A stretch of DNA of 64,000 nt from Bythopirellula sp. (GTDB taxonomy: Bacteria; Planctomycetota; Planctomycetia; Pirellulales; Lacipirellulaceae), in contig OZ244170.1 of the NCBI GenBank assembly GCA_965216565.1, forward strand, positions 448,001 to 512,000. Reading direction: 5' to 3'. The notes beneath the pieces are model-generated. The model saw only the letters and a list, made by a program, of their open reading frames with translations, did no database searches and was not told the DNA's origin. The translations under genes were made by a program, and so were the position numbers. Of this stretch, positions 1 to 64,000 are shown in pieces. Within the stretch, counting starts at the first letter, position 1. Every line of letters starts with the position of its first letter.

Positions 1-1570
1 GCGCGTAAAGCCATTTGAGAAACCGGATCAATAGCGGTTCTTTTTCTTTGACATTTTTGGGCAGGAACAGGCTGGCAAGCACCGGCATCAAGGTCAGTGA
101 CAACACCATCGAACCGGCGAGCGCCATGATGACCGTTAGCGCCATCGGTCGAAATAGCTTGCCCTCGATTCCCTCCAGCGTGAGGATCGGCAGGTAGACG
201 ATCATGATAATCAGCTCGCCGAACATGGTCGGCTTACGAACCTCGACTGCCGCCTCACGGATGATTTCTAATCGGCTACGCCCGTTCTGCCCATGAGCCA
301 GGTGCCGTACGCAGTTTTCGATCATGACGACCGAGCTGTCGACAACCAGTCCGAAATCAATGGCGCCCAGGCTGAGCAGGCTGGCGGCAATGCCGAATTT
401 GAGCATCCCAGAGAACGCACACAGCATCGACAAGGGAATTGCCAAGGCAACGATCAATCCCGCGCGGAGATTACCGAGAAAGATGAACAGCACCGCAATG
501 ACAAGCAACCCGCCCTCGAAGAGGTTCTTCTGGACGGTGTGAATAACGTGGTCAATGAGTTCGGTGCGGTCGTAGACCGTTTCAATGGTGACCCCCGCTG
601 GTAGTGTTTCCTTAATGTGTTCCAGTTTTTCTTTGAGTGCCCAGGTGACCTGATCGCTGTTCTCACCCATCAACATGAAGCCAAGACCGAGCACCGCCTC
701 GCCACGGCCGTTTGCTGTGACTGCCCCGCGACGGACTTCATGTCCGATCTGCACCTCGGCAACGTCTCGCACGCGAACAGGCACACCGTCCTTTGCCGTC
801 ACGATGACTTCCTCGATCTGCTCGATGCTCACCGTGCGTCCGACTCCGTGAACGAGCAACATTTCGCTACCATCGGTGACCGTCCCGCCCCCCACGTTTT
901 CGTTGTTTACCTTGATCGCCTCGGAGACCTGCTCGAATGTCAGGCCATACTTGATCAGCAGCTCGGGATCGAGCCGGACCTGGTACTGCTTCTCGTAACC
1001 ACCCCAACTATTGACCTCAGCAACACCACGTACGGACCGTAGTTGAGGTTTGACTGTCCAATCATGAATCGTTCGCAGCTCAGTCAACCGGCGGACACGC
1101 TCTTCTTGTGGGACCGTCGAAAGATCAACGCCTTCGTAGACCAGAACATAGTGAAAGACTTCGCCCAAGCCAGTTGAGACGGGGCCCATCTGTGGTCGCT
1201 GAATGCCTGCAGGCAGTTCGACCGTCGAAAGTCGTTCGTTGACCAGTTGACGTGCAAAATAGATTTCGATGTCGTCGTCAAAGATGACCACAATCTGCGA
1301 CAATCCGAATTTGGATATCGAGCGAAGTTCCCTCAAGCCTGGCAAGCCGCTAATCGCCTGCTCGACCGGGAAGGTGATCTGTCGCTCAATCTCCTCAGAA
1401 GCGAGTGACGGGGCAACGGTGTTGATCTGAATCTGGACTGGCGTCGTGTCCGGAAACGCGTCGATATCAAGCTGCCGTAGCGAAAATGCGCCAACGACAG
1501 CGAACAAACCGGCGACTAGAATCACTAGCGCGCGATGTCGCAACGAAAAGTCTATTAACCAATTAAGCAT
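1..1570 (-). CDS. czcA: CzcA/CusA-family heavy-metal efflux RND transporter (5' part; runs off left edge)
   Basis: Manual minus-strand translation from ATG at 1570: MLNWLIDFSLRHRALVIL...LDIDAFPDTTPVQIQINT...GAIDFGLVVDSSVVMIEN...EGKLFRPMALTV. These are HME-RND motifs. Absent from the ORF track because the stop lies outside the window. Confidence 0.92.
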   Translation of the reverse strand, partial: MLNWLIDFSLRHRALVILVAGLFAVVGAFSLRQLDIDAFPDTTPVQIQINTVAPSLASEEIERQITFPVEQAISGLPGLRELRSISKFGLSQIVVIFDDDIEIYFARQLVNERLSTVELPAGIQRPQMGPVSTGLGEVFHYVLVYEGVDLSTVPQEERVRRLTELRTIHDWTVKPQLRSVRGVAEVNSWGGYEKQYQVRLDPELLIKYGLTFEQVSEAIKVNNENVGGGTVTDGSEMLLVHGVGRTVSIEQIEEVIVTAKDGVPVRVRDVAEVQIGHEVRRGAVTANGRGEAVLGLGFMLMGENSDQVTWALKEKLEHIKETLPAGVTIETVYDRTELIDHVIHTVQKNLFEGGLLVIAVLFIFLGNLRAGLIVALAIPLSMLCAFSGMLKFGIAASLLSLGAIDFGLVVDSSVVMIENCVRHLAHGQNGRSRLEIIREAAVEVRKPTMFGELIIMIVYLPILTLEGIEGKLFRPMALTVIMALAGSMVLSLTLMPVLASLFLPKNVKEKEPLLIRFLKWLYA

Positions 1571-1581
1571 CCTTGCTCTCC

Positions 1582-3264
1582 CTATTCAGCGACGCAGTCG
1601 CAACCAGCACCGAGGTTGTTTTTCAGTAGCTGTGCACGAAGCACGTCGCTTCCCGCTACAGCGATGACTTCCCGGGGAAGCACTCCGGAGATGACTTCGG
1701 TGTATTTGTCGTTGGATGCACCCAAACGCACGGATCGAACGTGGAATACTTTGGGGCTGCCCGAGCTAGTGAAGTAGTTCTTGTCACGGACGAAGACGAC
1801 TTGGCAGCATCCTTCCCAGTGTGATGATCCGTTGGGAATCACAATCGCCTCGGGTTCTTCACGGAGAATAATGTCACCGGTGCCGAAGGTTTCGTTGAGC
1901 AGCAGACCGTCAGAATTGGGGAGCACCGCCCGGACTTGAAACATTCGAGTCTGCTGATCGGCGGTCGTACTAATCCAATCGAGTTTGCCTTCGACTACGT
2001 CCTTACTGCCGTCGGGTTGGAATTGTACGGTTTGACCGACAGCAAGTTGGCCGCGATGTTCCAGCGGGAGATTCAGCAGCAGCCACATTTGGTTGAGGTT
2101 GGCGACTTGAAATAGGGTGCGCGTCGAATCGACAACTTCACCAGGTGTGACCGACCGATCGACTATGAGTCCGGTCATGGGCGAGAGGATGGGAAGCAGG
2201 TTCGCCGTTGATGTCTGATCACTAAGCGCTGAGCGTAGCGATTCGGGAATCCCCAGCAAACGCAATTGTTCCATGACCGCGGCGACCGACAGTCCGCGCA
2301 ACAGATTGACGTCGACTGGCAACCCGAGGTTTCGTAGCGATTGTTCGGCGCTGAGCACATCAGCCTGAGCTTTCGCCAGGGCGGCCTGAGCGTCTAGGAT
2401 TCGGGCTCCAGCGACAGCACCTTTCGCCTGATTGAGCCTGGAAACGTTCTGTCTTTGCAGGCGTTCCTCCGCGAGTGCTCGAAGCAGGTCGGTCTTCAGT
2501 TCTCCGACCTCGGCGGCATCGACCAAGGCGAGTACCTCGCCACGTTCGACCTGGTCGCCAACATTCTTCTGAACCATCCAGACGCTACCGGGCACTCGCG
2601 ACGCAAGGCTCGCCAGACGTGTAGGGTCGTAAACAATTTCACCGCTACCGCCGATCGACTCGACTAATGGCTGTCGCTCGACCAACTCAACGTCCACGCC
2701 CGCCTGCCGCACCGATTCGACCGACTCAAACTGAATTCGCGTCTTGTAGATCTTACAGGCGCTGTTGTTTTCCTTTCGCGGCGCAACTGCGAGGGCACGA
2801 GCGGCCCGCTCCAAATCGCTCGCCAACACAGTTGGCGTCTCCTTCAACTGGGCAACGTCTGGATGTTCCAACGTGCAATTGTGGACTCCGTGCTCTGGGC
2901 ACCAACCATAGTCGGGACCACGGGGCATCAGCGTTGAGTCACACTCAACGCATATCGATTCAGGTACAGCGTGTTCTTCACACCAGTCGGACACCAGCGG
3001 CTCGGCGGAACCGGTCAACACAGAAAACTTGGGGATTTTCCAATCGTTGTGGTGTCCGTAGTAGAACACAGCGACGAAACCGGCCAGAACCAAGGTTGGC
3101 CCAATGGCGCTGGTGACGACTTGGAACGGTCGCCGAATGGCATCGCGTGGTTTAGAAGGAGCCAGTACGGTCTCTGCGCTTTCGTCAGCTTGGCTGATGA
3201 CAGATTGCTGAGTTGGACCGCTGGGCGGTTTATGTTGAGTAGGATTAGTGACTGCATGGCTCAT
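1582..3264 (-). CDS. czcB: RND periplasmic adaptor (CzcB-like) with N-terminal Cys/His metal-binding extension
   Basis: TM anchor, WCEEHAVPESICVEC and WCPEHGVHNC motifs, biotinyl-like SRVPG/SPMTG segments, beta-barrel GKLDWISTTAD..TR; directly upstream of czcA. Confidence 0.88.
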   Translation of the reverse strand: MSHAVTNPTQHKPPSGPTQQSVISQADESAETVLAPSKPRDAIRRPFQVVTSAIGPTLVLAGFVAVFYYGHHNDWKIPKFSVLTGSAEPLVSDWCEEHAVPESICVECDSTLMPRGPDYGWCPEHGVHNCTLEHPDVAQLKETPTVLASDLERAARALAVAPRKENNSACKIYKTRIQFESVESVRQAGVDVELVERQPLVESIGGSGEIVYDPTRLASLASRVPGSVWMVQKNVGDQVERGEVLALVDAAEVGELKTDLLRALAEERLQRQNVSRLNQAKGAVAGARILDAQAALAKAQADVLSAEQSLRNLGLPVDVNLLRGLSVAAVMEQLRLLGIPESLRSALSDQTSTANLLPILSPMTGLIVDRSVTPGEVVDSTRTLFQVANLNQMWLLLNLPLEHRGQLAVGQTVQFQPDGSKDVVEGKLDWISTTADQQTRMFQVRAVLPNSDGLLLNETFGTGDIILREEPEAIVIPNGSSHWEGCCQVVFVRDKNYFTSSGSPKVFHVRSVRLGASNDKYTEVISGVLPREVIAVAGSDVLRAQLLKNNLGAGCDCVAE

Positions 3265-3429
3265 AGGAGGGCTCCTGCTTGTAACGTGGGAATGGTCGTC
3301 GCAATGCGTCGAAGGTTGCCCAAGCGGACGCGAAAGGACGAGGGGGCACTGACAACGATAACTATTGGCTCAGAATCGACGTGCGTCGGCACCGTCGGTT
3401 CCAAGTGTCAGCGCAGTGGCCAGATAGGC

Positions 3430-3864
3430 CTAGAGCAGCAGCGAGGCAATCACTAGTCGGATCGCTATCCCACTAGAAAGGTCCGGACGGCTTTCGGTGC
3501 GGGATTCGAGATGATTGGGCGAAGCGAACGAACGGCAGACCTCGTCAATCGACGCCGCATCAAACTGTTCGCTGAGCGACCAACCAAAACTTAGTTGGCG
3601 GATCTTGTTGGGAGCATCTGAGAGCGCGTGGCACATGCACGATTCGTCGCAAGGGCACTGCGAGGGAGTGGGGCAACGCTCTTCATGGCCGTAGCCGGAA
3701 GACGCCGGTGACAAATCCTGGGAGGTTGAGCACTCGCAACGAAAGACACTCTCACATCGATCCGGTGTAACTGAGGCCTGGGCGACGTTCGCTGTACCCA
3801 TGCATAGCATGGGGCAGAACAGTACCCGCAGCACGATCAGAGAAACGACGATGTGGTGGAACAT
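3430..3864 (-). CDS. Cys-rich putative leader/arrest peptide L1 heading czcBA
   Basis: 144 aa; hydrophobic N-terminus, CPCDESCMCH cluster, ends IRLVIASLLL-stop; same architecture as four other operon-leading ORFs. Confidence 0.7.
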   Translation of the reverse strand: MFHHIVVSLIVLRVLFCPMLCMGTANVAQASVTPDRCESVFRCECSTSQDLSPASSGYGHEERCPTPSQCPCDESCMCHALSDAPNKIRQLSFGWSLSEQFDAASIDEVCRSFASPNHLESRTESRPDLSSGIAIRLVIASLLL

Positions 3865-4180
3865 GGAAAATTACCGGTGAAAACTGCCTTTACCCATTCC
3901 ATTATACTATACCTATCTTGCCGAGGGGACAAGACTGGCCCCAGCAGCCGCTCCCTAGCTAAAAATCGGGAAGAATGCCTGCTTTCGCGGATCCGGAGAC
4001 GGTCGCCAAGGAGCGTTGCATGCAGTGATCTCCATTGAATGACCAGCTGGTAATGCCGTCTTGCAGCGTACCTACATTTGGCTTGGCGAATGCAATAGAC
4101 AGACCTTGGTCTTCATAGTTCAATGACGATTTTGTCGAGTTTTGGAACGAGTGCCACGCCGAATGGGAAGTAGGTTTGAG

Positions 4181-6358
4181 TTAGCGAAGCAATCGCAAGC
4201 CATTGAAGACGACCACGAGCGAAGCGCCCATGTCAGCGGCAATCGCAGCCCACAGCGAAGAATAGCCCCCAAAAGTTAGCAGCACGAACAATGCTTTTAC
4301 GCAGAGAGAAAAGGTGATGTTTTGCCGAATGATTGCCAAAGTACGACGCGAATGGTGAATCAACCAAGGGAGTTTGGCGAGGTCATCTGACATCAAAGCA
4401 ATATCAGCCGTTTCGATCGCAGCATCAGTACCTACAGCACCCATGGCAATTCCCAGTGAGGCACGGGCTAAGGCGGGAGCGTCATTGACACCATCGCCAA
4501 TCATACCAACGTGCTCGAATCTCTCGACAAGGTTTTCTACGGCGTCAACTTTGTTCTCGGGTAGTAATTCTGCATGTACCTCATCGATACCCGCTTCGGA
4601 AGCAATCTTGTCTGCTGTGCCTTGGTTGTCACCGGTCAGCATGACGATGCTTTCAACGCCAGCTTCATGGAGTTCCGACAAGGTTTGCCTGACCGTAGGT
4701 CGTAGTGCATCCGCAAGTGAAATGAAGCCACAAACATGATCGTCGTTACCTACAACTACTATGGAACGCCCTGCTTCTTGCAACGTTTGGAGTTGATGGT
4801 GAATATCAGGAGTCTCTTGGCCGCGCTGTTCCAGATATCGATGCGATCCGAGCCAAAACAGCTTACCACCAACGAGCCCTTGAGCTCCCTTGCCCTGGAT
4901 GATTTCAAAGTTGCCAGCGGGCGGGATGGAAAGGTATCGTTCATTTGCTTCGGCAACAATTGCACGTGCCAGTGGATGGTTGGAGTGCGATTCTAGTGCC
5001 GCCGCTCTCTCCAATAATTCAGTTTCGTTATGTCCGCTAAGCGGTCGGATATCAACGACTTTCGGATTACCATGTGTCAATGTACCAGTCTTGTCCATAG
5101 CAATCGCTCGCAGCTTTGCTGGTGCCTCCACGAAGACGCCACCTTTGATGAGCACGCCGTTCTTGGCTGCTGCCGCCAGTGCGGAAACGATTGAGACGGG
5201 CGTCGAAATCACCAAGGCACACGGGCATGCGATCACTAAGAGCACCAGTGACCGGTAGAGCCACACCGACCACTCGCCGGAAAACAGTAGAGGTGGAACC
5301 AGTAATACCAAAGCAGCTAAGGCCATGACGCAAGGCGTATAATACCGGGCGAATTTTTCGACCCATTGCTCAGACGGGGAGCGTTTTGACTGGGCTTCGC
5401 CAACCATTTTAATGATGCGGGCTAGCGTGGTGTCCTCGGCCTGCCTAGTGGAGTTGATTTCTAGCACGCCATCCCCGTTGATCGTTCCAGCAAATACTTC
5501 CGCATCTTTTTCCTTTTGAGCAGGTACGCTTTCTCCTGTGATGGGTGCCTGATTAACCGCACTAGAACCCTTCAGAACAAGGCCATCCAACGGAATCTTC
5601 TCGCCTGGACGAACAGTAAACGTTGTGCCCACATGCACTTCGGCCACTGCAACTTCTTTTTCGTTTCCGTGTTCGTCACGTACGCGAGCCATTTGTGGAG
5701 CCAGATCCATCAGGGCAGCAATCGCTCGACGCGCGCGGCCAACACTCCATGACTCAAGAAGTAGCGAGACTGAAAACAGGAACGCAACCGTAGCGGCTTC
5801 TAGCCATTCACCTATAGCAGCTGCACCAATTACTGCTACGGTCATCAATAGATTCATGTCTGGTCGTAAAGTCTTTGCTGCCCGCCATGCCTTGGGAAGC
5901 ACGTACCATACGCCCGACAAGATGCCGATGAGATAAGCCGCGACCGACACGACCGGTACGGAGTGTGCGATTCCCATTCCTTCAGAACCCAAGCCTGATT
6001 GCAGACTTCCACCAATCCAGACAGCAAGTACGAAACCCAGCAGGCCGAACAAACCGCTAGCTGATGTCAGGCATATGCGTCCGTAATTTTGCCAGAATCC
6101 GTGGTCGAGAGAATCGTTAGCACGATCACTCCACATTTCTGCATGCATACCAGTGCGTGAGACATAATCGATTACGTCTGTAGCAGAGACCGCAACACCT
6201 TCAGTATCAACACTCAGCTTGGCATTCAGTAGATCAAAGGATAGACGTTCAACTTCTCCAACGAGCGGTCCCAGCTTATCTCTAAGTAAAGATATCTCTT
6301 CGGCGCAATGCATGCCGTCAATTCGAAATTCAAGTCTGTTCGCCATCTTATAATCCAT
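4181..6358 (-). CDS. cadA: Heavy-metal translocating P1B-type ATPase (Cd/Zn/Pb, CadA/ZntA-like)
   Basis: N-terminal HMA GMHCAEE, TGES, CPC (IACPCAL), DKTGTLT, SNHPLA, GDGVNDAP. Confidence 0.93.
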   Translation of the reverse strand: MDYKMANRLEFRIDGMHCAEEISLLRDKLGPLVGEVERLSFDLLNAKLSVDTEGVAVSATDVIDYVSRTGMHAEMWSDRANDSLDHGFWQNYGRICLTSASGLFGLLGFVLAVWIGGSLQSGLGSEGMGIAHSVPVVSVAAYLIGILSGVWYVLPKAWRAAKTLRPDMNLLMTVAVIGAAAIGEWLEAATVAFLFSVSLLLESWSVGRARRAIAALMDLAPQMARVRDEHGNEKEVAVAEVHVGTTFTVRPGEKIPLDGLVLKGSSAVNQAPITGESVPAQKEKDAEVFAGTINGDGVLEINSTRQAEDTTLARIIKMVGEAQSKRSPSEQWVEKFARYYTPCVMALAALVLLVPPLLFSGEWSVWLYRSLVLLVIACPCALVISTPVSIVSALAAAAKNGVLIKGGVFVEAPAKLRAIAMDKTGTLTHGNPKVVDIRPLSGHNETELLERAAALESHSNHPLARAIVAEANERYLSIPPAGNFEIIQGKGAQGLVGGKLFWLGSHRYLEQRGQETPDIHHQLQTLQEAGRSIVVVGNDDHVCGFISLADALRPTVRQTLSELHEAGVESIVMLTGDNQGTADKIASEAGIDEVHAELLPENKVDAVENLVERFEHVGMIGDGVNDAPALARASLGIAMGAVGTDAAIETADIALMSDDLAKLPWLIHHSRRTLAIIRQNITFSLCVKALFVLLTFGGYSSLWAAIAADMGASLVVVFNGLRLLR

Positions 6359-6533
6359 GAATGATTTGTGAGTGTTGTCAAAGTAACGACCGTAAGTGCA
6401 TATAGTAAAGTCGTAACCTAAAAAGCCATATTAAGAAGATGAGGTCGTCATTTCGATGTTGCCGTGAGTAAGTATCCATCACTTAACATACGTGGTGTAG
6501 ATGTTGATATATATCCTTTCTGCTATGAGTCTC

Positions 6534-7379
6534 TCATCGCAATACTGTCCATTTTCTGTAGAACAGTGATTTGTACCGTCCTACACAGATACTCACGCCG
6601 GCAAGGATTGCACTCATTAGTCGTGGCCAAGGCGACGGCCTTAGGATATCTATGAAAAGGCAATAACGTTTACCTTCCGACTCGTTGCACGATCTGTGTA
6701 GAAGAGTATCGTCCAAGATAAACAAGGGGTTGTCACGCCAATGATTTACGCAATCTCCTACCTCGATAAATGCCTTACCCTCTGAGGTCGGACCGAAATT
6801 ATACAGCACTCTGAGTGTTATTCGAAGCGAGCCAAAATGTTCTGAGGTCGACTGGTGTTTATTGAAGGCGGATACTCCGATAGTGCGGATATATTTGTGG
6901 GACTGATGGAATTCCGGTACATGGTCAAAGTTCGTATTGTTTGCCCCGTACCATTTGAAGAACTGCATGAGCCGCCCCGTCCCTTCCATAGCGACATTCA
7001 ATGTTTTGGGGAAATCGGTTTGGTCTACTACTCGAAGTATATCTGTAATCTCTTGCTGATGGCCATCTGGCAAATCTGCGAGTGTGTATATGCCTTTGTT
7101 CTTGTATGGCAGTGATAAAGCATCCATTGTCACATTGAAGGGTGATAACAGCCATGTCGTCACGCCATTTCCGGTGAAGTAACGCCAGAATAATTTGGCA
7201 TTGCGCTTCTTATTACGTAAGACGTCGATGGTGCCACACACGACAAAAAGTAGTGTTAAGCGAGGGATGAAGTAGACCACCACGCCAAGGAAGACGACCC
7301 GTTTCGTCGTTTTTAGGAATATCCTTGGCATCGTGGTGCGTCCCGTGCGAGATGTTTGTGGTGTAGAGTTATTTGCCAT
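6534..7379 (-). CDS. Aspartyl/asparaginyl beta-hydroxylase-domain (LpxO-like) Fe/2OG dioxygenase
   Basis: N-terminal TM; HFGSLRITLRVLY and W...LFILDDTLLHRSCNES...RYCLFIDILRP. Start moved to ATG 7379 to avoid overlap with the upstream gene. Confidence 0.72.
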   Translation of the reverse strand: MANNSTPQTSRTGRTTMPRIFLKTTKRVVFLGVVVYFIPRLTLLFVVCGTIDVLRNKKRNAKLFWRYFTGNGVTTWLLSPFNVTMDALSLPYKNKGIYTLADLPDGHQQEITDILRVVDQTDFPKTLNVAMEGTGRLMQFFKWYGANNTNFDHVPEFHQSHKYIRTIGVSAFNKHQSTSEHFGSLRITLRVLYNFGPTSEGKAFIEVGDCVNHWRDNPLFILDDTLLHRSCNESEGKRYCLFIDILRPSPWPRLMSAILAGVSICVGRYKSLFYRKWTVLR

Positions 7380-7404
7380 ATGGCACTTGTTTCTCTTAAC
7401 ACTT

Positions 7405-8493
7405 CTATAGCACAACTCCGCCATCCCATACCAATGGGTCCGGTATTCCTTCGTCATCAATGAGCTGACGAATATCGATCTCGATGCTTCGGCTTAGGTC
7501 TGTAATCGGGACGTCGTTAGGGCCACCCTCAAACGGATTCTCTGAATGCTCGCCGACGATTTCCAACGCATAAAACACCCAAGAAACGATGGCGCTGAAA
7601 GGAATCGAAAACCAGACGAAATGTTTGCCAATAAAGACCCATAAAGCGTGAAGCCCAGCTCTCGCAGATTCATGCGCAGGATGATCTGAAATAATGTGAT
7701 CACCAATCTTCTCAAATTCCTCCATCACGCCATACGGTACCAGAAAGATAAACAACCATACGAACATGTAGTTCAACGTTGCAAACTGACGCGGATAAGG
7801 AAAGTTCTTGATGCGTTCCGATTTGCCCTGCAATGCATACAATTCCGATAGCGTTTTTTCGATCGCAACGTGCTCATAGGCTCCGACAAGATCGCGTTGT
7901 CGAAGCTCCTTGATCCGAGCGGACTGTATGCCCAACAGCTGAGATGCTTGATTCTCTTTCTCAAACACATCCACTAATTCGGTCTTCGTAATATATCGTG
8001 CAATCGCCTCCCGACATGGGACATCTGATTCCATTACATTGACGACAACACCGCGAAACCGTTTGTTTTCGGGAGATGCACGTTTGTTTTCCCACTGACG
8101 CACTGTCCTCAGCTGATACCTTAGTGCAGTCAACCAGGCGACATGTCGATGCACCATTTCACGGTGAATCGACTTGAGTTGGTCCGCGGGCAATTGGTCA
8201 TCTTGAACGAAGTCCCTCACCATTATCGTGAAAGATCGCGATGCATTAACGATTCCGCCCCAAATCTTCCGAGCCTCCCACAAGCGATCGTAAGAAGCAT
8301 TGTTCTTGAAGCCGACAATGAAAGCAACAGCCGTACCAACCACGCTGAGCGGAAGCCACGGCACGTGCAACCACGTCAGTCCAAGGATGTCGTACAGAAA
8401 TACCGGAACAAACGCCAGTAACAGGAAGCCAATAATATGCCCCCGCGTCCAGCGAAGCATCTTCTTGATTGGCACCGTTTTTCTAATGTACAT
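7405..8493 (-). CDS. Bacterial bestrophin-family ion channel
   Basis: GFKNNASYDRLWEARKIWGGIVNASR, ERIKNFPYP and ENPFEGGPNDVP motifs. Confidence 0.9.
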   Translation of the reverse strand: MYIRKTVPIKKMLRWTRGHIIGFLLLAFVPVFLYDILGLTWLHVPWLPLSVVGTAVAFIVGFKNNASYDRLWEARKIWGGIVNASRSFTIMVRDFVQDDQLPADQLKSIHREMVHRHVAWLTALRYQLRTVRQWENKRASPENKRFRGVVVNVMESDVPCREAIARYITKTELVDVFEKENQASQLLGIQSARIKELRQRDLVGAYEHVAIEKTLSELYALQGKSERIKNFPYPRQFATLNYMFVWLFIFLVPYGVMEEFEKIGDHIISDHPAHESARAGLHALWVFIGKHFVWFSIPFSAIVSWVFYALEIVGEHSENPFEGGPNDVPITDLSRSIEIDIRQLIDDEGIPDPLVWDGGVVL

Positions 8494-8586
8494 AAGTGAA
8501 TCCGTGATTGCTTGAATGAACCCAACTCACTAGCCGGATAAAAAGTCGATTAGAGTGACGTGCGCTAGGTGAGATAAAGAGCATGT

Positions 8587-9270
8587 TTAGGCGGCGGAAA
8601 GCCTGTCAAGTTCATACGTAACACCTTCGACAAGCTGTATCCCCCGCTTCGCGAATGCGGCGGTGCTTGCGTCCTGGGTGGCAATTATGATCGTTTGTCC
8701 GTTCCTGTGAAAATCGCTGAGATAATTCATCACCTGCTGGCCCGTTCCCGAATCGAGGTTCCCCGTCGGTTCGTCCGCAAGGATTACCTGCGGGTCGTTT
8801 GCCAATGTGCGGGCCAGAGCGACCCGCTGTTGTTGGCCTGGGCTCAGTTCCGATGGCAGGTGGTCAGCTCGACCTGATAGCCCTACTCGTTCGAGAAGTT
8901 GGAGACCACGTTCTCGTTGCTCTTCCTCTGGCTTGCCAGAGAGCATTAGCGGAATCTGGACGTTCTCACAGGCCGACAGCCATGCCACAAGATTGACTGA
9001 CTGAAAGATGAATCCTATCTTATCGCTTCGCAATTTAGTTCGTTCGTGAATCGACATTCCGTACAACGAGCGGTCCTCAAGAAAGACGTTGCCCGATGAC
9101 GGAGCCAGCAACCCACCCAGGATCGACAGCAATGTCGTCTTGCCACTACCGCTGGGTCCGACTATAGCGATGTAGTCATTGTCGGATACTTCAAGATTGC
9201 AGTTTTCGAGTGCGGTCGCGACGTTGTGGCGACGCTTGTAGGTTTGAGTAATTGATTGAAGTTTGTACAT
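8587..9270 (-). CDS. LolD/MacB-type ABC ATPase with degenerate signature and H-loop
   Basis: [36 protein letters not shown] where xTHD is expected. Confidence 0.88.
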
Positions 9271-9314
9271 GGGGAGACACTTTCGCTATTGCGTTGTCTA
9301 GGATTTCAGCCGCG

Positions 9315-10562
9315 CTAGTGGCTGTGGCCTGCCTCATTAAGAAGCAGGCAAGGATCAATGACAGCTCCAAATGTAGCGGGCAGGAAGCTGGCGGCGATAG
9401 TAACTGTGATTGCATAGACGATGCCAACGACTAAAAGATGCGGCATTGGCTGAACAGAAACGCCTAGCAGTTGTTGTCCTACGACCGCGGCGACGGCGGT
9501 GCCCACAACGAACCCTCCTAGTCCTCCGGCCAAACCAAGCAGCGTTGCCTTGCCGAGGAACATTCGAGTCACGAAACTGCGGCTGGCACCAAGGACCTTC
9601 AGCGTGGCGATTTCCTTACGACGTTCGGTCACGTTGTAATACATACTGCGGGCGAGACTCATTCCACCGATAACCAGCAGAATCGAGAGAAATACCCTTA
9701 ACACGTCTGCCAGCCGACCGTTGACAGCGGCTAGTGCCTGCACTACTTGAGCGATGGTGATGATGCGATAGTCTGGAAGTTCGACGGAAAGATTTGTCAT
9801 CAAACTCTCAGCAGCGTCTTCGCAGCACGCCATGATCTCGATGGCGTTCACAACCGGCCCAGTACCGGACAGGTCCTGAACACTATGCAGGTGGGCGTAT
9901 AAGCGGCTGTCGTCGATTGTACCGGTAGATGGGAGCACGGAGAGAACAGCAAAGGTTTCGCCGAGTACCGTTAGATCATCACCGACATTGGCTCCCAATT
10001 GGGTAGCCAGATATTGCCCAAGAACCACTTCGCGCTCACCAAGTTCATTGAGGTTCCTACTCATGGCCAAGGATTTCGGATTACTGGTTCCTGCAACGGC
10101 TTCGGCCTTTGCCCCACAACAGCCATGGGCAGAGCCGACGGAGTTGATTGCTCCAAGGTCTAGGCGATCTGACTTCGCATGCAGCTCGGATCGAGGAAGA
10201 ATTCCTGTGACTAGGACGGGCACTGAATCGACATCCGATTCCACGCTGAGCTTTGGGGCAACGCTCTCTACCCCCGGCATTTTCGCCAGAGCTAGTCGCA
10301 AAGCATATTCCTCCGGCATTGTGTAGCTATGCACATCGGCGGCGTAATAGTCCTGCAGGGTGACTGCTGGTGGCAACACCAACACGTTCGCTCGGAGCGA
10401 TTCCATGTCCTCAGTGTTCTTCTTGTCGGAGGATATCGCAATATTTTGACTCGCCACCATGGCCGATACGCCTAGAGTGATCGCCAATAGACTGGTCAGC
10501 ATTGACGATGGCCGCTTCCAAAGTTCTTTCCAAATCATTGATCGTAGTTTCATAGTATCCAT
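9315..10562 (-). CDS. FtsX/MacB-family ABC permease
   Basis: 1+3 TM topology, [14 protein letters not shown] motif; periplasmic GCCG and MACCE. Confidence 0.87.
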
Positions 10563-10893
10563 CCCTTAGGGGATTGTTGATTTGAGGTTGGAGATTGCTA
10601 AATCGGTGCCGGGAGAGTGCGGACTTTTTTCTCAAACCTCAACTCTTGACTAGGGGCTACTCGCGATTAATCGGCTTGAGGGTGGTTGTCATCAGCCTGA
10701 TGGTGCTTGGAGTTATCGTCTTCGCAGGAATTTCCAGCCGTTTTTTAGTTCTATGCTTTACGAATGCTCATCTGTGGTCATCCATACTTTGAATCGACGG
10801 TAAAACAGGTGGCGTCAGCCCCGAAGCGACCGGGGCACATGTGCCCCGGTTACTCGGACCGTTTGTCCTCCTTCCCTTTCATGTCTATTGCTG

Positions 10894-11013
10894 TTACGGC
10901 CCGCAGCTGGGGCAACCTCCGGAGCCACTATGCTTGCCTGTTGTTCGACAGCCTATCGCTGAAAGACATACCAGGGCTGCTACGAGCAACGAGAGAATAG
11001 GTATCTTTGACAT
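10894..11013 (-). CDS. Tiny lipoprotein with C-terminal CxxC
   Basis: AAGGAGGA RBS before ATG 11013; MSKIPILSLLVAALVCLSAIGCRTTGKHSGSGGCPSCGP (lipobox-like AIGC). Confidence 0.65.
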   Translation of the reverse strand: MSKIPILSLLVAALVCLSAIGCRTTGKHSGSGGCPSCGP

Positions 11014-11109
11014 CTTCTTAATCCTCCTTGAAATGAGTCGCCTGAAATGAGCTGTTTCAGTACGGCTGAAACACTGCAGACGCAATCAACTGCAACCTTG
11101 TCATACGCT

Positions 11110-11643
11110 TTACGCTACTGACCGTTGCTGGCCTCCCTCGGGAATCCGATCCACAGGTTTTCCGGCCTGAGACAACCGACATTGCAAGAGGTCAAGCAAT
11201 CTGTGGAGCACTCCCCCGTAGACAATCACGTCTCTAGAAGTTGCCATACTTAGCCACTGGTCGATGGCACTCGGCGGTTCTGGTGAATAGATCCACACTG
11301 AGCGATTGGCATCGATAAGTCGCAACTTGGCTGAGGTAAGCCAGGCACTTTCGTCGTGTTGATTGTCACTTAGAAGTACTAACTCGGGACTGTGGCGAAG
11401 CATTTTGCCTGCCAACTCAGTCGCACTCTCAGCCCTGAAGACGGCAACACCGAGAAGTTCCAGTAAATGGGCAATGGGAGCGTACGCTTCGTCACGGAAC
11501 TCCACGATCACTACGGAACTAAATCTGTTGACTAACTGGGCCGATTGTTGACGCGGTGCTCTGTGTATTCGACTCGAACGTGTGTAACAAAGGCTTCGAA
11601 TATGTGCTTCGTATCCTCGTAAAGCGCAGGGATTTGCACGCAT
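11110..11643 (-). CDS. Degenerate (pseudo-)receiver domain protein
   Basis: CAGGAG RBS before ATG 11643; CheY-like pattern VVIVE..AVFRAESATE..PELVLL..SAWLTSAKLR; paralog of 51999..52757. Confidence 0.65.
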   Translation of the reverse strand: MRANPCALRGYEAHIRSLCYTRSSRIHRAPRQQSAQLVNRFSSVVIVEFRDEAYAPIAHLLELLGVAVFRAESATELAGKMLRHSPELVLLSDNQHDESAWLTSAKLRLIDANRSVWIYSPEPPSAIDQWLSMATSRDVIVYGGVLHRLLDLLQCRLSQAGKPVDRIPEGGQQRSVA

Positions 11644-11824
11644 GACGGACTCCTGTTGAATTAATTGAATAGCGAGGGCCGATACCCGTTCGGGGTAATC
11701 GGTCGCTAAAGGACCGCTTTGGTCACCGCGCAAGACAAAGCAGCGGAGGCGGCACATCAAAGGCGAGAAGGCTTGCGAACTTGAGCGCTTTCGGGCAACT
11801 CAGTCGAAACCAAGCAGCAGCCGC

Positions 11825-12277
11825 TCAGAGCAAGAAACGGCAGAAGAGGATACAGGGTTGCTGCACGCTGCTGGAGTTGTTTTGCGTGTCAGTGAATGTG
11901 AACTGACGTAACAATTCGAGATGGTTCGATGCGGTACTTGAGACGGAACAGACATCGACATGCAATAGTTCTGAGAGGGAACGTGTCTGCTGCTGCGAGA
12001 ACGGTAATCCGCTCAGCGGTAGCTTATGACATTTGCAGGTGCAGGGCTGCCCTTGTGAGTCTGTGCAATTACAAGAGCAGCAAATAGAATCGGCATATTT
12101 TGATGTTTTGGAGTGGGATTCACATTGGCAATGTGATGTGTCGCTAGATTGACAGGGACAATCTAGCGTACAGATACAGATTGAAGCGAACACGACATGG
12201 CAAGGCATGCAAAGTGCGAGGCATACAGCCACGATAGTACGGATTGAGGCACGCTTTTTAAACATGTTATCGTTCAC
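11825..12277 (-). CDS. Cys-rich putative leader/arrest peptide L2
   Basis: Hydrophobic N-terminus, ICICTLDCPC...CCSCNC...PCTCKCH, ends QPCILFCRFLL-stop. Confidence 0.78.
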   Translation of the reverse strand: MNDNMFKKRASIRTIVAVCLALCMPCHVVFASICICTLDCPCQSSDTSHCQCESHSKTSKYADSICCSCNCTDSQGQPCTCKCHKLPLSGLPFSQQQTRSLSELLHVDVCSVSSTASNHLELLRQFTFTDTQNNSSSVQQPCILFCRFLL

Positions 12278-12414
12278 AAATAATAAACCAGCTTCTACCT
12301 ATTAGCTCTTTTCGTTTATCGACAATTGCCGATCTATTCGTAACGTGTATTTACTAAATATCAACGGTTTCCGCTATTTCGTGATAGCATCACTTGCTTA
12401 GTTGCAACTCATCT

Positions 12415-12645
12415 TCAGCCGTACAGCAAAATCATAACTGCTGCGGCTACGGCAATTACAGTGCCTAAGATTACTTGGAACGTATTGGTCGGGTTTGGGT
12501 ACCTTACAAAGTCGATAATTTGCGGAAGGCATTGGAGTTCAACCAACAACGCAGCCACTGGTGCCAAACAGAAGCGCCAACGCTTCGGTAATCTTTTTTT
12601 ATCTGGTCGATCAAGTCTCTTTTTGTACTTCGTTCTTTTGCTCAT
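12415..12645 (-). CDS. Small hypothetical membrane protein
   Basis: 76 aa, basic N-terminus, two hydrophobic segments; GAGAGGA upstream. Confidence 0.5.
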   Translation of the reverse strand: MSKRTKYKKRLDRPDKKRLPKRWRFCLAPVAALLVELQCLPQIIDFVRYPNPTNTFQVILGTVIAVAAAVMILLYG

Positions 12646-12734
12646 CGATTCCTCTCACCCCACTCGCGGAATGGCATCATCTGCAACATCGAAAACTCTG
12701 TCGGTGGTTGGTTCCAGTAGCCCAAAAATCCCGC

Positions 12735-12789
12735 CGGGGAAGCGAGTGCGGCCGCGGGGCACTGTGCGCACCACAGGCTCGCCTCCCCG
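12735..12789 (-). other. GC-rich intergenic stem-loop downstream of the protease gene
   Basis: Minus strand CGGGGAGGCGAG...CTCGCTTCCCCG (12 bp with one G-U) with an inner CTGTG/CACAG stem. Confidence 0.5.
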
Positions 12790-12856
12790 ACGCGGAGCGA
12801 TGGAATGAGTTGAATCCAGATTATTTTCTCACTGCAAGTGTATGCTTCACGAACAC

Positions 12857-14308
12857 CTACCTGTTGAGTACAACAAGATGCCTTCCTTTGTTTGATTGAA
12901 GTAGCACAAGGAGTGCCTTGTTCTTGGGACAATGGCTGATTGCATCCTTGTAGTCATCAAGGCTACTAATCGCATGGCTATTTACGCGTAACACGACCAT
13001 GCCAGCAGCCACGCCTTCCTTGTAGGCTGGGCTTCCGCTAGCCACGTCTGTGATAAGAACTCCACGCAGTCTCTTAGGGAAGTGAAGCTGCTTAGCCATT
13101 TCAACTGTTAGCGCATCAAGACCGAGACCGAGCATATCATCGACGTACTCAGAAACGTAACTAGCGTGTTCCGCGTAATCGAGCGATTGAGTTTCTTCCC
13201 TGCTTGGTCGCCTTCCCATCTCCACGTCAACAGTGACAGACGTTCCATTACGAAAATATGTGGTAGGGTAGCTCTTACCAGGGACAGGGTCGTCGAAGAG
13301 CTTTGAGGGCGGGAACGTGTCATCAATTGGTTGGCCGTCAAAATGAGTGATTACATCCCCGCGTCTAATTCCACCACTTGCCGCCGGGGACTTCTCTTCG
13401 ACGTCTTTGACATAGAGTCCCCCTTCTACAGGCAATTCCAGCAGTTGGGCAATCTGGAGAGTTAACTTTTGGGTTTCGCAACCCAAATATCCTCGCTGAG
13501 ATACCTTCGGATCGATCAGCTCGTCGACAACTTGTCGGGCAGTATTGATAGGAATGGCTAGACCAATTCCTTGAAATTCTCTTGCTGCACTAAAGCCCCC
13601 AGTGATCATTCCCACAACCTCTCCTCGAAGGTTGAGCAAGGCACCTCCTGAGCTGCCAGGATTCGTTGCCGCATCGTTTTGAACAAACGGATGAGGTATT
13701 CCAGGTATCCAACGCTCAGTAGCACTAACGATGCCCGCGCTGACTGAGTCTTTTAAGTCATACGGGTTTGCTAGTGATACGACCCAGTCGCCCACTTGCA
13801 GGCCATCAGAGTTGCCCATCGTCACTTCATCGAGGTCACTGGCACCTTCGATGCGAAGAACAGCTACGTCTGCAACAGGGTCTCCACGAATGTCAACTAC
13901 TTCGTATTTGCTGCCATCAGGTAATACGACAAACACCACCTCAGCGGACGCAACAACGTGATTACAAGTGAGAACCAGCCCCTCGCTATCGATAAGAATT
14001 CCTGAGCCTTGTTCGTCACGCAATTCTTCTGATGGAATCATTGCTCGATGGCCTCTCTGAGGTGCAATGCGTCTCCGCCACATCTCCGTCATTCGAGGGC
14101 CCCTCAAGGTATAGATTGTCACTAGCCCCTTAGATGCACTGTCAGCAGCAGTGCGAAACGCAGCCGATAATTCTGTTGGTGGGTGGGAGTTTTTAGTTTC
14201 TTCCTGCCGAATTTCTCCCTCAGCAGCTAAGGGTTGCTCGGCCAGAAGGCAAGCTGCAAATAAAACAGCTCCCACGAAAGGCGTCCACTGCAGAATTGTT
14301 TTATGCAC
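12857..14308 (-). CDS. htrA: DegP/HtrA-family periplasmic serine protease with two PDZ domains
   Basis: Signal peptide; GSG, TCNHVV (His), DVAVL (Asp), NPGSSGG (Ser); two PDZ-like SPA..G..GD/GM segments. Confidence 0.9.
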   Translation of the reverse strand: MHKTILQWTPFVGAVLFAACLLAEQPLAAEGEIRQEETKNSHPPTELSAAFRTAADSASKGLVTIYTLRGPRMTEMWRRRIAPQRGHRAMIPSEELRDEQGSGILIDSEGLVLTCNHVVASAEVVFVVLPDGSKYEVVDIRGDPVADVAVLRIEGASDLDEVTMGNSDGLQVGDWVVSLANPYDLKDSVSAGIVSATERWIPGIPHPFVQNDAATNPGSSGGALLNLRGEVVGMITGGFSAAREFQGIGLAIPINTARQVVDELIDPKVSQRGYLGCETQKLTLQIAQLLELPVEGGLYVKDVEEKSPAASGGIRRGDVITHFDGQPIDDTFPPSKLFDDPVPGKSYPTTYFRNGTSVTVDVEMGRRPSREETQSLDYAEHASYVSEYVDDMLGLGLDALTVEMAKQLHFPKRLRGVLITDVASGSPAYKEGVAAGMVVLRVNSHAISSLDDYKDAISHCPKNKALLVLLQSNKGRHLVVLNR

Positions 14309-14444
14309 AGCTGTATTCCTTCCGTAAGCGTGCTTGCTCTATCGATGGCAACACCGAAGCCGGGCTGAAAACGTAGAGTCGGGAGCAGCACGTCCGTGGC
14401 TTGCCAAAAACGGCACTATAGGACTCGCTTGGATTCATCAATAC

Positions 14445-14690
14445 TCAATTCCTTGCAGTGACTACAACTTGTAATTTGCCACTTTTGAAGAGGACGTTTT
14501 GTTGGCTGAGAAGTCGCTTTATCTCAGCTAGTTCGCGAACTATATCCGATCTCTGAGCGGCCGGATTAACCTGCGGTGCAGGTTTGCGACGCAGCTCCGC
14601 CTGACTGTTTGATGCGAACGAAAAAGTAAACCATGCAATTGCATTGCAGAGTATCAACAACGCCCATCGCGAAGTCAGAAAACTTTTCAT
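14445..14690 (-). CDS. Small exported hypothetical protein
   Basis: AAGGAGAG RBS, signal peptide, short amphipathic helix. Confidence 0.65.
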   Translation of the reverse strand: MKSFLTSRWALLILCNAIAWFTFSFASNSQAELRRKPAPQVNPAAQRSDIVRELAEIKRLLSQQNVLFKSGKLQVVVTARN

Positions 14691-14748
14691 TGTTCTCTCC
14701 TTAGACTGATTTCTCTTTGCTAGTCAGCGCATCCATCTCTCGCCTTCA

Positions 14749-14802
14749 GGGAACGCGAGCGTAGCTACTAATGGGAGTGTTAGAGCCACAGCTCGCGTTC
14801 CC
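14749..14802. repeat. Intergenic inverted repeat / stem-loop
   Basis: GGGAACGCGAGC (14749-14760) and GCTCGCGTTCCC (14791-14802) are perfect 12-bp reverse complements; partial inner pairing. Confidence 0.7.
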
Positions 14803-14864
14803 CAAGCGGAACTACCAACGAAAGTCCGCTCTCACGTTCCCTTCCCGAGAGACGGTTCTATCGC

Positions 14865-15407
14865 TTAGTGGCCATGTCCTTCGTGTCCATGCCCTTCGTG
14901 GTCATGGTCGTGATGAATCTCTCCCCGGTATTGCTTACCGCCTATCGAAACCACTAACTGTGCTTCCACACCTTCGTGGTCAAGTTCTTCAGCTAGCTCT
15001 GCATCAGAGGAATTAAATCTCGACGCTTTGCCGGAAGGATCGCTCACTTGTGGATGCGCAGCCAAGCTGAATTGCTCGGCTTGCCCATCATGGGTCAAAT
15101 TGACCAGTAGTGTGGCAGCCTCAATTGGCACTGCATTTTTTGCGGAGGAGTCGAGCAGATAGAACGTGACAGTGCCGGCATCCTCGTCATGCACAAGTTC
15201 CGCGTGGTATTCCTCATTGCCTAGTTCAATGAGGCTTCCATGGTGAGGTCCTTCCGTTGGATGGTTATGAACATCGACTGTAGCCGGTGGAGGGGCACTA
15301 ACGGGTTTGCTCTCTTGCTCTCCTTGACTACAGCCTGAAACCAGCAGTAGACCGAGGCTAAGCCCCATTGCAATTTGCTTTCGAATCTCTATAAGTGACA
15401 ACTTCAT
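14865..15407 (-). CDS. His-rich lipoprotein (putative periplasmic metal-binding protein)
   Basis: Lipobox VSGC; HNHPTEGPHHGSLIELG..YHAELVHD; C-terminal HHDHDHEGHGHEGHGH. Confidence 0.8.
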   Translation of the reverse strand: MKLSLIEIRKQIAMGLSLGLLLVSGCSQGEQESKPVSAPPPATVDVHNHPTEGPHHGSLIELGNEEYHAELVHDEDAGTVTFYLLDSSAKNAVPIEAATLLVNLTHDGQAEQFSLAAHPQVSDPSGKASRFNSSDAELAEELDHEGVEAQLVVSIGGKQYRGEIHHDHDHEGHGHEGHGH

Positions 15408-15454
15408 GGCATACTCCCTAGTGACATGGTGATAACGCCTTGTGGCGTTCGGTT

Positions 15455-16141
15455 CTAATGGTCGTGATCTGGGTCCTCATGACGAACATCGAAGCCTGCT
15501 GAGGCGAGCCATTTCTCCCACTTCTCGGCAGTCTTGTGGTCGACAAATTCGACTGCAGTCCATTTTGGACAGCGAAACTGTATATCTGTGTGTCCTTCAT
15601 GCGTCACGGGCTTTACTTCACAGCGTAGTGCTTGAGCGATGGTGATGAACTGAGATGCTGCAACTTTATCAGTAAAATGTTGAGTGGCCCAAGTTGGAGT
15701 TTTGTAGAGCACAACCTCGCCATGCTCTTCATCGTGGTCGTGACCATCCTTCTCACCTTCGTGGCCATGCTTCTCGTCGTGGGCGTGTTCTTCATGATCA
15801 GGGCTATGTCCGTGGAGCGTCTCAAAGCCGGCCGCCTTCAACCAATCCTCCCACTGGTGAGCCAGTTCATCAGATTCAATGCGAAGTGGCTTCCAATTTG
15901 CTGACCGATAAATGACGTCCACGTGAGTCTCATGACTATCGACTCGAACCTCTGCACCGAGTTGCTTCACGGCAGCGGCATGTTGCTGGGCTTTTGCGGC
16001 GTCTTCGAAGTGCCTCGTGTGCCATTCCTTTAGCCGATGCGCAAGGACAAAATCCTCCTTGTCGTGATTCGGTAGTTGTGCAATCACTATGTTCTCCATC
16101 AAGGCGAACACCACCGTCATTAACAATGTGTAATACTTCAT
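15455..16141 (-). CDS. Exported His-rich protein with internally duplicated ~75-aa domain
   Basis: AAGGAGG RBS before ATG 16141 (MKYYTLL); two repeats of W..HF.D...EV...HE.H.D...W...WE.WL..AGF..H around a His/acidic linker. Confidence 0.78.
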   Translation of the reverse strand: MKYYTLLMTVVFALMENIVIAQLPNHDKEDFVLAHRLKEWHTRHFEDAAKAQQHAAAVKQLGAEVRVDSHETHVDVIYRSANWKPLRIESDELAHQWEDWLKAAGFETLHGHSPDHEEHAHDEKHGHEGEKDGHDHDEEHGEVVLYKTPTWATQHFTDKVAASQFITIAQALRCEVKPVTHEGHTDIQFRCPKWTAVEFVDHKTAEKWEKWLASAGFDVRHEDPDHDH

Positions 16142-16208
16142 TTCTCTTTCCTCCTTGGTAAAACATCCAATTCCGTAAAACGACTTGCCTGAATCAGACA
16201 TGCATGTG

Positions 16209-19200
16209 TCAGACGGTTTCTCCCTCCTCGACCAACTCAACATGCTGTTGTCCAGCTTTAATCACTCGGTGCGCTGCTCCCAGTCCGAATGTCCAGAACA
16301 GCGCCGGGCGGACGAAGAATTCAAGTACCGTGCTACTGATTAGTCCGCCCAGGATTACAGTAGCTATCGGATACAAGATTTCTTTCCCTGGTTCACCGGC
16401 CGACATTGCTAGCGGGACGAGCCCGATACCCGATGTCAACGCAGTCATGAGCACGGGGGCTAGGCGCTCTTTACCGGCTCGAATAATCATCTCTTTTGAC
16501 CAGGTTTCTCCTTCATGGCGAACGAGATGCAAGTAATGGTTGAGCAGCAAAATGCCATTACGTGAGGCAATACCGCCTAGCGAAATAAAACCAACCATCG
16601 CTGCCACTGTTAGTGTCTGGCCTGTAATCACAAGCGCTGTTACCGACCCAATGAACGCCATTGGCAATGCCACCATCACCTGCAACGCAAAATTCACCGA
16701 ACGGAACATCGTATAGAGCACCATCAGAACCCCGAACATGGATACGCTAAACAGCACACCGATAACTCGACTAGCATTCTTTTCACTTTCGAATTGCCCA
16801 CCGTATTCAACGAAATATCCTGCTGGAAGAGATTCAATTACCGAACGCTGGGCAGCTTGCATCTCGGTCACCACATCTACCAGGCCTCGACCGGAGACGT
16901 TGCACTGAATAACGATACGGCGTCGCACTAGCTCGCGGTTGATAGTGTTCGGTCCACTAGATTTATAGATCTTCGCAACCGATGACAGTGGTGCGGTTCC
17001 GCCTCCTGGCAGATCAATCGAAAGTCGCCCCAGGGCTTGCAAGTTCTCCCGGTATTTTTCATCCATTCGGACTAACAGATCAAAGGTACGCTGACCTAGT
17101 AGCACCTGACTAACGACTTCACCGTTCATGGCGGTCGAAATGTATTCATTCACAAAGACCGGGGTCAGGCCGTACTGCTCAAGTTTGTCGCGGTTCAGTT
17201 CTATGCGAAGCTGGGGAATCTCAACTTGCGGCTCTACGAGCAAGTCGGTGACGCCATCGATACCGCGCATCTTTGCCGCCATTTCCTGGGCGCTGCGACG
17301 AAGAATGCTCAAATCGTCGCCGTAAATCTTAATACCCACCTGGGCCTTCACACCGGAGATCATGTGCGAAATCAAGTGAGCTAGTGGCTGTTCAACTGTC
17401 GTAACGATGCCAGGAATGTCTTCCATCGCGTATCGAATATTGTCCAGTACTTCTTCGCGGCTGACATCAGATTCAGGGTCAAAGCTAATGAACAACTCGG
17501 TGATGTTAACGCCTTCGGCGTGCTCATCGAGTTCTGCCCGACCGGTCCGTCTTGCAAAGGCCTCGACTCCCTCAATTTGCATCAATCGCTCAATCACAGT
17601 TTGGGCGATAGTGTTCGACTTCTTCAGTGATGTACCCGGCGGCAAAACGACGTTGAGTTGAGCCACTCCCTCGTTAAACGGCGGCAAGAAATCACGCTCA
17701 AGGCTAGCAAGATAGGCGAAGGCTATCGCGACTCCACAGGCAGCTGCAAGCAACATAGCTTTTGGAATGCGAAGACTCAGCTGCATAGCGCCCCCAGCGA
17801 CCCACTTGAGAAAACGGAGCAGGGGTCCATCCTTTTCGCTTTCCATCAATTTCGCACGAGACAAAAGCCAATAGGACAAAACCGGCGTCAATGTCAGCGA
17901 GACAAGCAAAGAGGACAGAATCGAGACGATGTACGCGACCCCCAGTGGCGCGAACAGCCGTCCTTCCATTCCAGACAGAGCAAACAGTGGAATAAACACG
18001 ATGACTACGATCATCGTGCCAAAAACAATCGAGTTTCGAATCTCGACGCTGGCTTGGAACACCACCAGCAGCGGGTGTTTGGGAGATTTAGCGTGGCGAT
18101 TCTCACGGAGTCGACGGAAAATATTCTCAACATCGACAATCGCATCATCGACCAATTCTCCAATGGCAACTGCCAAGCCCCCAAGCGTCATCGTATTGAT
18201 TGATAGCCCAAAGGCTGTAAACACAAGAGCAGTGATGGCGATGGAGAGTGGAATCGCGGTTAGGGTAATAAAAGTTGTCCGGAAGTTCATCAGGAAGAGA
18301 AAGAGGATGATGACAACGAGAATACCTCCGTCACGAAGAGCTTCCACGACATTGTCTATTGCACGCTCAATGAACGCCTTTTGCGAGTACAGTTCAGGTT
18401 GAATGCGGATGTCGTCCGGCAATGATGGCTTCAGATCTTCCAGTGCCTGCATGATCTGATCGGTGACTTCACGCGTATCTGCTTTCGGCTGCTTGTTCAC
18501 GGTGAGAATAACAGCCGGGCCACCCGAAAACTCTCCATTTTCGTCCCGAACGTATGCCGAGCTGTCACCACGTTTGACTTGGGGGCCTTCAATGACGGTC
18601 GCAATCTGCGAAAGTAACACCGGGCGGCCTTCTCGCATCTTTACTACAACTCGTTTCAAGTCATTGAGAGTTTGCACGCGGCCTAGAGCACGTACAAGAA
18701 ACTCATTTGGCCCTTGTTCGTCCAAATAACCTCCGGTGGCATTTTCGTTGCTTTCTTGGCAAGCGCGCTTCACATCGTGCAGTGTTATGCCGTATTCGAG
18801 CAGCTTGTCAGGGTCGACGAGCACTTGAAATTGCATGCGACCACCGCCCATGGTGAACACTTGAGATACACCGGGGATGGTGAGCAGTCGCTGTCGAACC
18901 ACCCAATCGGCAAGCGTCCGCACTTCCAGCGGCGAGGTTTTTCCCTCTTCGCTCCACATGCCGATCATAATGATCTGTCCCATGATGGAGGAGATTGGTG
19001 CGAGCTGTGGTTTGACACCCTCCGGCATTCGGTCTTGGACCAACTGCAATCGCTCCATAACGATCTGCCGGTCGTTATAAATATCAGTCCCCCAATCAAA
19101 TTCGACGTAGATGACAGAGATGCCAACGCCTGCGGAACTGCGAACGGCTTCAACACCATTAGCACCATTGATCGCGGTTTCGAGCGGGAATGTGATCAAG

Positions 19201-19388
19201 GCTTCAACTTCTTCTGGCGCCATTCCTGGTGCCTCAGTCATTACCACCACGCGAGGTCGGTTTAAGTTTGGAAAGACGTCGATGTCCATCTGGATTGCTT
19301 TCCAGCCCCCAAATCCCATCAGGAAAAGGGAGAGGACAACGACAAGCAAACGCTGCCCCAGTGCAAATCGAATAATGGCGTTGAGCAC
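16209..19388 (-). CDS. CzcA/CusA-family heavy-metal efflux RND transporter
   Basis: MLNAIIRFAL..DVFPNLNRP, GELVDDAIVDVEN, EGRLFAPL, GRAELDEHAEG; 1059 aa. Confidence 0.93.
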   Translation of the reverse strand: MLNAIIRFALGQRLLVVVLSLFLMGFGGWKAIQMDIDVFPNLNRPRVVVMTEAPGMAPEEVEALITFPLETAINGANGVEAVRSSAGVGISVIYVEFDWGTDIYNDRQIVMERLQLVQDRMPEGVKPQLAPISSIMGQIIMIGMWSEEGKTSPLEVRTLADWVVRQRLLTIPGVSQVFTMGGGRMQFQVLVDPDKLLEYGITLHDVKRACQESNENATGGYLDEQGPNEFLVRALGRVQTLNDLKRVVVKMREGRPVLLSQIATVIEGPQVKRGDSSAYVRDENGEFSGGPAVILTVNKQPKADTREVTDQIMQALEDLKPSLPDDIRIQPELYSQKAFIERAIDNVVEALRDGGILVVIILFLFLMNFRTTFITLTAIPLSIAITALVFTAFGLSINTMTLGGLAVAIGELVDDAIVDVENIFRRLRENRHAKSPKHPLLVVFQASVEIRNSIVFGTMIVVIVFIPLFALSGMEGRLFAPLGVAYIVSILSSLLVSLTLTPVLSYWLLSRAKLMESEKDGPLLRFLKWVAGGAMQLSLRIPKAMLLAAACGVAIAFAYLASLERDFLPPFNEGVAQLNVVLPPGTSLKKSNTIAQTVIERLMQIEGVEAFARRTGRAELDEHAEGVNITELFISFDPESDVSREEVLDNIRYAMEDIPGIVTTVEQPLAHLISHMISGVKAQVGIKIYGDDLSILRRSAQEMAAKMRGIDGVTDLLVEPQVEIPQLRIELNRDKLEQYGLTPVFVNEYISTAMNGEVVSQVLLGQRTFDLLVRMDEKYRENLQALGRLSIDLPGGGTAPLSSVAKIYKSSGPNTINRELVRRRIVIQCNVSGRGLVDVVTEMQAAQRSVIESLPAGYFVEYGGQFESEKNASRVIGVLFSVSMFGVLMVLYTMFRSVNFALQVMVALPMAFIGSVTALVITGQTLTVAAMVGFISLGGIASRNGILLLNHYLHLVRHEGETWSKEMIIRAGKERLAPVLMTALTSGIGLVPLAMSAGEPGKEILYPIATVILGGLISSTVLEFFVRPALFWTFGLGAAHRVIKAGQQHVELVEEGETV

Positions 19389-19399
19389 GGTGGAATCTC

Positions 19400-20887
19400 C
19401 TAGTGATTGTGTCCTGCATGCGGATCAACTCCGCCACCGGCTTTATTCTTAAGGGCGACTTGCATCTGATGGGCACCTGTCAGAGCGACGGTGTCTCCAG
19501 GAAACAAGGACCCATCATTAGCAACTACGACCCACAATTGGTCCCGATACTCGACATGCACTGCCCGTCGGTCGAAATGGTCGCCGTTTTGCAGAAACAC
19601 GAAGGTCTCTGCTCCTTCCTGGGCAACAGCGTCGACTGGCAAGACAATTCGATCTTTCCACTGCTCGACAGGAACACGAAGCTGCATCCGTTGTCCCGGC
19701 TTGAACCGCCACGTCACAAAACGGTGGCCATCCGGTGTGGTCGTGTCTTGAAGTACCTGATTTGGAATATCTACGTAGAACCGCTGTGCCCGAGAGTCGG
19801 TTTCTACTTCGTTGTCTACAAAGACTATCTTTAGGCCTTCAACAGTTTGTGTGCCGGGCCCATTGTTTTCGAGAACTGCTGTAATGTCCCAGCCAGGTTC
19901 GCCCGCAGCCTGCATGCGCGCCGCGAGGGCGATCTCTTCAGCATCTTGCTCGAAGGCTTGTCCCTCCACAAACAATTCATCGAGGTCTGCCAGGACAGCC
20001 AACGGGTAACCAACTTCCATTGATGATCCCACATGTACGTTTACTGCTTGCACGGTATACATATGGTCTGACTTAAGGCTGTTATCTGACGGGGCTGTTG
20101 AAGTGACTGGCCTTAGGGTCGTATCGTATTGATGCAATCTCTCGCCATGAACTGGTAGGGCCGGTGCTCGAACTTCGAGTTGGCGCAACAAGCGTCGACC
20201 GCTGGCGATATTGTCAATTTGCTTAGTTGACAACCCGTGCAGCAGCAATGCTTCACGGTGAGCGTTTAAGAATGCCTCTAGTTTTTGCTTGGAATACTTA
20301 CGCTCAAGGAGTCTCTTGCCAGCGATAACACCGCTAACATCGAGGCCGGACAGACGCTCGATTTCACGCTCTTCAACGTCGAGCTCGCCCAATGTTTTTA
20401 AGAACACAGTCTGGGCTTGAACGAGATCTTCGTGCGTTAGCTTGACGGTAAACATTAAGTCCCCCGGTTCGATGGCCTCTCCTTGCACGGTATGTACTGC
20501 CTCAATAACTCCGTTCATTGGGGCAGCAATTTGGACTTTTGTATGTCCTGGACGTTCGACAATACGAGCTGGGACATTGAGTGTGCGAATAAAAGCCCTC
20601 AGCTGGATCGGTTGCAGCTTCTCAGCAGTCAATCCGATATTGCGTTGAGCCTGCGGCGAGAGCTCCAGAGAGGTGGCTTCTGTATGACCCGCATGTGCGG
20701 CATGGTCGTGACCTTCGTGGCTATCCGGTTCACTAGCGACACCTTCCTCTTGCTTCCCAAGGTTTCCGCGCTGCACGAGCGGCAACCAATAGGCTCTCGT
20801 AGCGATAGTCGCAGTTACCAAGACGAGCACACCAATAAGGAGAATGGAGCCGCGTATAACCAGCGCCTTAGTTGAATTAGTTGCCAT
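19400..20887 (-). CDS. RND periplasmic adaptor subunit
   Basis: TM anchor, His-rich linker (HEGHDHAAHAGH), APMNG, RFKPGQ, ends DPHAGHNH; adjacent to the RND gene. Confidence 0.88.
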   Translation of the reverse strand: MATNSTKALVIRGSILLIGVLVLVTATIATRAYWLPLVQRGNLGKQEEGVASEPDSHEGHDHAAHAGHTEATSLELSPQAQRNIGLTAEKLQPIQLRAFIRTLNVPARIVERPGHTKVQIAAPMNGVIEAVHTVQGEAIEPGDLMFTVKLTHEDLVQAQTVFLKTLGELDVEEREIERLSGLDVSGVIAGKRLLERKYSKQKLEAFLNAHREALLLHGLSTKQIDNIASGRRLLRQLEVRAPALPVHGERLHQYDTTLRPVTSTAPSDNSLKSDHMYTVQAVNVHVGSSMEVGYPLAVLADLDELFVEGQAFEQDAEEIALAARMQAAGEPGWDITAVLENNGPGTQTVEGLKIVFVDNEVETDSRAQRFYVDIPNQVLQDTTTPDGHRFVTWRFKPGQRMQLRVPVEQWKDRIVLPVDAVAQEGAETFVFLQNGDHFDRRAVHVEYRDQLWVVVANDGSLFPGDTVALTGAHQMQVALKNKAGGGVDPHAGHNH

Positions 20888-21054
20888 GATGGAACACTCC
20901 CATTCGTGTCTAGCGCAGGTAAACGCCTTAAGACTCGAACGATGTAGGTGGTAACGCTGACGAAAAATAGTCAGGTGCAGGAAATAACCACAGTAAAGAC
21001 GGGACCTGGAAAGACCTCGCGTAATAACGCAAGGTTACTTGTCCCGCGAGCGGT

Positions 21055-21513
21055 TCAAATCAAGAAGACGCAATTAGCGAGGTGCGAGCGCACCGGTAGC
21101 GCATGTGGAGAATGAGCTACGGAGAAGGTGAGAGTCGATTCGCCGACAGGGAACAATGAAACGAATGTGGCGTCGAGAACAGGTGTCAGGGCGAACAGAA
21201 AGTCCAACTGAATCAGATCACTGCCGTCCCGCATTTCGGGTGCAGGCCACATGCACTGAGCATGGGTGCATGTATGTGGAGCGGGATGGGTCGGATCTGT
21301 GGGATGGTGAGCATGTTCCCCACATGAGTGGTTTGTTTCCAAGTGCAGTGGGACTTGCTCATTTTCTTCTTCATGACAATCTTGACCACCAACTTCATGG
21401 TGGTGATGACCGCAGACGGCATCAATAAGACTGTGTCCCTCATGCGCGCAACATCCCAGTGTCGCATGGACCAGGATTGCAGCAGCTGTGATTAGGTGGA
21501 CGTACGTACGCAT
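21055..21513 (-). CDS. His/Cys-rich putative leader/arrest peptide L3
   Basis: MRTYVHLITAAAILVHATLGCCAHEGH..HHHH..HTCTHAQC, ends VRSHLANCVFLI-stop. Confidence 0.8.
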   Translation of the reverse strand: MRTYVHLITAAAILVHATLGCCAHEGHSLIDAVCGHHHHEVGGQDCHEEENEQVPLHLETNHSCGEHAHHPTDPTHPAPHTCTHAQCMWPAPEMRDGSDLIQLDFLFALTPVLDATFVSLFPVGESTLTFSVAHSPHALPVRSHLANCVFLI

Positions 21514-21842
21514 GTCATGAAAAAAACAGGATTATTCTGTGTTGGCAGCCCTAATTAAACAAGATTGCCTTTGTCAAGTCTAGGTCAGAAAAAGGCTAGC
21601 TTCTGGCCTCAGCTCAAGTAGCAATCGGGATTCAGCGAAAAACAGGAGGGCTGCGACTATTATAACCTAAGATCTCAGATCGTAGGACCTAGCGAAACCA
21701 GGCTCGATAGCAATGATTCTTCTAACAGGCGAAAGTGCCAGCTAATTATCGCTAACTTTGTTATTCGACAGGAAGTCTTCTACGGACCTGGTTGGCAATG
21801 GTTCGTCGATTATTGTAGTGCCCAGGCACACATATAGGAAAA

Positions 21843-22742
21843 CTACTGCAATCGAATCGAGAGCCCCGTGCCAGCAAAATAGTCGTCCGCAGCGTCGTTG
21901 AGCCCCACACCAGCGCGAATGTCCCACTGGACATTATTATTTATTAGAACCGTGAATCCACCATTAAAGAAGTGCTCCGGCAAAGCGGAATCGGCACTAT
22001 GTGGGATGAGTGCGAACCATTCTGTGTAAGCACCCAGTCGTTCCCCTAAAGAGTAGCCGATTGTCCAAGATTGCGCCCACTCGGTATACGCGTCGGTGGT
22101 TGTCTCGTCGATGGCCCGATTGAACTGGGTACTGCCAGCCGTTGAAATGAAATCGTTGACTTCCCAGCCATAGATCCAGTTCAGTCCTGGCAATACCTCA
22201 TCGGCAGTAAATGGATCAGCGCCTACTGGAACGAGCATTTGTGGAATTAGTGCCATCTCGGGCAAGATGCCTTCCTGCGGTGTCAATCCAATTTTGAAAC
22301 CAAGGTAGAGATCTTCTGAGCCAGATGTGCGAACGCCGTTAACGGCTTCCGTCGCGTAATTCCAACCGACTCGGAGTTCTAACCAGTCGGCAAGTATTCC
22401 CGCTCGCAGTAGAGGTTCTGGGTAGGAGTGACCGATTGTTTGATCTGTTCCATCGTTGTCGAATGAATAAGTGTAGCCAAGCTCGATTTGTGCTACACCC
22501 AGTCCTACTGTGGAACTAGCTTCAGTGAAGTCAGGGCGATCCGTAACTAGTGGCGCGTCGAGGTCGGGTCCGCCAGAAAAACTTGTACCGTAGCTCCACT
22601 GGAAGAGGGTTCCACGCGGCTGGCATTCACAGGGGCCATAGGTACAGTCTTCGCCAGCGCAATTAGCTGCAGTAGCAAAAAGTAGTACTAGTGCAGTTGG
22701 TATGGTATATAGATACCTTTGCTTCGAAATTGGTAAATGCAT
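21843..22742 (-). CDS. Outer-membrane beta-barrel 'transporter' (MetA-pathway-of-phenol-degradation-like family)
   Basis: Signal peptide, TDRPDFTEASSTV..G.AQIELGY motif, amphipathic beta-strands, C-terminal GTGLSIRL. Confidence 0.75.
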   Translation of the reverse strand: MHLPISKQRYLYTIPTALVLLFATAANCAGEDCTYGPCECQPRGTLFQWSYGTSFSGGPDLDAPLVTDRPDFTEASSTVGLGVAQIELGYTYSFDNDGTDQTIGHSYPEPLLRAGILADWLELRVGWNYATEAVNGVRTSGSEDLYLGFKIGLTPQEGILPEMALIPQMLVPVGADPFTADEVLPGLNWIYGWEVNDFISTAGSTQFNRAIDETTTDAYTEWAQSWTIGYSLGERLGAYTEWFALIPHSADSALPEHFFNGGFTVLINNNVQWDIRAGVGLNDAADDYFAGTGLSIRLQ

Positions 22743-22975
22743 AAGCTTGAATCCGTTCTTAGAAAGGACGGCAATGTGCTTAAGCACTTGTGCCGCATTC
22801 GTCCTCGTCTGCTAGTGTTCAGATGCTGGGACTACTTGGTTCTAAATTCTCACAGTGTGAGACCCATTTATGCGTAGTGACTCTCACGCGAGGGTTGCTC
22901 GTGCTAGAGCCTGGGCCGGTAATGGTTCTCCGCGTATGGCTAAAAATCGGTCGTTGCTTGCAATGGGCTTAACTT

Positions 22976-22999
22976 AAAATGTAGCAATCGCTACACTTT
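22976..22999. promoter_or_regulatory. MntR-type operator
   Basis: AAAATGTAGC-AATC-GCTACACTTT near-palindrome with a TAGC-N4-GCTA core like the enterobacterial MntR box; lies between mntR and the divergent barrel gene. Confidence 0.75.
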
Positions 23000-23080
23000 G
23001 AGGCCCGCTGGGCCGAAGTAATGGTACTAGGTGCCATTCCCTACCCTTAAAGCCTAATTTCACCAAGATCGAGAACAGCT

Positions 23081-23527
23081 GTGACACTAACTAGCACCGG
23101 AAATAATCCACACCTACGCACGCGCTGCGACCATGCCAACGAGACGGCGGAAGACTATGTCGAAGCGATCGCCGACATTATCGATGAGTCTGGGAGTTGT
23201 CGTTGTGTCGACTTGGCAAAGTGCTTTGCCGTAAGTCATGTTACCGTAAATCGAATTGTCACACGGCTTGAAAAGCAAGAGCTGGTTTCAACCGAGCCCT
23301 ACCGCCCCATCCAGTTGACGGCAAAGGGAAAACGTTTGGCCGCCAAATGTCGCGAACGGCACGACATCGTGTATCGCTTCCTCGTTGCCATTGGGATTGA
23401 TGAACAGACCGCGGCAATCGATGCAGAAGGTATCGAACACCACGTAAGTCGTAAGACGCTACAGCGTTTCTCAGAGTTAGCCGATGGGAGTGGCATCAAC
23501 GTTACCCAGGGGTCTCCAGCTCTGTAG
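23081..23527 (+). CDS. mntR: MntR/DtxR-family metal-dependent repressor (short, E. coli MntR-like)
   Basis: EDYVEAI, VSHVTV..RL, LTAKG..A...RERH, DAEGIEHHVS. Confidence 0.9.
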   Translation: MTLTSTGNNPHLRTRCDHANETAEDYVEAIADIIDESGSCRCVDLAKCFAVSHVTVNRIVTRLEKQELVSTEPYRPIQLTAKGKRLAAKCRERHDIVYRFLVAIGIDEQTAAIDAEGIEHHVSRKTLQRFSELADGSGINVTQGSPAL

Positions 23528-23898
23528 CCGACGGATGCTTATTGAACGCCGGGAACCTAGTCGAGAACCTGTTGCACATGGCCGGATCATGCTGGACATG
23601 TCATCTCAGCCACATTGACAGAGCAGGAAACTCTCTTTTGGTCGATGCGACTTGCTTCTTGTCCCGACGCGGTCAACGAGAGCAAAAACATTGCCGCAAT
23701 ACCAACACCCATCTGACATAATCCGCTCTTCAACATATAACTTTCCCCTAAACGCTTGAGATAGTATCTTTAAGGGTTGCGATGCCAGGTGACACCAGCA
23801 ATTTGGCAGACTGGGATTATCTTGCCGGTCACTGTTGCGTATTACGATCGCCACACGCGAAAGAGGTGTTTGAATAGAATCGCACGGAGAAAATTACG

Positions 23899-24279
23899 CT
23901 AGTCTGGCCGTAGGCAGCATCCATTATGGTCAAGCACACCCTCATTCGGTAGGACGCCTTCGAGACGTTTAATGTAGAAGCCGGAGTTCTTCTTAAATAG
24001 TTCTTGGCAATGCGGACAACGGCAAAAGTACACGTCTTGCTCGCCAATCCTCAGTTTGGCGGCCCATCTCATTGGTTTTTCAGCCAAGCAGACAGGGCAA
24101 ACAATCAGGTCACTCGTCTCCAGAAGGTATTTCTCGGGGTGAGTGATGAACAGGTCGACACACCCCTGGCAACAGAACTGGTAGTCTTCGCGGTGATGGC
24201 TATGAAAAGTCGACAGCTCCGTGCTTATTCCCAGCCTTACAAGAGAGCAACCACACGTAGGACAAATGGGCGTCTTCAT
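23899..24279 (-). CDS. Tandem YHS/TRASH-domain metal-binding protein
   Basis: CPTCG..YQFCCQGC..F..P.KY and CPVC..VYFCRCPHC..F; start overlaps the upstream stop. Confidence 0.78.
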   Translation of the reverse strand: MKTPICPTCGCSLVRLGISTELSTFHSHHREDYQFCCQGCVDLFITHPEKYLLETSDLIVCPVCLAEKPMRWAAKLRIGEQDVYFCRCPHCQELFKKNSGFYIKRLEGVLPNEGVLDHNGCCLRPD

Positions 24280-25514
24280 TTCTTGTCCTCTGTTGCAAAG
24301 GGAGTTTCCTTACCTGCTTCCGCCGGAATAAGCGTGCCGCGATATCCGGCACTTTCGATTGCTGCAAGAAGTTTTTCATTGGGGACAGTGCAACATGCTT
24401 CCGTGCCGACCACAGCTTGCCCATCGGCGTAGCTCACTTCCACGGCAAGTACTCCAGGTACGCCGTGAATTGCATTGGCCGCGATGGCTGAACAGCCCTC
24501 GCAGGTCATCCCTTCAATGGCAAACACCGAGCGGTTCATGCTCGCAGTCACTTTGCTGCCATCGCCGCCAAGAAAAGCTCCTACGTAACTGGGGAAGAGC
24601 AGAAAAGCTACGGCTACTACCGTAACTCCCCAAAGCATGACCTTGTTCATCGTCATCATGTTGAAACGCCCCTTGCCTGGTGAGCAACAATCTTCGACCT
24701 CTTCGAATTCTCCACCGGCACAGCAATCGTGCCCACCACCGGCTACCGATTTCTTCGGGCGGTACGTGTAGTAGAACGCCGCCGCCAGGAAACTTAACGT
24801 AACGACCATGAATAGCGGTCGGTAAGCTTCCATTGTCGAGGCGATACCCGCTCCCGACACGCCGACGGCTAACAGCACCAACGGCAACCAGCAGCAACTG
24901 GAGGCTATGATGGCCGAAATGACTGTGCCAACCTTAGCAATGGTTTCACCACGGTTCGAAGCTGATTGCTTAGTTCCACCTGTCGGAACAACGACTGTAT
25001 CACTCATTTCAAGCTCCTCCTGAGCGGATTTGATTCCCTTTGTAACGCTACCCAGACAGCACGACCCAGACGGGTTTTCGGTCTCGCACCGACAACCGGG
25101 GTCCTTCATCTTTTGGCGAATGTCTTCCAGTGCATCCGAACTCCCTTTTGAGCGAAGTTCGTTTTTGACGCTGGCCACTGAATGGCCAAAGCAGTAACAG
25201 AGTGGTCGGTCTCCGGCTGTTTCCTTTACACCAACCGCCACTCTTAGTTGTGATTTCGTGAACGCGGTTTCGCTTTCTTCGGAAAAATACACCACGTCGC
25301 AACCCGTCGAATCACAAAACCGCCAACCGGTTTCTCCCTTGACAGGCGTGCAACCCTCGCCGTTTGAGTCACAACAGGAGTGGTCGTCCATCTTGAACTG
25401 CTCGGCGAACTCATCGCTGAGCAACGCTCCGAGAGTAACCGTGCTAACTCGCTTTGCCTTTTTATTACAAGACGGGCAGGTGACCCGCTTGACGGTCGTC
25501 GTTTCATTAGGCAT
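24276..25514 (-). CDS. Fusion: CopZ-N-terminal-like Zn/[2Fe-2S] domain + MerT-like membrane domain + HMA (MerP-like) domain
   Basis: CPSC..FCDSTGCDVVYF..LCYCFG..CRCETENPSGSCC; ASSCCWLPLVL..G.SGA..YRPLF (MerT-like); GMTCEGC. Confidence 0.8.
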   Translation of the reverse strand: MPNETTTVKRVTCPSCNKKAKRVSTVTLGALLSDEFAEQFKMDDHSCCDSNGEGCTPVKGETGWRFCDSTGCDVVYFSEESETAFTKSQLRVAVGVKETAGDRPLCYCFGHSVASVKNELRSKGSSDALEDIRQKMKDPGCRCETENPSGSCCLGSVTKGIKSAQEELEMSDTVVVPTGGTKQSASNRGETIAKVGTVISAIIASSCCWLPLVLLAVGVSGAGIASTMEAYRPLFMVVTLSFLAAAFYYTYRPKKSVAGGGHDCCAGGEFEEVEDCCSPGKGRFNMMTMNKVMLWGVTVVAVAFLLFPSYVGAFLGGDGSKVTASMNRSVFAIEGMTCEGCSAIAANAIHGVPGVLAVEVSYADGQAVVGTEACCTVPNEKLLAAIESAGYRGTLIPAEAGKETPFATEDKK

Positions 25515-25577
25515 GGGTTTGCTCCCTCATCGGTGGTCGTAATTCGCTTCGAGTTGCCGAAGACTCTCTATTCATGT

Positions 25578-25609
25578 ATTATCGACCTTGCACCTTAGTG
25601 CAAGGTCAA
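25578..25609 (-). promoter_or_regulatory. MerR-family promoter/operator
   Basis: -35 TTGACC (25609-25604), 20-bp spacer, -10 GATAAT (25583-25578); perfect dyad GACCTTGCAC-CTTA-GTGCAAGGTC at 25584-25607. Confidence 0.88.
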
Positions 25610-25689
25610 GGGGAAGTTGGCCTGCATCTAGGAAATCTGCTTGCTGGGGGGTTCGGGTGTGAGAGGGCTCACGTAATGGAGGTTGCGGC

Positions 25690-26094
25690 ATGTCAAATCA
25701 GTACACAATTAGCCGATTAGCTAAGGCTGCTGGCATTCCTACCACAACCGTTCGATACTACGAACGCATTGGATTGGTCCAACCCGAAGACCGCAGCCAC
25801 GGGAACTACCGGCTGTATAGCAACGAATCGCTCGATAAACTTAAGTTCATTCGTGCTGCTCAGGCGACCGGCTTTACGCTCGATGACGTCAGAGCCTTGC
25901 TTTGCGATGAGGCTGGTGACACTCCCACCTGCGGAAGTGTGCAGGGATTGATTGAGGAGCGGCTTGGCGACATCGAGCAACGGCTCAAAGACCTACGACA
26001 GGTTCGGAAGGTCTTGAAAAGTGCTCTGGAAAAATGTCGGAAGCAAAAGAAATCTGCAAGCTGTCAGGTTGTGACGGAGTTGAAGAGCAGATAG
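25690..26094 (+). CDS. MerR-family heavy-metal-responsive regulator (divalent type)
   Basis: TISRLAKAAG..TVRYYERIGL..GNYRLY; Cys at the start of the dimer helix plus a C-X8-C loop, as in MerR/CadR/ZntR. Confidence 0.92.
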   Translation: MSNQYTISRLAKAAGIPTTTVRYYERIGLVQPEDRSHGNYRLYSNESLDKLKFIRAAQATGFTLDDVRALLCDEAGDTPTCGSVQGLIEERLGDIEQRLKDLRQVRKVLKSALEKCRKQKKSASCQVVTELKSR

Positions 26095-26468
26095 TTGCAA
26101 CGCTCCTAGGACGGATCGGCCATCTACTTGGGTTCAGGTTCCCTAGAAGCGTACATCATGGCAGAAACCTGCTCATCATCCTAATTGACATGCATACGAT
26201 TTGTGTACTGGCCCGCGATGTTTTGGTATCGATCTACGATCGTATTTTATAGCTCTAAAGAGGTAGGGCACTCCGTGCTGTATGAGTCAACAATAGTCCC
26301 TGCGATGGAGCTGACGTATAATGGCAAGGGCAATTATCGATATGAGAGACGTCCCAGTTGACGTATCCGATACAAACGCTTGAACTCCATTCGAGGTTTT
26401 TCTAGGGCACAGTGTTGTGCTGGTTGGTCTCCTTGTTGCCGACCGATACTATCTATGAGGAGATTACA

Positions 26469-27335
26469 ATGAAAAAGTATCTAACTTTCTTTGCTGCGTG
26501 CTTAGCAACCGTCACGTTGCTGTGGCAGCCGTCGTCCGTGAGTGCCCAGCACCACCGTGGGGGACATCATGGGCATGGTGGCCACGGACACTTTAGTCAC
26601 GGGCACAGCGGTCATGGGCATTTTAGTCATGGCCATAGTGGGCGCGGCCATTATGGAGGATATGGACATTTCGGTGGTCATGCTCATGGTCTTGGTGTGA
26701 GTATCGGCCATCACAGAGTTCACGTCGGACGTCATTTTGTAGTACCCCACTACGATCATCACTATCACGGCAGCTACTGGGTCGACTCTGGCCGGTACTA
26801 CTACCAGCCGCGCACCTATGTAGTGAGCCCGCAGGTACATGTTGCGGCCAAGCCAATTGTCGTAGAGTTCGGCACCTTTTCACAAGTTGACGACTTATCA
26901 GGTCGTCTGGAGAGGCTTGCAAACGAACTCTGCCTAGACATGCATTACAACTATTCACATAACTCCGGTTTTGCCGAAACTTATCGAGAAGCGTATCAGA
27001 TTCTCGGTGCCACTAAATCCATCCATGCCACAGAGATGCAAAATGACCGAGCCGAAATCGCCCGACGAGTCCAGGAATTAGATTCCTTATTCCATCACGT
27101 GCAAAGTGAAATCAAAAAGTGGAATCGACAACATCATCGGCAGATTGGACAGGCCGGTATCTTAACGAAAACAGACGCCATGGAAGCATTGTTACATCAT
27201 TTGATGAACGATGTCGGCATCAAGCCCCATAGTTCAGAATCAATGGAAGTAGCGCCTGCTCCAGCGACTGACGAAGTCGCACCTCCTCCCGCACCAGCCA
27301 CAATCACTTCCCCCCCACCTCCGACCATACCGTAA
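26469..27335 (+). CDS. Exported His/Gly-rich protein
   Basis: GAGGAG RBS, signal peptide, repeated GHGHFSHGHS, helical C-terminal domain, Pro-rich tail. Confidence 0.8.
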   Translation: MKKYLTFFAACLATVTLLWQPSSVSAQHHRGGHHGHGGHGHFSHGHSGHGHFSHGHSGRGHYGGYGHFGGHAHGLGVSIGHHRVHVGRHFVVPHYDHHYHGSYWVDSGRYYYQPRTYVVSPQVHVAAKPIVVEFGTFSQVDDLSGRLERLANELCLDMHYNYSHNSGFAETYREAYQILGATKSIHATEMQNDRAEIARRVQELDSLFHHVQSEIKKWNRQHHRQIGQAGILTKTDAMEALLHHLMNDVGIKPHSSESMEVAPAPATDEVAPPPAPATITSPPPPTIP

Positions 27336-27389
27336 TTGAAGCTTCGACCGCTTGGTTTACGGCTGGTTCCATGTAAGCGGGGCACTTTT

Positions 27390-27788
27390 TTAATGGGAAC
27401 AACACCCCGATGTGCATCCCGAAGAACTAGATCCAGCCCGAGATCTATAGCTACCGCTTGAGGAGCTACCAAAGAAATCTGTCTGTGGGCGATCTTCGTC
27501 AAGCGAATCTAGTCCTTCATCCTCTTTCGGCAGGTAAGGGATTAGCTCCGGGTCAATGGAACGACCAGTTCTAGTCGCATCAATATCTTGAGTGGAGGCG
27601 AGAGAAATCGAGGGTTGCTTCGCCATCAAGGATGGCGATCCAGCTGGCGTTACTGAACCCACAGAGGGAGTTGACGAATAAGCCGGCGGCGTTACGTAGG
27701 AAGGCTCCTTCGCAACTCGACAACCGACGAAGCCAATCACACTCGTCCCAACGAATGCACATTTGAAAATTGATGATGCGTTAAGCAT
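27390..27788 (-). CDS. Small lipoprotein ending in a Cys/His cluster
   Basis: MLNASS..FVGC lipobox; ends GSSSSGCTSGCCSH; last gene of the ABC/TolC operon. Confidence 0.6.
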   Translation of the reverse strand: MLNASSIFKCAFVGTSVIGFVGCRVAKEPSYVTPPAYSSTPSVGSVTPAGSPSLMAKQPSISLASTQDIDATRTGRSIDPELIPYLPKEDEGLDSLDEDRPQTDFFGSSSSGSYRSRAGSSSSGCTSGCCSH

Positions 27789-27878
27789 GTTAATATATCT
27801 CCAGAACGGAAGCACGAGATTTGGAGTAGCAGCGTTGGTAGTTTTCAATGTGTTTTTATGGACTGGAATCCTCTAAAA

Positions 27879-29297
27879 CTAATTTGCTGGAGATGACAGG
27901 CTATTGTTGAGCAACAATCCTTCGATCTGTACATAGCTTTGCCAAAGCGACCCAAGTGCATCGAGATACACTAGATTAGTTTGTGAATAGGTTTGCTGAG
28001 CAGCCAACACGTCGAGGTAGCCTACTTCTCCCTGTTTGTAACCTCTCTGTACGAGTTCAAACGTGCGTTGCGCGCGGGGGAGAATGTCGCTCGCGTAGCT
28101 CGTTGCTGTTACGTGGGCATCGGTATACTGCCGGAAGGCATCGGCAAGCCGACGATTGAGACTCAACTCAACACGATCAACGTTTCGGACTGCTTCACTA
28201 ACTTCGGCCTGTGCTTGACGAATGCCCCCTTGGTTGCGGTTCCAAAGCGGTAAGGGTATTCCTACTTGAACGCCAGCAATCGTGTCACTAGTGGCGTCGT
28301 CATACTGCACACTTAACTGAGTACTGATGTCAGGCACTGCCTCAACACAAGCACGATTCAAGGCTCTGCGAGTTCGTTCAACTTCGGCCATTGCCGCTGC
28401 AATCTCAGGACTCTCGGTTTGCAGTCGAGCTAACTGCTGCTCCCAATCAAGTGCTTCTGGAAGCTGACTCACGTCACCCTCAAGATACTGAATGGGCAAT
28501 CCTGGGCTGACGACCACCGTTGATAGCCGTCGCCAAGCTTGAGCTTGACCATTCTGGGCGGTACGTAAAAGGACCTGAGCATTTTGCTGCTGCACTTCGG
28601 TCTGTAACATCCCAGCCACTGTACTCTCTTCCGCCTCAACAAGAGCTTTCGAAGCCTCAGCTGCCTCAGTGGTCAGCCGAACCAACTCGGCAGCTAACTC
28701 AACTCGGCGTTGGGCTAGCAAGGCCTCGTAGTAACCCTGTCTGACATCGGTAAATACTCTTCTTTGAACGGCTGCCAGTTCTTGTTCGGCACGACTGATT
28801 TCTGCGGAAACTACAGCCCGATTACGCTGAAGCTTCTTTGCCGTAATAAAATTTTGCCCAACAAAACCGCCTTGTTGCCCGGCTGCACCGTCGTTGCCAA
28901 TTTCACCAGCGACGTACCCTACTGTTGGATTTGGTGCCAGGCCAACCTGTACCCATTTGCCACGTAGCGCACGCACACGGGCTGCGGACTGTGAGATGGC
29001 AGGGCTATTAGCAAGCGCCATCTGCTCAAGTGCATCTAGATTTAGTCCGCCCGCAGGTGGAAGAGGTTGGGGTGAATCGGACCCTACCGTGCCTTCAAGT
29101 GATTCAGCGACAGACGGAGGTTGGACAAGCTCAGGTAAAACTGACTCTTCAAAGTCCACTTGGGTAATCGTGGATTTTTCATCAGCAGCATTTGCAGCTG
29201 AAGATGCTTCTGCCGGTGAATTTTTTGAAAGCGGGCTAGACGCACAGCCTCCCACAAGCACAAGTACAACAACGAAGCATATTGTTTGTTTGGCCAT
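27879..29297 (-). CDS. TolC/CzcC-family outer-membrane factor
   Basis: Lipobox GGC, PNPTVGY, GIPLPLWNRNQG, GYKQGEVGYLDVLAAQ. Confidence 0.9.
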   Translation of the reverse strand: MAKQTICFVVVLVLVGGCASSPLSKNSPAEASSAANAADEKSTITQVDFEESVLPELVQPPSVAESLEGTVGSDSPQPLPPAGGLNLDALEQMALANSPAISQSAARVRALRGKWVQVGLAPNPTVGYVAGEIGNDGAAGQQGGFVGQNFITAKKLQRNRAVVSAEISRAEQELAAVQRRVFTDVRQGYYEALLAQRRVELAAELVRLTTEAAEASKALVEAEESTVAGMLQTEVQQQNAQVLLRTAQNGQAQAWRRLSTVVVSPGLPIQYLEGDVSQLPEALDWEQQLARLQTESPEIAAAMAEVERTRRALNRACVEAVPDISTQLSVQYDDATSDTIAGVQVGIPLPLWNRNQGGIRQAQAEVSEAVRNVDRVELSLNRRLADAFRQYTDAHVTATSYASDILPRAQRTFELVQRGYKQGEVGYLDVLAAQQTYSQTNLVYLDALGSLWQSYVQIEGLLLNNSLSSPAN

Positions 29298-29390
29298 CCT
29301 TGGCCTCCTTACTTATTCTACTGACTGCTACATACCTACCCATTTTATCGGTTGTTATGTATAGCATGCGTTAGTGAGTGACTTTGATAT

Positions 29391-30533
29391 TTAAGCATGC
29401 CGTAGTGCTGGGACGATCTCTGTACGCGACGCGTGCCAGCCCGGTGCCAGCCCTGCTAGGATGCCAACTGCAATCGCCACTACTACTCCCTGAATGGCTA
29501 ACACAAGTGACGGTTCAAACGCGATGGTCACTCCCTCGGCCGCAACCGACATACCTGATGACGACAATAGCAGTGCACTTCCGACGACACCCAGAATTCC
29601 ACCCAAAGTGCTAAGCAATAAACTCTCAGTAAGCACTAAGCCAAATACTCGCATGGGGCGTAGTCCGAGAGTTTGTAAGACGGCATGCTCTTTGATGCGA
29701 TCTTGTACCGACATCACCGTGGTCGTAGCGACCAGTGACAGCACTAATCCCACGCAAGCGTAACCGAGCCAGTGCACGAAACCAATCAACTCTGCCAAGT
29801 CTGCAAGTGTATCGGCCTGAAACATTCCCTTGGTTCGAGTGGTGGTTCCGACTGGGCCGGAGCGAAACTCTTGGTCGATCTGCTTTGCCAATGCATCAGG
29901 GTCGGCTGTGTCATTGAGGTGCACTTCGAGTTGAGTGACCGTACCAACGTCGTTTGCGCCGCGTGCCCGCTGCAGGAAATCAAGTTGAGTGAAGATGAGA
30001 TTGTTTTCAGCAGCCGTCGCGGATTGAAATACGCCCCGTACAACGACGGAAACATCACCGATAGTGAATTTGTCACCTACACTCAGTTGGCGCCTCGTGG
30101 CCACATCAACGCCGACCAGGGCAGCATCGTCTTGGCTGGCGAAAGAGGAGAAGTCGCCAGACTGAAGGTCAATGTCACGCCAAGCTTTCAGCTTTTCTGG
30201 AGGCATGCCTTGGAAAACAATGGCATCCAGGCTAGCTCGACAATTGTTGGTAAATACCTTGATGGGAACCACGTCCTTTACGCCGGACATTTTTTCGATA
30301 GTTCGCGAGTAGTCTTGTGGCATCCGACTGCTTTGTGGGCAAAAGCGGTTTTCTTGAAAGACGATCAGCGTTCGCCCTGCATCCTCTCCCGCCGTTAGAG
30401 CCAGCAATCCTTGTTGCACAGCACCGATAAAGCAGAACACTAGCAGCGCTACCGCTGTGCCGCTCACAGTTAGTAGCGTGCGTGCTCGATGCCGCCAGAG
30501 ACTTTTGAAGACGTAGGGAATGAACTTAAACAT
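29391..30533 (-). CDS. FtsX/MacB-family ABC permease
   Basis: [23 protein letters not shown], 4 TM. Confidence 0.88.
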
Positions 30534-30535
30534 AG

Positions 30536-31249
30536 TTAGGCAGTCCTGACAATTTGTGCGGTGTGAAGTTCTTCGCCATTTTCCATGAGCCGACCACGCT
30601 CCAAACGAATTTGCCGCTTGGCTCGCGCTCCGGCTTCGACGTCGTGTGTGACCATCAACAGGGTCATCCCCAGCTCGTTGTTTACACGACTCAATAGGGT
30701 GAGAATCTGCTCGGTGGTCTCATCGTCGAGACTACCAGTGGGTTCATCAGCAACGACAACGGTTGGGTTGGTAACAATCGCGCGTGCGATGCCGACTCGC
30801 TGCTCCTGACCACCTGACATTTGGCGCGGATAATGAGTTGCCCTAGAAGTCAGGTCGACCGCCTCCATTGCGATCTCAACTCGCTTACGTCTCTCAGCAG
30901 CCGACATAGACAGCAGCAATAGGGGTAATTCAACGTTTTCGTAAGCTGTTAATACAGGAATGAGGTTGTGTGTCTGAAACACATATCCGATGTGGCGGGC
31001 TCGCCAGTCGGCTAGTTTGCCGCGAGAAAGCTGCGTGATGTCGGTGCCAGCCACGACAATCTCGCCGGAAGTGACAACGTCGATTCCAGCAATGAGATTT
31101 AGCAACGTACTCTTGCCCGATCCACTGGCCCCCATCAACGAGGCATAGTCACCCTCATCTACTGTGAGACTCACTCCATCCAGAGGACGAATAGTTTCCT
31201 CGCCATTGGCGTATTCTTTTGTGACATTCATGACTTCGACTAAGGGCAT
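30536..31249 (-). CDS. LolD/MacB-type ABC ATPase
   Basis: [31 protein letters not shown]; start taken as MPLVEV (31249) after GAGG. Confidence 0.92.
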
Positions 31250-31268
31250 GATAGTGTTCCTCTTCGTG

Positions 31269-32900
31269 TTAGCTGTCTGAGCCGCCCGCTTGAGCGGTGC
31301 GGGCAGCGGGTTGGCCGCCCTGAGAGTTCCAGTTGCCACCGGAAAGGGTACGGTCCTCGCCAGTCACCCGCACACGGGTGCCTTCAGTAATTGATTCTCG
31401 ACCGGCAACAATTAACTTATCAGTTGGTTGAAGTCCGCTAGTAATTTCCACGAGGCCATCGTCAGTTGCACCTCGGCCAACTGCTACCGTCTTTCGTTTC
31501 GCAAGGCTCGCTGTAAGATCCGCTACCCAAACCACGGCCCCTCCCTCGGAGTTTGATACAAGAGACTGTGGTACGAATAGTCGCAAGGGCGAATCACCTT
31601 CATCTTCTTGGACCACAGGTGAGGGTGGCGCAAGAAAGGTTACCTTCCCCAGCATTTCTGGTTTGATCACCTCGGGCGGTTCGTTAACTGCAACTTTCAC
31701 TTGCAATGTATTCTTCTGAATGTCTGCGAAAGTCGTAACTGAAATTACCTCGCCTGCAATGGGAGCTGGCAGAGCGGCGGTCTCGATGAGTGCTGGTTGC
31801 CCAAGTTGCACTTGCGGCACGTCTTCCAAACGGACATCGACCCGAACCTGTAGACTTTGCGGGTCGTAAAGTCCTACAACTGCACTTGAGCCTTGCGATG
31901 AGTGTGGGTTAATACCTGAAAGTCGTTGGCCTGGTCGAGCTTCTAGGCTGAGTACTCGTCCAGCAATCGGTGATCGCACCGTCATCCGCTCAAGCTGTAG
32001 CTCAGCAGCTTCAACAGCCAGACGTGTTTGTTCGGCTCTTGACTCGGCAACGGCTAGATTCGCCTCAGCTTCGCCGACAGCACGTGTCTCATCAGTTAAA
32101 AGTTTGAGTTTTTCAGCCAAAGCGTCCCGCTTTTGTTCCAGCGAGGTGAGTTGCATCTTAAGGCTTGGCTCACGAGCGATAAGCTCTTTGACGGCATTTA
32201 TCGCATTTGCCAACTCTCCGCGGGCCTCACGAAGTACTCTTCCTATGACCGCATCCCCAGCAAGCTCTTTACGACGAACATTCTCTTCCGCTAACGATTG
32301 TTTTGTTTTCGCCGCTTCTAGGGCGAAGGGAAGGTTGCCAAGTGTCAGCTTCGTTTCGGCAAGCAGTGCTCCGGCATCGGCAAGTGCAGCTTGCAGGCTG
32401 ACCGGCTTGGCTAGATTAACTTTTGCGGCTGCAAATGCAGCTTCGGCCCGTCTTACCTCAGCTTGCTGCAACTTGTGTTTTGCCTTAGCCTCTGCCAGTA
32501 CTAACTTCGCATCAGTTTCGATCAACAATGCAACCGGTTCGCCCTTTTCGACCTTTTGACCTTCGATGACTAGCATCTCACGGATGACGCCAGGTGCTAG
32601 TGCTGAGGCCACTACCGGAGTTGGTCTGGGCTCTACCCATCCTGCCGCTTGAAACAGTGGCGTACCTTCCTGCTTAATTTCAGCACGACTTACGACAACG
32701 GGAGTGATCGTAATCGATTGTGCCGGCAAGAAACTATCGCGAGCGGCCCAGGCAAACAAACTTAGGAAACCGGCGAAAATTCCGAAGGGCAAGACATATC
32801 TGGTGAGCCAAGATCGCTTGACCTTCACGGCCTGCTTCTCCGGTTGGCTTCGATCGACCGCCAACTGACTAAGATCAAGTTGTGAAGAATTATCTGACAT
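31269..32900 (-). CDS. Efflux periplasmic adaptor (HlyD/MacA-like) with long alpha-hairpin
   Basis: [36 protein letters not shown]. Confidence 0.88.
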
Positions 32901-32929
32901 GTTTAACTAAAGCCTTTCCCAGCGTTCGC

Positions 32930-34099
32930 TTATATCGCCTTAATTGCTTCTACAACAGGAAGTCGCATCGCTTTGAGAGCAGGCGGCAGCGCGCCGACAA
33001 CGCCTAATAAAGCTGCCACACCACACGCAACTGCAATGCCAACACTGTCGACTGTGAGCATAAACGCCCCCATGGTGAAGCGAACTGCGGCACCATCAAT
33101 TAGCCAAAGCCCCACTACGCACGCGGCTAATGCTCCTGCACACGCCAACAGCGTCGCCTCTTGGACAAGTGTGAGCAAGATGGCACGGCGTCGAAAGCCG
33201 AGTGCCTGGAGTGTTGCCAATTCTCGTACGCGGCCTACAACTGCGCCATACATTGTGTTGAGCCCCGCAAATATCCCAGAGCCAGCAACCAGCGCCACTA
33301 CCACCCAGCCCAACATACGAACGGGCTTGTAGTGTTTTTGCAGAGATGCGTAGTAGACACTTTCTGACACTGCTTTTAATTCCAAGTCGACCCGCTCGCG
33401 GCAAAACAAATCGACGTCCGCAACGCGTTCGGGCGAATCCATACTGACTGCCACTAGGCTTAAATCTTGTCGTTTCAGCGTCGTTTGCAGCTCTGCCAGC
33501 GGAGCCCAGATCTCAGACTCAAATGCTGAACCAGCTGCCGTGAAGAGGCCACTAATCGTCCAAGTTCGTCCGTCAAAGGTTACCTGCTGACCGACTGCAA
33601 GATCTTCTTTGCTGGCCCCTAGCTTTGAATGTGCCAAGCGACCAACAATCACCTCGCCAGCTTGTGGCCAAGCACCCTCAGAGAGTTGCACTTGACCTCG
33701 CACTAGCGGTGCAGTGGTTGTGACGCCACGCACCAAGCCCATTCCGGGTTCTGTCATGTTTGAAGTCGTAATTCGAGTACCTAAGTAAAGCTCAGGTGAC
33801 ACGTATTCGACGCCATGCTGACGACGCACTCCATCAACGCTCGCCGAAACCAAAGCCGGTGTTCGCCCAGGGATAGACGAGTTTTCGATATCAGCCCCAG
33901 AGGAAAGCGCATAAATCAAGACGACATTCGGATTACCCGTGGCAGCCAACGACTTTTCGAGTCCGCGGATAAATCCCACGACCACTAACACCAGCAGCAC
34001 CACGATGGTTAGTCCACCGAGAGTGAGCACACTACGTGACGGTCGACGAAATAAATTTCGTACGCCGTAGTCCCAAGGTAATAGTCGTTGGCCGAGCAT
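32930..34099 (-). CDS. FtsX/MacB-family ABC permease
   Basis: RNLFRRPSRS, GSAFESEIW, RVRELATLQALGF; GGAG before ATG 34099. Confidence 0.88.
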   Translation of the reverse strand: MLGQRLLPWDYGVRNLFRRPSRSVLTLGGLTIVVLLVLVVVGFIRGLEKSLAATGNPNVVLIYALSSGADIENSSIPGRTPALVSASVDGVRRQHGVEYVSPELYLGTRITTSNMTEPGMGLVRGVTTTAPLVRGQVQLSEGAWPQAGEVIVGRLAHSKLGASKEDLAVGQQVTFDGRTWTISGLFTAAGSAFESEIWAPLAELQTTLKRQDLSLVAVSMDSPERVADVDLFCRERVDLELKAVSESVYYASLQKHYKPVRMLGWVVVALVAGSGIFAGLNTMYGAVVGRVRELATLQALGFRRRAILLTLVQEATLLACAGALAACVVGLWLIDGAAVRFTMGAFMLTVDSVGIAVACGVAALLGVVGALPPALKAMRLPVVEAIKAI

Positions 34100-34137
34100 T
34101 GATTTATCTCCAAAGTTGATCGCCAATAGCGACAACT

Positions 34138-34674
34138 CTAATTGCGGATGAAGACGCCCTTGGCGAGCATCACGAAGTTACCACTTTTGTCTTTCTTCGC
34201 TGTCCCTTTGACAACGACCATGTCCGATTCTTTTAGTCCGAATAATTTGCGGGAGTCGACCGGCACGAGCTGCCCTTGAGCGTCAACTACTTTCACCAGC
34301 GTCGTACATTCGAGACGCTCCGTAGCGCAGCAGTCGCCCATGCACAATTCACCTTCTTCGCCAGAATCCTCGCCTTCTGCGACAACCGACATGGAAGCAT
34401 CAAGTAGCGTAAAGGCTGCACGACCATTGATCCATGGATTTGCCGCCCCACCTATACGTCCTACTAAAACTAACGGCTCTCCGTCTTCACTCGATTCACG
34501 GGCCGCGATCACGCCAACAGCACCATCTGGTTCGTCGGATAGTGTGTATTGTGTAGCGTCAATGTTTGTTGTCGGGACCGGCACATTCGAGGCAGTTCCT
34601 GACGCAGACCCACAACCAGTGCTGACCGCAATTGCAGAGAGCGACAATAATAAAGCTATAACATCGATCTTCAT
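34138..34674 (-). CDS. Lipoprotein with Cys cluster (OB-fold-like)
   Basis: Lipobox STGC; VLVGRIGG..AAFTLLD..CMGDCCATERLEC..VVVKG. Confidence 0.75.
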   Translation of the reverse strand: MKIDVIALLLSLSAIAVSTGCGSASGTASNVPVPTTNIDATQYTLSDEPDGAVGVIAARESSEDGEPLVLVGRIGGAANPWINGRAAFTLLDASMSVVAEGEDSGEEGELCMGDCCATERLECTTLVKVVDAQGQLVPVDSRKLFGLKESDMVVVKGTAKKDKSGNFVMLAKGVFIRN

Positions 34675-35372
34675 CTTTGGATTCCTCCTGTATTTACTTG
34701 CTGTGCTTGTTGATGGTTCTTAGGAGCAAGTTTGGTGGCCCACTTAATGGCTAATTTGCCGTGAGGGCCAGTGACCGCTATTGGGCGCTCCTTAGCTTTC
34801 GCAACTGCGTTAACCACGAGCCAAGGCGAGACAACTACGTCTGGCCGCGTCTCGACGAACAGAGTTTCACTCTTCATGTCGACCCTCACTTTCGTAACAC
34901 CTTTAAGTGCATAGAGCTGAGCGGCAATCTTCTTCGCACATCCCTTGCAATGCAGATTGTCGATAACGATCGACAGAGGTGCTTTGATTTGCTGGGCCTG
35001 CTGACCTGCATTAGGGTCAACTTGAGGGCGAATTAATGTGTACGTTGCCTCGGATGTAACCAGCTTAGTGGGACCACCATCGCCCTGCTCAACTGCGTGC
35101 CATAGCTGTCCTAGCATTGCGGCGTTGGGCTGCGGCAGTGAAACGGTAACTGTGTGCGTACTAATGTCGATGCCTACCTCTTTCACACCCCGGGCGGCAT
35201 ACAACTGGCCAGAGACCTTCCGGGCACACCCCTTACAGCACATTCCTTCAGCAAGAATCTGTATTTGATGGTTGCCCGCCTGGGGTGTTGCTGCTTTCAC
35301 TAAGGACTGACTTGTATGACTAATGGCCAAGGCCACGAAGAGCGTAGCAATGATTGTGCACTTCCTTCGCAT
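34671..35372 (-). CDS. Exported tandem heavy-metal-associated (HMA) domain protein
   Basis: Signal peptide; GMCCKGC and NLHCKGC repeats. Confidence 0.88.
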   Translation of the reverse strand: MRRKCTIIATLFVALAISHTSQSLVKAATPQAGNHQIQILAEGMCCKGCARKVSGQLYAARGVKEVGIDISTHTVTVSLPQPNAAMLGQLWHAVEQGDGGPTKLVTSEATYTLIRPQVDPNAGQQAQQIKAPLSIVIDNLHCKGCAKKIAAQLYALKGVTKVRVDMKSETLFVETRPDVVVSPWLVVNAVAKAKERPIAVTGPHGKLAIKWATKLAPKNHQQAQQVNTGGIQR

Positions 35373-35543
35373 GGTTTTCTCCTCTTCTCAATTTATGGGT
35401 TGGCGAAGCACTGACTGCCTCCACGGAGTGAGTCAGTCAGCAAGTTTGGAAATGATCAACAGGAACTCCAGAAGTGACTCGCTATAGCAAGCCGAACTTA
35501 AGGAAGTCATGAGACGCGAGCAGAAGGCTCGCAAGAAGAGAAG

Positions 35544-36053
35544 TCAGATTAAGAAGCGGCAGAGCTCAGCGCAGCGCTGCACGGCAGATTCAGTCCATAC
35601 ATCAGCGGTGGACGCATAGTCGCATGACGCTGTCCGATCCGCACCAATTGCTGCAACAACAATCGAAGCATCGCTTTGCGTAAGGTTCCGGAGCAACAAC
35701 TCAATAGGCTCCGATGGGCCCTTCGGCAACTGCAGAGGTTGCGCGGGCTGGTGACACCAGCAATCTGGCGGACAGGGGCACGACTTGTCCTGGTCGTCTA
35801 TGCAGTCCCGTTCTGGAGAGCGAACACTAGCCTCTCGTGCTGATGTACATGCATGAGAGTGAGAGCATGATTTTGCCTCTGAGTGGGAATGCTCGCTACA
35901 CGCTGTCTCTGCAGAACAAGTGGCAGCACATCCACCAAGATGACACAGAAGATGCAAATCCTGAACGCTAGGCAATAACGCAAGCACGACCCCCAGAAGG
36001 GCTGTAATTCGCTTCGAGTTATTGTAACGGCTCAGCACGAGCTGTGACTCCAT
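35544..36053 (-). CDS. Cys/His-rich putative leader/arrest peptide L4
   Basis: Hydrophobic segment, CHLGGCAATC..CSHSHAC..CPCPPDCWCH, ends QRCAELCRFLI-stop. Confidence 0.8.
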   Translation of the reverse strand: MESQLVLSRYNNSKRITALLGVVLALLPSVQDLHLLCHLGGCAATCSAETACSEHSHSEAKSCSHSHACTSAREASVRSPERDCIDDQDKSCPCPPDCWCHQPAQPLQLPKGPSEPIELLLRNLTQSDASIVVAAIGADRTASCDYASTADVWTESAVQRCAELCRFLI

Positions 36054-36061
36054 AATGTGAC

Positions 36062-36090
36062 AGTATATTTCCGATTAGCATCGTAATCGG
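36062..36090 (-). promoter_or_regulatory. Putative -10 box and upstream dyad in front of L4
   Basis: TATACT (36067-36062) 8 nt before ATG 36053; perfect IR CCGATTA-N6-TAATCGG at 36071-36090. Confidence 0.5.
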
Positions 36091-36419
36091 CAGAAAGCGA
36101 CCGGCGAGTTTAGCAGATTCAGAGGTATCGTGCAAAATCAACATGCGACTCCAGAAAAATGCGTCTAGCACCATGAAATTGAGAAGTGCTATCAGAGCTG
36201 AGCTTAACGGTGTCACCCGTTCGTCGATCTATGCCTGGCGTCCGGTGAATACAGACATGTATTTGTCAGCATCATTGACTTACGATGCGAGAGCCTCTGT
36301 TGAGATATACCGAGTGAGTAGAAAGCTGAGCGGCAAGAATTACTAGCAAGTTCTCAGTTTGGCCCTGGAAATCTTAGTGAATTTTAATAGCGTCGACCGA
36401 ACATCAGCTGTTGACTTGG

Positions 36420-37091
36420 CTATTTGTTTGCAGGGCGTACATAGCTGCTGGGGTTTTCAACAAATCGGTCCAGGCATCGCTTGGCACAAAAGTAGTATGT
36501 CTGCTCTTCATGTACATGAGCCAATCCTTTTGGCTTCGTCACTCTCATTCCACACACAGGGTCAAGTGCGGTATTGTCACGCTGGTACTGCTCGTGAGTT
36601 TCAATCTGCAAGTAAGAGTCAAGAAAACCGAGTAGTTTCTGCTCTGCCCACTTGCGCACGGCGTCTAAATCAACATTGCTTATGTCTAGATCGAGTACGT
36701 CACCGCGGGCGAAACGAATGAAGATGGGAAGGATCTGGGCTTCGTATTGGATAGTAAGGCTTTCGATGGTCTCATTGTGAATTATGCGAAAACCGACGCT
36801 CGCCCTGGCCGGAAACCGGATTGAATGTTGGAGTTGACAGCGAACGCAGTACCCGATCAGTGCATCTTCCAGCTTGGCATTGTCAAGATGTTCTGCAAAC
36901 GCTGCAAGCGTTGGATGGAGTACTTCGCTAACAATATGGTCGGCGAGCTCATGGAACACTACTTCTCGCTCCTCTAGCTCGCGCATAGTATGCTCCATGG
37001 AATCACGATGTTTAGCTACTTCTGCTTTGCTCGCTTCAAGACGGTTGTTAATCTGTTTTTTGAATTCGGATGAGACTGATGAAGTAGCCAT
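36420..37091 (-). CDS. Coiled-coil + C-terminal YHS domain protein
   Basis: DPVCGM..YYFCAKRC..F..NP..Y; paralog of 47908..48573. Confidence 0.82.
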   Translation of the reverse strand: MATSSVSSEFKKQINNRLEASKAEVAKHRDSMEHTMRELEEREVVFHELADHIVSEVLHPTLAAFAEHLDNAKLEDALIGYCVRCQLQHSIRFPARASVGFRIIHNETIESLTIQYEAQILPIFIRFARGDVLDLDISNVDLDAVRKWAEQKLLGFLDSYLQIETHEQYQRDNTALDPVCGMRVTKPKGLAHVHEEQTYYFCAKRCLDRFVENPSSYVRPANK

Positions 37092-37121
37092 TGCGTTGTC
37101 CTCTGTAATATAAGTGCGATA

Positions 37122-37454
37122 TTAATCTGAAAATATTCGCTCAACGGATTGTGAGTGTAACACCAGCGTTAAAGGCACGACGACGACTGGCAATAGGACA
37201 CCTGCCAGAAACCAGCGTAGGGCGTGCTTCTTTTCTTTTTGCTGAGCAAAACGGGCGCAAATCGCTCCACTCGCCATAGCAGCAGTCAAATACGCAGCAA
37301 CTGCAATCCAGAACACTGTGTCGACTCCCCGATCCACATCCAAAATACGAACATGTAGCTTGTTAATCCGCTGCTCAGGAGAAAGATCGTGCCCCCACGC
37401 AGGGGTCACTACTAACGCACTACTAATTAAGAGACTCACGAAACAAGGTCTCAT
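37122..37454 (-). CDS. Small membrane protein
   Basis: Signal-like N-terminus and two TM segments; immediately downstream of cusA. Confidence 0.6.
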   Translation of the reverse strand: MRPCFVSLLISSALVVTPAWGHDLSPEQRINKLHVRILDVDRGVDTVFWIAVAAYLTAAMASGAICARFAQQKEKKHALRWFLAGVLLPVVVVPLTLVLHSQSVERIFSD

Positions 37455-37460
37455 CAGAAA

Positions 37461-40400
37461 TCACCTTTCCATTGAAGCATGCTTCTTGAACTTAGGGTCG
37501 TCGATGCCCAATTTGAGCTTCCATTCCATGGTCCAGCAATAAAGCACTGGAACGACAAGCATCGTCACGATCTCGATGGTCATTCCACCAAAACTGGGGA
37601 TTGCCATCGGCACCATGATGTCACTGCCACGACCAGTAGATGTAAGGACCGGAATCAAGGCTAGTAACGTTGTGGCAGTAGTCATCAGACATGGTCGGAC
37701 TCGACGCATTCCAGCAGTAACGGTGGCTTCACGCGCGTGATTCGCATCCGTAATACGGTCTTTCCGAAAGCTTTCGTCAAGATACGATGCAATCACGACA
37801 CCGTCGTCACTGGCAATGCCGAACAAAGCGAGAAAGCCAACCCAGACGGCAACACTAAGGTTAATCGTGTGAACTTGGAATAACGTTCGCATGTTGGTTC
37901 CAAAGACATCAAAGTCCAAGAACCAATCCGTGCCGTATAGCCACAACATGATGAAACCGCCAGCCCAAGCGATCATGATTCCACTAAATACCAGCGACGT
38001 CGTGATGACCGATTTGAACTGAAAATAGAGGATCAAGAAGATGACTCCGAGCGCCAATGGCAGCACAACCATCAACGTTTTCTGAGAGCGAATCTGATTC
38101 TCATAGTTCCCTGCAAACGTGTAGCTTACTCCTGCTGGCAAAACGAGTTCACCACTCTCGATTTTCGCTTGCAGGAACGCTTGAGCATCCTCGACAACGT
38201 CCACTTCCGCATTTCCGGCTTTCATGTCAAACAAGACGTAACCGAGTAAAAAAGTGTCTTCACTCTTGATGACTTGCGGGCCGCGTACGTACTTGATTTT
38301 GGCCAGTTGCTCCAGTGGAATCTGCTGTCCCATCCCCGTGGGCACGAGAATACGCCCCAGCGACTCTGCTTCGTCCCTTAGTTCACGTGCATAACGCACT
38401 CGCACTGGGTAGCGTTCACGCCCCTCGACTGTCGTCGTGATTCGGCGACCACCAATCGCTACTTCAATCACGTCTTGAACTGTGCGGATATGCAACCCGT
38501 ATCGCTTAATCGCATCGCGGTCGATGTCGATTTCCAAATAAGGTTTGCCGACAATTCGGTCGGCGATGACGGCTGACGCTTGGACGGTAGGCACTTGCTT
38601 AAGTAGATTCTCTATTTGTAAGGCAACTCGCTCGATCGTCTCTAGATCCGGGCCTTTAACTTTCATGCCCATCGGTGCTCGCATCCCGCTTTGTAGCATC
38701 ACGATACGTGCAGCGATCGGCTGTAGCTTAGGAGCAGAGGTGGTTCCCGGAATGTCTGCCGCTTCGGTGATCTTTTCCCAGATATCATCGGGAGTCTTGA
38801 TTTCGTCTCGCCACTGTCGAAAAGGTCTCCCGCCATATTCCTCGATCAATTCACCTTGCTCATCGCGGGCAAAGTCAGCAGCTTCTTCATCGTAGCGAAA
38901 CTTCAGCCGATTGCCGTTCTCATCTGTCTTGTATTCTGATTTGTAGGCGATGAACGTCTCAATCATTGAAATGGGTGCCGGGTCGAGCGGGCTTTCTGCA
39001 CGTCCAATTTTTCCCACCACCGATTCTACTTCCGGAATTGAAATGAGAAACTTATTCTGCAGCTTCAGCACGTCCATTGCTTCACCAATCGAGGCATGGG
39101 GCATCGTAGTCGGCATGTAAAGGAACGAACCCTCGTCCAACGGTGGCATAAACTCTTTGCCGAGTCCGGGCAAAGTGGAACTTGCGGCAATCCATGGCCG
39201 CGATTCTCGTACTGTCGAGTCCGAAATGCCGGCTAGTGACGCCGTCTTGGGTATGAATGAAAAGATTCGATCGAATCCCAGCCACGCACATCCACCAAAT
39301 AAAAGAATGGCAGTGGGCATCGTTAAGAAAAGAAGTTTATGGGCAAGGCACCAGCGAAGGATTGGTTCGTAGAGATACCGCTGAAACAGAGTGAAGAATC
39401 CTAGCAGGCCCCCAATCAGTATTCCAACGAACAAAAAATTCCGCAGCAGTCCTTTATCGGGACCAAGTGGCAACCAGTGGTTTGTCAGAAAGAGACCGAC
39501 GACCAGCACTGCCACGGCACTTGCTGCATAGGGTCCATATTTTTGGTACTGGACGGGGATGCGTTCTTCCAGGAGCTTGTACAAACCCAATCCGGCAATG
39601 ATCGCTCCAACCCACCATGAAATCAAAAAGGTTGAAAAGAAACCAGCAACTACCAATGTAATCATCAAATAACGACGGAGAGCGTTCGATTTGATCCGAC
39701 CCCCCATCAAAATGTGAGCAGCCGGAGGAATGATTGTTAGTGCCACTATCACTGAAGCTGAAAGAGCAAACGTCTTGGTAAACGCCAATGGGCGGAACAG
39801 TTTGCCTTCGGCTGCGACCATCGTAAACACTGGGAGGAAGCTCACAACCGTAGTTGAAACGGCTGTCAATACAGCGCTGGCTACTTCGTTAGAGGCTCGA
39901 AAGATAACATGCGCACGATCTTCCGCTGGGTCCGCTTCCTCCAAATGCTTGAGAATGTTCTCGCAAAGAATAATTCCCATATCGACCATCGTGCCGATAG
40001 CAATGGCTATTCCCGAAAGAGCAACGATGTTCGCATCGACTCCGAAGGTCTTCATCGCAATGAAGCACATCAAGACAGCCAATGGCAAGAGAGCACTGAT
40101 CAAAATGGAGCTGCGCATGTGCAACACCATCACTAAGATCACAATAATGGTGACAAGGATTTCTTCAGAGAGAGCAGTATTCAGAGTTCCAAGTGTCTCA
40201 TAAATCACGCCGGTACGATCGTAGTAAGGCACTACGCGAATCTGGCTGGTTGTAATCCAATTGGGCCACTGTTCACGCGGTGTGCTCCGTAGATGTTTAA
40301 CCCATGAATCATGATCTGGATTCGCACCGCTGATCGGCTTTAGGTCATTGGCAACCGCGTATGCGTCGACCTGATCTATCGTCGTCCTCGTGTAGTCAAC

Positions 40401-41474
40401 GACGACTTTCGTCGGTAGTCCCGGCGAGATTTCTTCGATTGTTTTCTTGACGTTCTTGATGGCTTGGAGCGGATTGAAACCATAGCGAACAACTACGATA
40501 CCGCCCACGGCCTCGGAACCTGCCTTGTCCAACACACCACGCCTGAGTGCTGGGCCTAGTGAAACGTTCGCGACATCCTTAATCGTGATCGGCACATTGT
40601 CCGTCACTTTGACGACCGTCTTTTCGATGTCCTGGACTTCTTCGATAAAACCCAAGCCGCGAATCACGTACTCCGCTTTATTTAGCTCAATGGTTCTTGC
40701 GCCCACATCGACGTTGGTCATCTTTATAGATTGAAAAACGTCCCCCAAAGAAATTTTGGCAGCCCGCATTGCATCAGGATCTACGTCGATCTGGTATTCT
40801 CGTACAAAACCGCCAATCGACGCGACTTCACTGATTCCCTCGGATGCAGTCAAGGCATAGCGCACGTACCAATCTTGAGTAGTTCTCAATTCATCCAAGT
40901 CCCAGCCACCGGTCGGATTCCCGTCAGGGTCTTGGCCTTCAAGCGTGTAAAGAAAGATCTGTCCCAGTGCGGTAGCGTCAGGCCCAAGTGCTGGCTGCAC
41001 ACCTTCAGGGAGCGTGCCTGAGGGTAGACTGTTTAGCTTTTCTAAGACTCGAGACCGCGACCAGTAAAACTCGGCATTTTCATTGAAGATGATGAAGATC
41101 GTCGAGAAACCGAACAGCGAGTAACTGCGGATCGTCTTGACCTCTGGGAGACCAAGCAGAGCAACTGTCAAAGGGTAGCCAATTTGGTCCTCCACGTCTT
41201 GGGGCGAGCGACCCATCCACTGCGTGAAAACGATTTGTTGATTCTCGCCGATATCAGGAATTGCATCGACGGGCACCGGATCACGCGGAAGCCCACCGAC
41301 TTGCCAATCAAACGGCGCGACCATCACTCCCCAGGTGATGATGGCAAGTACAAGCAGGGCGACAACTAGTTTATTGTGAAGACAAAACCAAATGATGCCA
41401 CCTAGCAGGGAGCGTCTGCCAAGTTCTACATCTGAAGCAATTATGTTGTCAGAAGATTCAGCCATCATAACCAA
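37461..41474 (-). CDS. cusA: CusA/SilA-type Cu(I)/Ag(I) RND transporter (long form)
   Basis: VDAIPDIGENQQIV, GPDATALG, EFMPPLDEGSFLYMP, DPAPISMIET (Met triad), RVRPCLMT. Confidence 0.93.
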   Translation of the reverse strand: MVMMAESSDNIIASDVELGRRSLLGGIIWFCLHNKLVVALLVLAIITWGVMVAPFDWQVGGLPRDPVPVDAIPDIGENQQIVFTQWMGRSPQDVEDQIGYPLTVALLGLPEVKTIRSYSLFGFSTIFIIFNENAEFYWSRSRVLEKLNSLPSGTLPEGVQPALGPDATALGQIFLYTLEGQDPDGNPTGGWDLDELRTTQDWYVRYALTASEGISEVASIGGFVREYQIDVDPDAMRAAKISLGDVFQSIKMTNVDVGARTIELNKAEYVIRGLGFIEEVQDIEKTVVKVTDNVPITIKDVANVSLGPALRRGVLDKAGSEAVGGIVVVRYGFNPLQAIKNVKKTIEEISPGLPTKVVVDYTRTTIDQVDAYAVANDLKPISGANPDHDSWVKHLRSTPREQWPNWITTSQIRVVPYYDRTGVIYETLGTLNTALSEEILVTIIVILVMVLHMRSSILISALLPLAVLMCFIAMKTFGVDANIVALSGIAIAIGTMVDMGIILCENILKHLEEADPAEDRAHVIFRASNEVASAVLTAVSTTVVSFLPVFTMVAAEGKLFRPLAFTKTFALSASVIVALTIIPPAAHILMGGRIKSNALRRYLMITLVVAGFFSTFLISWWVGAIIAGLGLYKLLEERIPVQYQKYGPYAASAVAVLVVGLFLTNHWLPLGPDKGLLRNFLFVGILIGGLLGFFTLFQRYLYEPILRWCLAHKLLFLTMPTAILLFGGCAWLGFDRIFSFIPKTASLAGISDSTVRESRPWIAASSTLPGLGKEFMPPLDEGSFLYMPTTMPHASIGEAMDVLKLQNKFLISIPEVESVVGKIGRAESPLDPAPISMIETFIAYKSEYKTDENGNRLKFRYDEEAADFARDEQGELIEEYGGRPFRQWRDEIKTPDDIWEKITEAADIPGTTSAPKLQPIAARIVMLQSGMRAPMGMKVKGPDLETIERVALQIENLLKQVPTVQASAVIADRIVGKPYLEIDIDRDAIKRYGLHIRTVQDVIEVAIGGRRITTTVEGRERYPVRVRYARELRDEAESLGRILVPTGMGQQIPLEQLAKIKYVRGPQVIKSEDTFLLGYVLFDMKAGNAEVDVVEDAQAFLQAKIESGELVLPAGVSYTFAGNYENQIRSQKTLMVVLPLALGVIFLILYFQFKSVITTSLVFSGIMIAWAGGFIMLWLYGTDWFLDFDVFGTNMRTLFQVHTINLSVAVWVGFLALFGIASDDGVVIASYLDESFRKDRITDANHAREATVTAGMRRVRPCLMTTATTLLALIPVLTSTGRGSDIMVPMAIPSFGGMTIEIVTMLVVPVLYCWTMEWKLKLGIDDPKFKKHASMER

Positions 41475-41566
41475 TGAGTTTTTGGGTTAGAAAGATGCGT
41501 AAGTTGCCAGTTTGCACTACTATCTGAGAACAAAGTGCCTGGAGCACTCTTCTTGTCGAGATCGTA

Positions 41567-43969
41567 CTAACCATTGCTGTGATCCGCATGTTCGTCAGCA
41601 TTCTTATCGTCTTTCGTAGAGAGCGGTTCAACCTTATCCGCGCACTTCAACATTGCGGCGCCGTAATAAGGATTGCGAACAGCTCTTTCACTCTGAATCC
41701 AACTAGCACCGCGACCATCGAATGCCATCGGACAATGCAATTCAAACAACTGGTTACCTGTCGAAAAACCAAAAATACGATGCAAGGCCAGCAACTCTTC
41801 AGACAGTAGAGCGAATGCGGATCGCATCTCCGACAGGTCGCTTGCTTGTGACATGCGTGCAGCTATCGTTGACAGGCTTTTTTGTTCGACAGTCCATCGT
41901 TCAGCTGCGTTTCCACTGAGCGATTGCGGATTGATAGTGCCGATGAATTGATGCAGTTTTGCGATTCCTTGTGTTGTGGCCCCTATGTCGTCTGTCGCCA
42001 AGGCTTCCCCGATTGTCAGATAGACGGGAATGATTGGACTTAACTGATTGCGGAACTCTATCGGAACGTCGAGAGATTGGTTTGCAGTCTGATGCGATGC
42101 GTGAGACAATCCAAACATTTCTTGCAGTCGCTGAGCATGACGCTTTGTGACAAGAAAGATTCGATCTGCGTTCTGTAATGACGAGATTTCACTGCCTTCC
42201 ACGGAGTCATTATTGAGTAGCATCATAAACTCCTGCAGTTGGGCCTGCATGTCGCCTGACAACAAACCTACATTGATCGAAGCGACTTGCTGGCCAAGTT
42301 GGATATAGGCATCGCGAATTGTGTTTAGCTCAGCTGACTCAGTCGCCTCGCCGATTGCATTCACAGACTTAATCGTCTGGTGCAATTGCATTTCTAACTG
42401 AGGAGGAAGTGACATTCCTGATGCCCCAGTCATCTGCATCGGCTTACCATCTTCGGCCGCCTTGGAACCGCCACCGTGATCGTGACCTCCCGCGCCACCA
42501 CCACCTTCAGGAGTCATCATTGAGGGCTTAGCAGAAATTTGTAGAGCACTATCAAGTTTGAAGTTCCCGTTGGTGACAACCAAGTCGCCTTCTTGAAGTC
42601 CGGCCTTGACTAGATAGTAGTCTCCTGCACGTGGGCCAAGCACGATTTCGCGTCCCTCGTAAGTCGGTTCTTCCGCATTTGGGACTTGGACATAAACAAC
42701 TGCACGCGTTCCTGTTAGCAAAGCGGCGGAGACGGGTATTACTAATGGTTTGGCAGTCTCACTCGGTTCTGCCGTGACATATCCCAGCGTTTCTGCTCGC
42801 ACCAGGGGCATTCCGCAAACATCGCAGTTCCCCGGTTCATCTTTGATGATTTCCGGGTGCATTGGGCTAATCCATTTTCCTGCAAGTGAATCATCGAGGA
42901 CACGTCCGCCAGCGGCAATCTTTGAACGAACCACGGCGCTAGCAAACATTTCCGGCTTTAATCGACCATCATCATTCGTGACGTTGACACGAACCTTCAC
43001 TGTCCGCGTCATTTCGTTTAGAACTGGATCAATAAAGGAGACTTTGCCCTTAAAAGCCTCACCGGGGTAGGCTTCCGTTGAGAACTCGACTTCTTGCCCA
43101 TAGCGGAGCCACGCTAGGTCCGATTCGTAGGCATCCATTTTCATCCATAAATGGGTCAGGTCAGCTACGGTATATATTCGTTCGCCTATGCGAACTCGAT
43201 CGCCTTCCTGTTTGAGTTTCTCAATCACGATGCCACCCGTTGGCGAGTAGATCGTGATGTGGTCGGTCGGCTTGTCTCGCTGTTCGATCTCTTGAATCTG
43301 CTTCCCAGTAATGCCGAGAAGGCGTAGCTTTTCACGGGCCGATTCGACGAGATCAAGTTGAGTCGAAAATCGAGTTGTGTTTTGGCGCTCGGATCGATAC
43401 TTAATCGCTTGGATCAGTTCTTCTTGAGCTGAGTACAGTTGCTCACTGTAAATGGACACCATGTGATCGCCCTTTTTGACTTCTACGCCTGTGAAATCGA
43501 CGAACAGGCGATCTAATCGCCCCGATACCCATGCGGTGATATAAGCCAAACGAGTTTCGTCGTATTCAATCTTGCCTACCATCCGTACGTCAGCCGTTAC
43601 ATACCGATGTGCTACTGGGACTGTCTGAATATTCATCAGCTTCTTGACACCGGGGCTGATCGAAATAGTACGAATTCCACTTGCAGATTTCTTGACGGGC
43701 ACCAAGTCCATGCCACAAATCGGACAACTTCCGGGTCCATCACGTCGGATCTGTGGGTGCATAGAGCACGTCCATATGGCCGGCTTCACCTGGTCGTGTC
43801 CAGCGTGTGACGATTCGACACTAGCTGACAGGCTTGTTGGTGAGTTGTCGCCCCGTCGCAACATCAAGCCCAGCAATATGCCAACTAGAAGAACTAATAT
43901 CACTGCGGAAAAAGGACGATTCGCGATGTGCGATCGTGGATCTAACAAGGTGTTATCGAACTTCATCAT
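41567..43969 (-). CDS. cusB: CusB-type adaptor with heavy-metal-binding domains and C-terminal DUF3347-like domain
   Basis: WTCSMHPQIR..PGSCPICGMDL, WISPMHPE..CDVCGM, LKPEMF; C-terminal HCPMAF..W..RNPYYG..MLKC. Confidence 0.9.
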   Translation of the reverse strand: MMKFDNTLLDPRSHIANRPFSAVILVLLVGILLGLMLRRGDNSPTSLSASVESSHAGHDQVKPAIWTCSMHPQIRRDGPGSCPICGMDLVPVKKSASGIRTISISPGVKKLMNIQTVPVAHRYVTADVRMVGKIEYDETRLAYITAWVSGRLDRLFVDFTGVEVKKGDHMVSIYSEQLYSAQEELIQAIKYRSERQNTTRFSTQLDLVESAREKLRLLGITGKQIQEIEQRDKPTDHITIYSPTGGIVIEKLKQEGDRVRIGERIYTVADLTHLWMKMDAYESDLAWLRYGQEVEFSTEAYPGEAFKGKVSFIDPVLNEMTRTVKVRVNVTNDDGRLKPEMFASAVVRSKIAAGGRVLDDSLAGKWISPMHPEIIKDEPGNCDVCGMPLVRAETLGYVTAEPSETAKPLVIPVSAALLTGTRAVVYVQVPNAEEPTYEGREIVLGPRAGDYYLVKAGLQEGDLVVTNGNFKLDSALQISAKPSMMTPEGGGGAGGHDHGGGSKAAEDGKPMQMTGASGMSLPPQLEMQLHQTIKSVNAIGEATESAELNTIRDAYIQLGQQVASINVGLLSGDMQAQLQEFMMLLNNDSVEGSEISSLQNADRIFLVTKRHAQRLQEMFGLSHASHQTANQSLDVPIEFRNQLSPIIPVYLTIGEALATDDIGATTQGIAKLHQFIGTINPQSLSGNAAERWTVEQKSLSTIAARMSQASDLSEMRSAFALLSEELLALHRIFGFSTGNQLFELHCPMAFDGRGASWIQSERAVRNPYYGAAMLKCADKVEPLSTKDDKNADEHADHSNG

Positions 43970-44100
43970 CCTGTAAACTCCCTGAAGTTACTTCCGCTGG
44001 AAGAATGCTCTACTATTGCAAGGCGCGTCGTATCATCAATTATAGACCACTCATACGCACCACAAGCAAGAGAGTTCTCTATTCTAATCGCCAGCACTGA

Positions 44101-44397
44101 TCACATTCCATTAGGCCGCTTTTTCGGCTCACTGCTTAAACCAGTAGCACAAATTACATCCACTTCATTGACAAGTCGCTGAACATGCATGACATCTCTT
44201 AATACGGTTTGTAGCATCTGTTTTAGGTGGAACGTAGATACACATCCTCGAAGAGTGAGAGTGCCGTTAGAGTAGCGCCACGTGACCTTGTGAAAGTGGA
44301 ATGCATAGGAACAGCTATCGATACGCTCTTGGATGCGTATGTGGACCTCTTGACTCACGATACTTTCGTCCATCGCCATGGCCATAGTCTTTAACAC
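44101..44397 (-). CDS. BON-domain-like small protein
   Basis: NGTLTLRGCVSTFHLKQ..Q..L..V..LVNEVDV. Confidence 0.65.
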   Translation of the reverse strand: MLKTMAMAMDESIVSQEVHIRIQERIDSCSYAFHFHKVTWRYSNGTLTLRGCVSTFHLKQMLQTVLRDVMHVQRLVNEVDVICATGLSSEPKKRPNGM

Positions 44398-44649
44398 TCA
44401 CCAATCGGTTTCATGATACCTCTTGCAGCCGAACGCCATACTCGTCCTGGCATTGAATAATCGAGCCACTTAGGCTGAAGTTGCGCTGTACAGTCGACAG
44501 AATGGATGCTCAGCGAACGAAACTTTCTCGTGAGAATAAATCTAGTCTGCTCAACAGTATTGGATGCGGCAGCTTGCTCGTTTCTTCACCCGCAGAAGAG
44601 AAGATTGTGGCGGGTTCTAAGAGTTTTGTACGATCTGTCGTGGAGTTAG

Positions 44650-45477
44650 TCATTGAACCAACGTGTTCGCGCTCAAATGGGCGACAAAATCGGTTACCTC
44701 GTCAAGATCCTTCGCTCCAATAACGGTAACGTATCGCTGGCCCTCTTTCCAAGAAGCGGCAAGCCTATCCCCTACTTGCACGACATTAGTAGGAATTTCG
44801 TGACATAGGCACTCCACACTGGGATTGTCGCCGAACCAGACAGGCTGATCGATGTCGTGTTCAAAGATAGCAATGGACTGGCCAGCTTCATTCTTGCACA
44901 CGACTTGAGCACAAGTGCAGCATGGCATGTTGAGCAAGTAGGCTTTATCCAAAGAACAACCGGGCGGCAAACCCTTAGCTGCCAGTGGCTCATATCCGAG
45001 GACATTGGTGGCTTCTTCGAGCGTGATGGGCTGCCCGTTGTATTTGGCCAAGAGAATTTGCTGAGCGTTGTCTGGGCTTTCGTCAAATTCTTCCAGATAG
45101 TGGGCAAAGTTCATAGCAAGATGATCGTGCTCTGAATGCGAATGGAGGAACGTGAAAACGCCTATTCCTACGACAACTAACATGCTTGCAGCAAGTGCGA
45201 ATCGTCTAGTAAGTACAAAAGCAGGAAAAATCTGCGGAATGACCGTCTTGGGTTCGTTCGAGGTGTCCAGCTTGGAGCGCAATTCATCCCACATCTCTGT
45301 TGGGACCGGCGGATCAGTCAATCGTCTCGACAAGCCAGATAGCTGTTCGAATGATGCAATTTCTTCCGCACAAGACGGACAATCAGCTAGATGGGCTGCA
45401 AATTGCGCAGCCTCGTTAGGCGGTAATTCACTGTCGTGAAACTCAGAAAGACGTTCTTGGATCTCAGAGCAATTCAC
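44650..45477 (-). CDS. Zinc-finger (ZAS) anti-sigma factor with TM and Cys-rich extracytoplasmic domain
   Basis: C.EIQERLS.FHD.EL..HLADCPSC; one TM; HSHSEHDH; MPCCTCAQVVC and CLCH; coupled to the sigma gene. Confidence 0.87.
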   Translation of the reverse strand: MNCSEIQERLSEFHDSELPPNEAAQFAAHLADCPSCAEEIASFEQLSGLSRRLTDPPVPTEMWDELRSKLDTSNEPKTVIPQIFPAFVLTRRFALAASMLVVVGIGVFTFLHSHSEHDHLAMNFAHYLEEFDESPDNAQQILLAKYNGQPITLEEATNVLGYEPLAAKGLPPGCSLDKAYLLNMPCCTCAQVVCKNEAGQSIAIFEHDIDQPVWFGDNPSVECLCHEIPTNVVQVGDRLAASWKEGQRYVTVIGAKDLDEVTDFVAHLSANTLVQ

Positions 45478-45478
45478 A

Positions 45479-46087
45479 TTAAGGCTCCCAACCAAGTTCT
45501 ACAAGCTGTTGCTTCAATTCTCGACGAGCCCGATTCAATCGAGAGCCGACTGTTCCCTCAGGAATTTCTAGTGCGTGTGCAATTTCATTGTATGACAAAC
45601 CTTCTACCTCTCGGAGCAAGAACGCAGATCTTAGATCTGGGTCTAATTGGCCAAGCGCTTGTTCTAATAAATCCTTATCATCAAAACTTTCGTGGCTAGC
45701 TGGAGAACGATCCATCGGTTCCTGTTGAAGTAGCTGTACTCTTGACCGTTTCGATCTACGAAGGTGTTGTAGGGCTTCATTTACTGCAACTCGATATATC
45801 CAAGTGCCGAATTGAGATCTTCCCGAAAACTGGCTGATCTTTCTAAACGCCTGCAGGAATACTTGCTGGGTGACATCCGATGCGTCCTGAATGCCAACCA
45901 TGCGGACCATGAGGCGATACACATTCTGATGCGACACTTCGTATAGCCGACGTTGTGCAACCGGATCGCCCTCCTGGCAAGCCTTAACGACCTCTACGGC
46001 CTCCTCCATGTCAGCCCATGCCAAGGTCCCTTCACCACTATTAGATGCGGGGAGAGGCTTGCTTCTTCGTGTAGATGCAGATTTCAT
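45479..46087 (-). CDS. ECF-subfamily RNA polymerase sigma factor
   Basis: DASDVTQQVF, FGTWIYRVAVN, LSYNEIA..IPEGTVGSRLNRAR; exact start uncertain (46087 or 46009). Confidence 0.92.
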   Translation of the reverse strand: MKSASTRRSKPLPASNSGEGTLAWADMEEAVEVVKACQEGDPVAQRRLYEVSHQNVYRLMVRMVGIQDASDVTQQVFLQAFRKISQFSGRSQFGTWIYRVAVNEALQHLRRSKRSRVQLLQQEPMDRSPASHESFDDKDLLEQALGQLDPDLRSAFLLREVEGLSYNEIAHALEIPEGTVGSRLNRARRELKQQLVELGWEP

Positions 46088-46673
46088 GCAGATTGCCTCC
46101 CGAAAAACGGGAAGTCGGAGGATCTTACGCGTGCACAACCGGTGGCGTATCAATTATTCACCCACCAGTCGGTTCCTCCAGTTTACCTTATGCAGCGATA
46201 GAGGGTAGCCGGATTCGGTATCTAGCGACCTAGTAGTCGCTCTTGTTTTCCTTATCTGGTATCACAGCGTTTCTTCTCATCTAGAACGTGGAAGTGGGCA
46301 ATTGTGACCGTTTTGACAGGGTCGTGAAGAAACCGTCCTAAGGTTGCATCTAAGAGTGCGTATTAGAGTGGATTTGTAGTCTGTGATGGGATTACCCATG
46401 AAACCGTCTGATTGAGAGTAGGCGTCACGTATTGGTCTATGACATCCAAAGACTTTTACTGTTGAAGACGTCTGATAGAGCGTGGTCATTCTTGCTGCAG
46501 TGATATCAGGCTCCACCTGGACAGGGCCACAGCCGAACACTTCGTCCTCATGCGCCTGCTAGAAATCGGGGCTGGAACGACTATTGGAGAGGCAACCACG
46601 GCTCACGAACACGATTGAGCCTTGACTACTAATCGAGAGTGTCGCTAGTCGACGCACTTGGTTGATTGCGTGT

Positions 46674-46723
46674 GCGTGCGGGCGACTGGAAAAGTAGTGC
46701 CCCCAACTACGTCGCCCGTACGC
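46674..46723 (+). other. Stem-loop in the long 5' region of the divergent operon
   Basis: GCGTGCGGGCGAC / GTCGCCCGTACGC (13 bp, one G-U on + strand) with inner GTAGT/ACTAC. Confidence 0.55.
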
Positions 46724-46800
46724 TATGCAAAGAAAGTTTCCTTAACTGCGTATAGCGAAGATCAAAATCTTACGTTTTTCAAACCAAACGAGGACCAAAT

Positions 46801-47208
46801 ATGACACACAAACTTCTTTTTCCTGGCATATTTGTCCTCCTACTGGCTCAGATTGGTTGCGGTGAACCATCAGCTACCGGGCCACCTCCACGAGAAGTTG
46901 CACCCAATGCAAATGAGGGACATGGTCGGCATGGGCATGATAGTCACGATGGACATGCTCACGGCGGCGAAGATGAACTATCAGACATGGAGAAAATGAA
47001 TATGGAGCTGGCAAAACTCTCTCCTGCAGATGCCGCTTCGGCTGAAAAACAGCATATTTGTCCGGTAACCGAAGAGATGTTGGGCACGATGGGTGCGCCT
47101 ATCAAGGTTGATGTCAATGGACAGGATGTATGGATCTGCTGTGAAGGATGTAGAGATGCTCTCTTGGAAAATCCCTCCAAATTCCTTGCCAAGCTGAAAA
47201 GAGAATAG
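46801..47208 (+). CDS. His-rich lipoprotein with YHS/TRASH-like domain
   Basis: Lipobox IGC; HGRHGHDSHDGHAH; CPVT..LGTMG.P..ICCEGC. Confidence 0.82.
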   Translation: MTHKLLFPGIFVLLLAQIGCGEPSATGPPPREVAPNANEGHGRHGHDSHDGHAHGGEDELSDMEKMNMELAKLSPADAASAEKQHICPVTEEMLGTMGAPIKVDVNGQDVWICCEGCRDALLENPSKFLAKLKRE

Positions 47209-47243
47209 TCCCAACAGCGATTTGAAGAACACTCATTGGAGGC

Positions 47244-47873
47244 ATGAACATGATGGCGTTAGATACTTCGAGTTCGCAGTCCATACCGAATGGTTTAGAT
47301 ACATCCATTCAACAGGCTTCGCGTGAAGATATCCCCTACTTGGCAGGCATTTTGGCGCGAGCACTTGACGACGACCCAGTATCACGTTGGATGTTTCCAG
47401 ATGATGAGCGAAGACCAAGGAGTCAAGAAATAGACTTTGGCCGGCTATTAAAAAGTCATTTAAGGACTCGCAATGTTTGGACTATCGACCGCAAATGCGT
47501 CGCGATTTGGACTCCCCCAAATCCTCCTCAGCAAACGCGATTTCAGCGGTATCGAGAATCGCTTTATATGAGATGGATGCATGGGCGTCGCGTTCACAAA
47601 GTCAGGGATTGTCTCCAGCGTATGGCGGAACGACATCCAAGTACGCCTTACTGGTATCTATTAGCCCTCGCAACCGACGTACATTTGCAAGGTCAAGGGT
47701 TGGCAAGCCGCCTACTTAACGAAAAGTTGGCTCAGTGTGATAAGAATGGGGAGCAGATTGCGCTTGAAACGTCGAAAGAATCGAATTTGTCGTTTTACGA
47801 GAAGTTCGGCTTTGTCGTAGTAGACACGCTCATGGTTGATGAAGGTGTAACTTCCTGGTTAATGTGCAGATAA
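47244..47873 (+). CDS. GNAT-family N-acetyltransferase
   Basis: WYLLALAT..QGQGLAS.L, LETS..N.SFYEKFGF. Confidence 0.88.
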   Translation: MNMMALDTSSSQSIPNGLDTSIQQASREDIPYLAGILARALDDDPVSRWMFPDDERRPRSQEIDFGRLLKSHLRTRNVWTIDRKCVAIWTPPNPPQQTRFQRYRESLYMRWMHGRRVHKVRDCLQRMAERHPSTPYWYLLALATDVHLQGQGLASRLLNEKLAQCDKNGEQIALETSKESNLSFYEKFGFVVVDTLMVDEGVTSWLMCR

Positions 47874-47907
47874 GCAGTCCAAAAAGTAGGATAAAGAGTG
47901 GATTTCA

Positions 47908-48573
47908 ATGTGTGGTCTAATTGAATTTACGAGTCGAATAAAAGAAAAAATGGAGAGCGCCAATCGCGAGCCACACTGGGGACCGGGCGAAGCCCAACGC
48001 TACATGAACGAGGTAGCTGTGCGTCGCGATCGTTTTGAGAAAATTGCTTTCCAATACAACGAGAACTTGATTCAGTCTCGTATTGAAACACTCGCCAATT
48101 ACTTTATCAATGCTAACGTTACAAAGACCGAGCCGCCTGGGCATAGTGAGTGCTGGTTCGGATATTGCGAACGATTTCCGTCAAACACGAGACTCGCCTT
48201 TTCTATTGAGCACGACGTACGTTTCGAGAATGTGGCCATCTGCTACGACGTATCCATGACGCCCTTGTTCATTCGCTTCAACGAGCATGACAGGCTGACA
48301 GTGGCACTTACTGAAGTCAACGAAGATCTAGTTTGTAAATGGGTCGAAGAGCGAATTATGGAGTTTCTCGACGCCTACCTACGCATTGACCGTGGCGCCG
48401 AAGATTTCGAGGATGAGCCAGTCATCGATCCCGTCTGTGGAATGCGCATTAGTAGGTCTTCCGCCGCAAATACTGATTCATACTGTGGGCATCCCTACTT
48501 CTTTTGCTCTGAGCAATGTCGCAAAAAGTTCGAGGAGGATCCTACACATTACGCAACAATTAGAACGTTGTAG
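47908..48573 (+). CDS. Coiled-coil + C-terminal YHS domain protein
   Basis: DPVCGM..YFFCSEQC..F..DP.HY; paralog of 36420..37091. Confidence 0.82.
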   Translation: MCGLIEFTSRIKEKMESANREPHWGPGEAQRYMNEVAVRRDRFEKIAFQYNENLIQSRIETLANYFINANVTKTEPPGHSECWFGYCERFPSNTRLAFSIEHDVRFENVAICYDVSMTPLFIRFNEHDRLTVALTEVNEDLVCKWVEERIMEFLDAYLRIDRGAEDFEDEPVIDPVCGMRISRSSAANTDSYCGHPYFFCSEQCRKKFEEDPTHYATIRTL

Positions 48574-48710
48574 AGAGAGATGAAGCGATAACTGGGTTGA
48601 GAAACGGTTGCGGCTACGTTTGAGCAGGCGGCTAACTCCAGAAGGAAGCCGCCCTGTGAATAAAGTAGAAAGTGATTGTTCTGGTTACGCCTAAAATGGA
48701 GGAGGCTTGC

Positions 48711-49295
48711 ATGAGTCATAAGATCCAAACAGCCATTCTATCGGCTTTCGTGATGATCTTGTTCGTGCTACTTGTCTTTTCTAAGGTAGCTGGCCAAAGC
48801 CCAGACTCAGGAAACGACAATTCCGAGGGTATTCGGATACGTTATGCACGGGCATCTTGGCAACTAGCTCAACTGGAATTGGAAATCGTTCTAAACGCAA
48901 ACAAGGAGATACCGAACTTACATACGCCTCGGACTATTCGGCGTTTGCGAAACAATATTGACTATGCAAAGGAGATGTTGCGATACGAGACGGAGCGTGG
49001 AGAAAATGGCCTCCATAAACTGCATTTGCGTGAGCTAGAAGTCGAACTGGAAGTAGCGAGGTTAGAATTGAACGCCGCTCGAAAACTCAATGAGCAATTA
49101 CCTGGTGCAGTTGGTGATCTAGAATTTGGGAAGTTACGTGTTGCTACAGACGTAGCTCGATTGGCGCTGGATAAGGCTCGCGAGCCAGCCGTGGTGCAAT
49201 CTCGTGAGGATCATTTGCAGTGGCAGATAGATCGGATGCGCACTGAATTGACTCGCCTTTACATACTTATGGACAAAGCCCTGTCTCGTAACTGA
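48711..49295 (+). CDS. Exported helical hypothetical protein
   Basis: GGAGGAGG RBS, signal/TM segment, coiled-coil composition. Confidence 0.65.
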   Translation: MSHKIQTAILSAFVMILFVLLVFSKVAGQSPDSGNDNSEGIRIRYARASWQLAQLELEIVLNANKEIPNLHTPRTIRRLRNNIDYAKEMLRYETERGENGLHKLHLRELEVELEVARLELNAARKLNEQLPGAVGDLEFGKLRVATDVARLALDKAREPAVVQSREDHLQWQIDRMRTELTRLYILMDKALSRN

Positions 49296-49324
49296 CCACT
49301 GATAATTATCGGAGAATAACAGTC

Positions 49325-50194
49325 ATGACTATTACGCATAAAAGAGGCTCTGGCCACTCGTTAGCTAACTTGGCATGTAGCTTCCTCCTAGTCAGTGGAC
49401 TCACCACAACCGTTAGTGCTCAGCAATCAGTGACGGAACACCAGTCGCATACTGCAAATCCGTCGACGTCGTCCAAGGTAGAGACTCCACTGGCCGAGCA
49501 ACTACAACAGCTTCACAACAAAGTCGCTCAGTTGGAGGCAGTCCTACAGCAGAACCATCAAGCAGCAGCAACGACTGGCCAAACCAAGATGAAGATGGGG
49601 GGCATGCAAGGTGGTTCGACGTCCGGAATGGGCATGATGTCGAGCATGGGCTCACAGCAACCAGACAAGACCAGTGGCAGCATGAGTATGGGGGGCATGA
49701 AGAACATGCCGATGATGGGGGGTATGTCCGGCATGGATATGATGGGCGGCAAAGGCATGATGATGATGGGGAAGATGCAGGGCATGGGCCAACAGGCCAT
49801 GCCTTCAGCCCTGCCTGGCTTCCCAGGGGCTTCGCATATCTACCACATTGGCTCGACAAACTTCTTCCTCGATCATCCACAGCACATCACGCTCACACAA
49901 GAACAGCAATTAAGGCTCAACCAAATCAAGCAAAAAGCGATCTTGGGTCAGACCACGTTCGAGCGATGGGATAGTGCGGCGGAGCAGGAACTTTGGCTGC
50001 TCACCAGTGCCGATTCTCCCGACGTGTCAAAGATAGAGGAAAAGGTTCGTGAGACCGAGAAATTGCGAGCAGACAAACGTATCGCTTTCATCCGCGCCGT
50101 AGGAGAGGCAGCCAGTGTGCTAACCGAAGAACAACGACAGACGTTAGTCGGAACATTACCGCTGGACCACACCTCGCAGGGCCAAAGTCATTAA
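49325..50194 (+). CDS. Periplasmic Met-rich Spy/CpxP/ZraP-like heavy-metal-binding protein
   Basis: Signal peptide, Met/Gly-rich tract, LPGFPGASHIYHIG..FFLDH, and two LTxxQ motifs (LTQEQ, LTEEQ). Confidence 0.8.
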   Translation: MTITHKRGSGHSLANLACSFLLVSGLTTTVSAQQSVTEHQSHTANPSTSSKVETPLAEQLQQLHNKVAQLEAVLQQNHQAAATTGQTKMKMGGMQGGSTSGMGMMSSMGSQQPDKTSGSMSMGGMKNMPMMGGMSGMDMMGGKGMMMMGKMQGMGQQAMPSALPGFPGASHIYHIGSTNFFLDHPQHITLTQEQQLRLNQIKQKAILGQTTFERWDSAAEQELWLLTSADSPDVSKIEEKVRETEKLRADKRIAFIRAVGEAASVLTEEQRQTLVGTLPLDHTSQGQSH

Positions 50195-50672
50195 GAGCTT
50201 CATCTGAATCGCAAATCACGAAAATGAGTCCTATACGAATTAAATAGTCCCCTAAGTAGTACTCGACGGCTAGAGTCCGCTTAGCAGTCACATAAAGAGA
50301 CAAGCGCGTGTCACAAAACTATGCCTGGGAGATTGTTTCCTCTGGGAGTGGTAAGGTAGAACAGCGATCATCACTGGTAAAACTCTCTTCGCTTGGGTAG
50401 TCCAACTAGTTTGCTTGCTAGTAGTGAGTGGAGTACCCATTGCCTTCGCACAGTACAAGAGTGGGGATTAGTATCCCTATCAACGCCAGCCTGCGATGAT
50501 CGCAGGCTGTCTATCGGCGCAACAAAGGGATGCAAATTTCTTCTTGCAAAACTCTCAATCGTCGCCAATTCGTTTCTCCATACCGTGCGAAGCATGAGGT
50601 GGACCCCCAAAACTGGACAACCCTATAAGGTGTAGAATACTCCCTTTGGGAGTCCACCAGGAGGTCCGGTTT

Positions 50673-50960
50673 ATGGCACGGAAGCGAAGAGTGTTTAGTG
50701 GTGTTTTCAAGGCGAAGGTGGCCTTGGCAGCGGCCCGTGGCGACAAGACGACAGCAGAGCTGGCTGCGAAGTTTGCGGTTCATGCTAGCCAGGTGACGGC
50801 CTGGAAGAAGCAACTGCTCTCGGGAGCAGCAGAGCTGTTTTCTGACGGTCGTAACCGTCAGGAAGAAAACTCTGCGGCCGAGCAAGAACTTTACGAACAG
50901 ATTGGCCGCTTGAAGATGGAAGTCGAGTGGTTGAAAAAAAAATCTACCCAGCTCAGCTAA
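50673..50960 (+). CDS. IS3 transposase OrfA (HTH)
   Basis: MARKRR.FS..FKAKVAL..ELA.KF.VH..QV..WKK..LYEQIGRLKME.EWLKKK; CAGGAGG RBS. Confidence 0.9.
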   Translation: MARKRRVFSGVFKAKVALAAARGDKTTAELAAKFAVHASQVTAWKKQLLSGAAELFSDGRNRQEENSAAEQELYEQIGRLKMEVEWLKKKSTQLS

Positions 50961-51768
50961 GGAACTCAGACGATGGATCGATCCAGCCCATGTGCAACTG
51001 AGCGTAGCTCGCCAATGCGAGTTGCTCGGTCTACCTCGCTCGACGTGGTACTACGAACCTCTGGGCGAAACGACCGAAAACCTGAAACTGATGCGCGCCA
51101 TCGACGAGCAGTATCTCAAGACACCGTTTTACGGCAGCCGAAAGATGTCAGAAGTGTTTGGCGTCAATCGCAAGCGAATTCAGCGTCTGATGAGACTGAT
51201 GGGAATCGAAGCGATTTATCCAAAGCATCGCACCACTTGTCCAGGTGCTGGACACAAGATTTACCCGTATTTACTGCGAAATGTGGCAATTATTCGTCCC
51301 AATCAGGTTTGGAGTACCGATATCACCTACCTGCCGATGCAACAAGGTTTTTTGTATCTGGTCGCGGTGATGGATTGGTACAGCCGGTTCGTGCTGAGCT
51401 GGCGGCTTTCCAACACGCTCACAATCGATTTTTGTTTAGAGGCGCTCGACGAGGCGTTGTCTACCAAGCAACCCGAGATATTTAACAGCGACCAAGGCAG
51501 TCAATTCACCGCGACAGAGTTTACCAATCGACTCTCTACACGCGGTGTATCGATTAGCATGGACGGACGTGGCAGGGCACTAGACAACGTGTTTGTCGAA
51601 CGTCTGTGGCGTACGGTGAAGTACGAGGAGGTATATCTGAAAGACTATGGTGATGGCTGGGAAGCGAAAGCAAGCCTCACGGCCTACTTCGAATTCTATT
51701 GCCACGAACGCATTCACCAGGCGCTGGGATATCGCACGCCTGCAGATGTTTATGGCAAGCGAAACTGA
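50935..51768 (+). CDS. IS3 transposase OrfB (DDE integrase core), entered at the A9 tract
   Basis: Open from the A9 tract: ..KELRRWIDPAHVQLSVARQCELL..WSTDITY..NSDQGSQF..DNVFVERLWRTVKYE. Confidence 0.9.
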   Translation, partial: KKNLPSSAKELRRWIDPAHVQLSVARQCELLGLPRSTWYYEPLGETTENLKLMRAIDEQYLKTPFYGSRKMSEVFGVNRKRIQRLMRLMGIEAIYPKHRTTCPGAGHKIYPYLLRNVAIIRPNQVWSTDITYLPMQQGFLYLVAVMDWYSRFVLSWRLSNTLTIDFCLEALDEALSTKQPEIFNSDQGSQFTATEFTNRLSTRGVSISMDGRGRALDNVFVERLWRTVKYEEVYLKDYGDGWEAKASLTAYFEFYCHERIHQALGYRTPADVYGKRN

Positions 51769-51998
51769 AGCCACAGCCACCGAAATGACGACCCATCTAA
51801 TACGAAAAATTTTGCGAGAAGGCGGACATCAAACGGTACACAAGCAACCAATTGACGAAAGCCGGCCGCGCCAGCCCTGTGAGGGGGCTGGCGGGCCTAC
51901 CGAAAGCAACTCTTATACAACCCTGTTTACTGTCCAACTAATGGGGTCCACCTCCGCACTCGACTTGACCCGTGCCATCATGACCTCGCTATATCAAG

Positions 51999-52757
51999 TC
52001 ACTCCTGGCCATCATCTCTTGTGAATTGAGATGTCGAATCGTGCCGATCGTTGCAATTGTCTATCAGACTAACGATCAATGCAGACAGCGAGAGCAAATC
52101 GCCCCGGTATTCTAGCAATGCCTCAAGATCCAAGAAGCTAGCGAGCCCACGATCATAGCTAGAGGATCGAGATTGATAGAGCCAAACGCGAATATTACGA
52201 TCGACCAGCCGCAGCTTGTCAGCCATGAGCCAACCGCTGTAATCGAGCAATTGGACATTGGCCACGAGTAGTACCGGTCCCTTCTTAACGCACAAGTTTA
52301 ACGCCTCGGTCGCCGACTTGGCACGAATAACACGCACGCCTCCGTTGGCAATGTCAGTTGCTATGCGTGCGAACACCTCGTCGCGATGCTCAACTAGCAG
52401 GACAGTAGGCAACGACACTGATTGGTAAGCATTTTCTTCAAGTGTGGAAGCGTAAGACCCATCCAATCGAGCAGCGTCATTCGGTGCATCAGCTAGTGAA
52501 TGCAGACGCTGACAATGACAATCCGACATGTGTGCCGCACCATTGCCCGTTGTGCGTAGCAACTGCTCCGCTCTGGTCAACAGATCGGTACCGGCGCGAT
52601 TTTTGGCAGCTAACGAGCCATCAACGTTTTCATACACCCTGAAACTACTGCGACAGTGGCCACACACTAACTCGTCGTTGATATATTGTGACCGCATCGT
52701 TATAGGGCGACCGCAAACCGGGCAATCGACCATTACATATGCACTTTGCAGAATCAT
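51999..52757 (-). CDS. Zinc-ribbon + degenerate receiver domain protein
   Basis: CPVCG..CGHC at the N-terminus; C-terminal VLLVEHRDE..VIRAKSATEA..SGWLMADKLR, paralogous to 11110..11643. Confidence 0.72.
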   Translation of the reverse strand: MILQSAYVMVDCPVCGRPITMRSQYINDELVCGHCRSSFRVYENVDGSLAAKNRAGTDLLTRAEQLLRTTGNGAAHMSDCHCQRLHSLADAPNDAARLDGSYASTLEENAYQSVSLPTVLLVEHRDEVFARIATDIANGGVRVIRAKSATEALNLCVKKGPVLLVANVQLLDYSGWLMADKLRLVDRNIRVWLYQSRSSSYDRGLASFLDLEALLEYRGDLLSLSALIVSLIDNCNDRHDSTSQFTRDDGQE

Positions 52758-52913
52758 CCTTCTTTCCTCCATGCCAGCCGCTCACGCGGCGGAGGCAAGA
52801 TGCCATAGGCATCTAGCACGGTAAAAAGTGACGCAGAACCTTGAATATTCAACGCGTCCTAAGAGCACCAATAGCCCGTGGATTGACAATCACAAGCAGG
52901 ATGACAGGAGAGA

Positions 52914-53378
52914 TTAGAGCTGAAAGCGACAAAGTTGGACGCAGCGTTCAGAACCGCCCGTCGTGAAGTTAGCTACTAACTTTTCAAGAGAATGTTGCGG
53001 CGCATTTACGCAATTAGTCGTTGAATCGCTGTGTAACTCAACGACTAGCAGATCGTTCTCCATGGACGGACCGGTCAACGCTGGGTCGACAGCATCAGGT
53101 GCCGGCATTTTGCAGCATCCGCAGGGACATTGGCACGGTCTTGAATTCGAATCTGACGAATTCGAATTACAGCACGACGGCGTTTGGCTGTTTCCGCTGC
53201 TGCACGGACTCCACTCCCGTTGCGAGTGGGAATCCTGCCACAAACCGGCTGCCGCTAGATTTGCACGCGTTTCAGTTACACGGCAGCAGCAGGATGCCAC
53301 CACCGACTGCTGTACTGGCAACAGTAAGATTGCCAGTAGTGCTAGAGTGTTCGAAGTGTGTGAGGTGAACAGGTTCAT
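52914..53378 (-). CDS. Cys-rich putative leader/arrest peptide L5
   Basis: LALLAILLLPVQQSVVASCCC..SCC..PCQCPCGCC, ends ERCVQLCRFQL-stop. Confidence 0.8.
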   Translation of the reverse strand: MNLFTSHTSNTLALLAILLLPVQQSVVASCCCRVTETRANLAAAGLWQDSHSQREWSPCSSGNSQTPSCCNSNSSDSNSRPCQCPCGCCKMPAPDAVDPALTGPSMENDLLVVELHSDSTTNCVNAPQHSLEKLVANFTTGGSERCVQLCRFQL

Positions 53379-53668
53379 GATTGTACAGCCAATTAGCTGG
53401 TGAATTCAATGTTGAGCTACATAAATTAGTTGTCGACTCTTCTACCAGCGAGAATCAAATCATTGTTAGCTTCCAATCAACTACGTGTAACGGCGATGTC
53501 CGGTTCATGTCAAGCACGATTGAGGTAAAAAGAAGTGATTCACCTATGCTTGAATCTTTTTTCAAAAATGAAGTGCGATTCCGCACACTTCATGAAGAAA
53601 TGCGAGCCAGATGACATCTAAACCCGTGTACGGATCAACTTACACATCTGTGAATGAGAGGTTTCCCA

Positions 53669-55045
53669 ATGTCGACAGCGCAAGACGACATTTTTTCAGA
53701 TGCTATCCGACGACTTGATCGTGCCGCAGAGTTCGCTGAAATTGATGGCGAGGCTTTGGAGAAATTGAGGAATCCCAAGTCCATCTTACAGGTCTCCATT
53801 CCTGTGCGCATGGACGATGGTCGTCTACAAGTGTTCCAAGGCTACCGCGTCATGCACGATGATACGCGTGGGCCGACCAAGGGAGGTATCCGGTTCCATC
53901 CGAACGTTGACCTTAGCGAAGTCAAGGCACTGGCGTTCTGGATGACCTGTAAGTGCGCAGTGGTCGGTATTCCTTTTGGTGGCGGCAAGGGGGGCGTTAT
54001 CGTAGATCCGAAACAACTCTCTCGGATGGAGTTGGAACGGCTCAGCCGCAGCTTTATCCAACAGATTGCCGATTTCATTGGTCCTGAAACTGATATCCCC
54101 GCCCCCGACGTTTACACGAATCCCATGGTCATGGGGTGGATGATGGATGAGTATTCGAAACTTCGTCGCCAGCACACACCTGCAGTGATTACGGGAAAAC
54201 CAATTCCGCTGGGCGGTAGTTTAGGCCGTGATGACGCCACGGGGCGTGGAGCGTACTACTGCATAAAAGAATTGGAGAAACTGAAAGGCTGGGAGCCACG
54301 GGAAGTGCGCGTGGCGGTGCAGGGATTCGGCAACGCTGGCCAACACGTCGCCCGGTTGCTGTATCACGATGGATATCGAATCGTTGCAATTAGTGATTCG
54401 CGTGGCGGCATCTTTCGTGGAGAAGGCTTAGATGTACCACGGGCCATTGAATTAAAGAACCAGGGTCTATCCGTAGGGCATGTTTATAGCACGCGATCGG
54501 TTTGTGAATGCCCTGTCTGTGGAGATGATAATTGCAATTGCTCCCAAAATGACAAAGGCACCGGTGATGCCATCAGTAACGACGCGCTCCTAGAGCTGGA
54601 TGTCGAGCTACTTATTCCAGCAGCACTAGAAAACCAAATTACCGCTGAGAATGTGGGACGAATCAACGCTACGGCTATCGTCGAAGTCGCCAATGGCCCT
54701 ACAACGAGCGAAGCAGACCGTACGCTCGCCGGTAAGGGCACACTCGTGGTTCCGGACATTCTCGCTAACGCTGGTGGAGTAACCGTGAGTTACTTCGAGT
54801 GGGTGCAAAACCGATGCGGGTTTTACTGGACTGAAAAGGACGTCCATGCCAGGTTGCAATCGATCGTGGCCAGAGAGTTCAACGCGGTCTACGGTCTGAC
54901 AGCTGAAAAGCAAATCGACATGCGAGCTGCCGCTTACGTGCACGCACTTAATCGTCTCAGCGAAGCTATCGAAGCTCAAGGTACGAGTCAATTCTTCTCC
55001 AATGACGTCGGAAGAGGTATGGCTCAGCGAACGGCAGCATCATGA
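53669..55045 (+). CDS. gdhA: Glu/Leu/Phe/Val dehydrogenase (glutamate dehydrogenase) with Cys-rich insertion
   Basis: RGPTKGGIRFHP, GGGKGG, DIPAPD, ATGRG, VQGFGNAG, NAGGVTVSYFEWVQN. Confidence 0.93.
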   Translation: MSTAQDDIFSDAIRRLDRAAEFAEIDGEALEKLRNPKSILQVSIPVRMDDGRLQVFQGYRVMHDDTRGPTKGGIRFHPNVDLSEVKALAFWMTCKCAVVGIPFGGGKGGVIVDPKQLSRMELERLSRSFIQQIADFIGPETDIPAPDVYTNPMVMGWMMDEYSKLRRQHTPAVITGKPIPLGGSLGRDDATGRGAYYCIKELEKLKGWEPREVRVAVQGFGNAGQHVARLLYHDGYRIVAISDSRGGIFRGEGLDVPRAIELKNQGLSVGHVYSTRSVCECPVCGDDNCNCSQNDKGTGDAISNDALLELDVELLIPAALENQITAENVGRINATAIVEVANGPTTSEADRTLAGKGTLVVPDILANAGGVTVSYFEWVQNRCGFYWTEKDVHARLQSIVAREFNAVYGLTAEKQIDMRAAAYVHALNRLSEAIEAQGTSQFFSNDVGRGMAQRTAAS

Positions 55046-57018
55046 TGGTGATTTCTTGTTTTCAACGAACCAAGATCTTGTTGCCACTGGTGACTTTGTC
55101 ATGGTGCTTCGTCGTTGTGCTCCCCTCCTCAACAACTGCTCAAGTCTCTACCGAAGATCATGCGAAACATCATCCTGGCCAGGATGCGGGTTCGGCAGCG
55201 GCTGATGGCAGTGGAACCAAAGGTGACAATGGTGGAGGCATGATGGGTGGAGCAATGGGTGGCATGATGGACACCATGATGGAGAAGATGGGGGCGCCTA
55301 AGCCCAAAGAGATGTATCCACAGTTGATGGATTTGCCGGACTTGCCGCTTGAAGAGCGTTTTACGATCAAACAAGAAGCACATCAGCGAATGCTGGCTGG
55401 CACGAGTCTCTTGTCTGTCGGGCTCGATCGGTTATCAGCGGGTGCGGCTACAGATGATTTTCAGATGATGCAGGATGCAACGGCCAGGATGCGCGAAGGG
55501 CTATCGCAATTTGAGAGTGGACTGGCCGCGCAGCGAGCAATTGCGGAGGGGAAAGCCCCGCGAAACGTGGCCATGCAATGGTTCAAACGCGAAATGAACC
55601 TTCTGGCTAGTCCCAGCGAGGATTCCGGATTTCGGATTCTTGGGATGACCGTTTTTCATACCAGCATCATGGTGGTTTTGGTTACTTTTGCCGCTGTCAT
55701 GATTTGGATGTACTTTTTTAAGATGCAGCGTGCCGCGGCTCTCATCGAAAAACTTTCCACCGTAAGTTCACCCTCCGAGTCACAATCACCAGTAACGCCA
55801 ACTGTGGTTGAAGAAACCCTTGCACCTGCGGTCCCCTCGGCTCAGAACGCTGATGCAAAGACTGCAGCGATTGACAGTGACTGCTGTGATGAATCTGGAG
55901 TAGCGTGTGCCACCGAAGACGCGATCGGTGATCGCTCTGATATTTCGTCAGGAATATTGCCGGTTGCCAAACGAAAACTCTGCCGACTACGCGTAGCTCG
56001 AATCTATCAAGAGACGCACGACGTAAAAACTTTTCGGCTTGTGGCCTGCCATGGAGGGGCACTTCCTTTTAACTACTTGCCAGGTCAGTTTCTCACTTTA
56101 ACATTGCCAACGAGCGAAAAATCTATTCGTCGCAGCTATACCATCTCATCTTCACCGACCCAGGGCTACTACTGCGAGATCACCGTTAAGCGTGAAGACC
56201 AAGGTGCCGGGTCACGATATCTTCATGATTGTGTCAAGGAAACTGATACGCTGGAAGTTCAAGCTCCTAGTGGAAAATTCACGTTCACTGGCCAGGATTC
56301 GGAAAGTGTCGTGCTGATTGGGGGCGGTGTCGGGATAACACCCATGATGAGCATTACCCGCGCTCTCACCGACATGGCATATCCGGGGCAAATCCATGTT
56401 GTCGTCGCCTGCCGTGATCCTAATCACTTCATTTTCAGTTCCGAATTCAGGAGGCTCCAAGAAGGTAATCCAAATTTGCATGTAGATGTAGCGATGAGCC
56501 GCATTCAGCAGCCCATTGATGGCTGTCATGCCGGCCGCCTTTCAAAAGAATTGCTTTTGGAGTGGATTCCAGACATCTCGTCCAAATTGATTTTTCTCTG
56601 TGGATCTCCTCCGATGATGGACAGTACGAAACAGTTGCTGGGTGAACTTGGTGTGCCAGCAGACAGGATTAACACAGAGAACTTTGGGTCGCTGCAAAAA
56701 CCTCAGTCTATGACAGCGAGGCACAAGAGAGTAACTGAGCCGGCACTGAAAGCGACCGCAGCCACAGTGAACTTTGCGACCTCAGGAAAGTCAACGCAAT
56801 TACTACCAGACGAGACTCTCCTAGAAGCAGCCGAACGAGTCGAAGTCGATATTGATTACTCATGCCGCACGGGTATGTGCGGTGTCTGCGCAGTCAAGCT
56901 GCTTTCAGGAGTAGCGACGATGGATGTCGAGGACGGATTAGAGCCAGGCGACAAAGCAAGTGGAATGGTTCTCGCATGTCAGGCCAAGTCAACAAACGAC
57001 GTCACTGTGGAGGCCTGA
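55042..57018 (+). CDS. Membrane-anchored FAD/NAD(P)H oxidoreductase with C-terminal [2Fe-2S] ferredoxin and N-terminal exported His/Met-rich domain
   Basis: Signal + EDHAKHHP + Met-rich tract, TM, PGQFL, RRSYTISS, GGGVGITPM, LCGSPPM, SCRTGMCGVC..LAC. Confidence 0.9.
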   Translation: MMVISCFQRTKILLPLVTLSWCFVVVLPSSTTAQVSTEDHAKHHPGQDAGSAAADGSGTKGDNGGGMMGGAMGGMMDTMMEKMGAPKPKEMYPQLMDLPDLPLEERFTIKQEAHQRMLAGTSLLSVGLDRLSAGAATDDFQMMQDATARMREGLSQFESGLAAQRAIAEGKAPRNVAMQWFKREMNLLASPSEDSGFRILGMTVFHTSIMVVLVTFAAVMIWMYFFKMQRAAALIEKLSTVSSPSESQSPVTPTVVEETLAPAVPSAQNADAKTAAIDSDCCDESGVACATEDAIGDRSDISSGILPVAKRKLCRLRVARIYQETHDVKTFRLVACHGGALPFNYLPGQFLTLTLPTSEKSIRRSYTISSSPTQGYYCEITVKREDQGAGSRYLHDCVKETDTLEVQAPSGKFTFTGQDSESVVLIGGGVGITPMMSITRALTDMAYPGQIHVVVACRDPNHFIFSSEFRRLQEGNPNLHVDVAMSRIQQPIDGCHAGRLSKELLLEWIPDISSKLIFLCGSPPMMDSTKQLLGELGVPADRINTENFGSLQKPQSMTARHKRVTEPALKATAATVNFATSGKSTQLLPDETLLEAAERVEVDIDYSCRTGMCGVCAVKLLSGVATMDVEDGLEPGDKASGMVLACQAKSTNDVTVEA

Positions 57019-57019
57019 C

Positions 57020-58660
57020 GTGAAAGAGAAAGAACGTCTTCTCGTCACCGGCCTAGTCGTGTTGATGCTCGTACTTTGGCTAGGCTTTCCCTTCCACCAG
57101 TCGCCACGTTTTGCGGGTAGCCTCTGGGGTGGTGTACTCGGCATAGCGGGTGCGGTGCTGATGCTCGTGCCGCTTGCATACATGGTTGTCAAACGCAGTA
57201 AGCAGCTAAAGAAAACAGTAACGCGATGGGTCTCCATGCGCACATTGCTCGCTTGGCACATATACGCAGGAGTGCTAGGTCCGATTCTGGTAATAGCCCA
57301 CACCGGGCACAAGTACGAGAGTCCATTAGGTGTCGCACTGACATCCATGACGCTATTGGTCGTGGTGAGTGGATTTGTGGGCCGTTACTTGATGAATCAA
57401 TTCGCCCAAGAAATCCGCGAGAAAAGGGCGATGTTGACAACCTTTAAGGCAACCTATCAGCAGGCCGCCAATGAACTGGCAGTTGCACCGGAGCGCGCCA
57501 AAATGTTGCAGCCATTTTCTGGCTTCTTCAGCCGCCTGCTTGCCGGCTTGTTTCTCCGTGGCCGTGCAATGTTTCCGGCCAGCTCCCACTCTGGTGCACC
57601 GAGCCCCACAACATTGCTTCGCGTGTCTGAATCCATCGCCGACGTTGAATATGCCATAAAGACGCACGAGACATTTAAAGTGTGGTTTGGTAAGTGGCTG
57701 AAGTTCCACATCGTGATTTCAATTGTATTGTACATCCTAATGACGCTACACATCTGGGCGGCAGTTCACTTCGGATTGAGGTGGTTTGATTCATGGAACA
57801 CGAGTACATCTTATTTTAGTCGCTCGACGATCCAGATTAGAGAATCGAAAACTAGTCTCACCCCACCCGCTTCGCTGTCGGATGCGAGAAAGTCTGCCGA
57901 AGCAGTCGAGAAGTTTTCCCGTCATTTCAACCAACTCTTCAGGCAACATTGGCATGCCCTGGTAGTCATTCATGGCATAAAAACGACGGCTTTTGACTTT
58001 GCCGGCATTGCCAGTGAGGTTGGCCTGCCGGAGTCGGACTTCTCCCAGGCACTTTTCGCGCTTGAACAAGTTGCCCCAGATCTTCTCGGTGGAGGCAATC
58101 GTGAAAAGGCCTTCTGGATAAACGTCTATAATTTTGGCGCAATGAAACTGGCGGCTGAAAACTATCCGGTGCAGTCGATCACGGATTCCAAAATCAGTAA
58201 CGGTGATCCATGGAGAATTCAAAGCATTCTCGTCGGTAGGAAGCGATATTCGTTACATCAGATTGAGAACGAGATCCTCCTTGGAAAATTCGGTGACCCT
58301 CGTATTGTGTTTGCCGTAAGCTGCGCGGCGGTGAGCTGCCCGGATCGAATGGATAGTATCTTTTTCGCCGAGCAACTCGACGAGCAACTCGACAACATCA
58401 TAAGGAGGTTTCTTGCTAATCCGACGAAAGGGTTGACCATACATCGTCAACGGAAAGTCTTGGAGCTTTCGTGGATCTTAGATGCCGACCGGCGACTATT
58501 TGGCGATGGCAGCGATGACAGTTTATTGGATTTCGTGCAGCGATACACGTCATCTGAAAATCGCAACTGGATTGATGTAAAACGTAGCGAAATCAAAATC
58601 GAGTTCTCTGAACATGACTGGGGTTTGAATGACGTCGCACTAGCTGACCACGACGACTAA
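57020..58660 (+). CDS. Ferric-reductase-like membrane (heme b) domain fused to a DUF547-like domain
   Basis: GTG 57020; TM helices with WHIYAG, AHTG, FHIVIS, LHIW; C-terminal KAFWINVYN..SL.QIEN.IL..DPRIVFAVSCAAVSCP..DW.LN. Confidence 0.75.
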   Translation: MKEKERLLVTGLVVLMLVLWLGFPFHQSPRFAGSLWGGVLGIAGAVLMLVPLAYMVVKRSKQLKKTVTRWVSMRTLLAWHIYAGVLGPILVIAHTGHKYESPLGVALTSMTLLVVVSGFVGRYLMNQFAQEIREKRAMLTTFKATYQQAANELAVAPERAKMLQPFSGFFSRLLAGLFLRGRAMFPASSHSGAPSPTTLLRVSESIADVEYAIKTHETFKVWFGKWLKFHIVISIVLYILMTLHIWAAVHFGLRWFDSWNTSTSYFSRSTIQIRESKTSLTPPASLSDARKSAEAVEKFSRHFNQLFRQHWHALVVIHGIKTTAFDFAGIASEVGLPESDFSQALFALEQVAPDLLGGGNREKAFWINVYNFGAMKLAAENYPVQSITDSKISNGDPWRIQSILVGRKRYSLHQIENEILLGKFGDPRIVFAVSCAAVSCPDRMDSIFFAEQLDEQLDNIIRRFLANPTKGLTIHRQRKVLELSWILDADRRLFGDGSDDSLLDFVQRYTSSENRNWIDVKRSEIKIEFSEHDWGLNDVALADHDD

Positions 58661-59481
58661 TGAAGTGTAAGCCAATGGCAGTAAGCACCGAAAGAAAGCG
58701 GAGATTTCACTCCCAGATCCTATTGGGTGTATGTCCATTGGTTCTTGCAGGGTTGTGGATATTGACACCTGTTGAATCTGCCTTTAAACGACCGGTCACA
58801 TGGCAAAGGATGGCAGAGCCTGGAGCTTTGTCAGCGGCTCACGCACACTTAGAGAATAACTGCGCCGCATGCCATACATCCATCAAGGGCATTGAGACGT
58901 TTAAGTGCGTCGTGTGCCATGCGAATAATGAGTCCATTTTGCAACGGCAACCGACTTCGTTTCATGCCAACATCAGCAGCTGCAAGGAGTGCCATTTGGA
59001 ACATCAGGGTTTTGATGCACATCCGACGAATATGGATCATTCTGCATTAGCAAATATTGGTTTACGCCAACTCGACACTAAGGATGTCGATAGTGAGAAC
59101 CGTATCTTACGCAGAGAGCTCATCGCGTCGATGAAACGACAGGCTGTGCCCCACTCTAGCATTTCAGCCACTGAAGCAACTCTCAACTGTGCCACGTGCC
59201 ACGCTAACGATGATCGACATTTTCAATTATTCGGTCTGGATTGTGCTCAATGTCATGCTACGGATCGATGGAACATCCCCGAGTATCGTCACCCGTCCTC
59301 GAATTCGATGGACTGTGCCCAATGTCATCAAGCACCGCCCAGTCACTACATGATGCATTTTAAGATGATTTCCGCACGCGTAGCTGGCAAGCCGCACGCG
59401 CGTGTTGACCAATGCTTCCTTTGCCATCAGACAACATCCTGGAACGATATTATCGATGCCGGTTGGTACAAGCATCACTAG
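58660..59481 (+). CDS. Multiheme (7 x CxxCH) cytochrome c3-like protein
   Basis: N-terminal TM; CAACH, CVVCH, CKECH, CATCH, CAQCH, CAQCH, CFLCH; PGALSAAH. Confidence 0.92.
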   Translation: MKCKPMAVSTERKRRFHSQILLGVCPLVLAGLWILTPVESAFKRPVTWQRMAEPGALSAAHAHLENNCAACHTSIKGIETFKCVVCHANNESILQRQPTSFHANISSCKECHLEHQGFDAHPTNMDHSALANIGLRQLDTKDVDSENRILRRELIASMKRQAVPHSSISATEATLNCATCHANDDRHFQLFGLDCAQCHATDRWNIPEYRHPSSNSMDCAQCHQAPPSHYMMHFKMISARVAGKPHARVDQCFLCHQTTSWNDIIDAGWYKHH

Positions 59482-59542
59482 GTGGCAAAGATTGAGCGAG
59501 CAAACACGCTGGTTCCCAACGCAGTTAATTGAGTCTGAAACT

Positions 59543-60025
59543 TTGAGAAAACTTATATTAGACATTGGAGGTGAAGGTCGCCACCAAGGAGTGTGGAATC
59601 TTAACCCGAGCCGCGTAAAGACGTTAGGATCGGGGCGAGGAAGGCCGATACCACTGCTCATCATAGGCCGTTCTGAAGCTATCCCCCTGTTGGATGACAG
59701 CGTTGATCTTGTGATTGTCGAGCGAACGCCTCTGAGAAGACTCACACTGGAGGAGATAAGGCGAGTAATAGGCCATCTGGGGACGGTTATTCTACGTCAT
59801 GCAGTGTCACCTCGCATTGATCCCCATCGTTTGGCGTCGCAGATATTGTCAGGACGAATGCAACAAGTGACGGTCCAAGTGGGTAATCAGTGGGTTCAGG
59901 AAACAGTTTTTTTTTTTGCGCGATGCAGCTGTATAGGAGCATGCTATTGTGCTGAACAATTCCGGCTGGATTTAAGGGTAAGACTAGTTTGCACCACAGC
60001 TTTTCCAATATTTTGCTCTTGCTGA
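59543..60025 (+). CDS. Short SAM-methyltransferase-like hypothetical protein (3' end uncertain)
   Basis: LILDIGGEG and AIPLLDDSVDLVI motifs; T11 tract near the 3' end. Confidence 0.45.
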   Translation: MRKLILDIGGEGRHQGVWNLNPSRVKTLGSGRGRPIPLLIIGRSEAIPLLDDSVDLVIVERTPLRRLTLEEIRRVIGHLGTVILRHAVSPRIDPHRLASQILSGRMQQVTVQVGNQWVQETVFFFARCSCIGACYCAEQFRLDLRVRLVCTTAFPIFCSC

Positions 60026-61335
60026 CACTGATAATTGTGGCAGCTATGTTTGCACGCCGCGTTTCGGATCGTTATGGACAGCCGGCTGTATTGGGTGAAT
60101 TGCTGCTGGGAATAGTGTTGGGTAACGTGGGCTATTGGCTTGGCCATCCACTATTTGTACTAGTCATGCACGCGGGGAGTGTCGAGACGCTGTACCAGCA
60201 GGTTTGGGGGAAATCCAGAGCCATAAACTCTGCAGGTGATGAGTCAATCGGTTATGCAATACAAGAGTTTCCTGAAGAATTAGCAGAAGTCATATCCAGT
60301 CCTCTAGCACCAGACTACGTGACAGCAGTACTTTCTCTCGCAGTCATTGCGCATCTCGGCGTGTTAGTACTACTTTTTGTGGCCGGTTTGGAATCTGAAG
60401 TTCGTAGAATGTTCCGAGTTTGGCGCTCAGCGTCCTTAGTCGCTCTGGTTGGGATGGCAGCACCTTTCGCTTTGGGATTTTCGATCTGCTATCTGTTGCA
60501 CCCAAGCATGACTATGACAGGACATCTATTCTTAGCCGCAACTCTTGCGGCCACGAGTGTAGGTATAACGGCACGAGTGTTCGCAGATCTAAAGCAACTG
60601 CATACTTCGGAGGCAGATGTCATTCTCGGAGCAGCGGTAATTGATGATATCCTGGGATTGGTGTTACTAGCGGTTGTCGTTGGAATTGCATCGACCGGTT
60701 CAATAGACCCACTAGCTATCGGCAAGACGGTTCTTATCGCGGGAATGTTCCTTGGCCTCATTTTGACTCTTGGAGAATATGCGACAACGTGGGGCGCTAA
60801 AGTTGCTATAAGGCTTGACTACCAACACAGCACGCTATTTTTTCCATTAGGGATGATGTTTTCAACTGCATGGTTCGCTGATGCTATCCAGTTGGCTCCG
60901 ATAGTGGGCGCTTTCGCGGCTGGGCTTATCATCAAGGAGAGTCAATTTCCTTCTGATTCGAAGGTGCCAACGATCGCCCATCAATTCGCCCCTATTGAAC
61001 AATTTCTCGCTCCTGTGTTTTTCCTGTTCGTTGGAATGCAAGTCAATATCGGTTATTTCTTCAATTGGTCAACGCTATTACTTGCGCTGACATTCACTAT
61101 TTCCGCAATCATCGGCAAGTTGGTCGCTGGCTTGGTAGCCAACCATGAACTGGACCGTTTGACGATAGGACTAGGTATGGTTCCGCGTGGCGAAGTCGGT
61201 CTGATATTCATCAGCGTCGGTCGCGGTTTGGGTATAGTTAGCGACTCTTTGTTTTCGGCACTAGTTGTGGTGGTCATAGTTACAACCCTAATAACTCCTC
61301 CGGCATTAAAATGGTCGTTGTCGAGAAATTCCTGA
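59989..61335 (+). CDS. CPA2-family cation:proton antiporter (NapA/KefB-like)
   Basis: GQPAVLGELL.G, ATSVGIT, GAAVIDDILG, GAFAAGL, GMVPRGEVGLIF. Confidence 0.92.
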   Translation: MHHSFSNILLLLTLIIVAAMFARRVSDRYGQPAVLGELLLGIVLGNVGYWLGHPLFVLVMHAGSVETLYQQVWGKSRAINSAGDESIGYAIQEFPEELAEVISSPLAPDYVTAVLSLAVIAHLGVLVLLFVAGLESEVRRMFRVWRSASLVALVGMAAPFALGFSICYLLHPSMTMTGHLFLAATLAATSVGITARVFADLKQLHTSEADVILGAAVIDDILGLVLLAVVVGIASTGSIDPLAIGKTVLIAGMFLGLILTLGEYATTWGAKVAIRLDYQHSTLFFPLGMMFSTAWFADAIQLAPIVGAFAAGLIIKESQFPSDSKVPTIAHQFAPIEQFLAPVFFLFVGMQVNIGYFFNWSTLLLALTFTISAIIGKLVAGLVANHELDRLTIGLGMVPRGEVGLIFISVGRGLGIVSDSLFSALVVVVIVTTLITPPALKWSLSRNS

Positions 61336-61384
61336 AATTCGAGTGCAGAGCCAACATGATAGGGTGGGCTGGAGATATGCTCCT

Positions 61385-62851
61385 ATGAGAAGCAGTGAGA
61401 ACAAAAAAACAAAACGACAGCATTTGACCGTACGAACTCAACTATTGTTGGCAGTTAATTTGCCACTAACGTTGCTCTTAGCTGTTTTTCTTGTTTACGA
61501 CTACCGCCGCGAGATTTATGAGCGTTTGGAATACAAAAGCATTGCACTAGAGGAAGAAGCAAAGACATTGCTTCCCGCTGTTCGCCAGTTCCATCGTGGC
61601 GACGTCTCTGGAATCCAGCGTTTTATCGACAATGTCTGCGGACAAATGAAGACCACGGATTCACCCGGACACCATATCGCAGTTCAACTTCCAAGCAGAA
61701 TAATACAGGCAACTTCCCATGGACTAGCATCGCCAGAGATGTTTGCTGCAATTCGAAACGCTGCAGAATCACCTCATGACCGCAATCCGCATGAAAATGC
61801 GGCTTTAATCGTTGGTATGGCTAAAAGCAAGGGAATAAATGTGTACGTGGCTGAGTCATTACTTGATGTGCAGGAATCCATTCGCGCTGCATCATTAAGG
61901 CGATTGACAGGACTTGTCATTGCGTTTCTCGCGGCAGCCATTCTCGTCAACTTCGTGCTAGTGCGCACTGTGACGAATCCCATCAATCAACTGGTGACAA
62001 CAGTCCAACGAATCGGCAAAGGTCAGCTTGGGGTCCTGTCAGAATCGTTCGGGAGTTCTGAATTAGACTATCTCTCAAGTGAGATCGATGCCATGAGCTT
62101 ATCGCTGGCAGCAGCTGAGCGAGATCGCAAAACACAAATGGCTAAGGCACGTGAAATTCAATACTCTTTACTCCCAGGAGAGTTGCAGATTCCAGGACTT
62201 CATGTTTCTCGTCTCTTTGAGCCCGCTGAAGATGTTGGTGGAGATTTCTACGATATATTGCCTATGCAAGACGACTCGTGGCTTATCTGCATTGCCGATG
62301 TTACAGGTCATGGAATTCCCGCCGCTATGAGTGCGGCAATGTTAAAGACGTTATTGTTGCAAGCAGTGGAGACTCACGTCACACCAGCGGAATTGCTCGA
62401 TGTCATCAATCGGCGCTTTGTTGCGGTTAGCCTTGATGGCGACTTTGTGTCAATGATCCTTCTGCGGATCAAGCCACAGTCAGACCATCTTCAATACGCC
62501 AGTGCAGGACACGAGCCTGGGTGGATCATTTCCACCAATGGAAAATTGCGAGAGCTATCATCAACAGGCCTACTGCTAGGGATCGACGAAGAAGCTGCCT
62601 GGGAGCAGGTGGTCGTCGAGACAGCCTTAGGCGACCGGCTTGCAATAATGACTGACGGACTAAGCGAGACCCTTAGTCCCGAAGATGAAATGTTTGGTCG
62701 AAAGCGACTTATCGGACTATTTGAGCAAACCCGAGAGTCATCGCTAGAACAATCTGTATCAGTGCTCAGAGAAGCTCTTCGAGATTTTCGCGGTGACACA
62801 CCACAGCTTGACGACATAACTGCTGTACTACTTGAATTCAAAGAAAGTTGA
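61385..62851 (+). CDS. Membrane sensor PP2C (SpoIIE/RsbU-like) phosphatase with HAMP domain
   Basis: Two TM, HAMP, AREIQ..LLP, VGGDFYD, ADVTGHG, SAGHEP, TDGL.E, DDIT. Confidence 0.9.
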   Translation: MRSSENKKTKRQHLTVRTQLLLAVNLPLTLLLAVFLVYDYRREIYERLEYKSIALEEEAKTLLPAVRQFHRGDVSGIQRFIDNVCGQMKTTDSPGHHIAVQLPSRIIQATSHGLASPEMFAAIRNAAESPHDRNPHENAALIVGMAKSKGINVYVAESLLDVQESIRAASLRRLTGLVIAFLAAAILVNFVLVRTVTNPINQLVTTVQRIGKGQLGVLSESFGSSELDYLSSEIDAMSLSLAAAERDRKTQMAKAREIQYSLLPGELQIPGLHVSRLFEPAEDVGGDFYDILPMQDDSWLICIADVTGHGIPAAMSAAMLKTLLLQAVETHVTPAELLDVINRRFVAVSLDGDFVSMILLRIKPQSDHLQYASAGHEPGWIISTNGKLRELSSTGLLLGIDEEAAWEQVVVETALGDRLAIMTDGLSETLSPEDEMFGRKRLIGLFEQTRESSLEQSVSVLREALRDFRGDTPQLDDITAVLLEFKES

Positions 62852-63055
62852 TCAAAAATTATATGGCATCGAGGATTGAGGGTGGATAACTTTATCAGAA
62901 AGCACCATCTAGTACGTTGCCATAGGCTCGAGTTGGAGCTGATGGCCCAAATTTGCTGCCACAGCAAATATTGTTGACGTGTATTCCACGATGAATCAAA
63001 ATAGTGGGTTGCTGTGCGACATCTGTGTCCAATCGCCATCAAGCAGGAAGATCGC

Positions 63056-64000
63056 ATGAACAATTGTTACTGCAATATTGTCCTGTTGCTTGTCTTTGCC
63101 GTGGCGCCCGCGCCCGTAGCACTCGCGTTTAATGTCTTTCCCTACCTCTCTGGCGAGGGAGAGACCATCTATCAGAAATGGGGCGACCCCAATGCAAGTA
63201 CTCCAGGTGGGGTGATTGAGTGGAGCATTATTCCGGATGGAACGGGTGTCCTGCCGACTTACCCAGATGCGAACTTAACCGGGACAAGTCAAATGGAATC
63301 GATCATGAATGGATTGGGGTATAACGAAGCGTTCGCGGCCATCGAACGCGCGCTCGATCAGTGGTCTTCAGTAGCAAACATCGATTTTGTGCATGTCACT
63401 GATTCGGGGTTACCTCTCGACGATCCAGCGGCGAACCCTCCAGCCTCGGGAAGAATACGTATTGGGGCTTATCCAATTGATGCTGGCATCGGTGCTGAAG
63501 CCTGGGCGCCCTGGCCGTTCGCTGGAACGTACGAAGGAGATGTTCTTTTCAACGCCAATAATACGTTCTACTTTTCGCCGGGCAATGAAGGAGATCTGAT
63601 TCCCATTTTCAATGACTTTGAAAGCCTCATGCTACATGAGTTGGGGCACGCAATTGGATTGGCCCATTCCGATGTTTGCTCTGTGATGTCAGTCGATTTT
63701 GAGTGCTTTAAGTTCATCAATCGTCAACTCGACCCAGACGACATTGCAGGCGCACAATTCCTCTACGGTCCGGCAATCCAAGCAGCCGACTTCGACGAGG
63801 ATGGTGACGTGGACGGCAGTGACCTTGCGAAGTGGGAAACGGGATACGGCATGGCCAGTGGTGCAGCACATATGGACGGCGACGCCGATGAAGACCTTGA
63901 TGTCGACGGCTTAGATTTTCTCATATGGCAACGGCAGTTCACCGGTGATCTTTCACTACCAGCCTCGACCGCTGTCCCTGAGCCGTCAAGCGCAATATTG
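63056..64000 (+). CDS. Matrixin-family zinc metalloprotease with dockerin-like repeat and PEP-CTERM-like tail (runs off right edge)
   Basis: Manual translation from ATG 63056: signal peptide, HELGHAIGLAHS + SVM Met-turn, ADFDEDGDVDGSDLAKW..DVDGLDFLIWQRQF..AVPEPSSAIL. Confidence 0.88.
   Translation, partial: MNNCYCNIVLLLVFAVAPAPVALAFNVFPYLSGEGETIYQKWGDPNASTPGGVIEWSIIPDGTGVLPTYPDANLTGTSQMESIMNGLGYNEAFAAIERALDQWSSVANIDFVHVTDSGLPLDDPAANPPASGRIRIGAYPIDAGIGAEAWAPWPFAGTYEGDVLFNANNTFYFSPGNEGDLIPIFNDFESLMLHELGHAIGLAHSDVCSVMSVDFECFKFINRQLDPDDIAGAQFLYGPAIQAADFDEDGDVDGSDLAKWETGYGMASGAAHMDGDADEDLDVDGLDFLIWQRQFTGDLSLPASTAVPEPSSAIL

Follow-up and report, generated by a model that had tools for sequence, protein, structure and literature searches.

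The window analyzed here, a 64,000-nt stretch of a Bythopirellula sp. genome (GCA_965216565.1, OZ244170.1:448001-512000), carries five copies (L1 to L5) of a leader module that is present in six copies in the genome. The modules share one order: a leader open reading frame (ORF), a structured spacer RNA of ~170 nt, and a gene with a strong Shine-Dalgarno (SD) sequence that opens an operon for metal export or metal handling. Their elements, numbered from the first letter of the window, are as follows.

52914..53378, minus strand: L5 leader ORF, 154 aa, clade Z; hydrophobic N-terminus, Cys-rich middle, tail ...CVQLCRFQL, stop UAA at 52914-52916
52898..52913, minus strand: L5 post-stop pyrimidine tract, the predicted anti-SD arm, with 11.4 expected pairs with the SD window
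52758..52913, minus strand: L5 spacer RNA, 156 nt; predicted long-range closing helix and three inner hairpins with covariation across clade Z
52754..52770, minus strand: L5 partner arm in the predicted fold and duplex, a purine-rich SD region plus the AUG (52755-52757)
51999..52757, minus strand: gene after L5, zinc-ribbon/receiver-like
35544..36053, minus strand: L4 leader ORF, 169 aa, clade H; tail ...CAELCRFLI, stop UGA at 35544-35546
35533..35543, minus strand: L4 post-stop pyrimidine tract, 10/10 pairs (one G-U) with 35379-35388
35516..35532, minus strand: L4 hairpin P1, a 6-bp stem with pyrimidine loop CUUCU, kept and co-varying in clade H
35379..35388, minus strand: L4 partner, the SD region of an HMA-domain gene (34671-35372, ATG 35370-35372)
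21055..21513, minus strand: L3 leader ORF, 152 aa, His-rich; tail ...NCVFLI, stop UGA; claimed helix 21048-21062 with 20887-20899
16209..20887, minus strand: genes after L3, a membrane-fusion protein (19400-20887) and an RND pump (16209-19388)
11825..12277, minus strand: L2 leader ORF, about 146-150 aa; tail ...LFCRFLL, stop UGA; claimed helix 11811-11827 with 11643-11658
11110..11643, minus strand: gene after L2, a 177-aa protein of no known family, then an FtsX permease (9315-10562) and an ABC ATPase (8587-9270)
3430..3864, minus strand: L1 leader ORF, 144 aa; atypical tail ...IASLLL, stop UAG; claimed helix 3434-3442 (last codons) with 3271-3279
1582..3264, minus strand: gene after L1, a membrane-fusion protein, then an RND pump (2-1570)

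A 98-aa ORF at 44101-44397, tried as a sixth leader before an HMBD-MFP gene, was rejected, having neither a Cys cluster nor a matching tail. The island around the modules also encodes MerR, DtxR, and ECF sigma regulators.

A search of 120 genomes of the taxonomic family yielded 74 matches to the leaders in 43 genomes, and the analysis set comprised 79 loci, the L5-type loci being gathered through an alignment of the protein encoded downstream. The loci fall into clades Z (L5 type), H (L4 type), M (L1 and L3 types), and U (L2 type), as well as V and K. Six loci with no SD-ATG assigned downstream (L056, L066, L067, L068, L070, and L072) were excluded from the pairing tests, and L025, which yielded no ORF ending in the family tail, from all counts. 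Judged by sequence, the leaders constitute one lineage-specific family of exported-type, non-globular, Cys/His-rich proteins of ~150 aa (144-169 aa in the window), and a hydrophobic N-terminal segment and Cys/His clusters can be read in all copies. Their C-terminus is near-invariant across the 79 loci, with the consensus C-x3-C-R-F-L-I-stop (Cys-9 in 68 loci, Cys-5 in 72, Arg-4 in 66, Phe-3 in 57, Leu-2 in 60, and Ile-1 in 42), and its codons vary synonymously among loci. The tail matches no known arrest motif, and proline is absent from the six commonest residues at each of the last nine positions in the 79-locus logo. The stop codon is UGA in 64 leaders, UAA in 13, and UAG in 2, so that 77 of the 79 are readable by RF2; compared with the genomic background (UGA/UAA/UAG at 28/30/42% in 2,425 long ORFs), the leaders are strongly UGA-biased. 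The spacer has a median length of 169 nt, with 65 of 73 loci falling between 140 and 210 nt, and the genes that follow encode MFP/RND, HMA, ABC/FtsX, and OEP proteins, which places the leader first before metal-homeostasis genes.

Known families gave no counterpart. Searches of Pfam and NCBIfam assigned no family to any leader; a Pfam scan of the six leaders at E-values up to 10 gave no match to DUF2946 (PF11162), and when the complete genome was searched in six frames with PF11162, no hit passed the cut-off and the leader loci gave none at all. The protein atlas yielded unnamed planctomycete clusters only, none of the 28 clusters from the leader homologue search is informatively named, and Rfam produced no gathering-score match on either strand of the 64-kb window.

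Long, Cys/His-rich ORFs of 144-169 aa with a CxxxC in the tail might instead be stand-alone periplasmic metal-binding proteins that use the C-terminal CxxxC in a metal site, the spacer being a promoter/operator without cis coupling. The palindrome-like CUGCGC...GCGCAG conserved ~50 nt before the SD in the H clade and the MerR, DtxR, and ECF sigma regulators encoded on the island would suit this explanation, which we nevertheless regard as very unlikely. The AF2 model of the L4 leader (pLDDT 62, pTM 0.28) is confident in the N-terminal helix alone and predicts no globular fold; the linker between the Cys cluster and the tail is fixed in length and free in sequence; and a same-strand gene always lies 3' of the leader at near-constant distance. 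Scans of two spacers, those of L4 and L5, turned up no sigma-70-like promoter, and spacer stems keep G-U pairs and co-vary, which indicates that conservation acts at the RNA level.

The original prediction held that the sequence at each leader's stop pairs with the ribosome-binding site of the next gene, so that a ribosome stalled there would free it. All five complementarities exist, with 10 (L4), 12 (L2), 12 (L3), 7 (L5), and 8 (L1) pairs and duplex energies of -12.3, -13.0, -8.1, -8.3, and -12.0 kcal/mol, respectively. The expected presence in low-energy folds was borne out for L1, L3, L4, and L5 and failed for L2: minimum free energy folds from stop-30 to ATG+20 contain a stop-to-SD helix in the former four, and ensembles from stop-60 to ATG+40 give 11.4 expected SD-stop window pairs for L5, 10.6 for L4, 6.7 for L1, 5.3 for L3, and 0.1 for L2. 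The sixth copy, outside the window, reaches 7.6 pairs in the same ensemble, which brings the helix to five of the six loci of this genome; among 250 control gene pairs of the same genome, at least four pairs occur in 10.8% and at least five in 8.8%.

Individually, the five pairings are unremarkable, and their strength does not exceed chance. Among 291 control gene pairs, the best duplex energies rank at the 8.6th (L4), 7.9th (L2), 22nd (L3), 16.5th (L5), and 14.8th (L1) percentiles, and that of the sixth copy at the 63rd. The helices do no better than versions with a dinucleotide-shuffled stop window: p-values for the duplexes range from 0.08 to 0.96 at the six own loci, and just 4 of 24 loci fall below 0.05. 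Pairing with the SD persists in 83% (L1), 92% (L4), 93% (L5), and 62% (sixth copy) of shuffles, so the signal lies in composition and not in order. To the eye, every copy shows complementarity between a leader end rich in pyrimidines and an SD rich in purines, and comparison with real gene pairs and orthologues alone separates a conserved helix from coincidental ones.

These results are what would be expected if the leader end were pyrimidine-rich for another reason, such as peptide coding, the termination context, or a protein-binding site, and met a purine-rich SD by compositional coincidence, with no regulatory helix in vivo. For the family as a whole we consider this unlikely, even though shuffled stop windows pair as often as native ones, own and foreign pairings are on a par except in the L5 type, and the SD is as accessible in free RNA as in controls. 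The tract stands out by composition and place rather than by base order. Positions +1 to +10 after the leader stop are 74% pyrimidine, and at least 9 pyrimidines in the first 12 nt occur after 46% of 71 leaders vs 9.2% of 2,425 genomic sites. A tract of at least 8/10 pyrimidines directly after the stop is found in 13/15 L5-type, 15/22 L4-type, 5/14 V, and 3/7 M loci, and in none of the 7 U (L2 type) or 8 K loci; the notion that position rather than sequence is conserved applies to part of the family only. In two clades the place of the tract is fixed within otherwise unalignable spacers, which speaks against coincidence.

The L5 type provides the second argument against it. In 12 of 15 L5-type loci the tract-SD duplex reaches -15 kcal/mol or lower (background mean of -8.5 for genomic post-stop 28-mers), and at least four ensemble pairs form in 10 of the 15 vs 10.8% of controls. 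RNAalifold retains the long-range helix in alignments of 7 and of 15 sequences; in the consensus structure 86.8% of cells are paired, compared with at most 57.6% in slid controls, and 12 pairs show double changes vs 6.5 +/- 1.8 in shuffles. Own pairs are stronger than foreign in-clade pairs (-17.2 vs -15.4, permutation p=0.008). The complementarity extends well past the SD core and the differences between lineages are matched, which shows lineage-specific compensation, and it closes a four-helix RNA whose inner hairpins co-vary. At the SD core itself no double-sided covariation was seen in the L5 type, contrary to what had been anticipated. From comparison of 15 loci in different genomes, the predicted L5-type anti-SD helix is well supported as strong, conserved, and partly compensated.

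The other types behave differently. In the H clade, the tract and the co-varying hairpin P1 are kept and stop-SD pairing is weak; RNAalifold on 21 H-clade spacers recovered P1 alone because the MAFFT alignment of the spacer middle is poor. Judged by eye, the pyrimidine loop of P1 might pair with the SD as well. A switch by the same logic is plausible for the L4 type, given that the clade keeps the tract and that P1 would sit at the leading edge of the ribosome. Among the pieces listed from four DNA runs covering positions 35300-53400, those over the L4 and L5 modules are identical to the window and show no natural variants in the helices. Outside the L5 type, own stop-SD duplexes (-8.7 to -11.2) are no better than cross-locus ones (~-10), and beyond the L5-type clade and the own genome at least four ensemble pairs occur in 7 of 53 loci (13% vs 10.8% in controls). 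No conserved stop-SD helix was found in the orthologues of L1, L2, and L3: the L3 helix is limited to its own sequence (5.3 pairs vs 0.0-0.2 in five orthologues), and the helix claimed for L2 is absent from its predicted ensemble. These three complementarities are most likely by-products of composition. An anti-SD switch at each of the five leaders is not supported: the switch is probably real for the L5 type and at most a candidate in the other types; across the window, one copy is well supported (L5), one is plausible with a conserved tract alone (L4), and three are no better than chance.

Ribosome occupancy at the stop was expected to release the downstream SD. In free RNA, SD accessibility is 0.40 at leader loci vs 0.41 at ordinary genes; an in-silico footprint mask at the stop raises it by a mean of 0.038 vs 0.005 in controls (Mann-Whitney p=0.0017). 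The release exceeds controls but is slight, amounting to at least 0.2 in 7 of 73 loci, and L5 itself moves from 0.33 to 0.37.

The long spacers, with a median of 169 nt comparable to the 162-bp cruR-bfrG spacer (PMC9426467), also invite an explanation by transcription attenuation of the TnaC/CruR kind. A ribosome at the leader stop would hide or expose a Rho entry site starting there, polymerase would pause and terminate within the spacer, and the SD complementarity would be secondary. The strong UGA bias and the C-rich, G-poor first 10 post-stop nucleotides (C/G 1.9) are in line with such a mechanism, as is the result that no intrinsic terminator was found in the scanned L4 and L5 spacers. 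The C/G ratio drops to 1.05-1.46 further into the spacer, leaving no C>G bubble past +10, and whereas a rut site would be unstructured, the spacer is highly structured and its hairpins co-vary; we therefore find attenuation quite unlikely.

Regulatory systems of related logic are known. In SecM-secA and MifM-yidC2, arrest at the end of an exported leader disrupts a local mRNA helix and exposes the next SD, and the arrest motifs were shown experimentally; here the predicted helix spans ~150 nt and arrest is conjectural. In E. coli TnaC-tnaA, stalling occurs at an RF2-read UGA stop, and ~220 nt separate it from the regulated gene. TnaC resembles the leaders in its stop and long spacer, but it is a cytoplasmic tryptophan sensor of 24 aa that acts through Rho. 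In the coat-replicase region of RNA phage MS2, a distant upstream segment pairs with the downstream ribosome-binding site and crossing ribosomes open the helix; the long-range pairing is alike, whereas the viral system has no sensor peptide and its upstream arm lies inside the coding region, not after the stop.

A close parallel is CutF of the Rhodobacter capsulatus cutFOG operon. CutF is described as small and exported, with Cys residues forming a metal motif, a conserved motif at the C-terminus, and a place first in line ahead of genes for metal homeostasis. The SD of the next gene is shielded by an mRNA structure, which a ribosome held at the leader end is proposed to open; related leaders are reported to precede RND and OEP efflux genes, and CutF-like spacers to be mostly <100 nt (PMC9973294; bioRxiv 10.1101/2025.02.05.636593). 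The leaders share the small, apparently exported protein with a Cys motif, the conserved C-terminus, and the first position before metal genes, and an SD-shielding mRNA structure is predicted for the L5 type. They differ in lacking a DUF2946 HMM match and in the proline-free CxxxC-R-F-L-I-stop tail, to which EF-P/polyproline stalling cannot apply, as well as in having six paralogous modules in one genome and a spacer of ~170 nt; at this length the SD would be hidden by a long-range closing helix, not a local stem-loop. Shielding of the CutF type is predicted for L5-type loci (strong duplexes in 12/15, ensemble helices in 10/15, and the closing helix of a co-varying RNA), other clades being at background. 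CruR (Bp2923) of Bordetella pertussis is likewise presented as a uORF-type metal sensor with a 162-bp, probably structured spacer, acting in cis via a ribosome at its C-terminal motif and Rho-dependent termination with a RAPP motif; long spacers are usual among its homologues, a few of which occur in Planctomycetes (PMC9426467). Compared with CruR as described there, the leaders are alike in uORF type, long and probably structured spacer, and putative cis action via the C-terminal motif, and unlike it in having no RAPP, no clear C>G bubble, and no family match.

The best explanation of the whole, to which we assign a probability of about 0.5, is a single lineage-specific module family in which the L5-type tract is an anti-SD switch, the L4 type plausibly works alike, and the L1-L3 complementarities are by-products; on this reading, the module would act as a translational sensor akin to CutF and CruR but with a new tail free of proline. 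The anatomy fits CutF/SecM-like logic, in that a Cys/His-rich exported ORF ends in a near-invariant C-terminus and is separated by a spacer from a strong SD. Leader and operon would be co-transcribed, and the L5-type tract would pair with the downstream SD and AUG, closing the spacer into a four-helix RNA; a ribosome terminating or paused at the leader stop would keep this helix open and permit downstream initiation, and regulation in this direction would presumably depend on metal. If the L5-type helix works in this manner, nascent-chain metal sensing of the CutF/CruR kind extends to a phylum and a protein family missed by the known profile, a proline-free tail and a long-range multi-helix RNA replace the local stem-loop, and the L5-type spacer represents an uncatalogued cis-regulatory RNA motif with covariation support.

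A more specific and rather doubtful version concerns the tail. The median distance between the C-terminus and the nearest Cys of the metal cluster is 68 residues (IQR 66-69), which may span the tunnel and translocon, so that the Cys/His cluster might report periplasmic metal to a ribosome waiting on the stop; alternatively, the tail CxxxC might bind metal within the tunnel. The C-x3-C-R-F-L-I tail and RF2-read stop would then form a proline-free, metal-tuned termination-arrest module whose ribosome opens the long-range anti-SD helix, and six paralogous sensors with differing Cys/His clusters would provide separate metal-specific translational control of six export systems per cell.

The window is a metal-resistance island with five leader ORFs (L1 to L5) of 144-169 codons, all on the minus strand, each followed 156-181 nt downstream on the same strand by the ATG of the next gene, preceded by a GGAG-type Shine-Dalgarno (SD) sequence. 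The leader proteins share a hydrophobic N-terminus and a Cys- or His-rich middle part, and their C-terminal tails are alike except in L1. Neither the leaders nor the spacers (the RNA between leader stop and next ATG) are covered by any Pfam, NCBIfam or Rfam family. Further genes of the island encode a P-type ATPase, MerR, DtxR-like and ECF sigma/anti-sigma regulators, and MerT/HMA and YHS proteins, and the 252-aa protein encoded after L5 may regulate the island.

Leader modules and other features (window coordinates)
3430-3864, minus strand: leader L1, stop codon 3430-3432, 20 nt before the ATG 3865-3884; atypical tail ...IASLLL; followed by a membrane-fusion protein and an RND pump
11825-12277, minus strand: leader L2, stop codon 11825-11827, 20 nt before the ATG 12266-12285; tail ...LFCRFLL; followed by a 177-aa protein without known function, then FtsX and ABC
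21055-21513, minus strand: leader L3, stop codon 21055-21057, 20 nt before the ATG 21514-21533; tail ...NCVFLI; followed by a membrane-fusion protein and an RND pump
35544-36053, minus strand: leader L4, stop codon 35544-35546, 20 nt before the ATG 36054-36073; tail ...CAELCRFLI; followed by an HMA-domain protein, then a MacB-type ABC system with outer-membrane factor
52914-53378, minus strand: leader L5, stop codon 52914-52916, 20 nt before the ATG 53379-53398; tail ...CVQLCRFQL
51999-52757, minus strand: zinc-ribbon/receiver-like protein of 252 aa, after L5
50992-51768, plus strand: rve-type integrase (IS element), directly downstream of the L5 module
12857-14308, minus strand: DegP/HtrA-like protease with two PDZ domains
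44650-46153, minus strand: ECF sigma factor and zf-HC2 anti-sigma factor

A profile of the five window proteins identified six copies in the genome, the sixth (L006) lying outside the window, and no matches in 24 genomes from other families of the order. Within the taxonomic family of the window's genome, a 22-protein profile gave 74 matches, spread over 43 of 120 genomes and 16 of 24 genera, and a search of 5.8 billion protein clusters returned only 28 matches, all unnamed. The fetched loci, together with eight reached via the L5-type downstream protein, make up 79 leader loci; an SD-ATG was assigned in 73, the pairing tests thus leaving out L056, L066, L067, L068, L070 and L072, and L025, which has no ORF with the family tail, is excluded from all counts. 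Tail residues are conserved in most of the 79 loci (Cys-9 in 68, Cys-5 in 72, Arg-4 in 66, Phe-3 in 57, Leu-2 in 60, Ile-1 in 42), and about 90% of members have the CxxxC formed by Cys-9 and Cys-5. Since codon third positions are free to vary among the 27 loci ending LCRFLI, selection acts on the tail peptide. Counted from the C-terminus, the closest Cys of the main cluster has a median distance of 68 residues (IQR 66-69, range 56-71), and the linker between cluster and tail shows no sequence conservation despite its near-fixed length. Leader stops are UGA in 64 loci, UAA in 13 and UAG in 2, so that 77 of 79 are RF2-readable, compared with 28% UGA, 30% UAA and 42% UAG (the commonest) among long ORFs of the genome, although the 79 loci are related and their counts overstate independence. 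One of the two UAG stops belongs to L1, whose tail is atypical. Spacers have a median length of 169 nt (IQR 161-187) and measure 140 to 210 nt in 65 of 73 loci.

The original prediction held that the RNA at each leader's stop codon pairs with the RBS or start of the next gene, forming an anti-SD switch. Its paired segments were correctly located at all five leaders, and form 10 (L4), 12 (L2), 12 (L3), 7 (L5) and 8 (L1) base pairs. In minimum free energy folds from stop-30 to ATG+20, stop-SD pairing was recovered for L1, L3, L4 and L5 and was missing for L2. When the expected pairing of a 19-nt SD/AUG window with a 40-nt stop window was computed over the ensemble (context stop-60 to ATG+40), L5 reached 11.4 pairs, L4 10.6, L1 6.7, L3 5.3 and L2 0.1, and the sixth copy, which had played no part in the prediction, 7.6. 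Controls were drawn from the same genome: 291 gene pairs separated by 130-230 nt, the second gene having an SD-ATG. Among the 250 of them that were folded, at least 4 pairs occurred in 10.8%, at least 5 in 8.8% and at least 7 in 4%. By these values, five of the six own-genome copies show pairing that about one in ten ordinary gene pairs shows.

In strength, the own-genome pairings do not exceed chance. The best duplex between a 41-nt stop window and a 22-nt SD window falls at the 8.6th percentile of the 291 controls for L4, the 7.9th for L2, the 22nd for L3, the 16.5th for L5, the 14.8th for L1 and the 63rd for the sixth copy. An excess over dinucleotide-shuffled stop windows was not borne out, p<0.05 being reached in only 4 of 24 loci, with own-genome values of 0.08 to 0.96. 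When the 40-nt stop window was shuffled within the full RNA, pairing with the SD persisted in 83% of shuffles for L1, 92% for L4, 93% for L5 and 62% for the sixth copy, and was order-dependent in L3 only (5%). Because shuffled windows still pair, the signal is compositional: a pyrimidine-rich leader end faces a purine-rich SD, with the middle of the spacer tied up in internal hairpins. Compositional coincidence is a rival explanation that these shuffles favor, and the composition after the leader stop is itself unusual: at least 9 pyrimidines in the first 12 nt were found in 46% of 71 leaders versus 9.2% of 2,425 long genomic ORFs. The enrichment is restricted to positions +1 to +10 (74% pyrimidine, 8% A). 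A ribosome on the stop codon covers about 10 nt beyond it.

The loci were grouped into clades by downstream gene. Fifteen loci of the L5 type make up clade Z, 22 of the L4 type (HMA gene) clade H, 7 of the L2 type clade U and 7 of the L1 and L3 types (MFP gene) clade M; K has 8 loci and V 14. In a 65 x 65 duplex matrix of the stop codon plus 25 nt against SD windows, own pairs were far stronger than foreign ones only in Z (-19.2 vs about -10), those of the other clades (-8.7 to -11.2) being the same as cross-locus pairs. Overall, the permutation p was 0.02, and the own SD had a median rank of 0.49 among all SDs; against 300 genomic post-stop 28-mers, the best tenth held 24 of 65 loci (median 0.26). 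The family-wide shift is therefore modest and carried by Z and H. At least 4 ensemble pairs were found in 15 of 65 loci (Z 4/7, H 6/22, M 2/7, V 3/14, U 0/7, K 0/8); excluding Z and the window's own genome leaves 7 of 53 (13%), in line with the controls. Ensemble pairs numbered 0.0-0.2 in the five orthologues of L3 and 0.0-1.6 in the six of L2. The pyrimidine tract directly after the stop (at least 8 of 10 nt), the proposed anti-SD arm, is present in 13/15 Z, 15/22 H, 5/14 V, 3/7 M, 0/7 U and 0/8 K loci. Spacers of six K-clade loci (L007, L013, L016, L017, L028, L041) have a conserved UUYYGCGGCG-like start after the stop and no pyrimidine tract.

The 15 L5-type loci come from different genomes and metagenomes. 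Their tract begins 1-8 nt past the stop, the tract-SD duplex reaches -15 kcal/mol or lower in 12 of 15, and at least 4 ensemble pairs, mostly 9-14, form in 10 of 15. The arms vary by lineage and are matched on both sides (SD flank and tract, respectively: GAGAGAGUU and AACUCUCUC; GAGAGAGUC and GGCUCUCUC; GUGGAG and CUCCAC; GGAAGGGA and UCUUUUCC), and even within the clade own pairs are stronger than foreign ones (-17.2 vs -15.4, permutation p=0.008). RNAalifold, with 7 as well as 15 sequences, placed the long-range helix as a closing stem around three inner hairpins, the last of which has a GNRA-type loop immediately upstream of the SD. In this consensus structure 86.8% of cells are paired versus at most 57.6% with slid partners, double-sided changes affect 12 pairs versus 6.5 +/- 1.8 in shuffles, and none of 500 shuffles attains its covariation score. 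The closing helix has four core pairs, 90% paired, in which only one side varies; this is expected because one arm is the SD. At the level of sequence, this L5-type RNA with its closing anti-SD helix is the one part of the observation that can be taken as established.

In the H clade, pairing of the tract with an SD of the usual AAGGAGAA type is limited to 6-7 pairs, and the window's L4, with 10 pairs, is the best case. The tract is followed by a hairpin, P1, which starts 10-12 nt past the stop (35516-35532 in L4); its stem co-varies, with double changes in 5 of 7 pairs and 80% of cells paired versus at most 45% when slid, and its pyrimidine-rich 5-nt loop is a conserved pentamer, CUUCU or CCUCU. 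This loop is a second anti-SD-like element. Many H-clade loci also have a conserved CUGCGC...GCGCAG hairpin or palindrome before the SD, about 50-60 nt before the ATG (35372 in the window). A switch had been proposed at all five leaders. Support for the anti-SD helix is good in the L5 type, in the L4 type the helix is plausible, and in L1, L2 and L3 it does not rise above chance. The observation is confirmed in part and its interpretation as a switch partly supported.

It had also been proposed that a ribosome stalled at the leader end would free the downstream RBS. When the 30 nt beneath a ribosome whose A site holds the stop codon were constrained to stay unpaired, the SD was freed, but the effect was small: mean unpaired probability rose by 0.038 in 73 leader loci versus 0.005 in 150 controls (Mann-Whitney p=0.0017), and by at least 0.2 in 7 of 73 loci versus 1.3% of controls. 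Unpaired probability rose from 0.34 to 0.58 in L4 and from 0.33 to 0.37 in L5, where the effect is small because the purine-rich SD takes other pyrimidine partners in silico. Without masking, the SD was no more hidden in leaders (0.40) than in ordinary genes (0.41). Equilibrium folding models therefore lend a clean on/off switch weak backing.

By analogy, the anatomy of the module most likely follows the published logic of CutF and CruR, the only relevant prior work found by full-text search. The parts would be an exported Cys/His cluster, a fixed-length linker, a near-invariant tail and an RF2-readable stop, with the tract lying beneath the terminating ribosome, followed by a structured spacer with a strong SD at its end. 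In CutF, an SD-shielding stem is reported to be melted by the stalled ribosome (PMC9973294; bioRxiv 10.1101/2025.02.05.636593). The leader module here would work alike, but the DUF2946 match and proline motif of the CutF family are absent; DUF2946 membership was rejected on these grounds, and we file the leaders as working like CutF, not as family members. In CruR, Rho is reported to be controlled by the stalled ribosome; the spacer is 162 bp, long spacers being reported as usual in cruR homologues (PMC9426467). Rho-type attenuation of this kind is a rival explanation. In a further rival, the leader is an independent periplasmic protein and the spacer holds a promoter for the next gene. The length and Cys/His-rich sequence of the leaders would fit such a protein; AlphaFold2 (22-sequence alignment) gave no globular fold (pLDDT 62, pTM 0.28), the N-terminal helix being the sole confident part. 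A description of the CxxxC-RFLI-tailed family was not found by the full-text searches, and supplementary lists of CutF-like proteins may hold members.

No SD-like sequence was found in the 20 nt before any of the six leader ATGs, including that of L006, while all downstream genes have a strong SD. Since -10-like hexamers precede the ATG in L4 (TATACT, 8 nt) and L5 (TACAAT, 1 nt), translation of the leaders may start at 5' ends that are leaderless or very short. The hydrophobic F-L-I C-terminus resembles target peptides of PDZ proteases, a candidate alternative use of the tail.

Islands with leader modules of mixed clades occur in other genomes as in the window, with four copies in about 72 kb (G008 contig 15), three in about 94 kb (G012) and three in about 16 kb (G014 contig 18). 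Among the pieces listed, public runs of close relatives carry L4 and L5 modules identical to those of the window. An integrase-like ORF adjoins the sixth leader copy. The 252-aa protein after L5, for which no Pfam family was found, is conserved, with a zinc-ribbon-like N-terminal double CxxC and a C-terminal half weakly resembling a receiver domain (NCBIfam E=2.9e-5, below cut-off).

Follow-up and report, generated by a model that had tools for sequence, protein, structure and literature searches.

The window analysed here, a stretch of 64,000 nucleotides from Bythopirellula sp., raises the question of why five ORFs for exported Cys-rich proteins lie ahead of metal-export genes, and whether they encode leader peptides controlling those genes or proteins that simply bind metal. 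A preliminary description had proposed metal-sensing ribosome-arrest leader peptides; its observation is partly confirmed and its interpretation partly supported by what follows. We put the probability that the window ORFs are cis-acting exported Cys-rich leader proteins for the metal-export genes behind them at roughly 0.4. The five ORFs that it had reported are all present on the minus strand, with the following positions, lengths and tails.

3430..3864, minus strand: P0001, 144 aa, family member with a divergent, Cys-free tail, IRLVIASLLL-stop
11825..12277, minus strand: P0002, 150 aa from GTG, 146 aa from the ATG at 12265; tail PCILFCRFLL-stop
21055..21513, minus strand: P0003, 152 aa, His-rich; partial tail HLANCVFLI-stop
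35544..36053, minus strand: P0004, 169 aa from ATG, 164 aa from the GTG at 36038; canonical tail VQRCAELCRFLI-stop
52914..53378, minus strand: P0005, 154 aa; tail ERCVQLCRFQL-stop

The GTG at 36038 and the ATG at 12265 are the starts used by relatives of P0004 and P0002, respectively (the P0002 relative P0030 begins MFKK). The bodies of the five proteins had been called not alignable, a view that did not survive profile comparison: a leave-out profile of 139 family members, from which the five window ORFs and their close relatives were excluded, matched all five and no other of the 125 stop-to-stop frames of at least 100 aa in the window, with E values of 4e-50 (P0004), 2.9e-26 (P0005), 2.2e-10 (P0002, full length), 1.1e-7 (P0001) and 3.8e-6 (P0003), the alignments of the last two covering the body only and stopping before the tail. 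Judged by this profile similarity, the five window ORFs are homologues, bodies included. The C-terminal motif said to be shared by all five is present in its canonical form, C-x-x-[LF]-C-R-[FY]-x-x-stop, in only three of them (P0002, P0004 and P0005); P0003 has the partial form NCVFLI, and the different tail of P0001, which has no Cys, is also kept by its relatives P0047 and P0121.

Profile searches yielded 159 representatives of this family of exported Cys-rich proteins, which is unnamed and undescribed until now and has neither a Pfam nor an NCBIfam match (Pfam hits in 0/150 members). It is present in 60 of 401 genomes of Pirellulales, the order of the window, and among the genomes sampled it is a well-defined family concentrated in that planctomycete order, as had been suspected from the five window ORFs. 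The source genome carries a sixth paralogue elsewhere and a seventh, divergent one.

The N-terminal export signal (139/147 members), the Cys clusters and the conserved extreme C-terminal tail noticed earlier in the window recur throughout the family. The proteins have medians of 14 Cys and 5 His, with Cys making up 8.4% of residues, a central cluster CPCPxxCWC and conserved Cys positions in all three motifs. The tail, with the consensus S-A-x-E-R-C-A-x-L-C-R-F-L-[ILA], directly abuts the stop codon and stands at the protein end in 146 of 160 stored family proteins, a recurrence that is far beyond chance. Counted from the C-terminus, its first Cys stands at position nine in 137/137 aligned members, and its last four positions (n=159) are R (151/159), F/Y (151/159), a variable residue and I/L/A/T/V (151/159). 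The tail codons vary synonymously, and selection therefore acts on the peptide. The distance from the central Cys to the tail Cys has a median of 61 residues (SD 1.8, range 56-64) and includes about 35 positions without any conserved residue or hydrophobic pattern, the length of which is nonetheless fixed, whereas the N-terminal interval is far more variable (SD 7.3, range 39-94); going by these lengths, the linker between cluster and tail behaves like a ruler. AlphaFold2 prediction with 150 sequences (pLDDT 64, pTM 0.30) gave no globular fold; the only helices were placed in the signal, in residues 117-126 and in the tail.

By Pfam, the genes behind the window ORFs are those previously described, with the zinc-ribbon and receiver matches of the 252-aa protein behind P0005 staying under the Pfam thresholds.

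1582-3264 and 2-1570, minus strand: behind P0001, membrane-fusion protein, then RND pump
11110-11643, minus strand: behind P0002, 177-aa receiver-like gene with an SD-supported start, then MacB and ABC genes
19400-20887 and 16209-19388, minus strand: behind P0003, membrane-fusion gene, then RND gene
27879..35372, minus strand: behind P0004, exported 2xHMA protein (34671-35372), 178-aa protein without a Pfam match, MacB, membrane-fusion, ABC ATPase, MacB, OEP
51999-52757, minus strand: behind P0005, 252-aa receiver-like gene with an SD-supported start

The P0004-type gene order is found again in other genomes. In 63 of 78 other loci, metal-export-type transport genes (HMA, MacB/ABC, membrane-fusion, RND, outer-membrane, P-type ATPase or CDF) lie on the same strand within the first three co-oriented ORFs downstream, an outcome that favours the preliminary description, which had suggested this tabulation. 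The classes vary (HMA/MacB/ABC, CusBA-like RND, OEP, P-type ATPase/CDF, receiver-like), with an exported HMA protein in 26/80 loci, the conserved 178-aa protein in 35/80 and cytoplasmic receiver-like proteins in 16/80. Because the downstream genes vary while the ORF is constant, a generic regulatory module fits better than a part of a single machine. That the ORFs head their operons, as had been claimed, is uncertain for two of them, since upstream on the same strand one gene lies 316 nt from P0001 and another about 580 nt from P0002; a co-oriented ORF lies upstream in 49 of 79 loci, so that the family gene is not invariably first in its unit, a point against its being a leader.

The spacers that follow the window ORFs, together with two elements at P0004, are listed below.

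3265..3429, minus strand: P0001 spacer, 165 nt, to the membrane-fusion gene
11644..11824, minus strand: P0002 spacer, 181 nt, to the SD-supported start of the 177-aa receiver-like gene
20888..21054, minus strand: P0003 spacer, 167 nt, to the membrane-fusion gene
35373..35543, minus strand: P0004 spacer, 171 nt, to the exported 2xHMA gene
35533-35543, minus strand: pyrimidine tract between the P0004 stop codon and the hairpin
35516..35532, minus strand: hairpin GCGAGC-CUUCU-GCUCGC, beginning 12 nt past the P0004 stop codon
52758..52913, minus strand: P0005 spacer, 156 nt, to the SD-supported start of the 252-aa receiver-like gene

Across the family (71/86 loci), the next SD-supported start lies a median of 179 nt behind the ORF (IQR 165-197), and in every case at least 100 nt behind it. 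The predicted folding of this spacer is more stable than that of shuffled sequence (mean z -1.81, against -0.26 in coding controls), with a p-value of 1.4e-9 that is overstated because the loci are related. The post-stop hairpin is kept in 16 HMA-type loci, where it begins 11-14 nt past the stop codon and shows compensatory changes (at pair 51-61, AU in 12 loci and GC in the other 4); its covariation score of 0.269 (shuffled mean 0.177) was reached by 0/500 shuffles, and it is the one helix that RNAalifold keeps in this subgroup. RND-type spacers have the blocks CTGCGCGC and GTGCTAGCTGCGCGCA in common, and their proposed helices lack covariation.

The family is a candidate for a novel type of metal-sensing leader peptide. 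Starting from the observed family, its architecture, fixed spacings, gene context and predicted spacer structure, we infer each step of the following mechanism. The N-terminal signal would take the nascent chain into the Sec translocon. With the ribosome at the last codons, the CPCPxxCWC cluster would lie about 70 residues from the peptidyl-transferase centre, probably enough for its exposure in the periplasm, and the 14-residue tail S-A-x-E-R-C-A-x-L-C-R-F-L-I would fill the upper exit tunnel and delay either the last rounds of elongation or termination at the stop codon that follows it. Metal binding or disulfide formation at the exposed Cys/His clusters may alter the pulling force and with it the length of the pause, and the paused ribosome would cover the first 10-12 nt of the spacer, changing its folding or accessibility and so setting how strongly the efflux genes behind it are expressed. 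In addition, the exported product may itself bind metal. Fujiwara et al. 2024 (PMC10987492) used four in-silico criteria to find arrest peptides, and all four describe the family: an upstream ORF without a known function (no Pfam match, 150/150), an N-terminal signal (139/147), a conserved C-terminus (146/160) and a spacer of >30 aa. By its architecture the family agrees with these published criteria and is a candidate for ribosome arrest.

Several observations weigh against the leader reading. The tail is proline-free and resembles no known arrest motif; its two nearly invariant Cys (C-x-x-x-C), with the median of 14 per protein, suggest the chemistry of a mature protein; and P0001-type and P0003-type members carry other tails. 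Low AlphaFold confidence is equally expected of a metallothionein-like protein. When a ribosome footprint was masked at the stop codon (n=23 loci), the downstream SD was not consistently freed (rank fraction about 0.42 on average, <=0.11 in 7/23), the spacers lack the excess of C over G that is typical of Rho loading sites, and the helices proposed for RND-type spacers do not covary. The post-stop hairpin could instead be an attenuator that keeps expression of the first gene above that of the others, as would befit an abundant structural protein.

It is nearly as likely that the product is a stable periplasmic metal-binding protein, that is, an ordinary exported protein, periplasmic or membrane-tethered, which without ribosome arrest buffers metal in the manner of a metallothionein or, as a chaperone, passes Cu/Zn/Cd to the efflux systems encoded behind it. 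Its metal site would be the eight conserved Cys (two near the signal, four central, two in the tail helix), and the long spacer and hairpin would merely tune the ratio of first-gene expression to the rest. Elsewhere, efflux operons include genes for small periplasmic metal-binding proteins (CusF in cusCFBA is one), and CusF and exported HMA-domain proteins are, like the family, small, exported and encoded with RND or ABC metal exporters. The high Cys content suits such a protein and a leader peptide equally well; the conserved Cys positions, a tail modelled as an amphipathic helix with both Cys predicted on one face, and the nearby HMA and 178-aa proteins, which suggest a periplasmic metal relay, all speak for it. 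It accounts poorly for an unconserved 35-residue stretch whose length is constant within about two residues, for a tail end position identical in every aligned member, and for the same ORF standing before unrelated exporter types and cytoplasmic receiver-like proteins; moreover, unlike CusF and HMA proteins, the family has no HMA, CusF or other Pfam match and no confident fold, and its tail is locked in position.

Two further explanations are improbable. PDZ domains bind C-termini of the form aromatic-x-hydrophobic-COOH, and the tail might be such a recognition peptide for DegS/HtrA-type or tail-specific proteases, its metal-dependent exposure leading to regulated proteolysis and envelope-stress signalling with no role for the ribosome. 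A requirement for a free carboxylate would account for the tail standing exactly at the C-terminus, the pattern of its last four residues agrees, an HtrA-type protease with PDZ domains (12857-14308) is encoded directly upstream of P0002, an order repeated in loci L102, L126 and L132, and the island holds an ECF sigma/anti-sigma pair (44650-46153). However, HtrA is near the ORF in only 3/80 loci and an ECF/anti-sigma pair in 3/80, 14 conserved residues exceed what a PDZ ligand requires, and the length-conserved linker and long structured spacer are left unexplained. It is similarly doubtful that the spacer itself, as an internal promoter with operator or a protein-bound RNA, is the functional element and the ORF a co-located accessory gene that regulates nothing: CTGCGC, TGCGCG and GCGCGC are enriched in spacers (20-31/63, against 3-15/63 coding controls) and the RND-type blocks do not covary, as expected of a DNA site, but the enriched words scatter in position (SD about 50 nt), selection on the ORF at the peptide level is strong, and no classical metal-responsive regulator lies directly upstream among 59 upstream ORFs scanned, the only regulators being three IclR-type genes.

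Among known systems, TnaC, a cytoplasmic, proline-ended peptide of 24 aa that senses tryptophan, combines termination arrest with Rho-dependent attenuation; like the family, it has a motif whose distance from the stop codon is fixed and a long spacer ahead of the gene that it regulates, but no clear C-rich Rho-loading signal was seen in the family spacers. SecM, MifM, ApdA/ApdP and the NSP-stop, NAP-stop and DGMK-stop peptides likewise have an upstream ORF, an N-terminal localisation signal, a spacer and a conserved C-terminal motif, and some of these Sec/YidC-monitoring classes are described (PMC10987492) as stalling with the stop codon in the A site, the DGMK-stop motif without proline. They precede sec or yidC genes, whereas the family, whose motif is unrelated and whose arrest is putative, precedes metal exporters.

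Membership in DUF2946 (PF11162: Bordetella CruR, Rhodobacter CutF, Cupriavidus CzcI) was rejected, with PF11162 matches in 0/150 members at E up to 0.1 and none above cut-off in the source genome. The family, by analogy, parallels DUF2946 without belonging to it. Both comprise proteins of 120-170 aa with an export signal, an exported Cys motif and, at a conserved distance from it, a conserved C-terminal motif, encoded ahead of metal-homeostasis operons and separated from the next gene by a long intergenic stretch (162 nt behind cruR; the family median is 179 nt). They differ in the tail (RCxxLCRFL[ILA]-stop abutting the stop codon, against RAPP or PPP), in the spacing from Cys motif to tail (about 61 residues against 45), in Cys number (about 14 against 2-4) and in distribution (one order of Planctomycetota among the genomes sampled, against mostly Proteobacteria). 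CruR also has a ruler-like linker of conserved length between Cys and tail motifs (PMC9426467), and CzcI is a DUF2946 member without the proline motif that precedes the czcCBA RND genes (PMC9973294), the position that P0001 and P0003 occupy. The length-conserved variable linker and the spacer of about 179 nt with predicted structure, both beyond what the preliminary description had noted, strengthen this parallel.

The five small open reading frames (ORFs) of the preliminary description were recovered on translation with the coordinates and C-terminal sequences assigned to them there, all on the minus strand. Pfam annotation of the window describes a metal-resistance island, in which these ORFs and the genes that follow them are arranged as listed here.

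3430-3864, minus strand: P0001, followed by a membrane-fusion gene and then an RND gene
11825-12277, minus strand: P0002, followed by a receiver-like gene, with MacB and ABC genes after it
21055-21513, minus strand: P0003, followed by a second membrane-fusion/RND pair
35544-36053, minus strand: P0004, followed by genes for an exported 2xHMA protein, a 178-aa protein, MacB, a membrane-fusion protein, ABC, MacB and OEP
52914-53378, minus strand: P0005, followed by a gene for a 252-aa protein and then an IS (rve)
11110-11643 and 51999-52757, minus strand: the receiver-like proteins 3′ of P0002 and P0005, a family of their own that recurs in 16 of the 80 loci fetched from other genomes of the window's order

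The five ORFs have no match in Pfam or NCBIfam, and their bodies had been described as not alignable by eye; a profile shows instead that they constitute one family. This leave-out profile, built from 139 members other than the five ORFs and their near relatives, matches exactly the five among the 125 window frames of at least 100 aa (E-values of 4e-50, 2.9e-26, 2.2e-10, 1.1e-7 and 3.8e-6), and in P0001 and P0003 its alignment ends ahead of the C-terminal motif at the stop codon (hereafter, the tail). When 1.84 billion representatives are searched with a profile, 159 family proteins are recovered with E no higher than 0.001, 55 of them with E no higher than 1e-10. No names are attached to those that were looked up, comparison of 150 members with Pfam gives no meaningful family match, and the ESM Atlas returns only clusters of hypothetical proteins. 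The profile search of Planctomycetota that had been proposed thus recovered a distinct family, which is found in 60 of 401 genomes of the window's order and in 26 of 58 genomes of its taxonomic family; in a phylum-wide sample it occurs in 4/401 genomes, the window's own being the sole solid case. Our literature searches on planctomycete Cys-rich efflux proteins, on 'LCRFL' and on arrest peptides in Planctomycetota found no account of the family, and the sole class of Planctomycetota arrest peptides that they returned was LPPP, upstream of secA in other orders. The family is real and unannotated, and its tail is position-locked. Two further members are encoded in the window's own genome (G000:C1).

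L006:1501-1980 (G000:C1:1389175-1389651), outside the window: sixth paralogue, ending LCRFLI-stop
L137:992-1477 (G000:C1:2832929-2833414): seventh, divergent member with a signal, a Cys-rich body, a CTCCPESPP cluster and the tail LRLHALLGVWLN

The sixth paralogue precedes a 2xHMA gene and then a 177-aa gene, an arrangement like that of the P0004 unit, and has a 302-aa ORF upstream of it; the seventh has no co-oriented ORF of at least 90 aa within the following 3 kb.

Members of the family share a predicted export signal, a Cys-rich body and a tail at a fixed position. A hydrophobic 12-residue window is present at the N-terminus in 139/147 members, preceded by net positive charge in 140/147, and the median number of Cys residues is 14 (147 members). 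A lipoprotein reading was rejected, as a lipobox-like motif occurs in just 54/147. The tail C..[LF]CR[FY]xx-stop ends 146 of the 160 stored proteins; its logo, S-[AS]-x-[QED]-R-C-[AV]-x-L-C-R-F-L-[ILAT], contains no proline, the third-last residue is F or Y in 151/159, the last is I, L, A, T or V in 151/159, and its codons show synonymous variation. Conservation reaches 90% or more of members at the Cys that ends the signal helix, the central cluster CPCPxxCWC, a proline, and the tail residues C161, C165 and R166. In the aligned members with all three anchor Cys residues (137 of 150), the distance from the signal-proximal to the central Cys varies (median 58, SD 7.3, range 39-94), whereas that from the central Cys to the first tail Cys is nearly constant (median 61, SD 1.8, range 56-64), and the first tail Cys is the ninth residue from the C-terminus in 137/137. 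Within the linker of constrained length, some 35 positions show neither a conserved residue nor a hydrophobic pattern. AlphaFold2, run with a 150-sequence alignment, gave a pLDDT of 64 and a pTM of 0.30, with predicted helices limited to residues 8-31, 117-126 and 157-168.

The 80 fetched loci, in 77 of which the ORF ends with the family tail, support the association with metal export that the tabulation of downstream genes had been expected to bring out. When the first three co-oriented ORFs per locus are considered (205 proteins in total), genes of the HMA, MacB/FtsX, HlyD-type membrane-fusion, ABC, ACR_tran, OEP, P-type ATPase or CDF families lie downstream in 63 of 78 loci, a tally that leaves out L079 (no downstream DNA) and L113 (a duplicate of L111) and that rests on a simple greedy ORF picker, so that individual calls may be wrong. 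Without the three tail-less loci the figure is 60/75; by way of a rough comparison on the local scale, these families account for 10 of 59 upstream neighbours. The 15 loci that lack these genes include five resembling P0005 (L082, L083, L086, L088 and L097), in which the next gene encodes a protein of about 260 aa matching the receiver-like protein of the window. Of the upstream neighbours in 79 loci, 30 are divergent and 49 co-oriented. As for the stop codon, TGA is used in 56 loci, TAA in 16 and TAG in 8; selenocysteine insertion or read-through at TGA with a hairpin was rejected because 24/80 loci use TAA or TAG.

Some of the neighbouring genes recur. The HMA protein has a homologue in 26/80 loci and the 178-aa protein (34138-34674, minus strand) in 35/80; the latter has no Pfam match, mostly lies between HMA and MacB genes, and is an uncharacterised conserved component. 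The two receiver-like proteins of the window are mutually homologous (41% identity over 83 aa, E 2e-16), their Response_reg and zinc-ribbon matches in Pfam are sub-threshold, and no output domain was recognised in either. An IS-type transposase gene (rve, HTH_21; 50992-51768, plus strand) lies just past the P0005 unit, and its insertion may have severed this unit from its original downstream genes.

The stretch between the stop codon and the next co-oriented gene, the spacer, is long. A co-oriented start supported by a Shine-Dalgarno (SD) sequence is present in 71 of 86 loci, with a median spacer of 179 nt (IQR 165-197); 51/71 spacers measure 140-200 nt and none is shorter than 100 nt. Relative to dinucleotide shuffles the spacers are more stably folded, with a mean z of -1.81 and 25/63 below -2, compared with -0.26 and 5/63 for coding controls, a difference whose p-value is too strong because the loci are related. 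The HMA subgroup has a hairpin of 6 bp, closed by a CUUCU loop, that starts 11-14 nt past the stop codon, after a pyrimidine tract; it shows compensatory changes and is the sole helix retained in the RNAalifold consensus structure of the whole spacer. The helices of RND-type and receiver-type spacers show no covariation. When the ribosome footprint at the stop codon was masked in 23 loci, the mean rank fraction was about 0.42 and the SD was not consistently freed, and the post-stop pairing profile was indistinguishable from that of a shifted control. The one signal in this comparison was a modest pyrimidine excess over the first 10 nt after the stop codon (0.67-0.71 vs about 0.56). No C/G skew indicative of a Rho loading site was seen (median C/G of 1.23 after the stop codon vs 1.16 within the ORF), no intrinsic terminator was found in the P0004 spacer, and no shared promoter motif upstream of the six paralogues was apparent by eye. 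The GC-rich words CTGCGC and GCGCGC are enriched in spacers without a fixed position and could be RNA or DNA sites. In addition, the RND-type spacers of L085, L091, L096, L098, L101, L119 and L120 share, between +20 and +65 nt past the stop codon, the blocks CTGCGCGC and GTGCTAGCTGCGCGCA, which show no covariation and could be an operator, a promoter or a protein-bound RNA.

The preliminary description had likened these ORFs to DUF2946 leaders such as CruR and CutF. In the published descriptions, DUF2946 proteins combine a signal for export, a Cys motif (CXXC or CXXXC) and a C-terminal RAPP or PPP, the distance between these last two varies by no more than one or two residues, and the proteins stand first in metal operons with a long spacer (162 nt in cruR) or an SD-shielding stem-loop (PMC9426467; PMC9973294; bioRxiv 10.1101/2025.02.05.636593). 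CzcI, upstream of czcCBA, is described there as a DUF2946 member without the proline motif (PMC9973294). The present family similarly has a predicted N-terminal export signal or Nin-Cout anchor, a conserved Cys motif in the exported part (CPCPxxCWC and other Cys residues, a putative metal site), a fixed spacing from Cys to tail, 61 residues compared with the 45 given for CruR, and a position ahead of metal-homeostasis genes with a long spacer, but its tail has no RAPP or proline-rich motif. The DUF2946 profile PF11162 matches none of the five ORFs with an E-value of 1 or below and none of 150 members with one of 0.1 or below, and finds nothing above cut-off in the window's genome. Because the profile test failed and the proline motif is absent, the family, as far as sequence comparison can tell, is an analogue and not a member of DUF2946, every predicted architectural feature being common to both.

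The family also shows the four in-silico features used for arrest-peptide discovery in PMC10987492. These include a small upstream ORF without annotated function, consistent with the absence of Pfam and NCBIfam matches and of source names, and a conserved C-terminus separated by more than 30 aa from the localisation signal, here by about 120 residues. The same source documents arrest in which the A site is occupied by a stop codon, among others in a DGMK-stop class that lacks proline (PMC10987492). The genes downstream of the present family are metal exporters and not sec or yidC genes.

The reading that we prefer, with a probability of about 0.4, is that the ORFs are cis-acting leaders at whose tail, by hypothesis, ribosomes arrest. 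The ruler-like linker, the stop-locked tail, the variety of downstream genes and the long structured spacer favour this reading. That the product is a stable periplasmic metal-binding protein is almost as probable. The very high Cys content, the C-x-x-x-C within the tail and the divergence of the P0001- and P0003-type tails agree with such a protein, as does the absence of a computational coupling signal, and the post-stop hairpin could be a mere attenuator; no match to HMA, CusF, metallothionein or other periplasmic metal-binding Pfam families was found among 150 members. Regulation by the spacer only seems improbable.

Ligands of PDZ domains and tail-specific proteases carry an aromatic-x-hydrophobic sequence at a free C-terminus, a rule which the family tail fits at both positions. 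A role of the tail as such a candidate ligand would account for its exact C-terminus and for the gene of an HtrA-type protease with PDZ domains (12857-14308, minus strand) directly 5′ of the P0002 and receiver-like gene pair, an order repeated in three other genomes (L102, L126 and L132). However, it explains little else, and with a neighbouring HtrA gene in just 3/80 loci it is a distinctly unlikely explanation.

To extend the preferred reading of a cis-acting leader, we tentatively suggest that RCxxLCRFxx-stop may be a new proline-free, stop-adjacent arrest module which, together with the 61-residue 'ruler' linker and the exported Cys cluster, would make the nascent chain a membrane-spanning sensor of periplasmic metal, one cis device being re-used before a receiver-like regulator and no fewer than four classes of metal exporter. 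On a bolder version of this idea, both tail Cys residues would bind metal in the exit tunnel, and the ribosome itself would read cytoplasmic metal. To our knowledge, DUF2946 is the only family whose exported leaders have been shown to sense a metal, copper, as nascent chains. There are good grounds for regarding the present family as a candidate second class of such exported, metal-sensing leader peptides, arisen by convergence; if this is true, an unrelated family with the same architecture would mean that such sensing evolved more than once, here with a proline-free motif preceding RND, MacB-type ABC, P-type ATPase and CDF exporters, and would add to the set of ribosome-arresting sequences as well as provide a compact cis-acting metal switch. 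Even without arrest, an unannotated Cys-rich family that marks metal-resistance islands in Pirellulales has been defined.

The island also contains a third metal RND unit (37461-46153, minus strand) without a family ORF.

37461-41474, minus strand: 1337-aa RND pump
41567-43969, minus strand: membrane-fusion protein with HMBD and DUF3347
44650-46153, minus strand: flanking ECF sigma and zf-HC2 anti-sigma pair, with homologues in 3/80 loci

A MerT/HMA gene (24276-25514) has a divergent MerR gene at 25690-26094; with the ECF/anti-sigma pair beside the third RND unit, this indicates that units without the small ORF adjoin classical regulators. Three YHS-domain proteins (23899-24279, 36420-37091 and 47908-48573) are dispersed in the island.

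Follow-up and report, generated by a model that had tools for sequence, protein, structure and literature searches.

We found that the five leader ORFs (L1-L5) on the minus strand of a 64,000-nt stretch of Bythopirellula sp. DNA (the window; Table 1) are members of an unnamed protein family of roughly 145-170 residues, and that the fixed 65-69 residues between their Cys clusters and the stop codon reflect a family-wide length constraint, running from a Cys motif to a stop-adjacent C-terminal motif. This follows from the narrow distributions of tail and spacer length despite a near-random spacer sequence. A fixed distance from Cys motif to tail is a published hallmark of the metal-sensing CruR/CutF (DUF2946) leaders (PMC9426467, PMC9973294), and it occurs here in an unnamed family with a different tail. 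Because of this hallmark, we consider it on balance probable, by analogy, that the family is a proline-free metal-sensing leader (uORF) of the CruR/CutF kind, whose fixed spacer would work likewise.

Alignments identified the five ORFs and two further genes of the same genome as paralogues, seven in total. A profile search returned 229 representatives at E ≤ 1e-3, of which 68 reached ≤ 1e-10 and 10 reached ≤ 1e-30; almost all were 145-170 aa long (most 150-170 aa), matched end to end, and shared an overall identity below 50%. The family was unmatched in Pfam and NCBIfam scans of the five ORFs, and, judging by the taxa given for its nearest ESM Atlas clusters, it belongs to Planctomycetota. The protein has four parts: an N-terminus, a Cys/His-rich stretch, a spacer and an almost invariant tail. 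The consensus N-terminus consists of R/K residues followed by a conserved Leu/Val/Ala stretch of about 12-20 residues, with an AlphaFold2 helix at residues 5-26, and this positively charged-then-hydrophobic pattern is a putative export signal. The Cys/His-rich stretch varies in length and ends in a conserved CPCPxxCWC-x-Q-x-P-x-P, in which the CPCPxxCWC cluster columns are 85-98% Cys in the family alignment, making it a putative metal-binding motif.

Table 1. Leader ORFs, their Cys clusters, the intergenic regions behind them and the next genes, in window coordinates.
Feature	Position	Strand	Details
L1	3430..3864	(-)	144 aa; family member by translation and alignments
L1 Cys cluster end, codon 78	3631-3633	(-)	66-residue tail, 3433-3630
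Post-L1 intergenic	3265..3429	(-)	165 nt; predicted pairing with adaptor Shine-Dalgarno (SD)
Gene after L1	1582-3264	(-)	HlyD_D23 adaptor, then RND pump
L2	11825..12277	(-)	146-150 aa; likely ATG start at 12265
L2 last clustered Cys, codon 83	12029-12031	(-)	67-residue tail, 11828-12028
Post-L2 intergenic	11644..11824	(-)	181 nt; local hairpin just past stop
L3	21055..21513	(-)	152 aa, His-rich
L3 last clustered Cys, codon 87	21253-21255	(-)	65-residue tail, 21058-21252
Post-L3 intergenic	20888..21054	(-)	167 nt; strong hairpin ≤45 nt from stop, -16.6 kcal/mol
Gene after L3	19400-20887	(-)	HlyD_D23 adaptor; then RND pump 16209-19388
L4	35544..36053	(-)	164-169 aa; family consensus start at 36038
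L4 CPCPxxCWC cluster	35754-35780	(-)	69-residue tail, 35547-35753
L4 terminal motif	35544-35573	(-)	CxxLCRFLI + TGA
Post-L4 intergenic	35373..35543	(-)	171 nt; fold z -2.18
Gene after L4	34671-35372	(-)	HMA-domain protein heading an ABC/HlyD/outer-membrane efflux cluster
L5	52914..53378	(-)	154 aa
L5 last clustered Cys, codon 89	53112-53114	(-)	65-residue tail, 52917-53111
Post-L5 intergenic	52758..52913	(-)	156 nt; 8 stop-to-SD/start pairs (with flanks)
Gene after L5	51999-52772	(-)	Zinc-ribbon and receiver-like protein

Scripted translation of the five minus-strand ORFs reproduced exactly the residue counts after the named Cys that had been made by hand in the initial annotation (L1, CMC, 66; L2, CKC, 67; L3, HAQC, 65; L4, CWC, 69; L5, CGCC, 65). 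The linkers had also been called unrelated, which held for 8 of the 10 pairs, whose global alignment scores lay within about 1 sd of shuffles, and failed for L1-L2 (z 3.6) and L4-L5 (z 2.9), where residual similarity was detected. Across the family, the tail after the last clustered Cys measured 63-70 residues in 156 of 163 sequences (7 paralogues from this genome and 156 database proteins), with a mode of 68. The spacer from the CxC motif to the terminal CxxxC was about 58 residues long (53-63, sd 1.80) in 136 of the 143 aligned sequences, the 7 others having been dropped for an anchor column that was not Cys, whereas the N-terminal variable Cys/His region of the same 136 sequences spanned 38-88 residues (sd 6.57). 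Spacer columns carried 0.4-0.9 bits each at family level, though the region aligns. A search with the C-terminal motif alone, which is blind to linker length, yielded 17 family-like ORFs with tails of 65-70 residues; 7 of them had escaped the profile search with its 1e-5 cut-off, and their tails were 66-70 residues long. L1, which lacks the CxxxCRF tail, and L3, which keeps only part of it, both still conserve the length. A homologue linker-length test had been set beforehand; because of the tail and spacer distributions and the length-blind search, the claim of a fixed length was not refuted, the linkers differing little in length although their sequence is near random. As the five ORFs are paralogous, closely matching lengths would be expected among them over a short evolutionary distance, and the tail lengths might in principle reflect inheritance or chance with length unconstrained. 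We regard this explanation as highly improbable: it is contradicted by the tail distribution, by a small spacer sd among proteins below 50% identity with near-random spacers, and by the length-blind search.

The closest published parallel is CruR (Bp2923 of Bordetella pertussis, the DUF2946/PF11162 prototype; Roy et al., mBio 2022, PMC9426467), a 145-aa protein that, like the present family, is first in a metal-homeostasis operon and carries an export-type signal at its N-terminus (putative in the present family), a Cys motif and, a few residues ahead of the stop, a conserved motif. Its CXXC-RAPP spacing is 45 residues, over 2000 DUF2946 proteins deviate from this by no more than 1-2 residues, and copper control is impaired by a +5 insertion; the corresponding distance here is about 58 residues (63-70 to the stop). 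Both have a long structured intergenic region (162 nt in CruR, about 165-181 nt here). The tails differ, RAPP in CruR against a proline-free CxxLCRF(L/T)(I/L) here, and so does the polarity: copper switches a copper importer off through Rho in CruR, whereas exporters lie downstream here and the opposite polarity would be needed. Scans with Pfam models detected no sequence relationship between the two, as PF11162 matched none of the five ORFs at E ≤ 1 and none of the 143 family members at E ≤ 0.1; its best score in this genome was 18.1 bits against a cut-off of 23.7 bits, outside the leaders. This absence of a DUF2946 match counts against the reading as a CruR/CutF-type leader.

[quoted passage not shown] In the passages cited, CutF stalling depends on a PPP run and on EF-P, and the present family has no such run; the CutF-like distance of 45 residues is shorter than the spacer here, and CutF-like intergenic regions are mostly below 100 nt (PMC9973294, section 12), so that the longer intergenic regions found here also tell against the assignment. 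The CutF-like list was filtered for PP in the last 15 residues and for fewer than 150 aa, and the present family would therefore be excluded from it; by length alone, L1 (144) and L2 (146 from the likely ATG) pass, while L3 (152), L4 (164) and L5 (154) fail. CzcI of Cupriavidus metallidurans, as described in PMC9973294, resembles the present family in having no C-terminal proline motif and is a suggested metal-sensing regulator; Pfam and NCBIfam scans gave no sequence match to it.

The initial annotation had proposed that the 65-69 residues span the ribosomal exit tunnel plus the Sec channel, so that the Cys cluster would just reach the trans side of the membrane when the ribosome sits at the terminal motif and metal binding there could tune arrest. 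There is a published precedent in another family for an exported leader whose metal-binding Cys motif keeps a set distance from a regulatory motif next to the stop, and the CutF authors propose that the motif-to-tail distance determines where the Cys motif sits with respect to the ribosome tunnel and SecY (PMC9973294). Their proposed geometry allots about 30 residues to the tunnel and about 17 to the membrane; by this 47-residue estimate, the Cys cluster ahead of a 65-69-residue tail would lie some 20 residues past the membrane instead of just reaching it. Moreover, fixed spacing alone does not imply a tunnel-plus-Sec geometry, because CruR can do without its export signal and its spacing has been attributed to co-translational folding (PMC9426467). 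The proposal as a whole is partly supported.

The tail has the consensus S-A-x-x-R-C-A-x-L-C-R-F-(L/T)-(I/L), with the stop codon directly after it. In 135 of 136 sequences, exactly 8 residues separate the first terminal Cys from the stop, and the seven paralogues use TGA (5), TAG (1) and TAA (1); L2 ends in CxxxCRFLL + TGA and L5 in CxxLCRFQL + TAA. The terminus of L1 is divergent, with a hydrophobic end lacking the CxxxCRF pattern, and the motif of L3 is degenerate, with its second Cys and hydrophobic end retained. PP is absent from the last 15 residues of all five ORFs, proline frequency is ≤0.05 in the consensus-tail columns, and the motif contains neither a proline run nor anything RAPP-like. 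We know of no arrest motif resembling the CxxLCRF(L/T)(I/L) tail. The variable stop codons, the missing proline run and the divergent L1 and L3 tails weigh against a CruR/CutF-type leader. An HtrA-type protease with PDZ domains is encoded at 12857-14308, adjoining L2. The residues at the very end are nonpolar and hold a constant position with respect to the stop, and the invariant hydrophobic C-terminus may be a recognition tag for a periplasmic C-terminus-reading protease or PDZ protein of the Prc/HtrA type; the family would then be a proteolysis-controlled sensor or anti-regulator whose spacer would set the reach from tag to metal site. The adjoining protease gene fits this reading, as do nonpolar C-termini, which the CruR authors regard as degradation signals (PMC9426467); we nevertheless judge it unlikely, given that a protease gene stands beside only one of the seven paralogues and that a conserved tail of about 14 residues, including R and two Cys, exceeds a typical C-terminal tag. 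It is compatible with a metal-sensing leader and not exclusive of it.

AlphaFold2 with 143 sequences gave no confident globular fold (mean pLDDT 64.9, pTM 0.30), which favours the leader reading; the spacer was mostly coil and a C-terminal helix covered residues 152-163. CxxxC is a classic metal-binding pattern, and the terminal one could act in a mature protein, which tells against that reading. These features bear on another alternative, which we consider possible but doubtful, namely that the family is a mature periplasmic or membrane-anchored metal-binding accessory protein, such as a sponge, a chaperone or a CzcI-like efflux partner. Its constant length would then derive from a metal-dependent fold of spacer and C-terminal helix or from a tether of set reach, and an N-terminal H-x-x-C...C pair, CPCPxxCWC and the terminal CxxxC would jointly form the metal site. 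The nearly invariant Cys along the whole protein (C32 99%, C58 92%, C93 98%, C156 99%, C160 96%) favour it, as do a weak hydrophobic periodicity and predicted helix at residues 112-121. The absence of a confident fold with 143 diverse sequences tells against it; the spacer columns are near random, yet their length is held to ±2, and an invariant stop position is rarely required by mature domains.

All seven paralogues of this genome occupy the first position of a heavy-metal efflux operon or precede a receiver-like regulator. As the next gene, an HlyD_D23 adaptor follows L1 and L3 as well as the L002 paralogue, an HMA protein follows L4 and the L001 paralogue, and a receiver-like protein follows L2 and L5. 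In other genomes, a same-strand ORF lies downstream at each of 25 loci; 16 of these ORFs carry an HMA (8), HlyD_D23 (5) or OEP (3) domain and 9 have no Pfam match. The pairing with a receiver-like protein seen at L5 recurs in another genome (43% identity). Periplasmic accessory proteins are common in efflux operons, which suits the accessory-protein alternative, whereas the gene after two of the paralogues, and after a homologue from another genome, encodes a soluble receiver-like protein and not a pump, and the leader is first in its operon at every locus examined. In SecM, VemP and MifM, which are about 95-170 aa long, an export signal at the N-terminus (putative in the present family) occurs together with a regulatory peptide at the C-terminus and an RNA structure controlling the next gene; these proteins have no metal-binding cluster and monitor the export machinery, regulating secA, secDF2 or yidC2. 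A Sec/YidC secretion monitor does not fit here, as the downstream genes encode efflux adaptors, HMA or receiver-like proteins, and no Sec or YidC gene was found downstream of the five ORFs.

In a metal-sensing leader of the CruR/CutF kind, metal would bind the Cys motif on the nascent chain and alter the dwell time of the ribosome on the terminal motif; dwell time would in turn set whether the RNA just past the stop permits downstream expression, via Shine-Dalgarno exposure or a termination block. This RNA is unusual in composition and structure. The first 12 nt past the stop are 67% pyrimidine compared with 52% in controls, with C exceeding G. Folding of the 45 nt past the stop was more stable in the family (median -11.4 kcal/mol) than in 257 control gene pairs (-6.7), and 21 of 32 family loci versus 60 of 257 controls reached ≤-10 kcal/mol, the controls all coming from this genome and 25 of the 32 family loci from others whose G+C may differ. 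A hairpin after the first operon gene can also merely stabilise the transcript and raise yield, as an accessory protein would allow. Intergenic lengths guided by Shine-Dalgarno sequences were 150-210 nt (12 of 19 at 165-181), including the 181 nt to the start of the receiver-like gene after L2, and Rfam gave no match at gathering score in the whole window. Among listed RNA sequencing runs, none contained the stretch.

Pairing of the stop region with the Shine-Dalgarno stretch is a common folding artefact, because 108 of 257 controls show it in flank-free folds. With flanks, such stop-to-SD/start pairing (≥5 pairs) was predicted in 7 of 19 loci versus 31 of 257 controls, which favours the leader reading; that only 7 of 19 loci show it counts against that reading, and p-values overstate the effect because the family loci are kin. 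Behind L1, the last codons were predicted to pair with the adaptor gene's Shine-Dalgarno stretch, with 10 pairs between stop region and SD/start window in the fold with flanks; behind L3, stop-to-start pairing appeared only in the flank-free fold, and behind L2 no stop region/Shine-Dalgarno pairing was predicted. Behind L4, a pyrimidine tract adjoining the stop (35533-35543) pairs in the predicted fold with the next gene's Shine-Dalgarno stretch (35379-35389), and a local hairpin lies at 35516-35532; a hairpin is kept in 9 related loci, with two-sided changes in 3 of 7 pairs.

The window is a heavy-metal resistance island encoding a P-type ATPase, three RND pumps with CusB/HlyD-type adaptors and one ABC/HlyD/outer-membrane efflux cluster, together with HMA, YHS and MerT-like proteins, MerR- and DtxR-type regulators and an ECF sigma/anti-sigma pair. 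Its five minus-strand Cys-rich ORFs (L1-L5) belong to a single protein family rather than being unrelated leaders. A whole-genome motif scan revealed two extra paralogues outside the window, and the seven paralogues of this genome were alignable with eight database relatives. Searching 1.84 billion representatives with a profile retrieved 229 proteins at E ≤ 1e-3, of which 68 reached ≤ 1e-10 and 10 reached ≤ 1e-30; almost all have 145-170 aa and match end to end. In a phylum-wide sample, 14 of 401 genomes had a match (E ≤ 1e-3), with only three genomes besides this one matching through to the profile's C-terminal end; in a class-wide sample, the number was 36 of 401 (E ≤ 1e-5), including 10 of the 21 from this genome's own family.

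Pfam and NCBIfam scans of the five ORFs and a Pfam scan of 143 family members gave chance-level matches only, and none of the 143 matched DUF2946 at E ≤ 0.1. The nearest ESM Atlas clusters were unnamed Planctomycetota proteins; two ESM Atlas leads, DUF6769 and DUF8199, were not borne out (DUF6769 in 1/143 members, E 0.05). Literature searches uncovered no account of the family, and those on its tail motif returned unrelated matches only. The genes are at present anonymous hypothetical proteins, and recognition of the family would help their annotation.

Positions of the family members and of neighbouring features (in the window unless a locus is named)
Feature	Position	Strand	Size	Residues after named Cys	Remarks
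L1	3430-3864	-	144 aa	66
L2	11825-12277	-	150 aa (146 from likely ATG)	67
L3	21055-21513	-	152 aa	65
L4	35544-36053	-	169 aa (164 from family-consensus start)	69
L5	52914-53378	-	154 aa	65
L001 paralogue	L001:9175-9654 = G000:C1:1389175-1389654	+			heads second copy of HMA/ABC/HlyD/outer-membrane efflux cluster
L002 paralogue	L002:9131-9787 = G000:C1:521131-521787	-			precedes RND adaptor (with HMBD) and pump; ~9 kb past window's end
Region behind L1	3265-3429
Region behind L2	11644-11824
Region behind L3	20888-21054
Region behind L4	35373-35543
Region behind L5	52758-52913
L2 neighbour	11110-11643	-			receiver-like
L5 neighbour	51999-52772	-			receiver-like; additional N-terminal zinc-ribbon-like CxxC...CxxC
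Receiver-like homologue of L5 neighbour, other genome	L030:2149-2949				paired with an L5-type leader
His-rich protein 1	14865-15407	-			HxH/HG repeats
His-rich protein 2	15455-16243	-			HxH/HG repeats
RND pump	16209-19388
His-rich protein 3	26412-27335	+			HxH/HG repeats
Ser/Pro-rich ORF	27390-27848	-	152 aa		short Cys-rich tail
Outer-membrane efflux gene	27879-29297
YHS protein 1	23899-24279
YHS protein 2	36420-37091				~170-aa uncharacterised N-terminal domain
YHS protein 3	47908-48573				~170-aa uncharacterised N-terminal domain
Transposase	50992-51768	+			IS-type, rve integrase core

The family was aligned in 143 rows, comprising six paralogues and 137 of 156 database proteins. The 19 proteins left out were five near-identical to window ORFs, five truncated or aberrant, and nine of ≥ 200 aa with long N-terminal extensions, removed for the size limit; the L002 paralogue (a locus elsewhere in this genome) was also left out. 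The profile showed a conserved N-terminus, basic and then Leu/Val/Ala-rich, that ends in H-x-x-C, followed by a Cys/His-rich stretch of variable length, the conserved motif CPCPxxCWC-x-Q-x-P-x-P-x-x-L-P, about 45 columns of 0.4-0.9 bits each, and a nearly invariant tail, S-A-x-x-R-C-A-x-L-C-R-F-L-I, abutting the stop. The tail codons of the paralogues differ at synonymous positions, indicating that the tail is conserved as a peptide; the stop codons are not conserved.

The initial annotation had counted 66, 67, 65, 69 and 65 residues between the last Cys of the cluster and the stop of L1-L5, and a scripted count agreed exactly. It had also expected a narrow length distribution of this linker in homologs, which we found. 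With the count started at the last Cys that has a second Cys no more than four residues away and stands ≥ 45 residues before the end, 63-70 residues followed in 156 of 163 sequences (mode 68), the seven outliers having 49, 61, 71, 85, 87, 129 and 130. Spacer length was then read from anchor columns in 136 usable sequences, seven being dropped where an anchor was not Cys. Measured from CWC's second Cys up to the first Cys of the terminal motif, the spacer ranged over 53-63 residues (sd 1.80), compared to 38-88 residues (sd 6.57) for the N-terminal variable region between two equally conserved Cys of the same proteins, and the stop lay exactly 8 residues past the first terminal Cys in 135/136. 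Since both regions came through the same profile search, the narrowness of the spacer does not stem from the search.

In a second control, a degenerate DNA pattern of the tail alone was run over 401 genomes, with 32 further pattern-hit regions added, and the ORF upstream of each match was read where the match ended in a true stop. This yielded 17 family-like ORFs with tails all of 65-70 residues, one of which needs the CWC anchor owing to an extra Cys pair within its spacer; seven of the 17 had fallen below the cut-off of the profile search. The remaining matches were random short or clearly unrelated ORFs. The description of the linkers as unrelated was fair at the level of pairs, as 8 of the 10 window spacer pairs aligned no better than shuffles. 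Given the search controls and these shuffle-like pairs, the ruler is a genuine feature of the whole family: over a long stretch the sequence is free and the length fixed, with the stop pinned to the tail.

We predicted the structure with AlphaFold2 from the 143-row alignment (mean pLDDT 64.9, pTM 0.30). Helices were predicted at residues 5-26 (N-terminal), 112-121 (short) and 152-163 (C-terminal), the remainder being coil, with a pLDDT of 53-60 over residues 121-150. The prediction argues against a well-defined globular domain in the spacer and is compatible with a fold that forms only with metal. The main rival to a leader function is that these ORFs encode a mature metal-binding accessory protein, in which the terminal CxxxC would be part of the metal site.

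L1, L3 and the L002 paralogue are each followed on their own strand by a gene for a CusB/HlyD adaptor, L4 and the L001 paralogue by one for an HMA-domain protein at the head of an ABC efflux cluster, and L2 and L5 by one for a receiver-like protein. At 25 loci of other genomes, the next ORF was HMA (8), HlyD_D23 with HMBD (5), OEP (3) or without a Pfam domain (9), one of these nine being 43% identical to the L5 neighbour. The receiver-like protein beside L5 may be a regulator under leader control. The neighbours of L5 and L2 are paralogous soluble proteins (41% identity over 83 aa), and in another genome, too, an L5-type leader is paired with a receiver-like protein (43% identity over 244 aa). 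A k-mer search of the 330 nt upstream of the seven paralogues yielded no convincing promoter motif, and a look-up of RNA sequencing runs listed none that contains the L4 stretch.

Behind the stop, downstream starts were picked by Shine-Dalgarno complementarity using an anti-SD probe. The intergenic regions measured 150-210 nt in 19 loci and 165-181 nt in 12 of them. The distance from leader to next gene, in the window and at related loci, is rather constant whatever the next gene, and this constancy suggests a structured RNA element of set size; Rfam gave no match anywhere in the window, including the intergenic regions. Compared to 257 control gene pairs of this genome, the 45 nt past the stop had a lower median MFE (-11.4 versus -6.7 kcal/mol), with values ≤ -10 kcal/mol at 21/32 family loci and 60/257 controls. 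The pyrimidine share of the first 12 nt was 67% versus 52%, and the C-over-G excess of the first 80 nt 0.052 versus 0.013. At L4-type loci, a hairpin starts 8-17 nt past the stop, with two-sided changes in 3 of 7 pairs (nine-sequence alignment); in the predicted L4 fold, the stop-abutting pyrimidine tract pairs with the Shine-Dalgarno stretch of the next gene (z -2.18). Pairing of the stop region with the SD or start (≥ 5 pairs) was predicted at 14/19 family loci and 108/257 controls when folded without flanks, so that it is easily predicted even in controls, and at 7/19 and 31/257 when folded with flanks (Fisher p 0.008). The enrichment of this predicted pairing is real but modest, the loci being related. 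A candidate TGCGC-type motif ~20 nt past the stop was dropped, as the same k-mers were equally common 100 nt further on.

Two copper-sensing leaders that have been studied by experiment show a matching anatomy and provide the closest comparison. CruR of Bordetella pertussis is a 145-aa DUF2946 protein heading a copper-regulated operon, with 45 residues from CXXC to the C-terminal RAPP; changes of ±1-2 residues are tolerated and +5 strongly lowers copper control, the intergenic region has 162 nt, regulation runs via Rho, and the signal peptide is dispensable (PMC9426467). CutF of Rhodobacter capsulatus is a leader exported co-translationally; with copper, its periplasmic CxxxC and C-terminal proline run jointly prolong ribosome stalling, which melts a stem-loop covering the following gene's ribosome-binding site. 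Its authors suggest that a 45-residue distance puts the Cys motif in the SecY periplasmic vestibule (~30 residues in the tunnel and ~17 across the membrane), and they describe CzcI as lacking a proline motif. Their survey of CutF-like proteins required a PP motif and a length < 150 aa (PMC9973294; bioRxiv 10.1101/2025.02.05.636593); under these criteria, the present family would be excluded. Our searches found no paper tying CutF or DUF2946 to Planctomycetota.

Like CruR/CutF, the L1-L5 family combines a probable export signal with a Cys cluster, a spacer of fixed length and a conserved tail next to the stop; its genes come first in metal operons, and a structured region follows their stops. 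It fails the sequence-based tests of DUF2946 membership and has no proline motif, and is therefore best classed as a CruR/CutF-like variant, not as a member. Fixed spacing from Cys motif to tail is a hallmark of this metal-sensing leader class, whose whole layout the family has, and the family probably works like CruR/CutF. The initial annotation had read the 65-69 residues as spanning the ribosome tunnel and Sec channel, so that metal could tune arrest. The fixed spacing is confirmed and extends to the whole family, and this reading of it is partly supported, the proposed span being plausible. The published 47-residue estimate would put the cluster ~20 residues outside, unless the predicted C-terminal helix compacted the nascent protein within the tunnel. 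As the CruR case shows, a constant spacing may also stem from a folding force acting during translation, with no export involved.

A more specific mechanism is possible, though we hold it to be rather doubtful as a whole: the tail CxxLCRF(L/T)(I/L)-stop would be a new proline-free arrest or termination-pausing peptide, with dwell set by metal on CPCPxxCWC ~58 residues upstream or on the tail Cys pair. In the first form, the cluster would bind metal at the far side of the tunnel and Sec channel; in the second, the two tail Cys would bind it inside the ribosome tunnel. With seven copies of this switch, one genome would control its RND and ABC metal-efflux operons and a receiver-like regulator while dispensing with classical transcription factors, and the spacer's strict length would serve as a natural "force-profile" ruler, selected over hundreds of divergent sequences. 

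Should the family consist of switches of the CruR/CutF type, metal sensing by nascent leaders at the post-transcriptional level extends well beyond DUF2946 and proline-based stalling into Planctomycetota, where it would control efflux operons of the RND and ABC types and even the gene of a regulator. With a scrambled spacer held to ±2 residues and the stop fixed to the residue over hundreds of sequences, the family offers a natural experiment on spacing that could help decide between the two explanations published for it, tunnel-plus-translocon geometry and co-translational folding force.

Several other genes of the island deserve mention. Three His-rich proteins, none of them in a Pfam family, probably bind metal in the periplasm; two of their genes lie just downstream of an RND pump. 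The Ser/Pro-rich ORF directly downstream of an outer-membrane efflux gene lies outside the leader family and had no family match. Three YHS-domain proteins are scattered in the island, the two larger being paralogue-like. Between a Metal_resist-like gene and the L5 module sits a transposase, which fits an island of mobile or mosaic origin.
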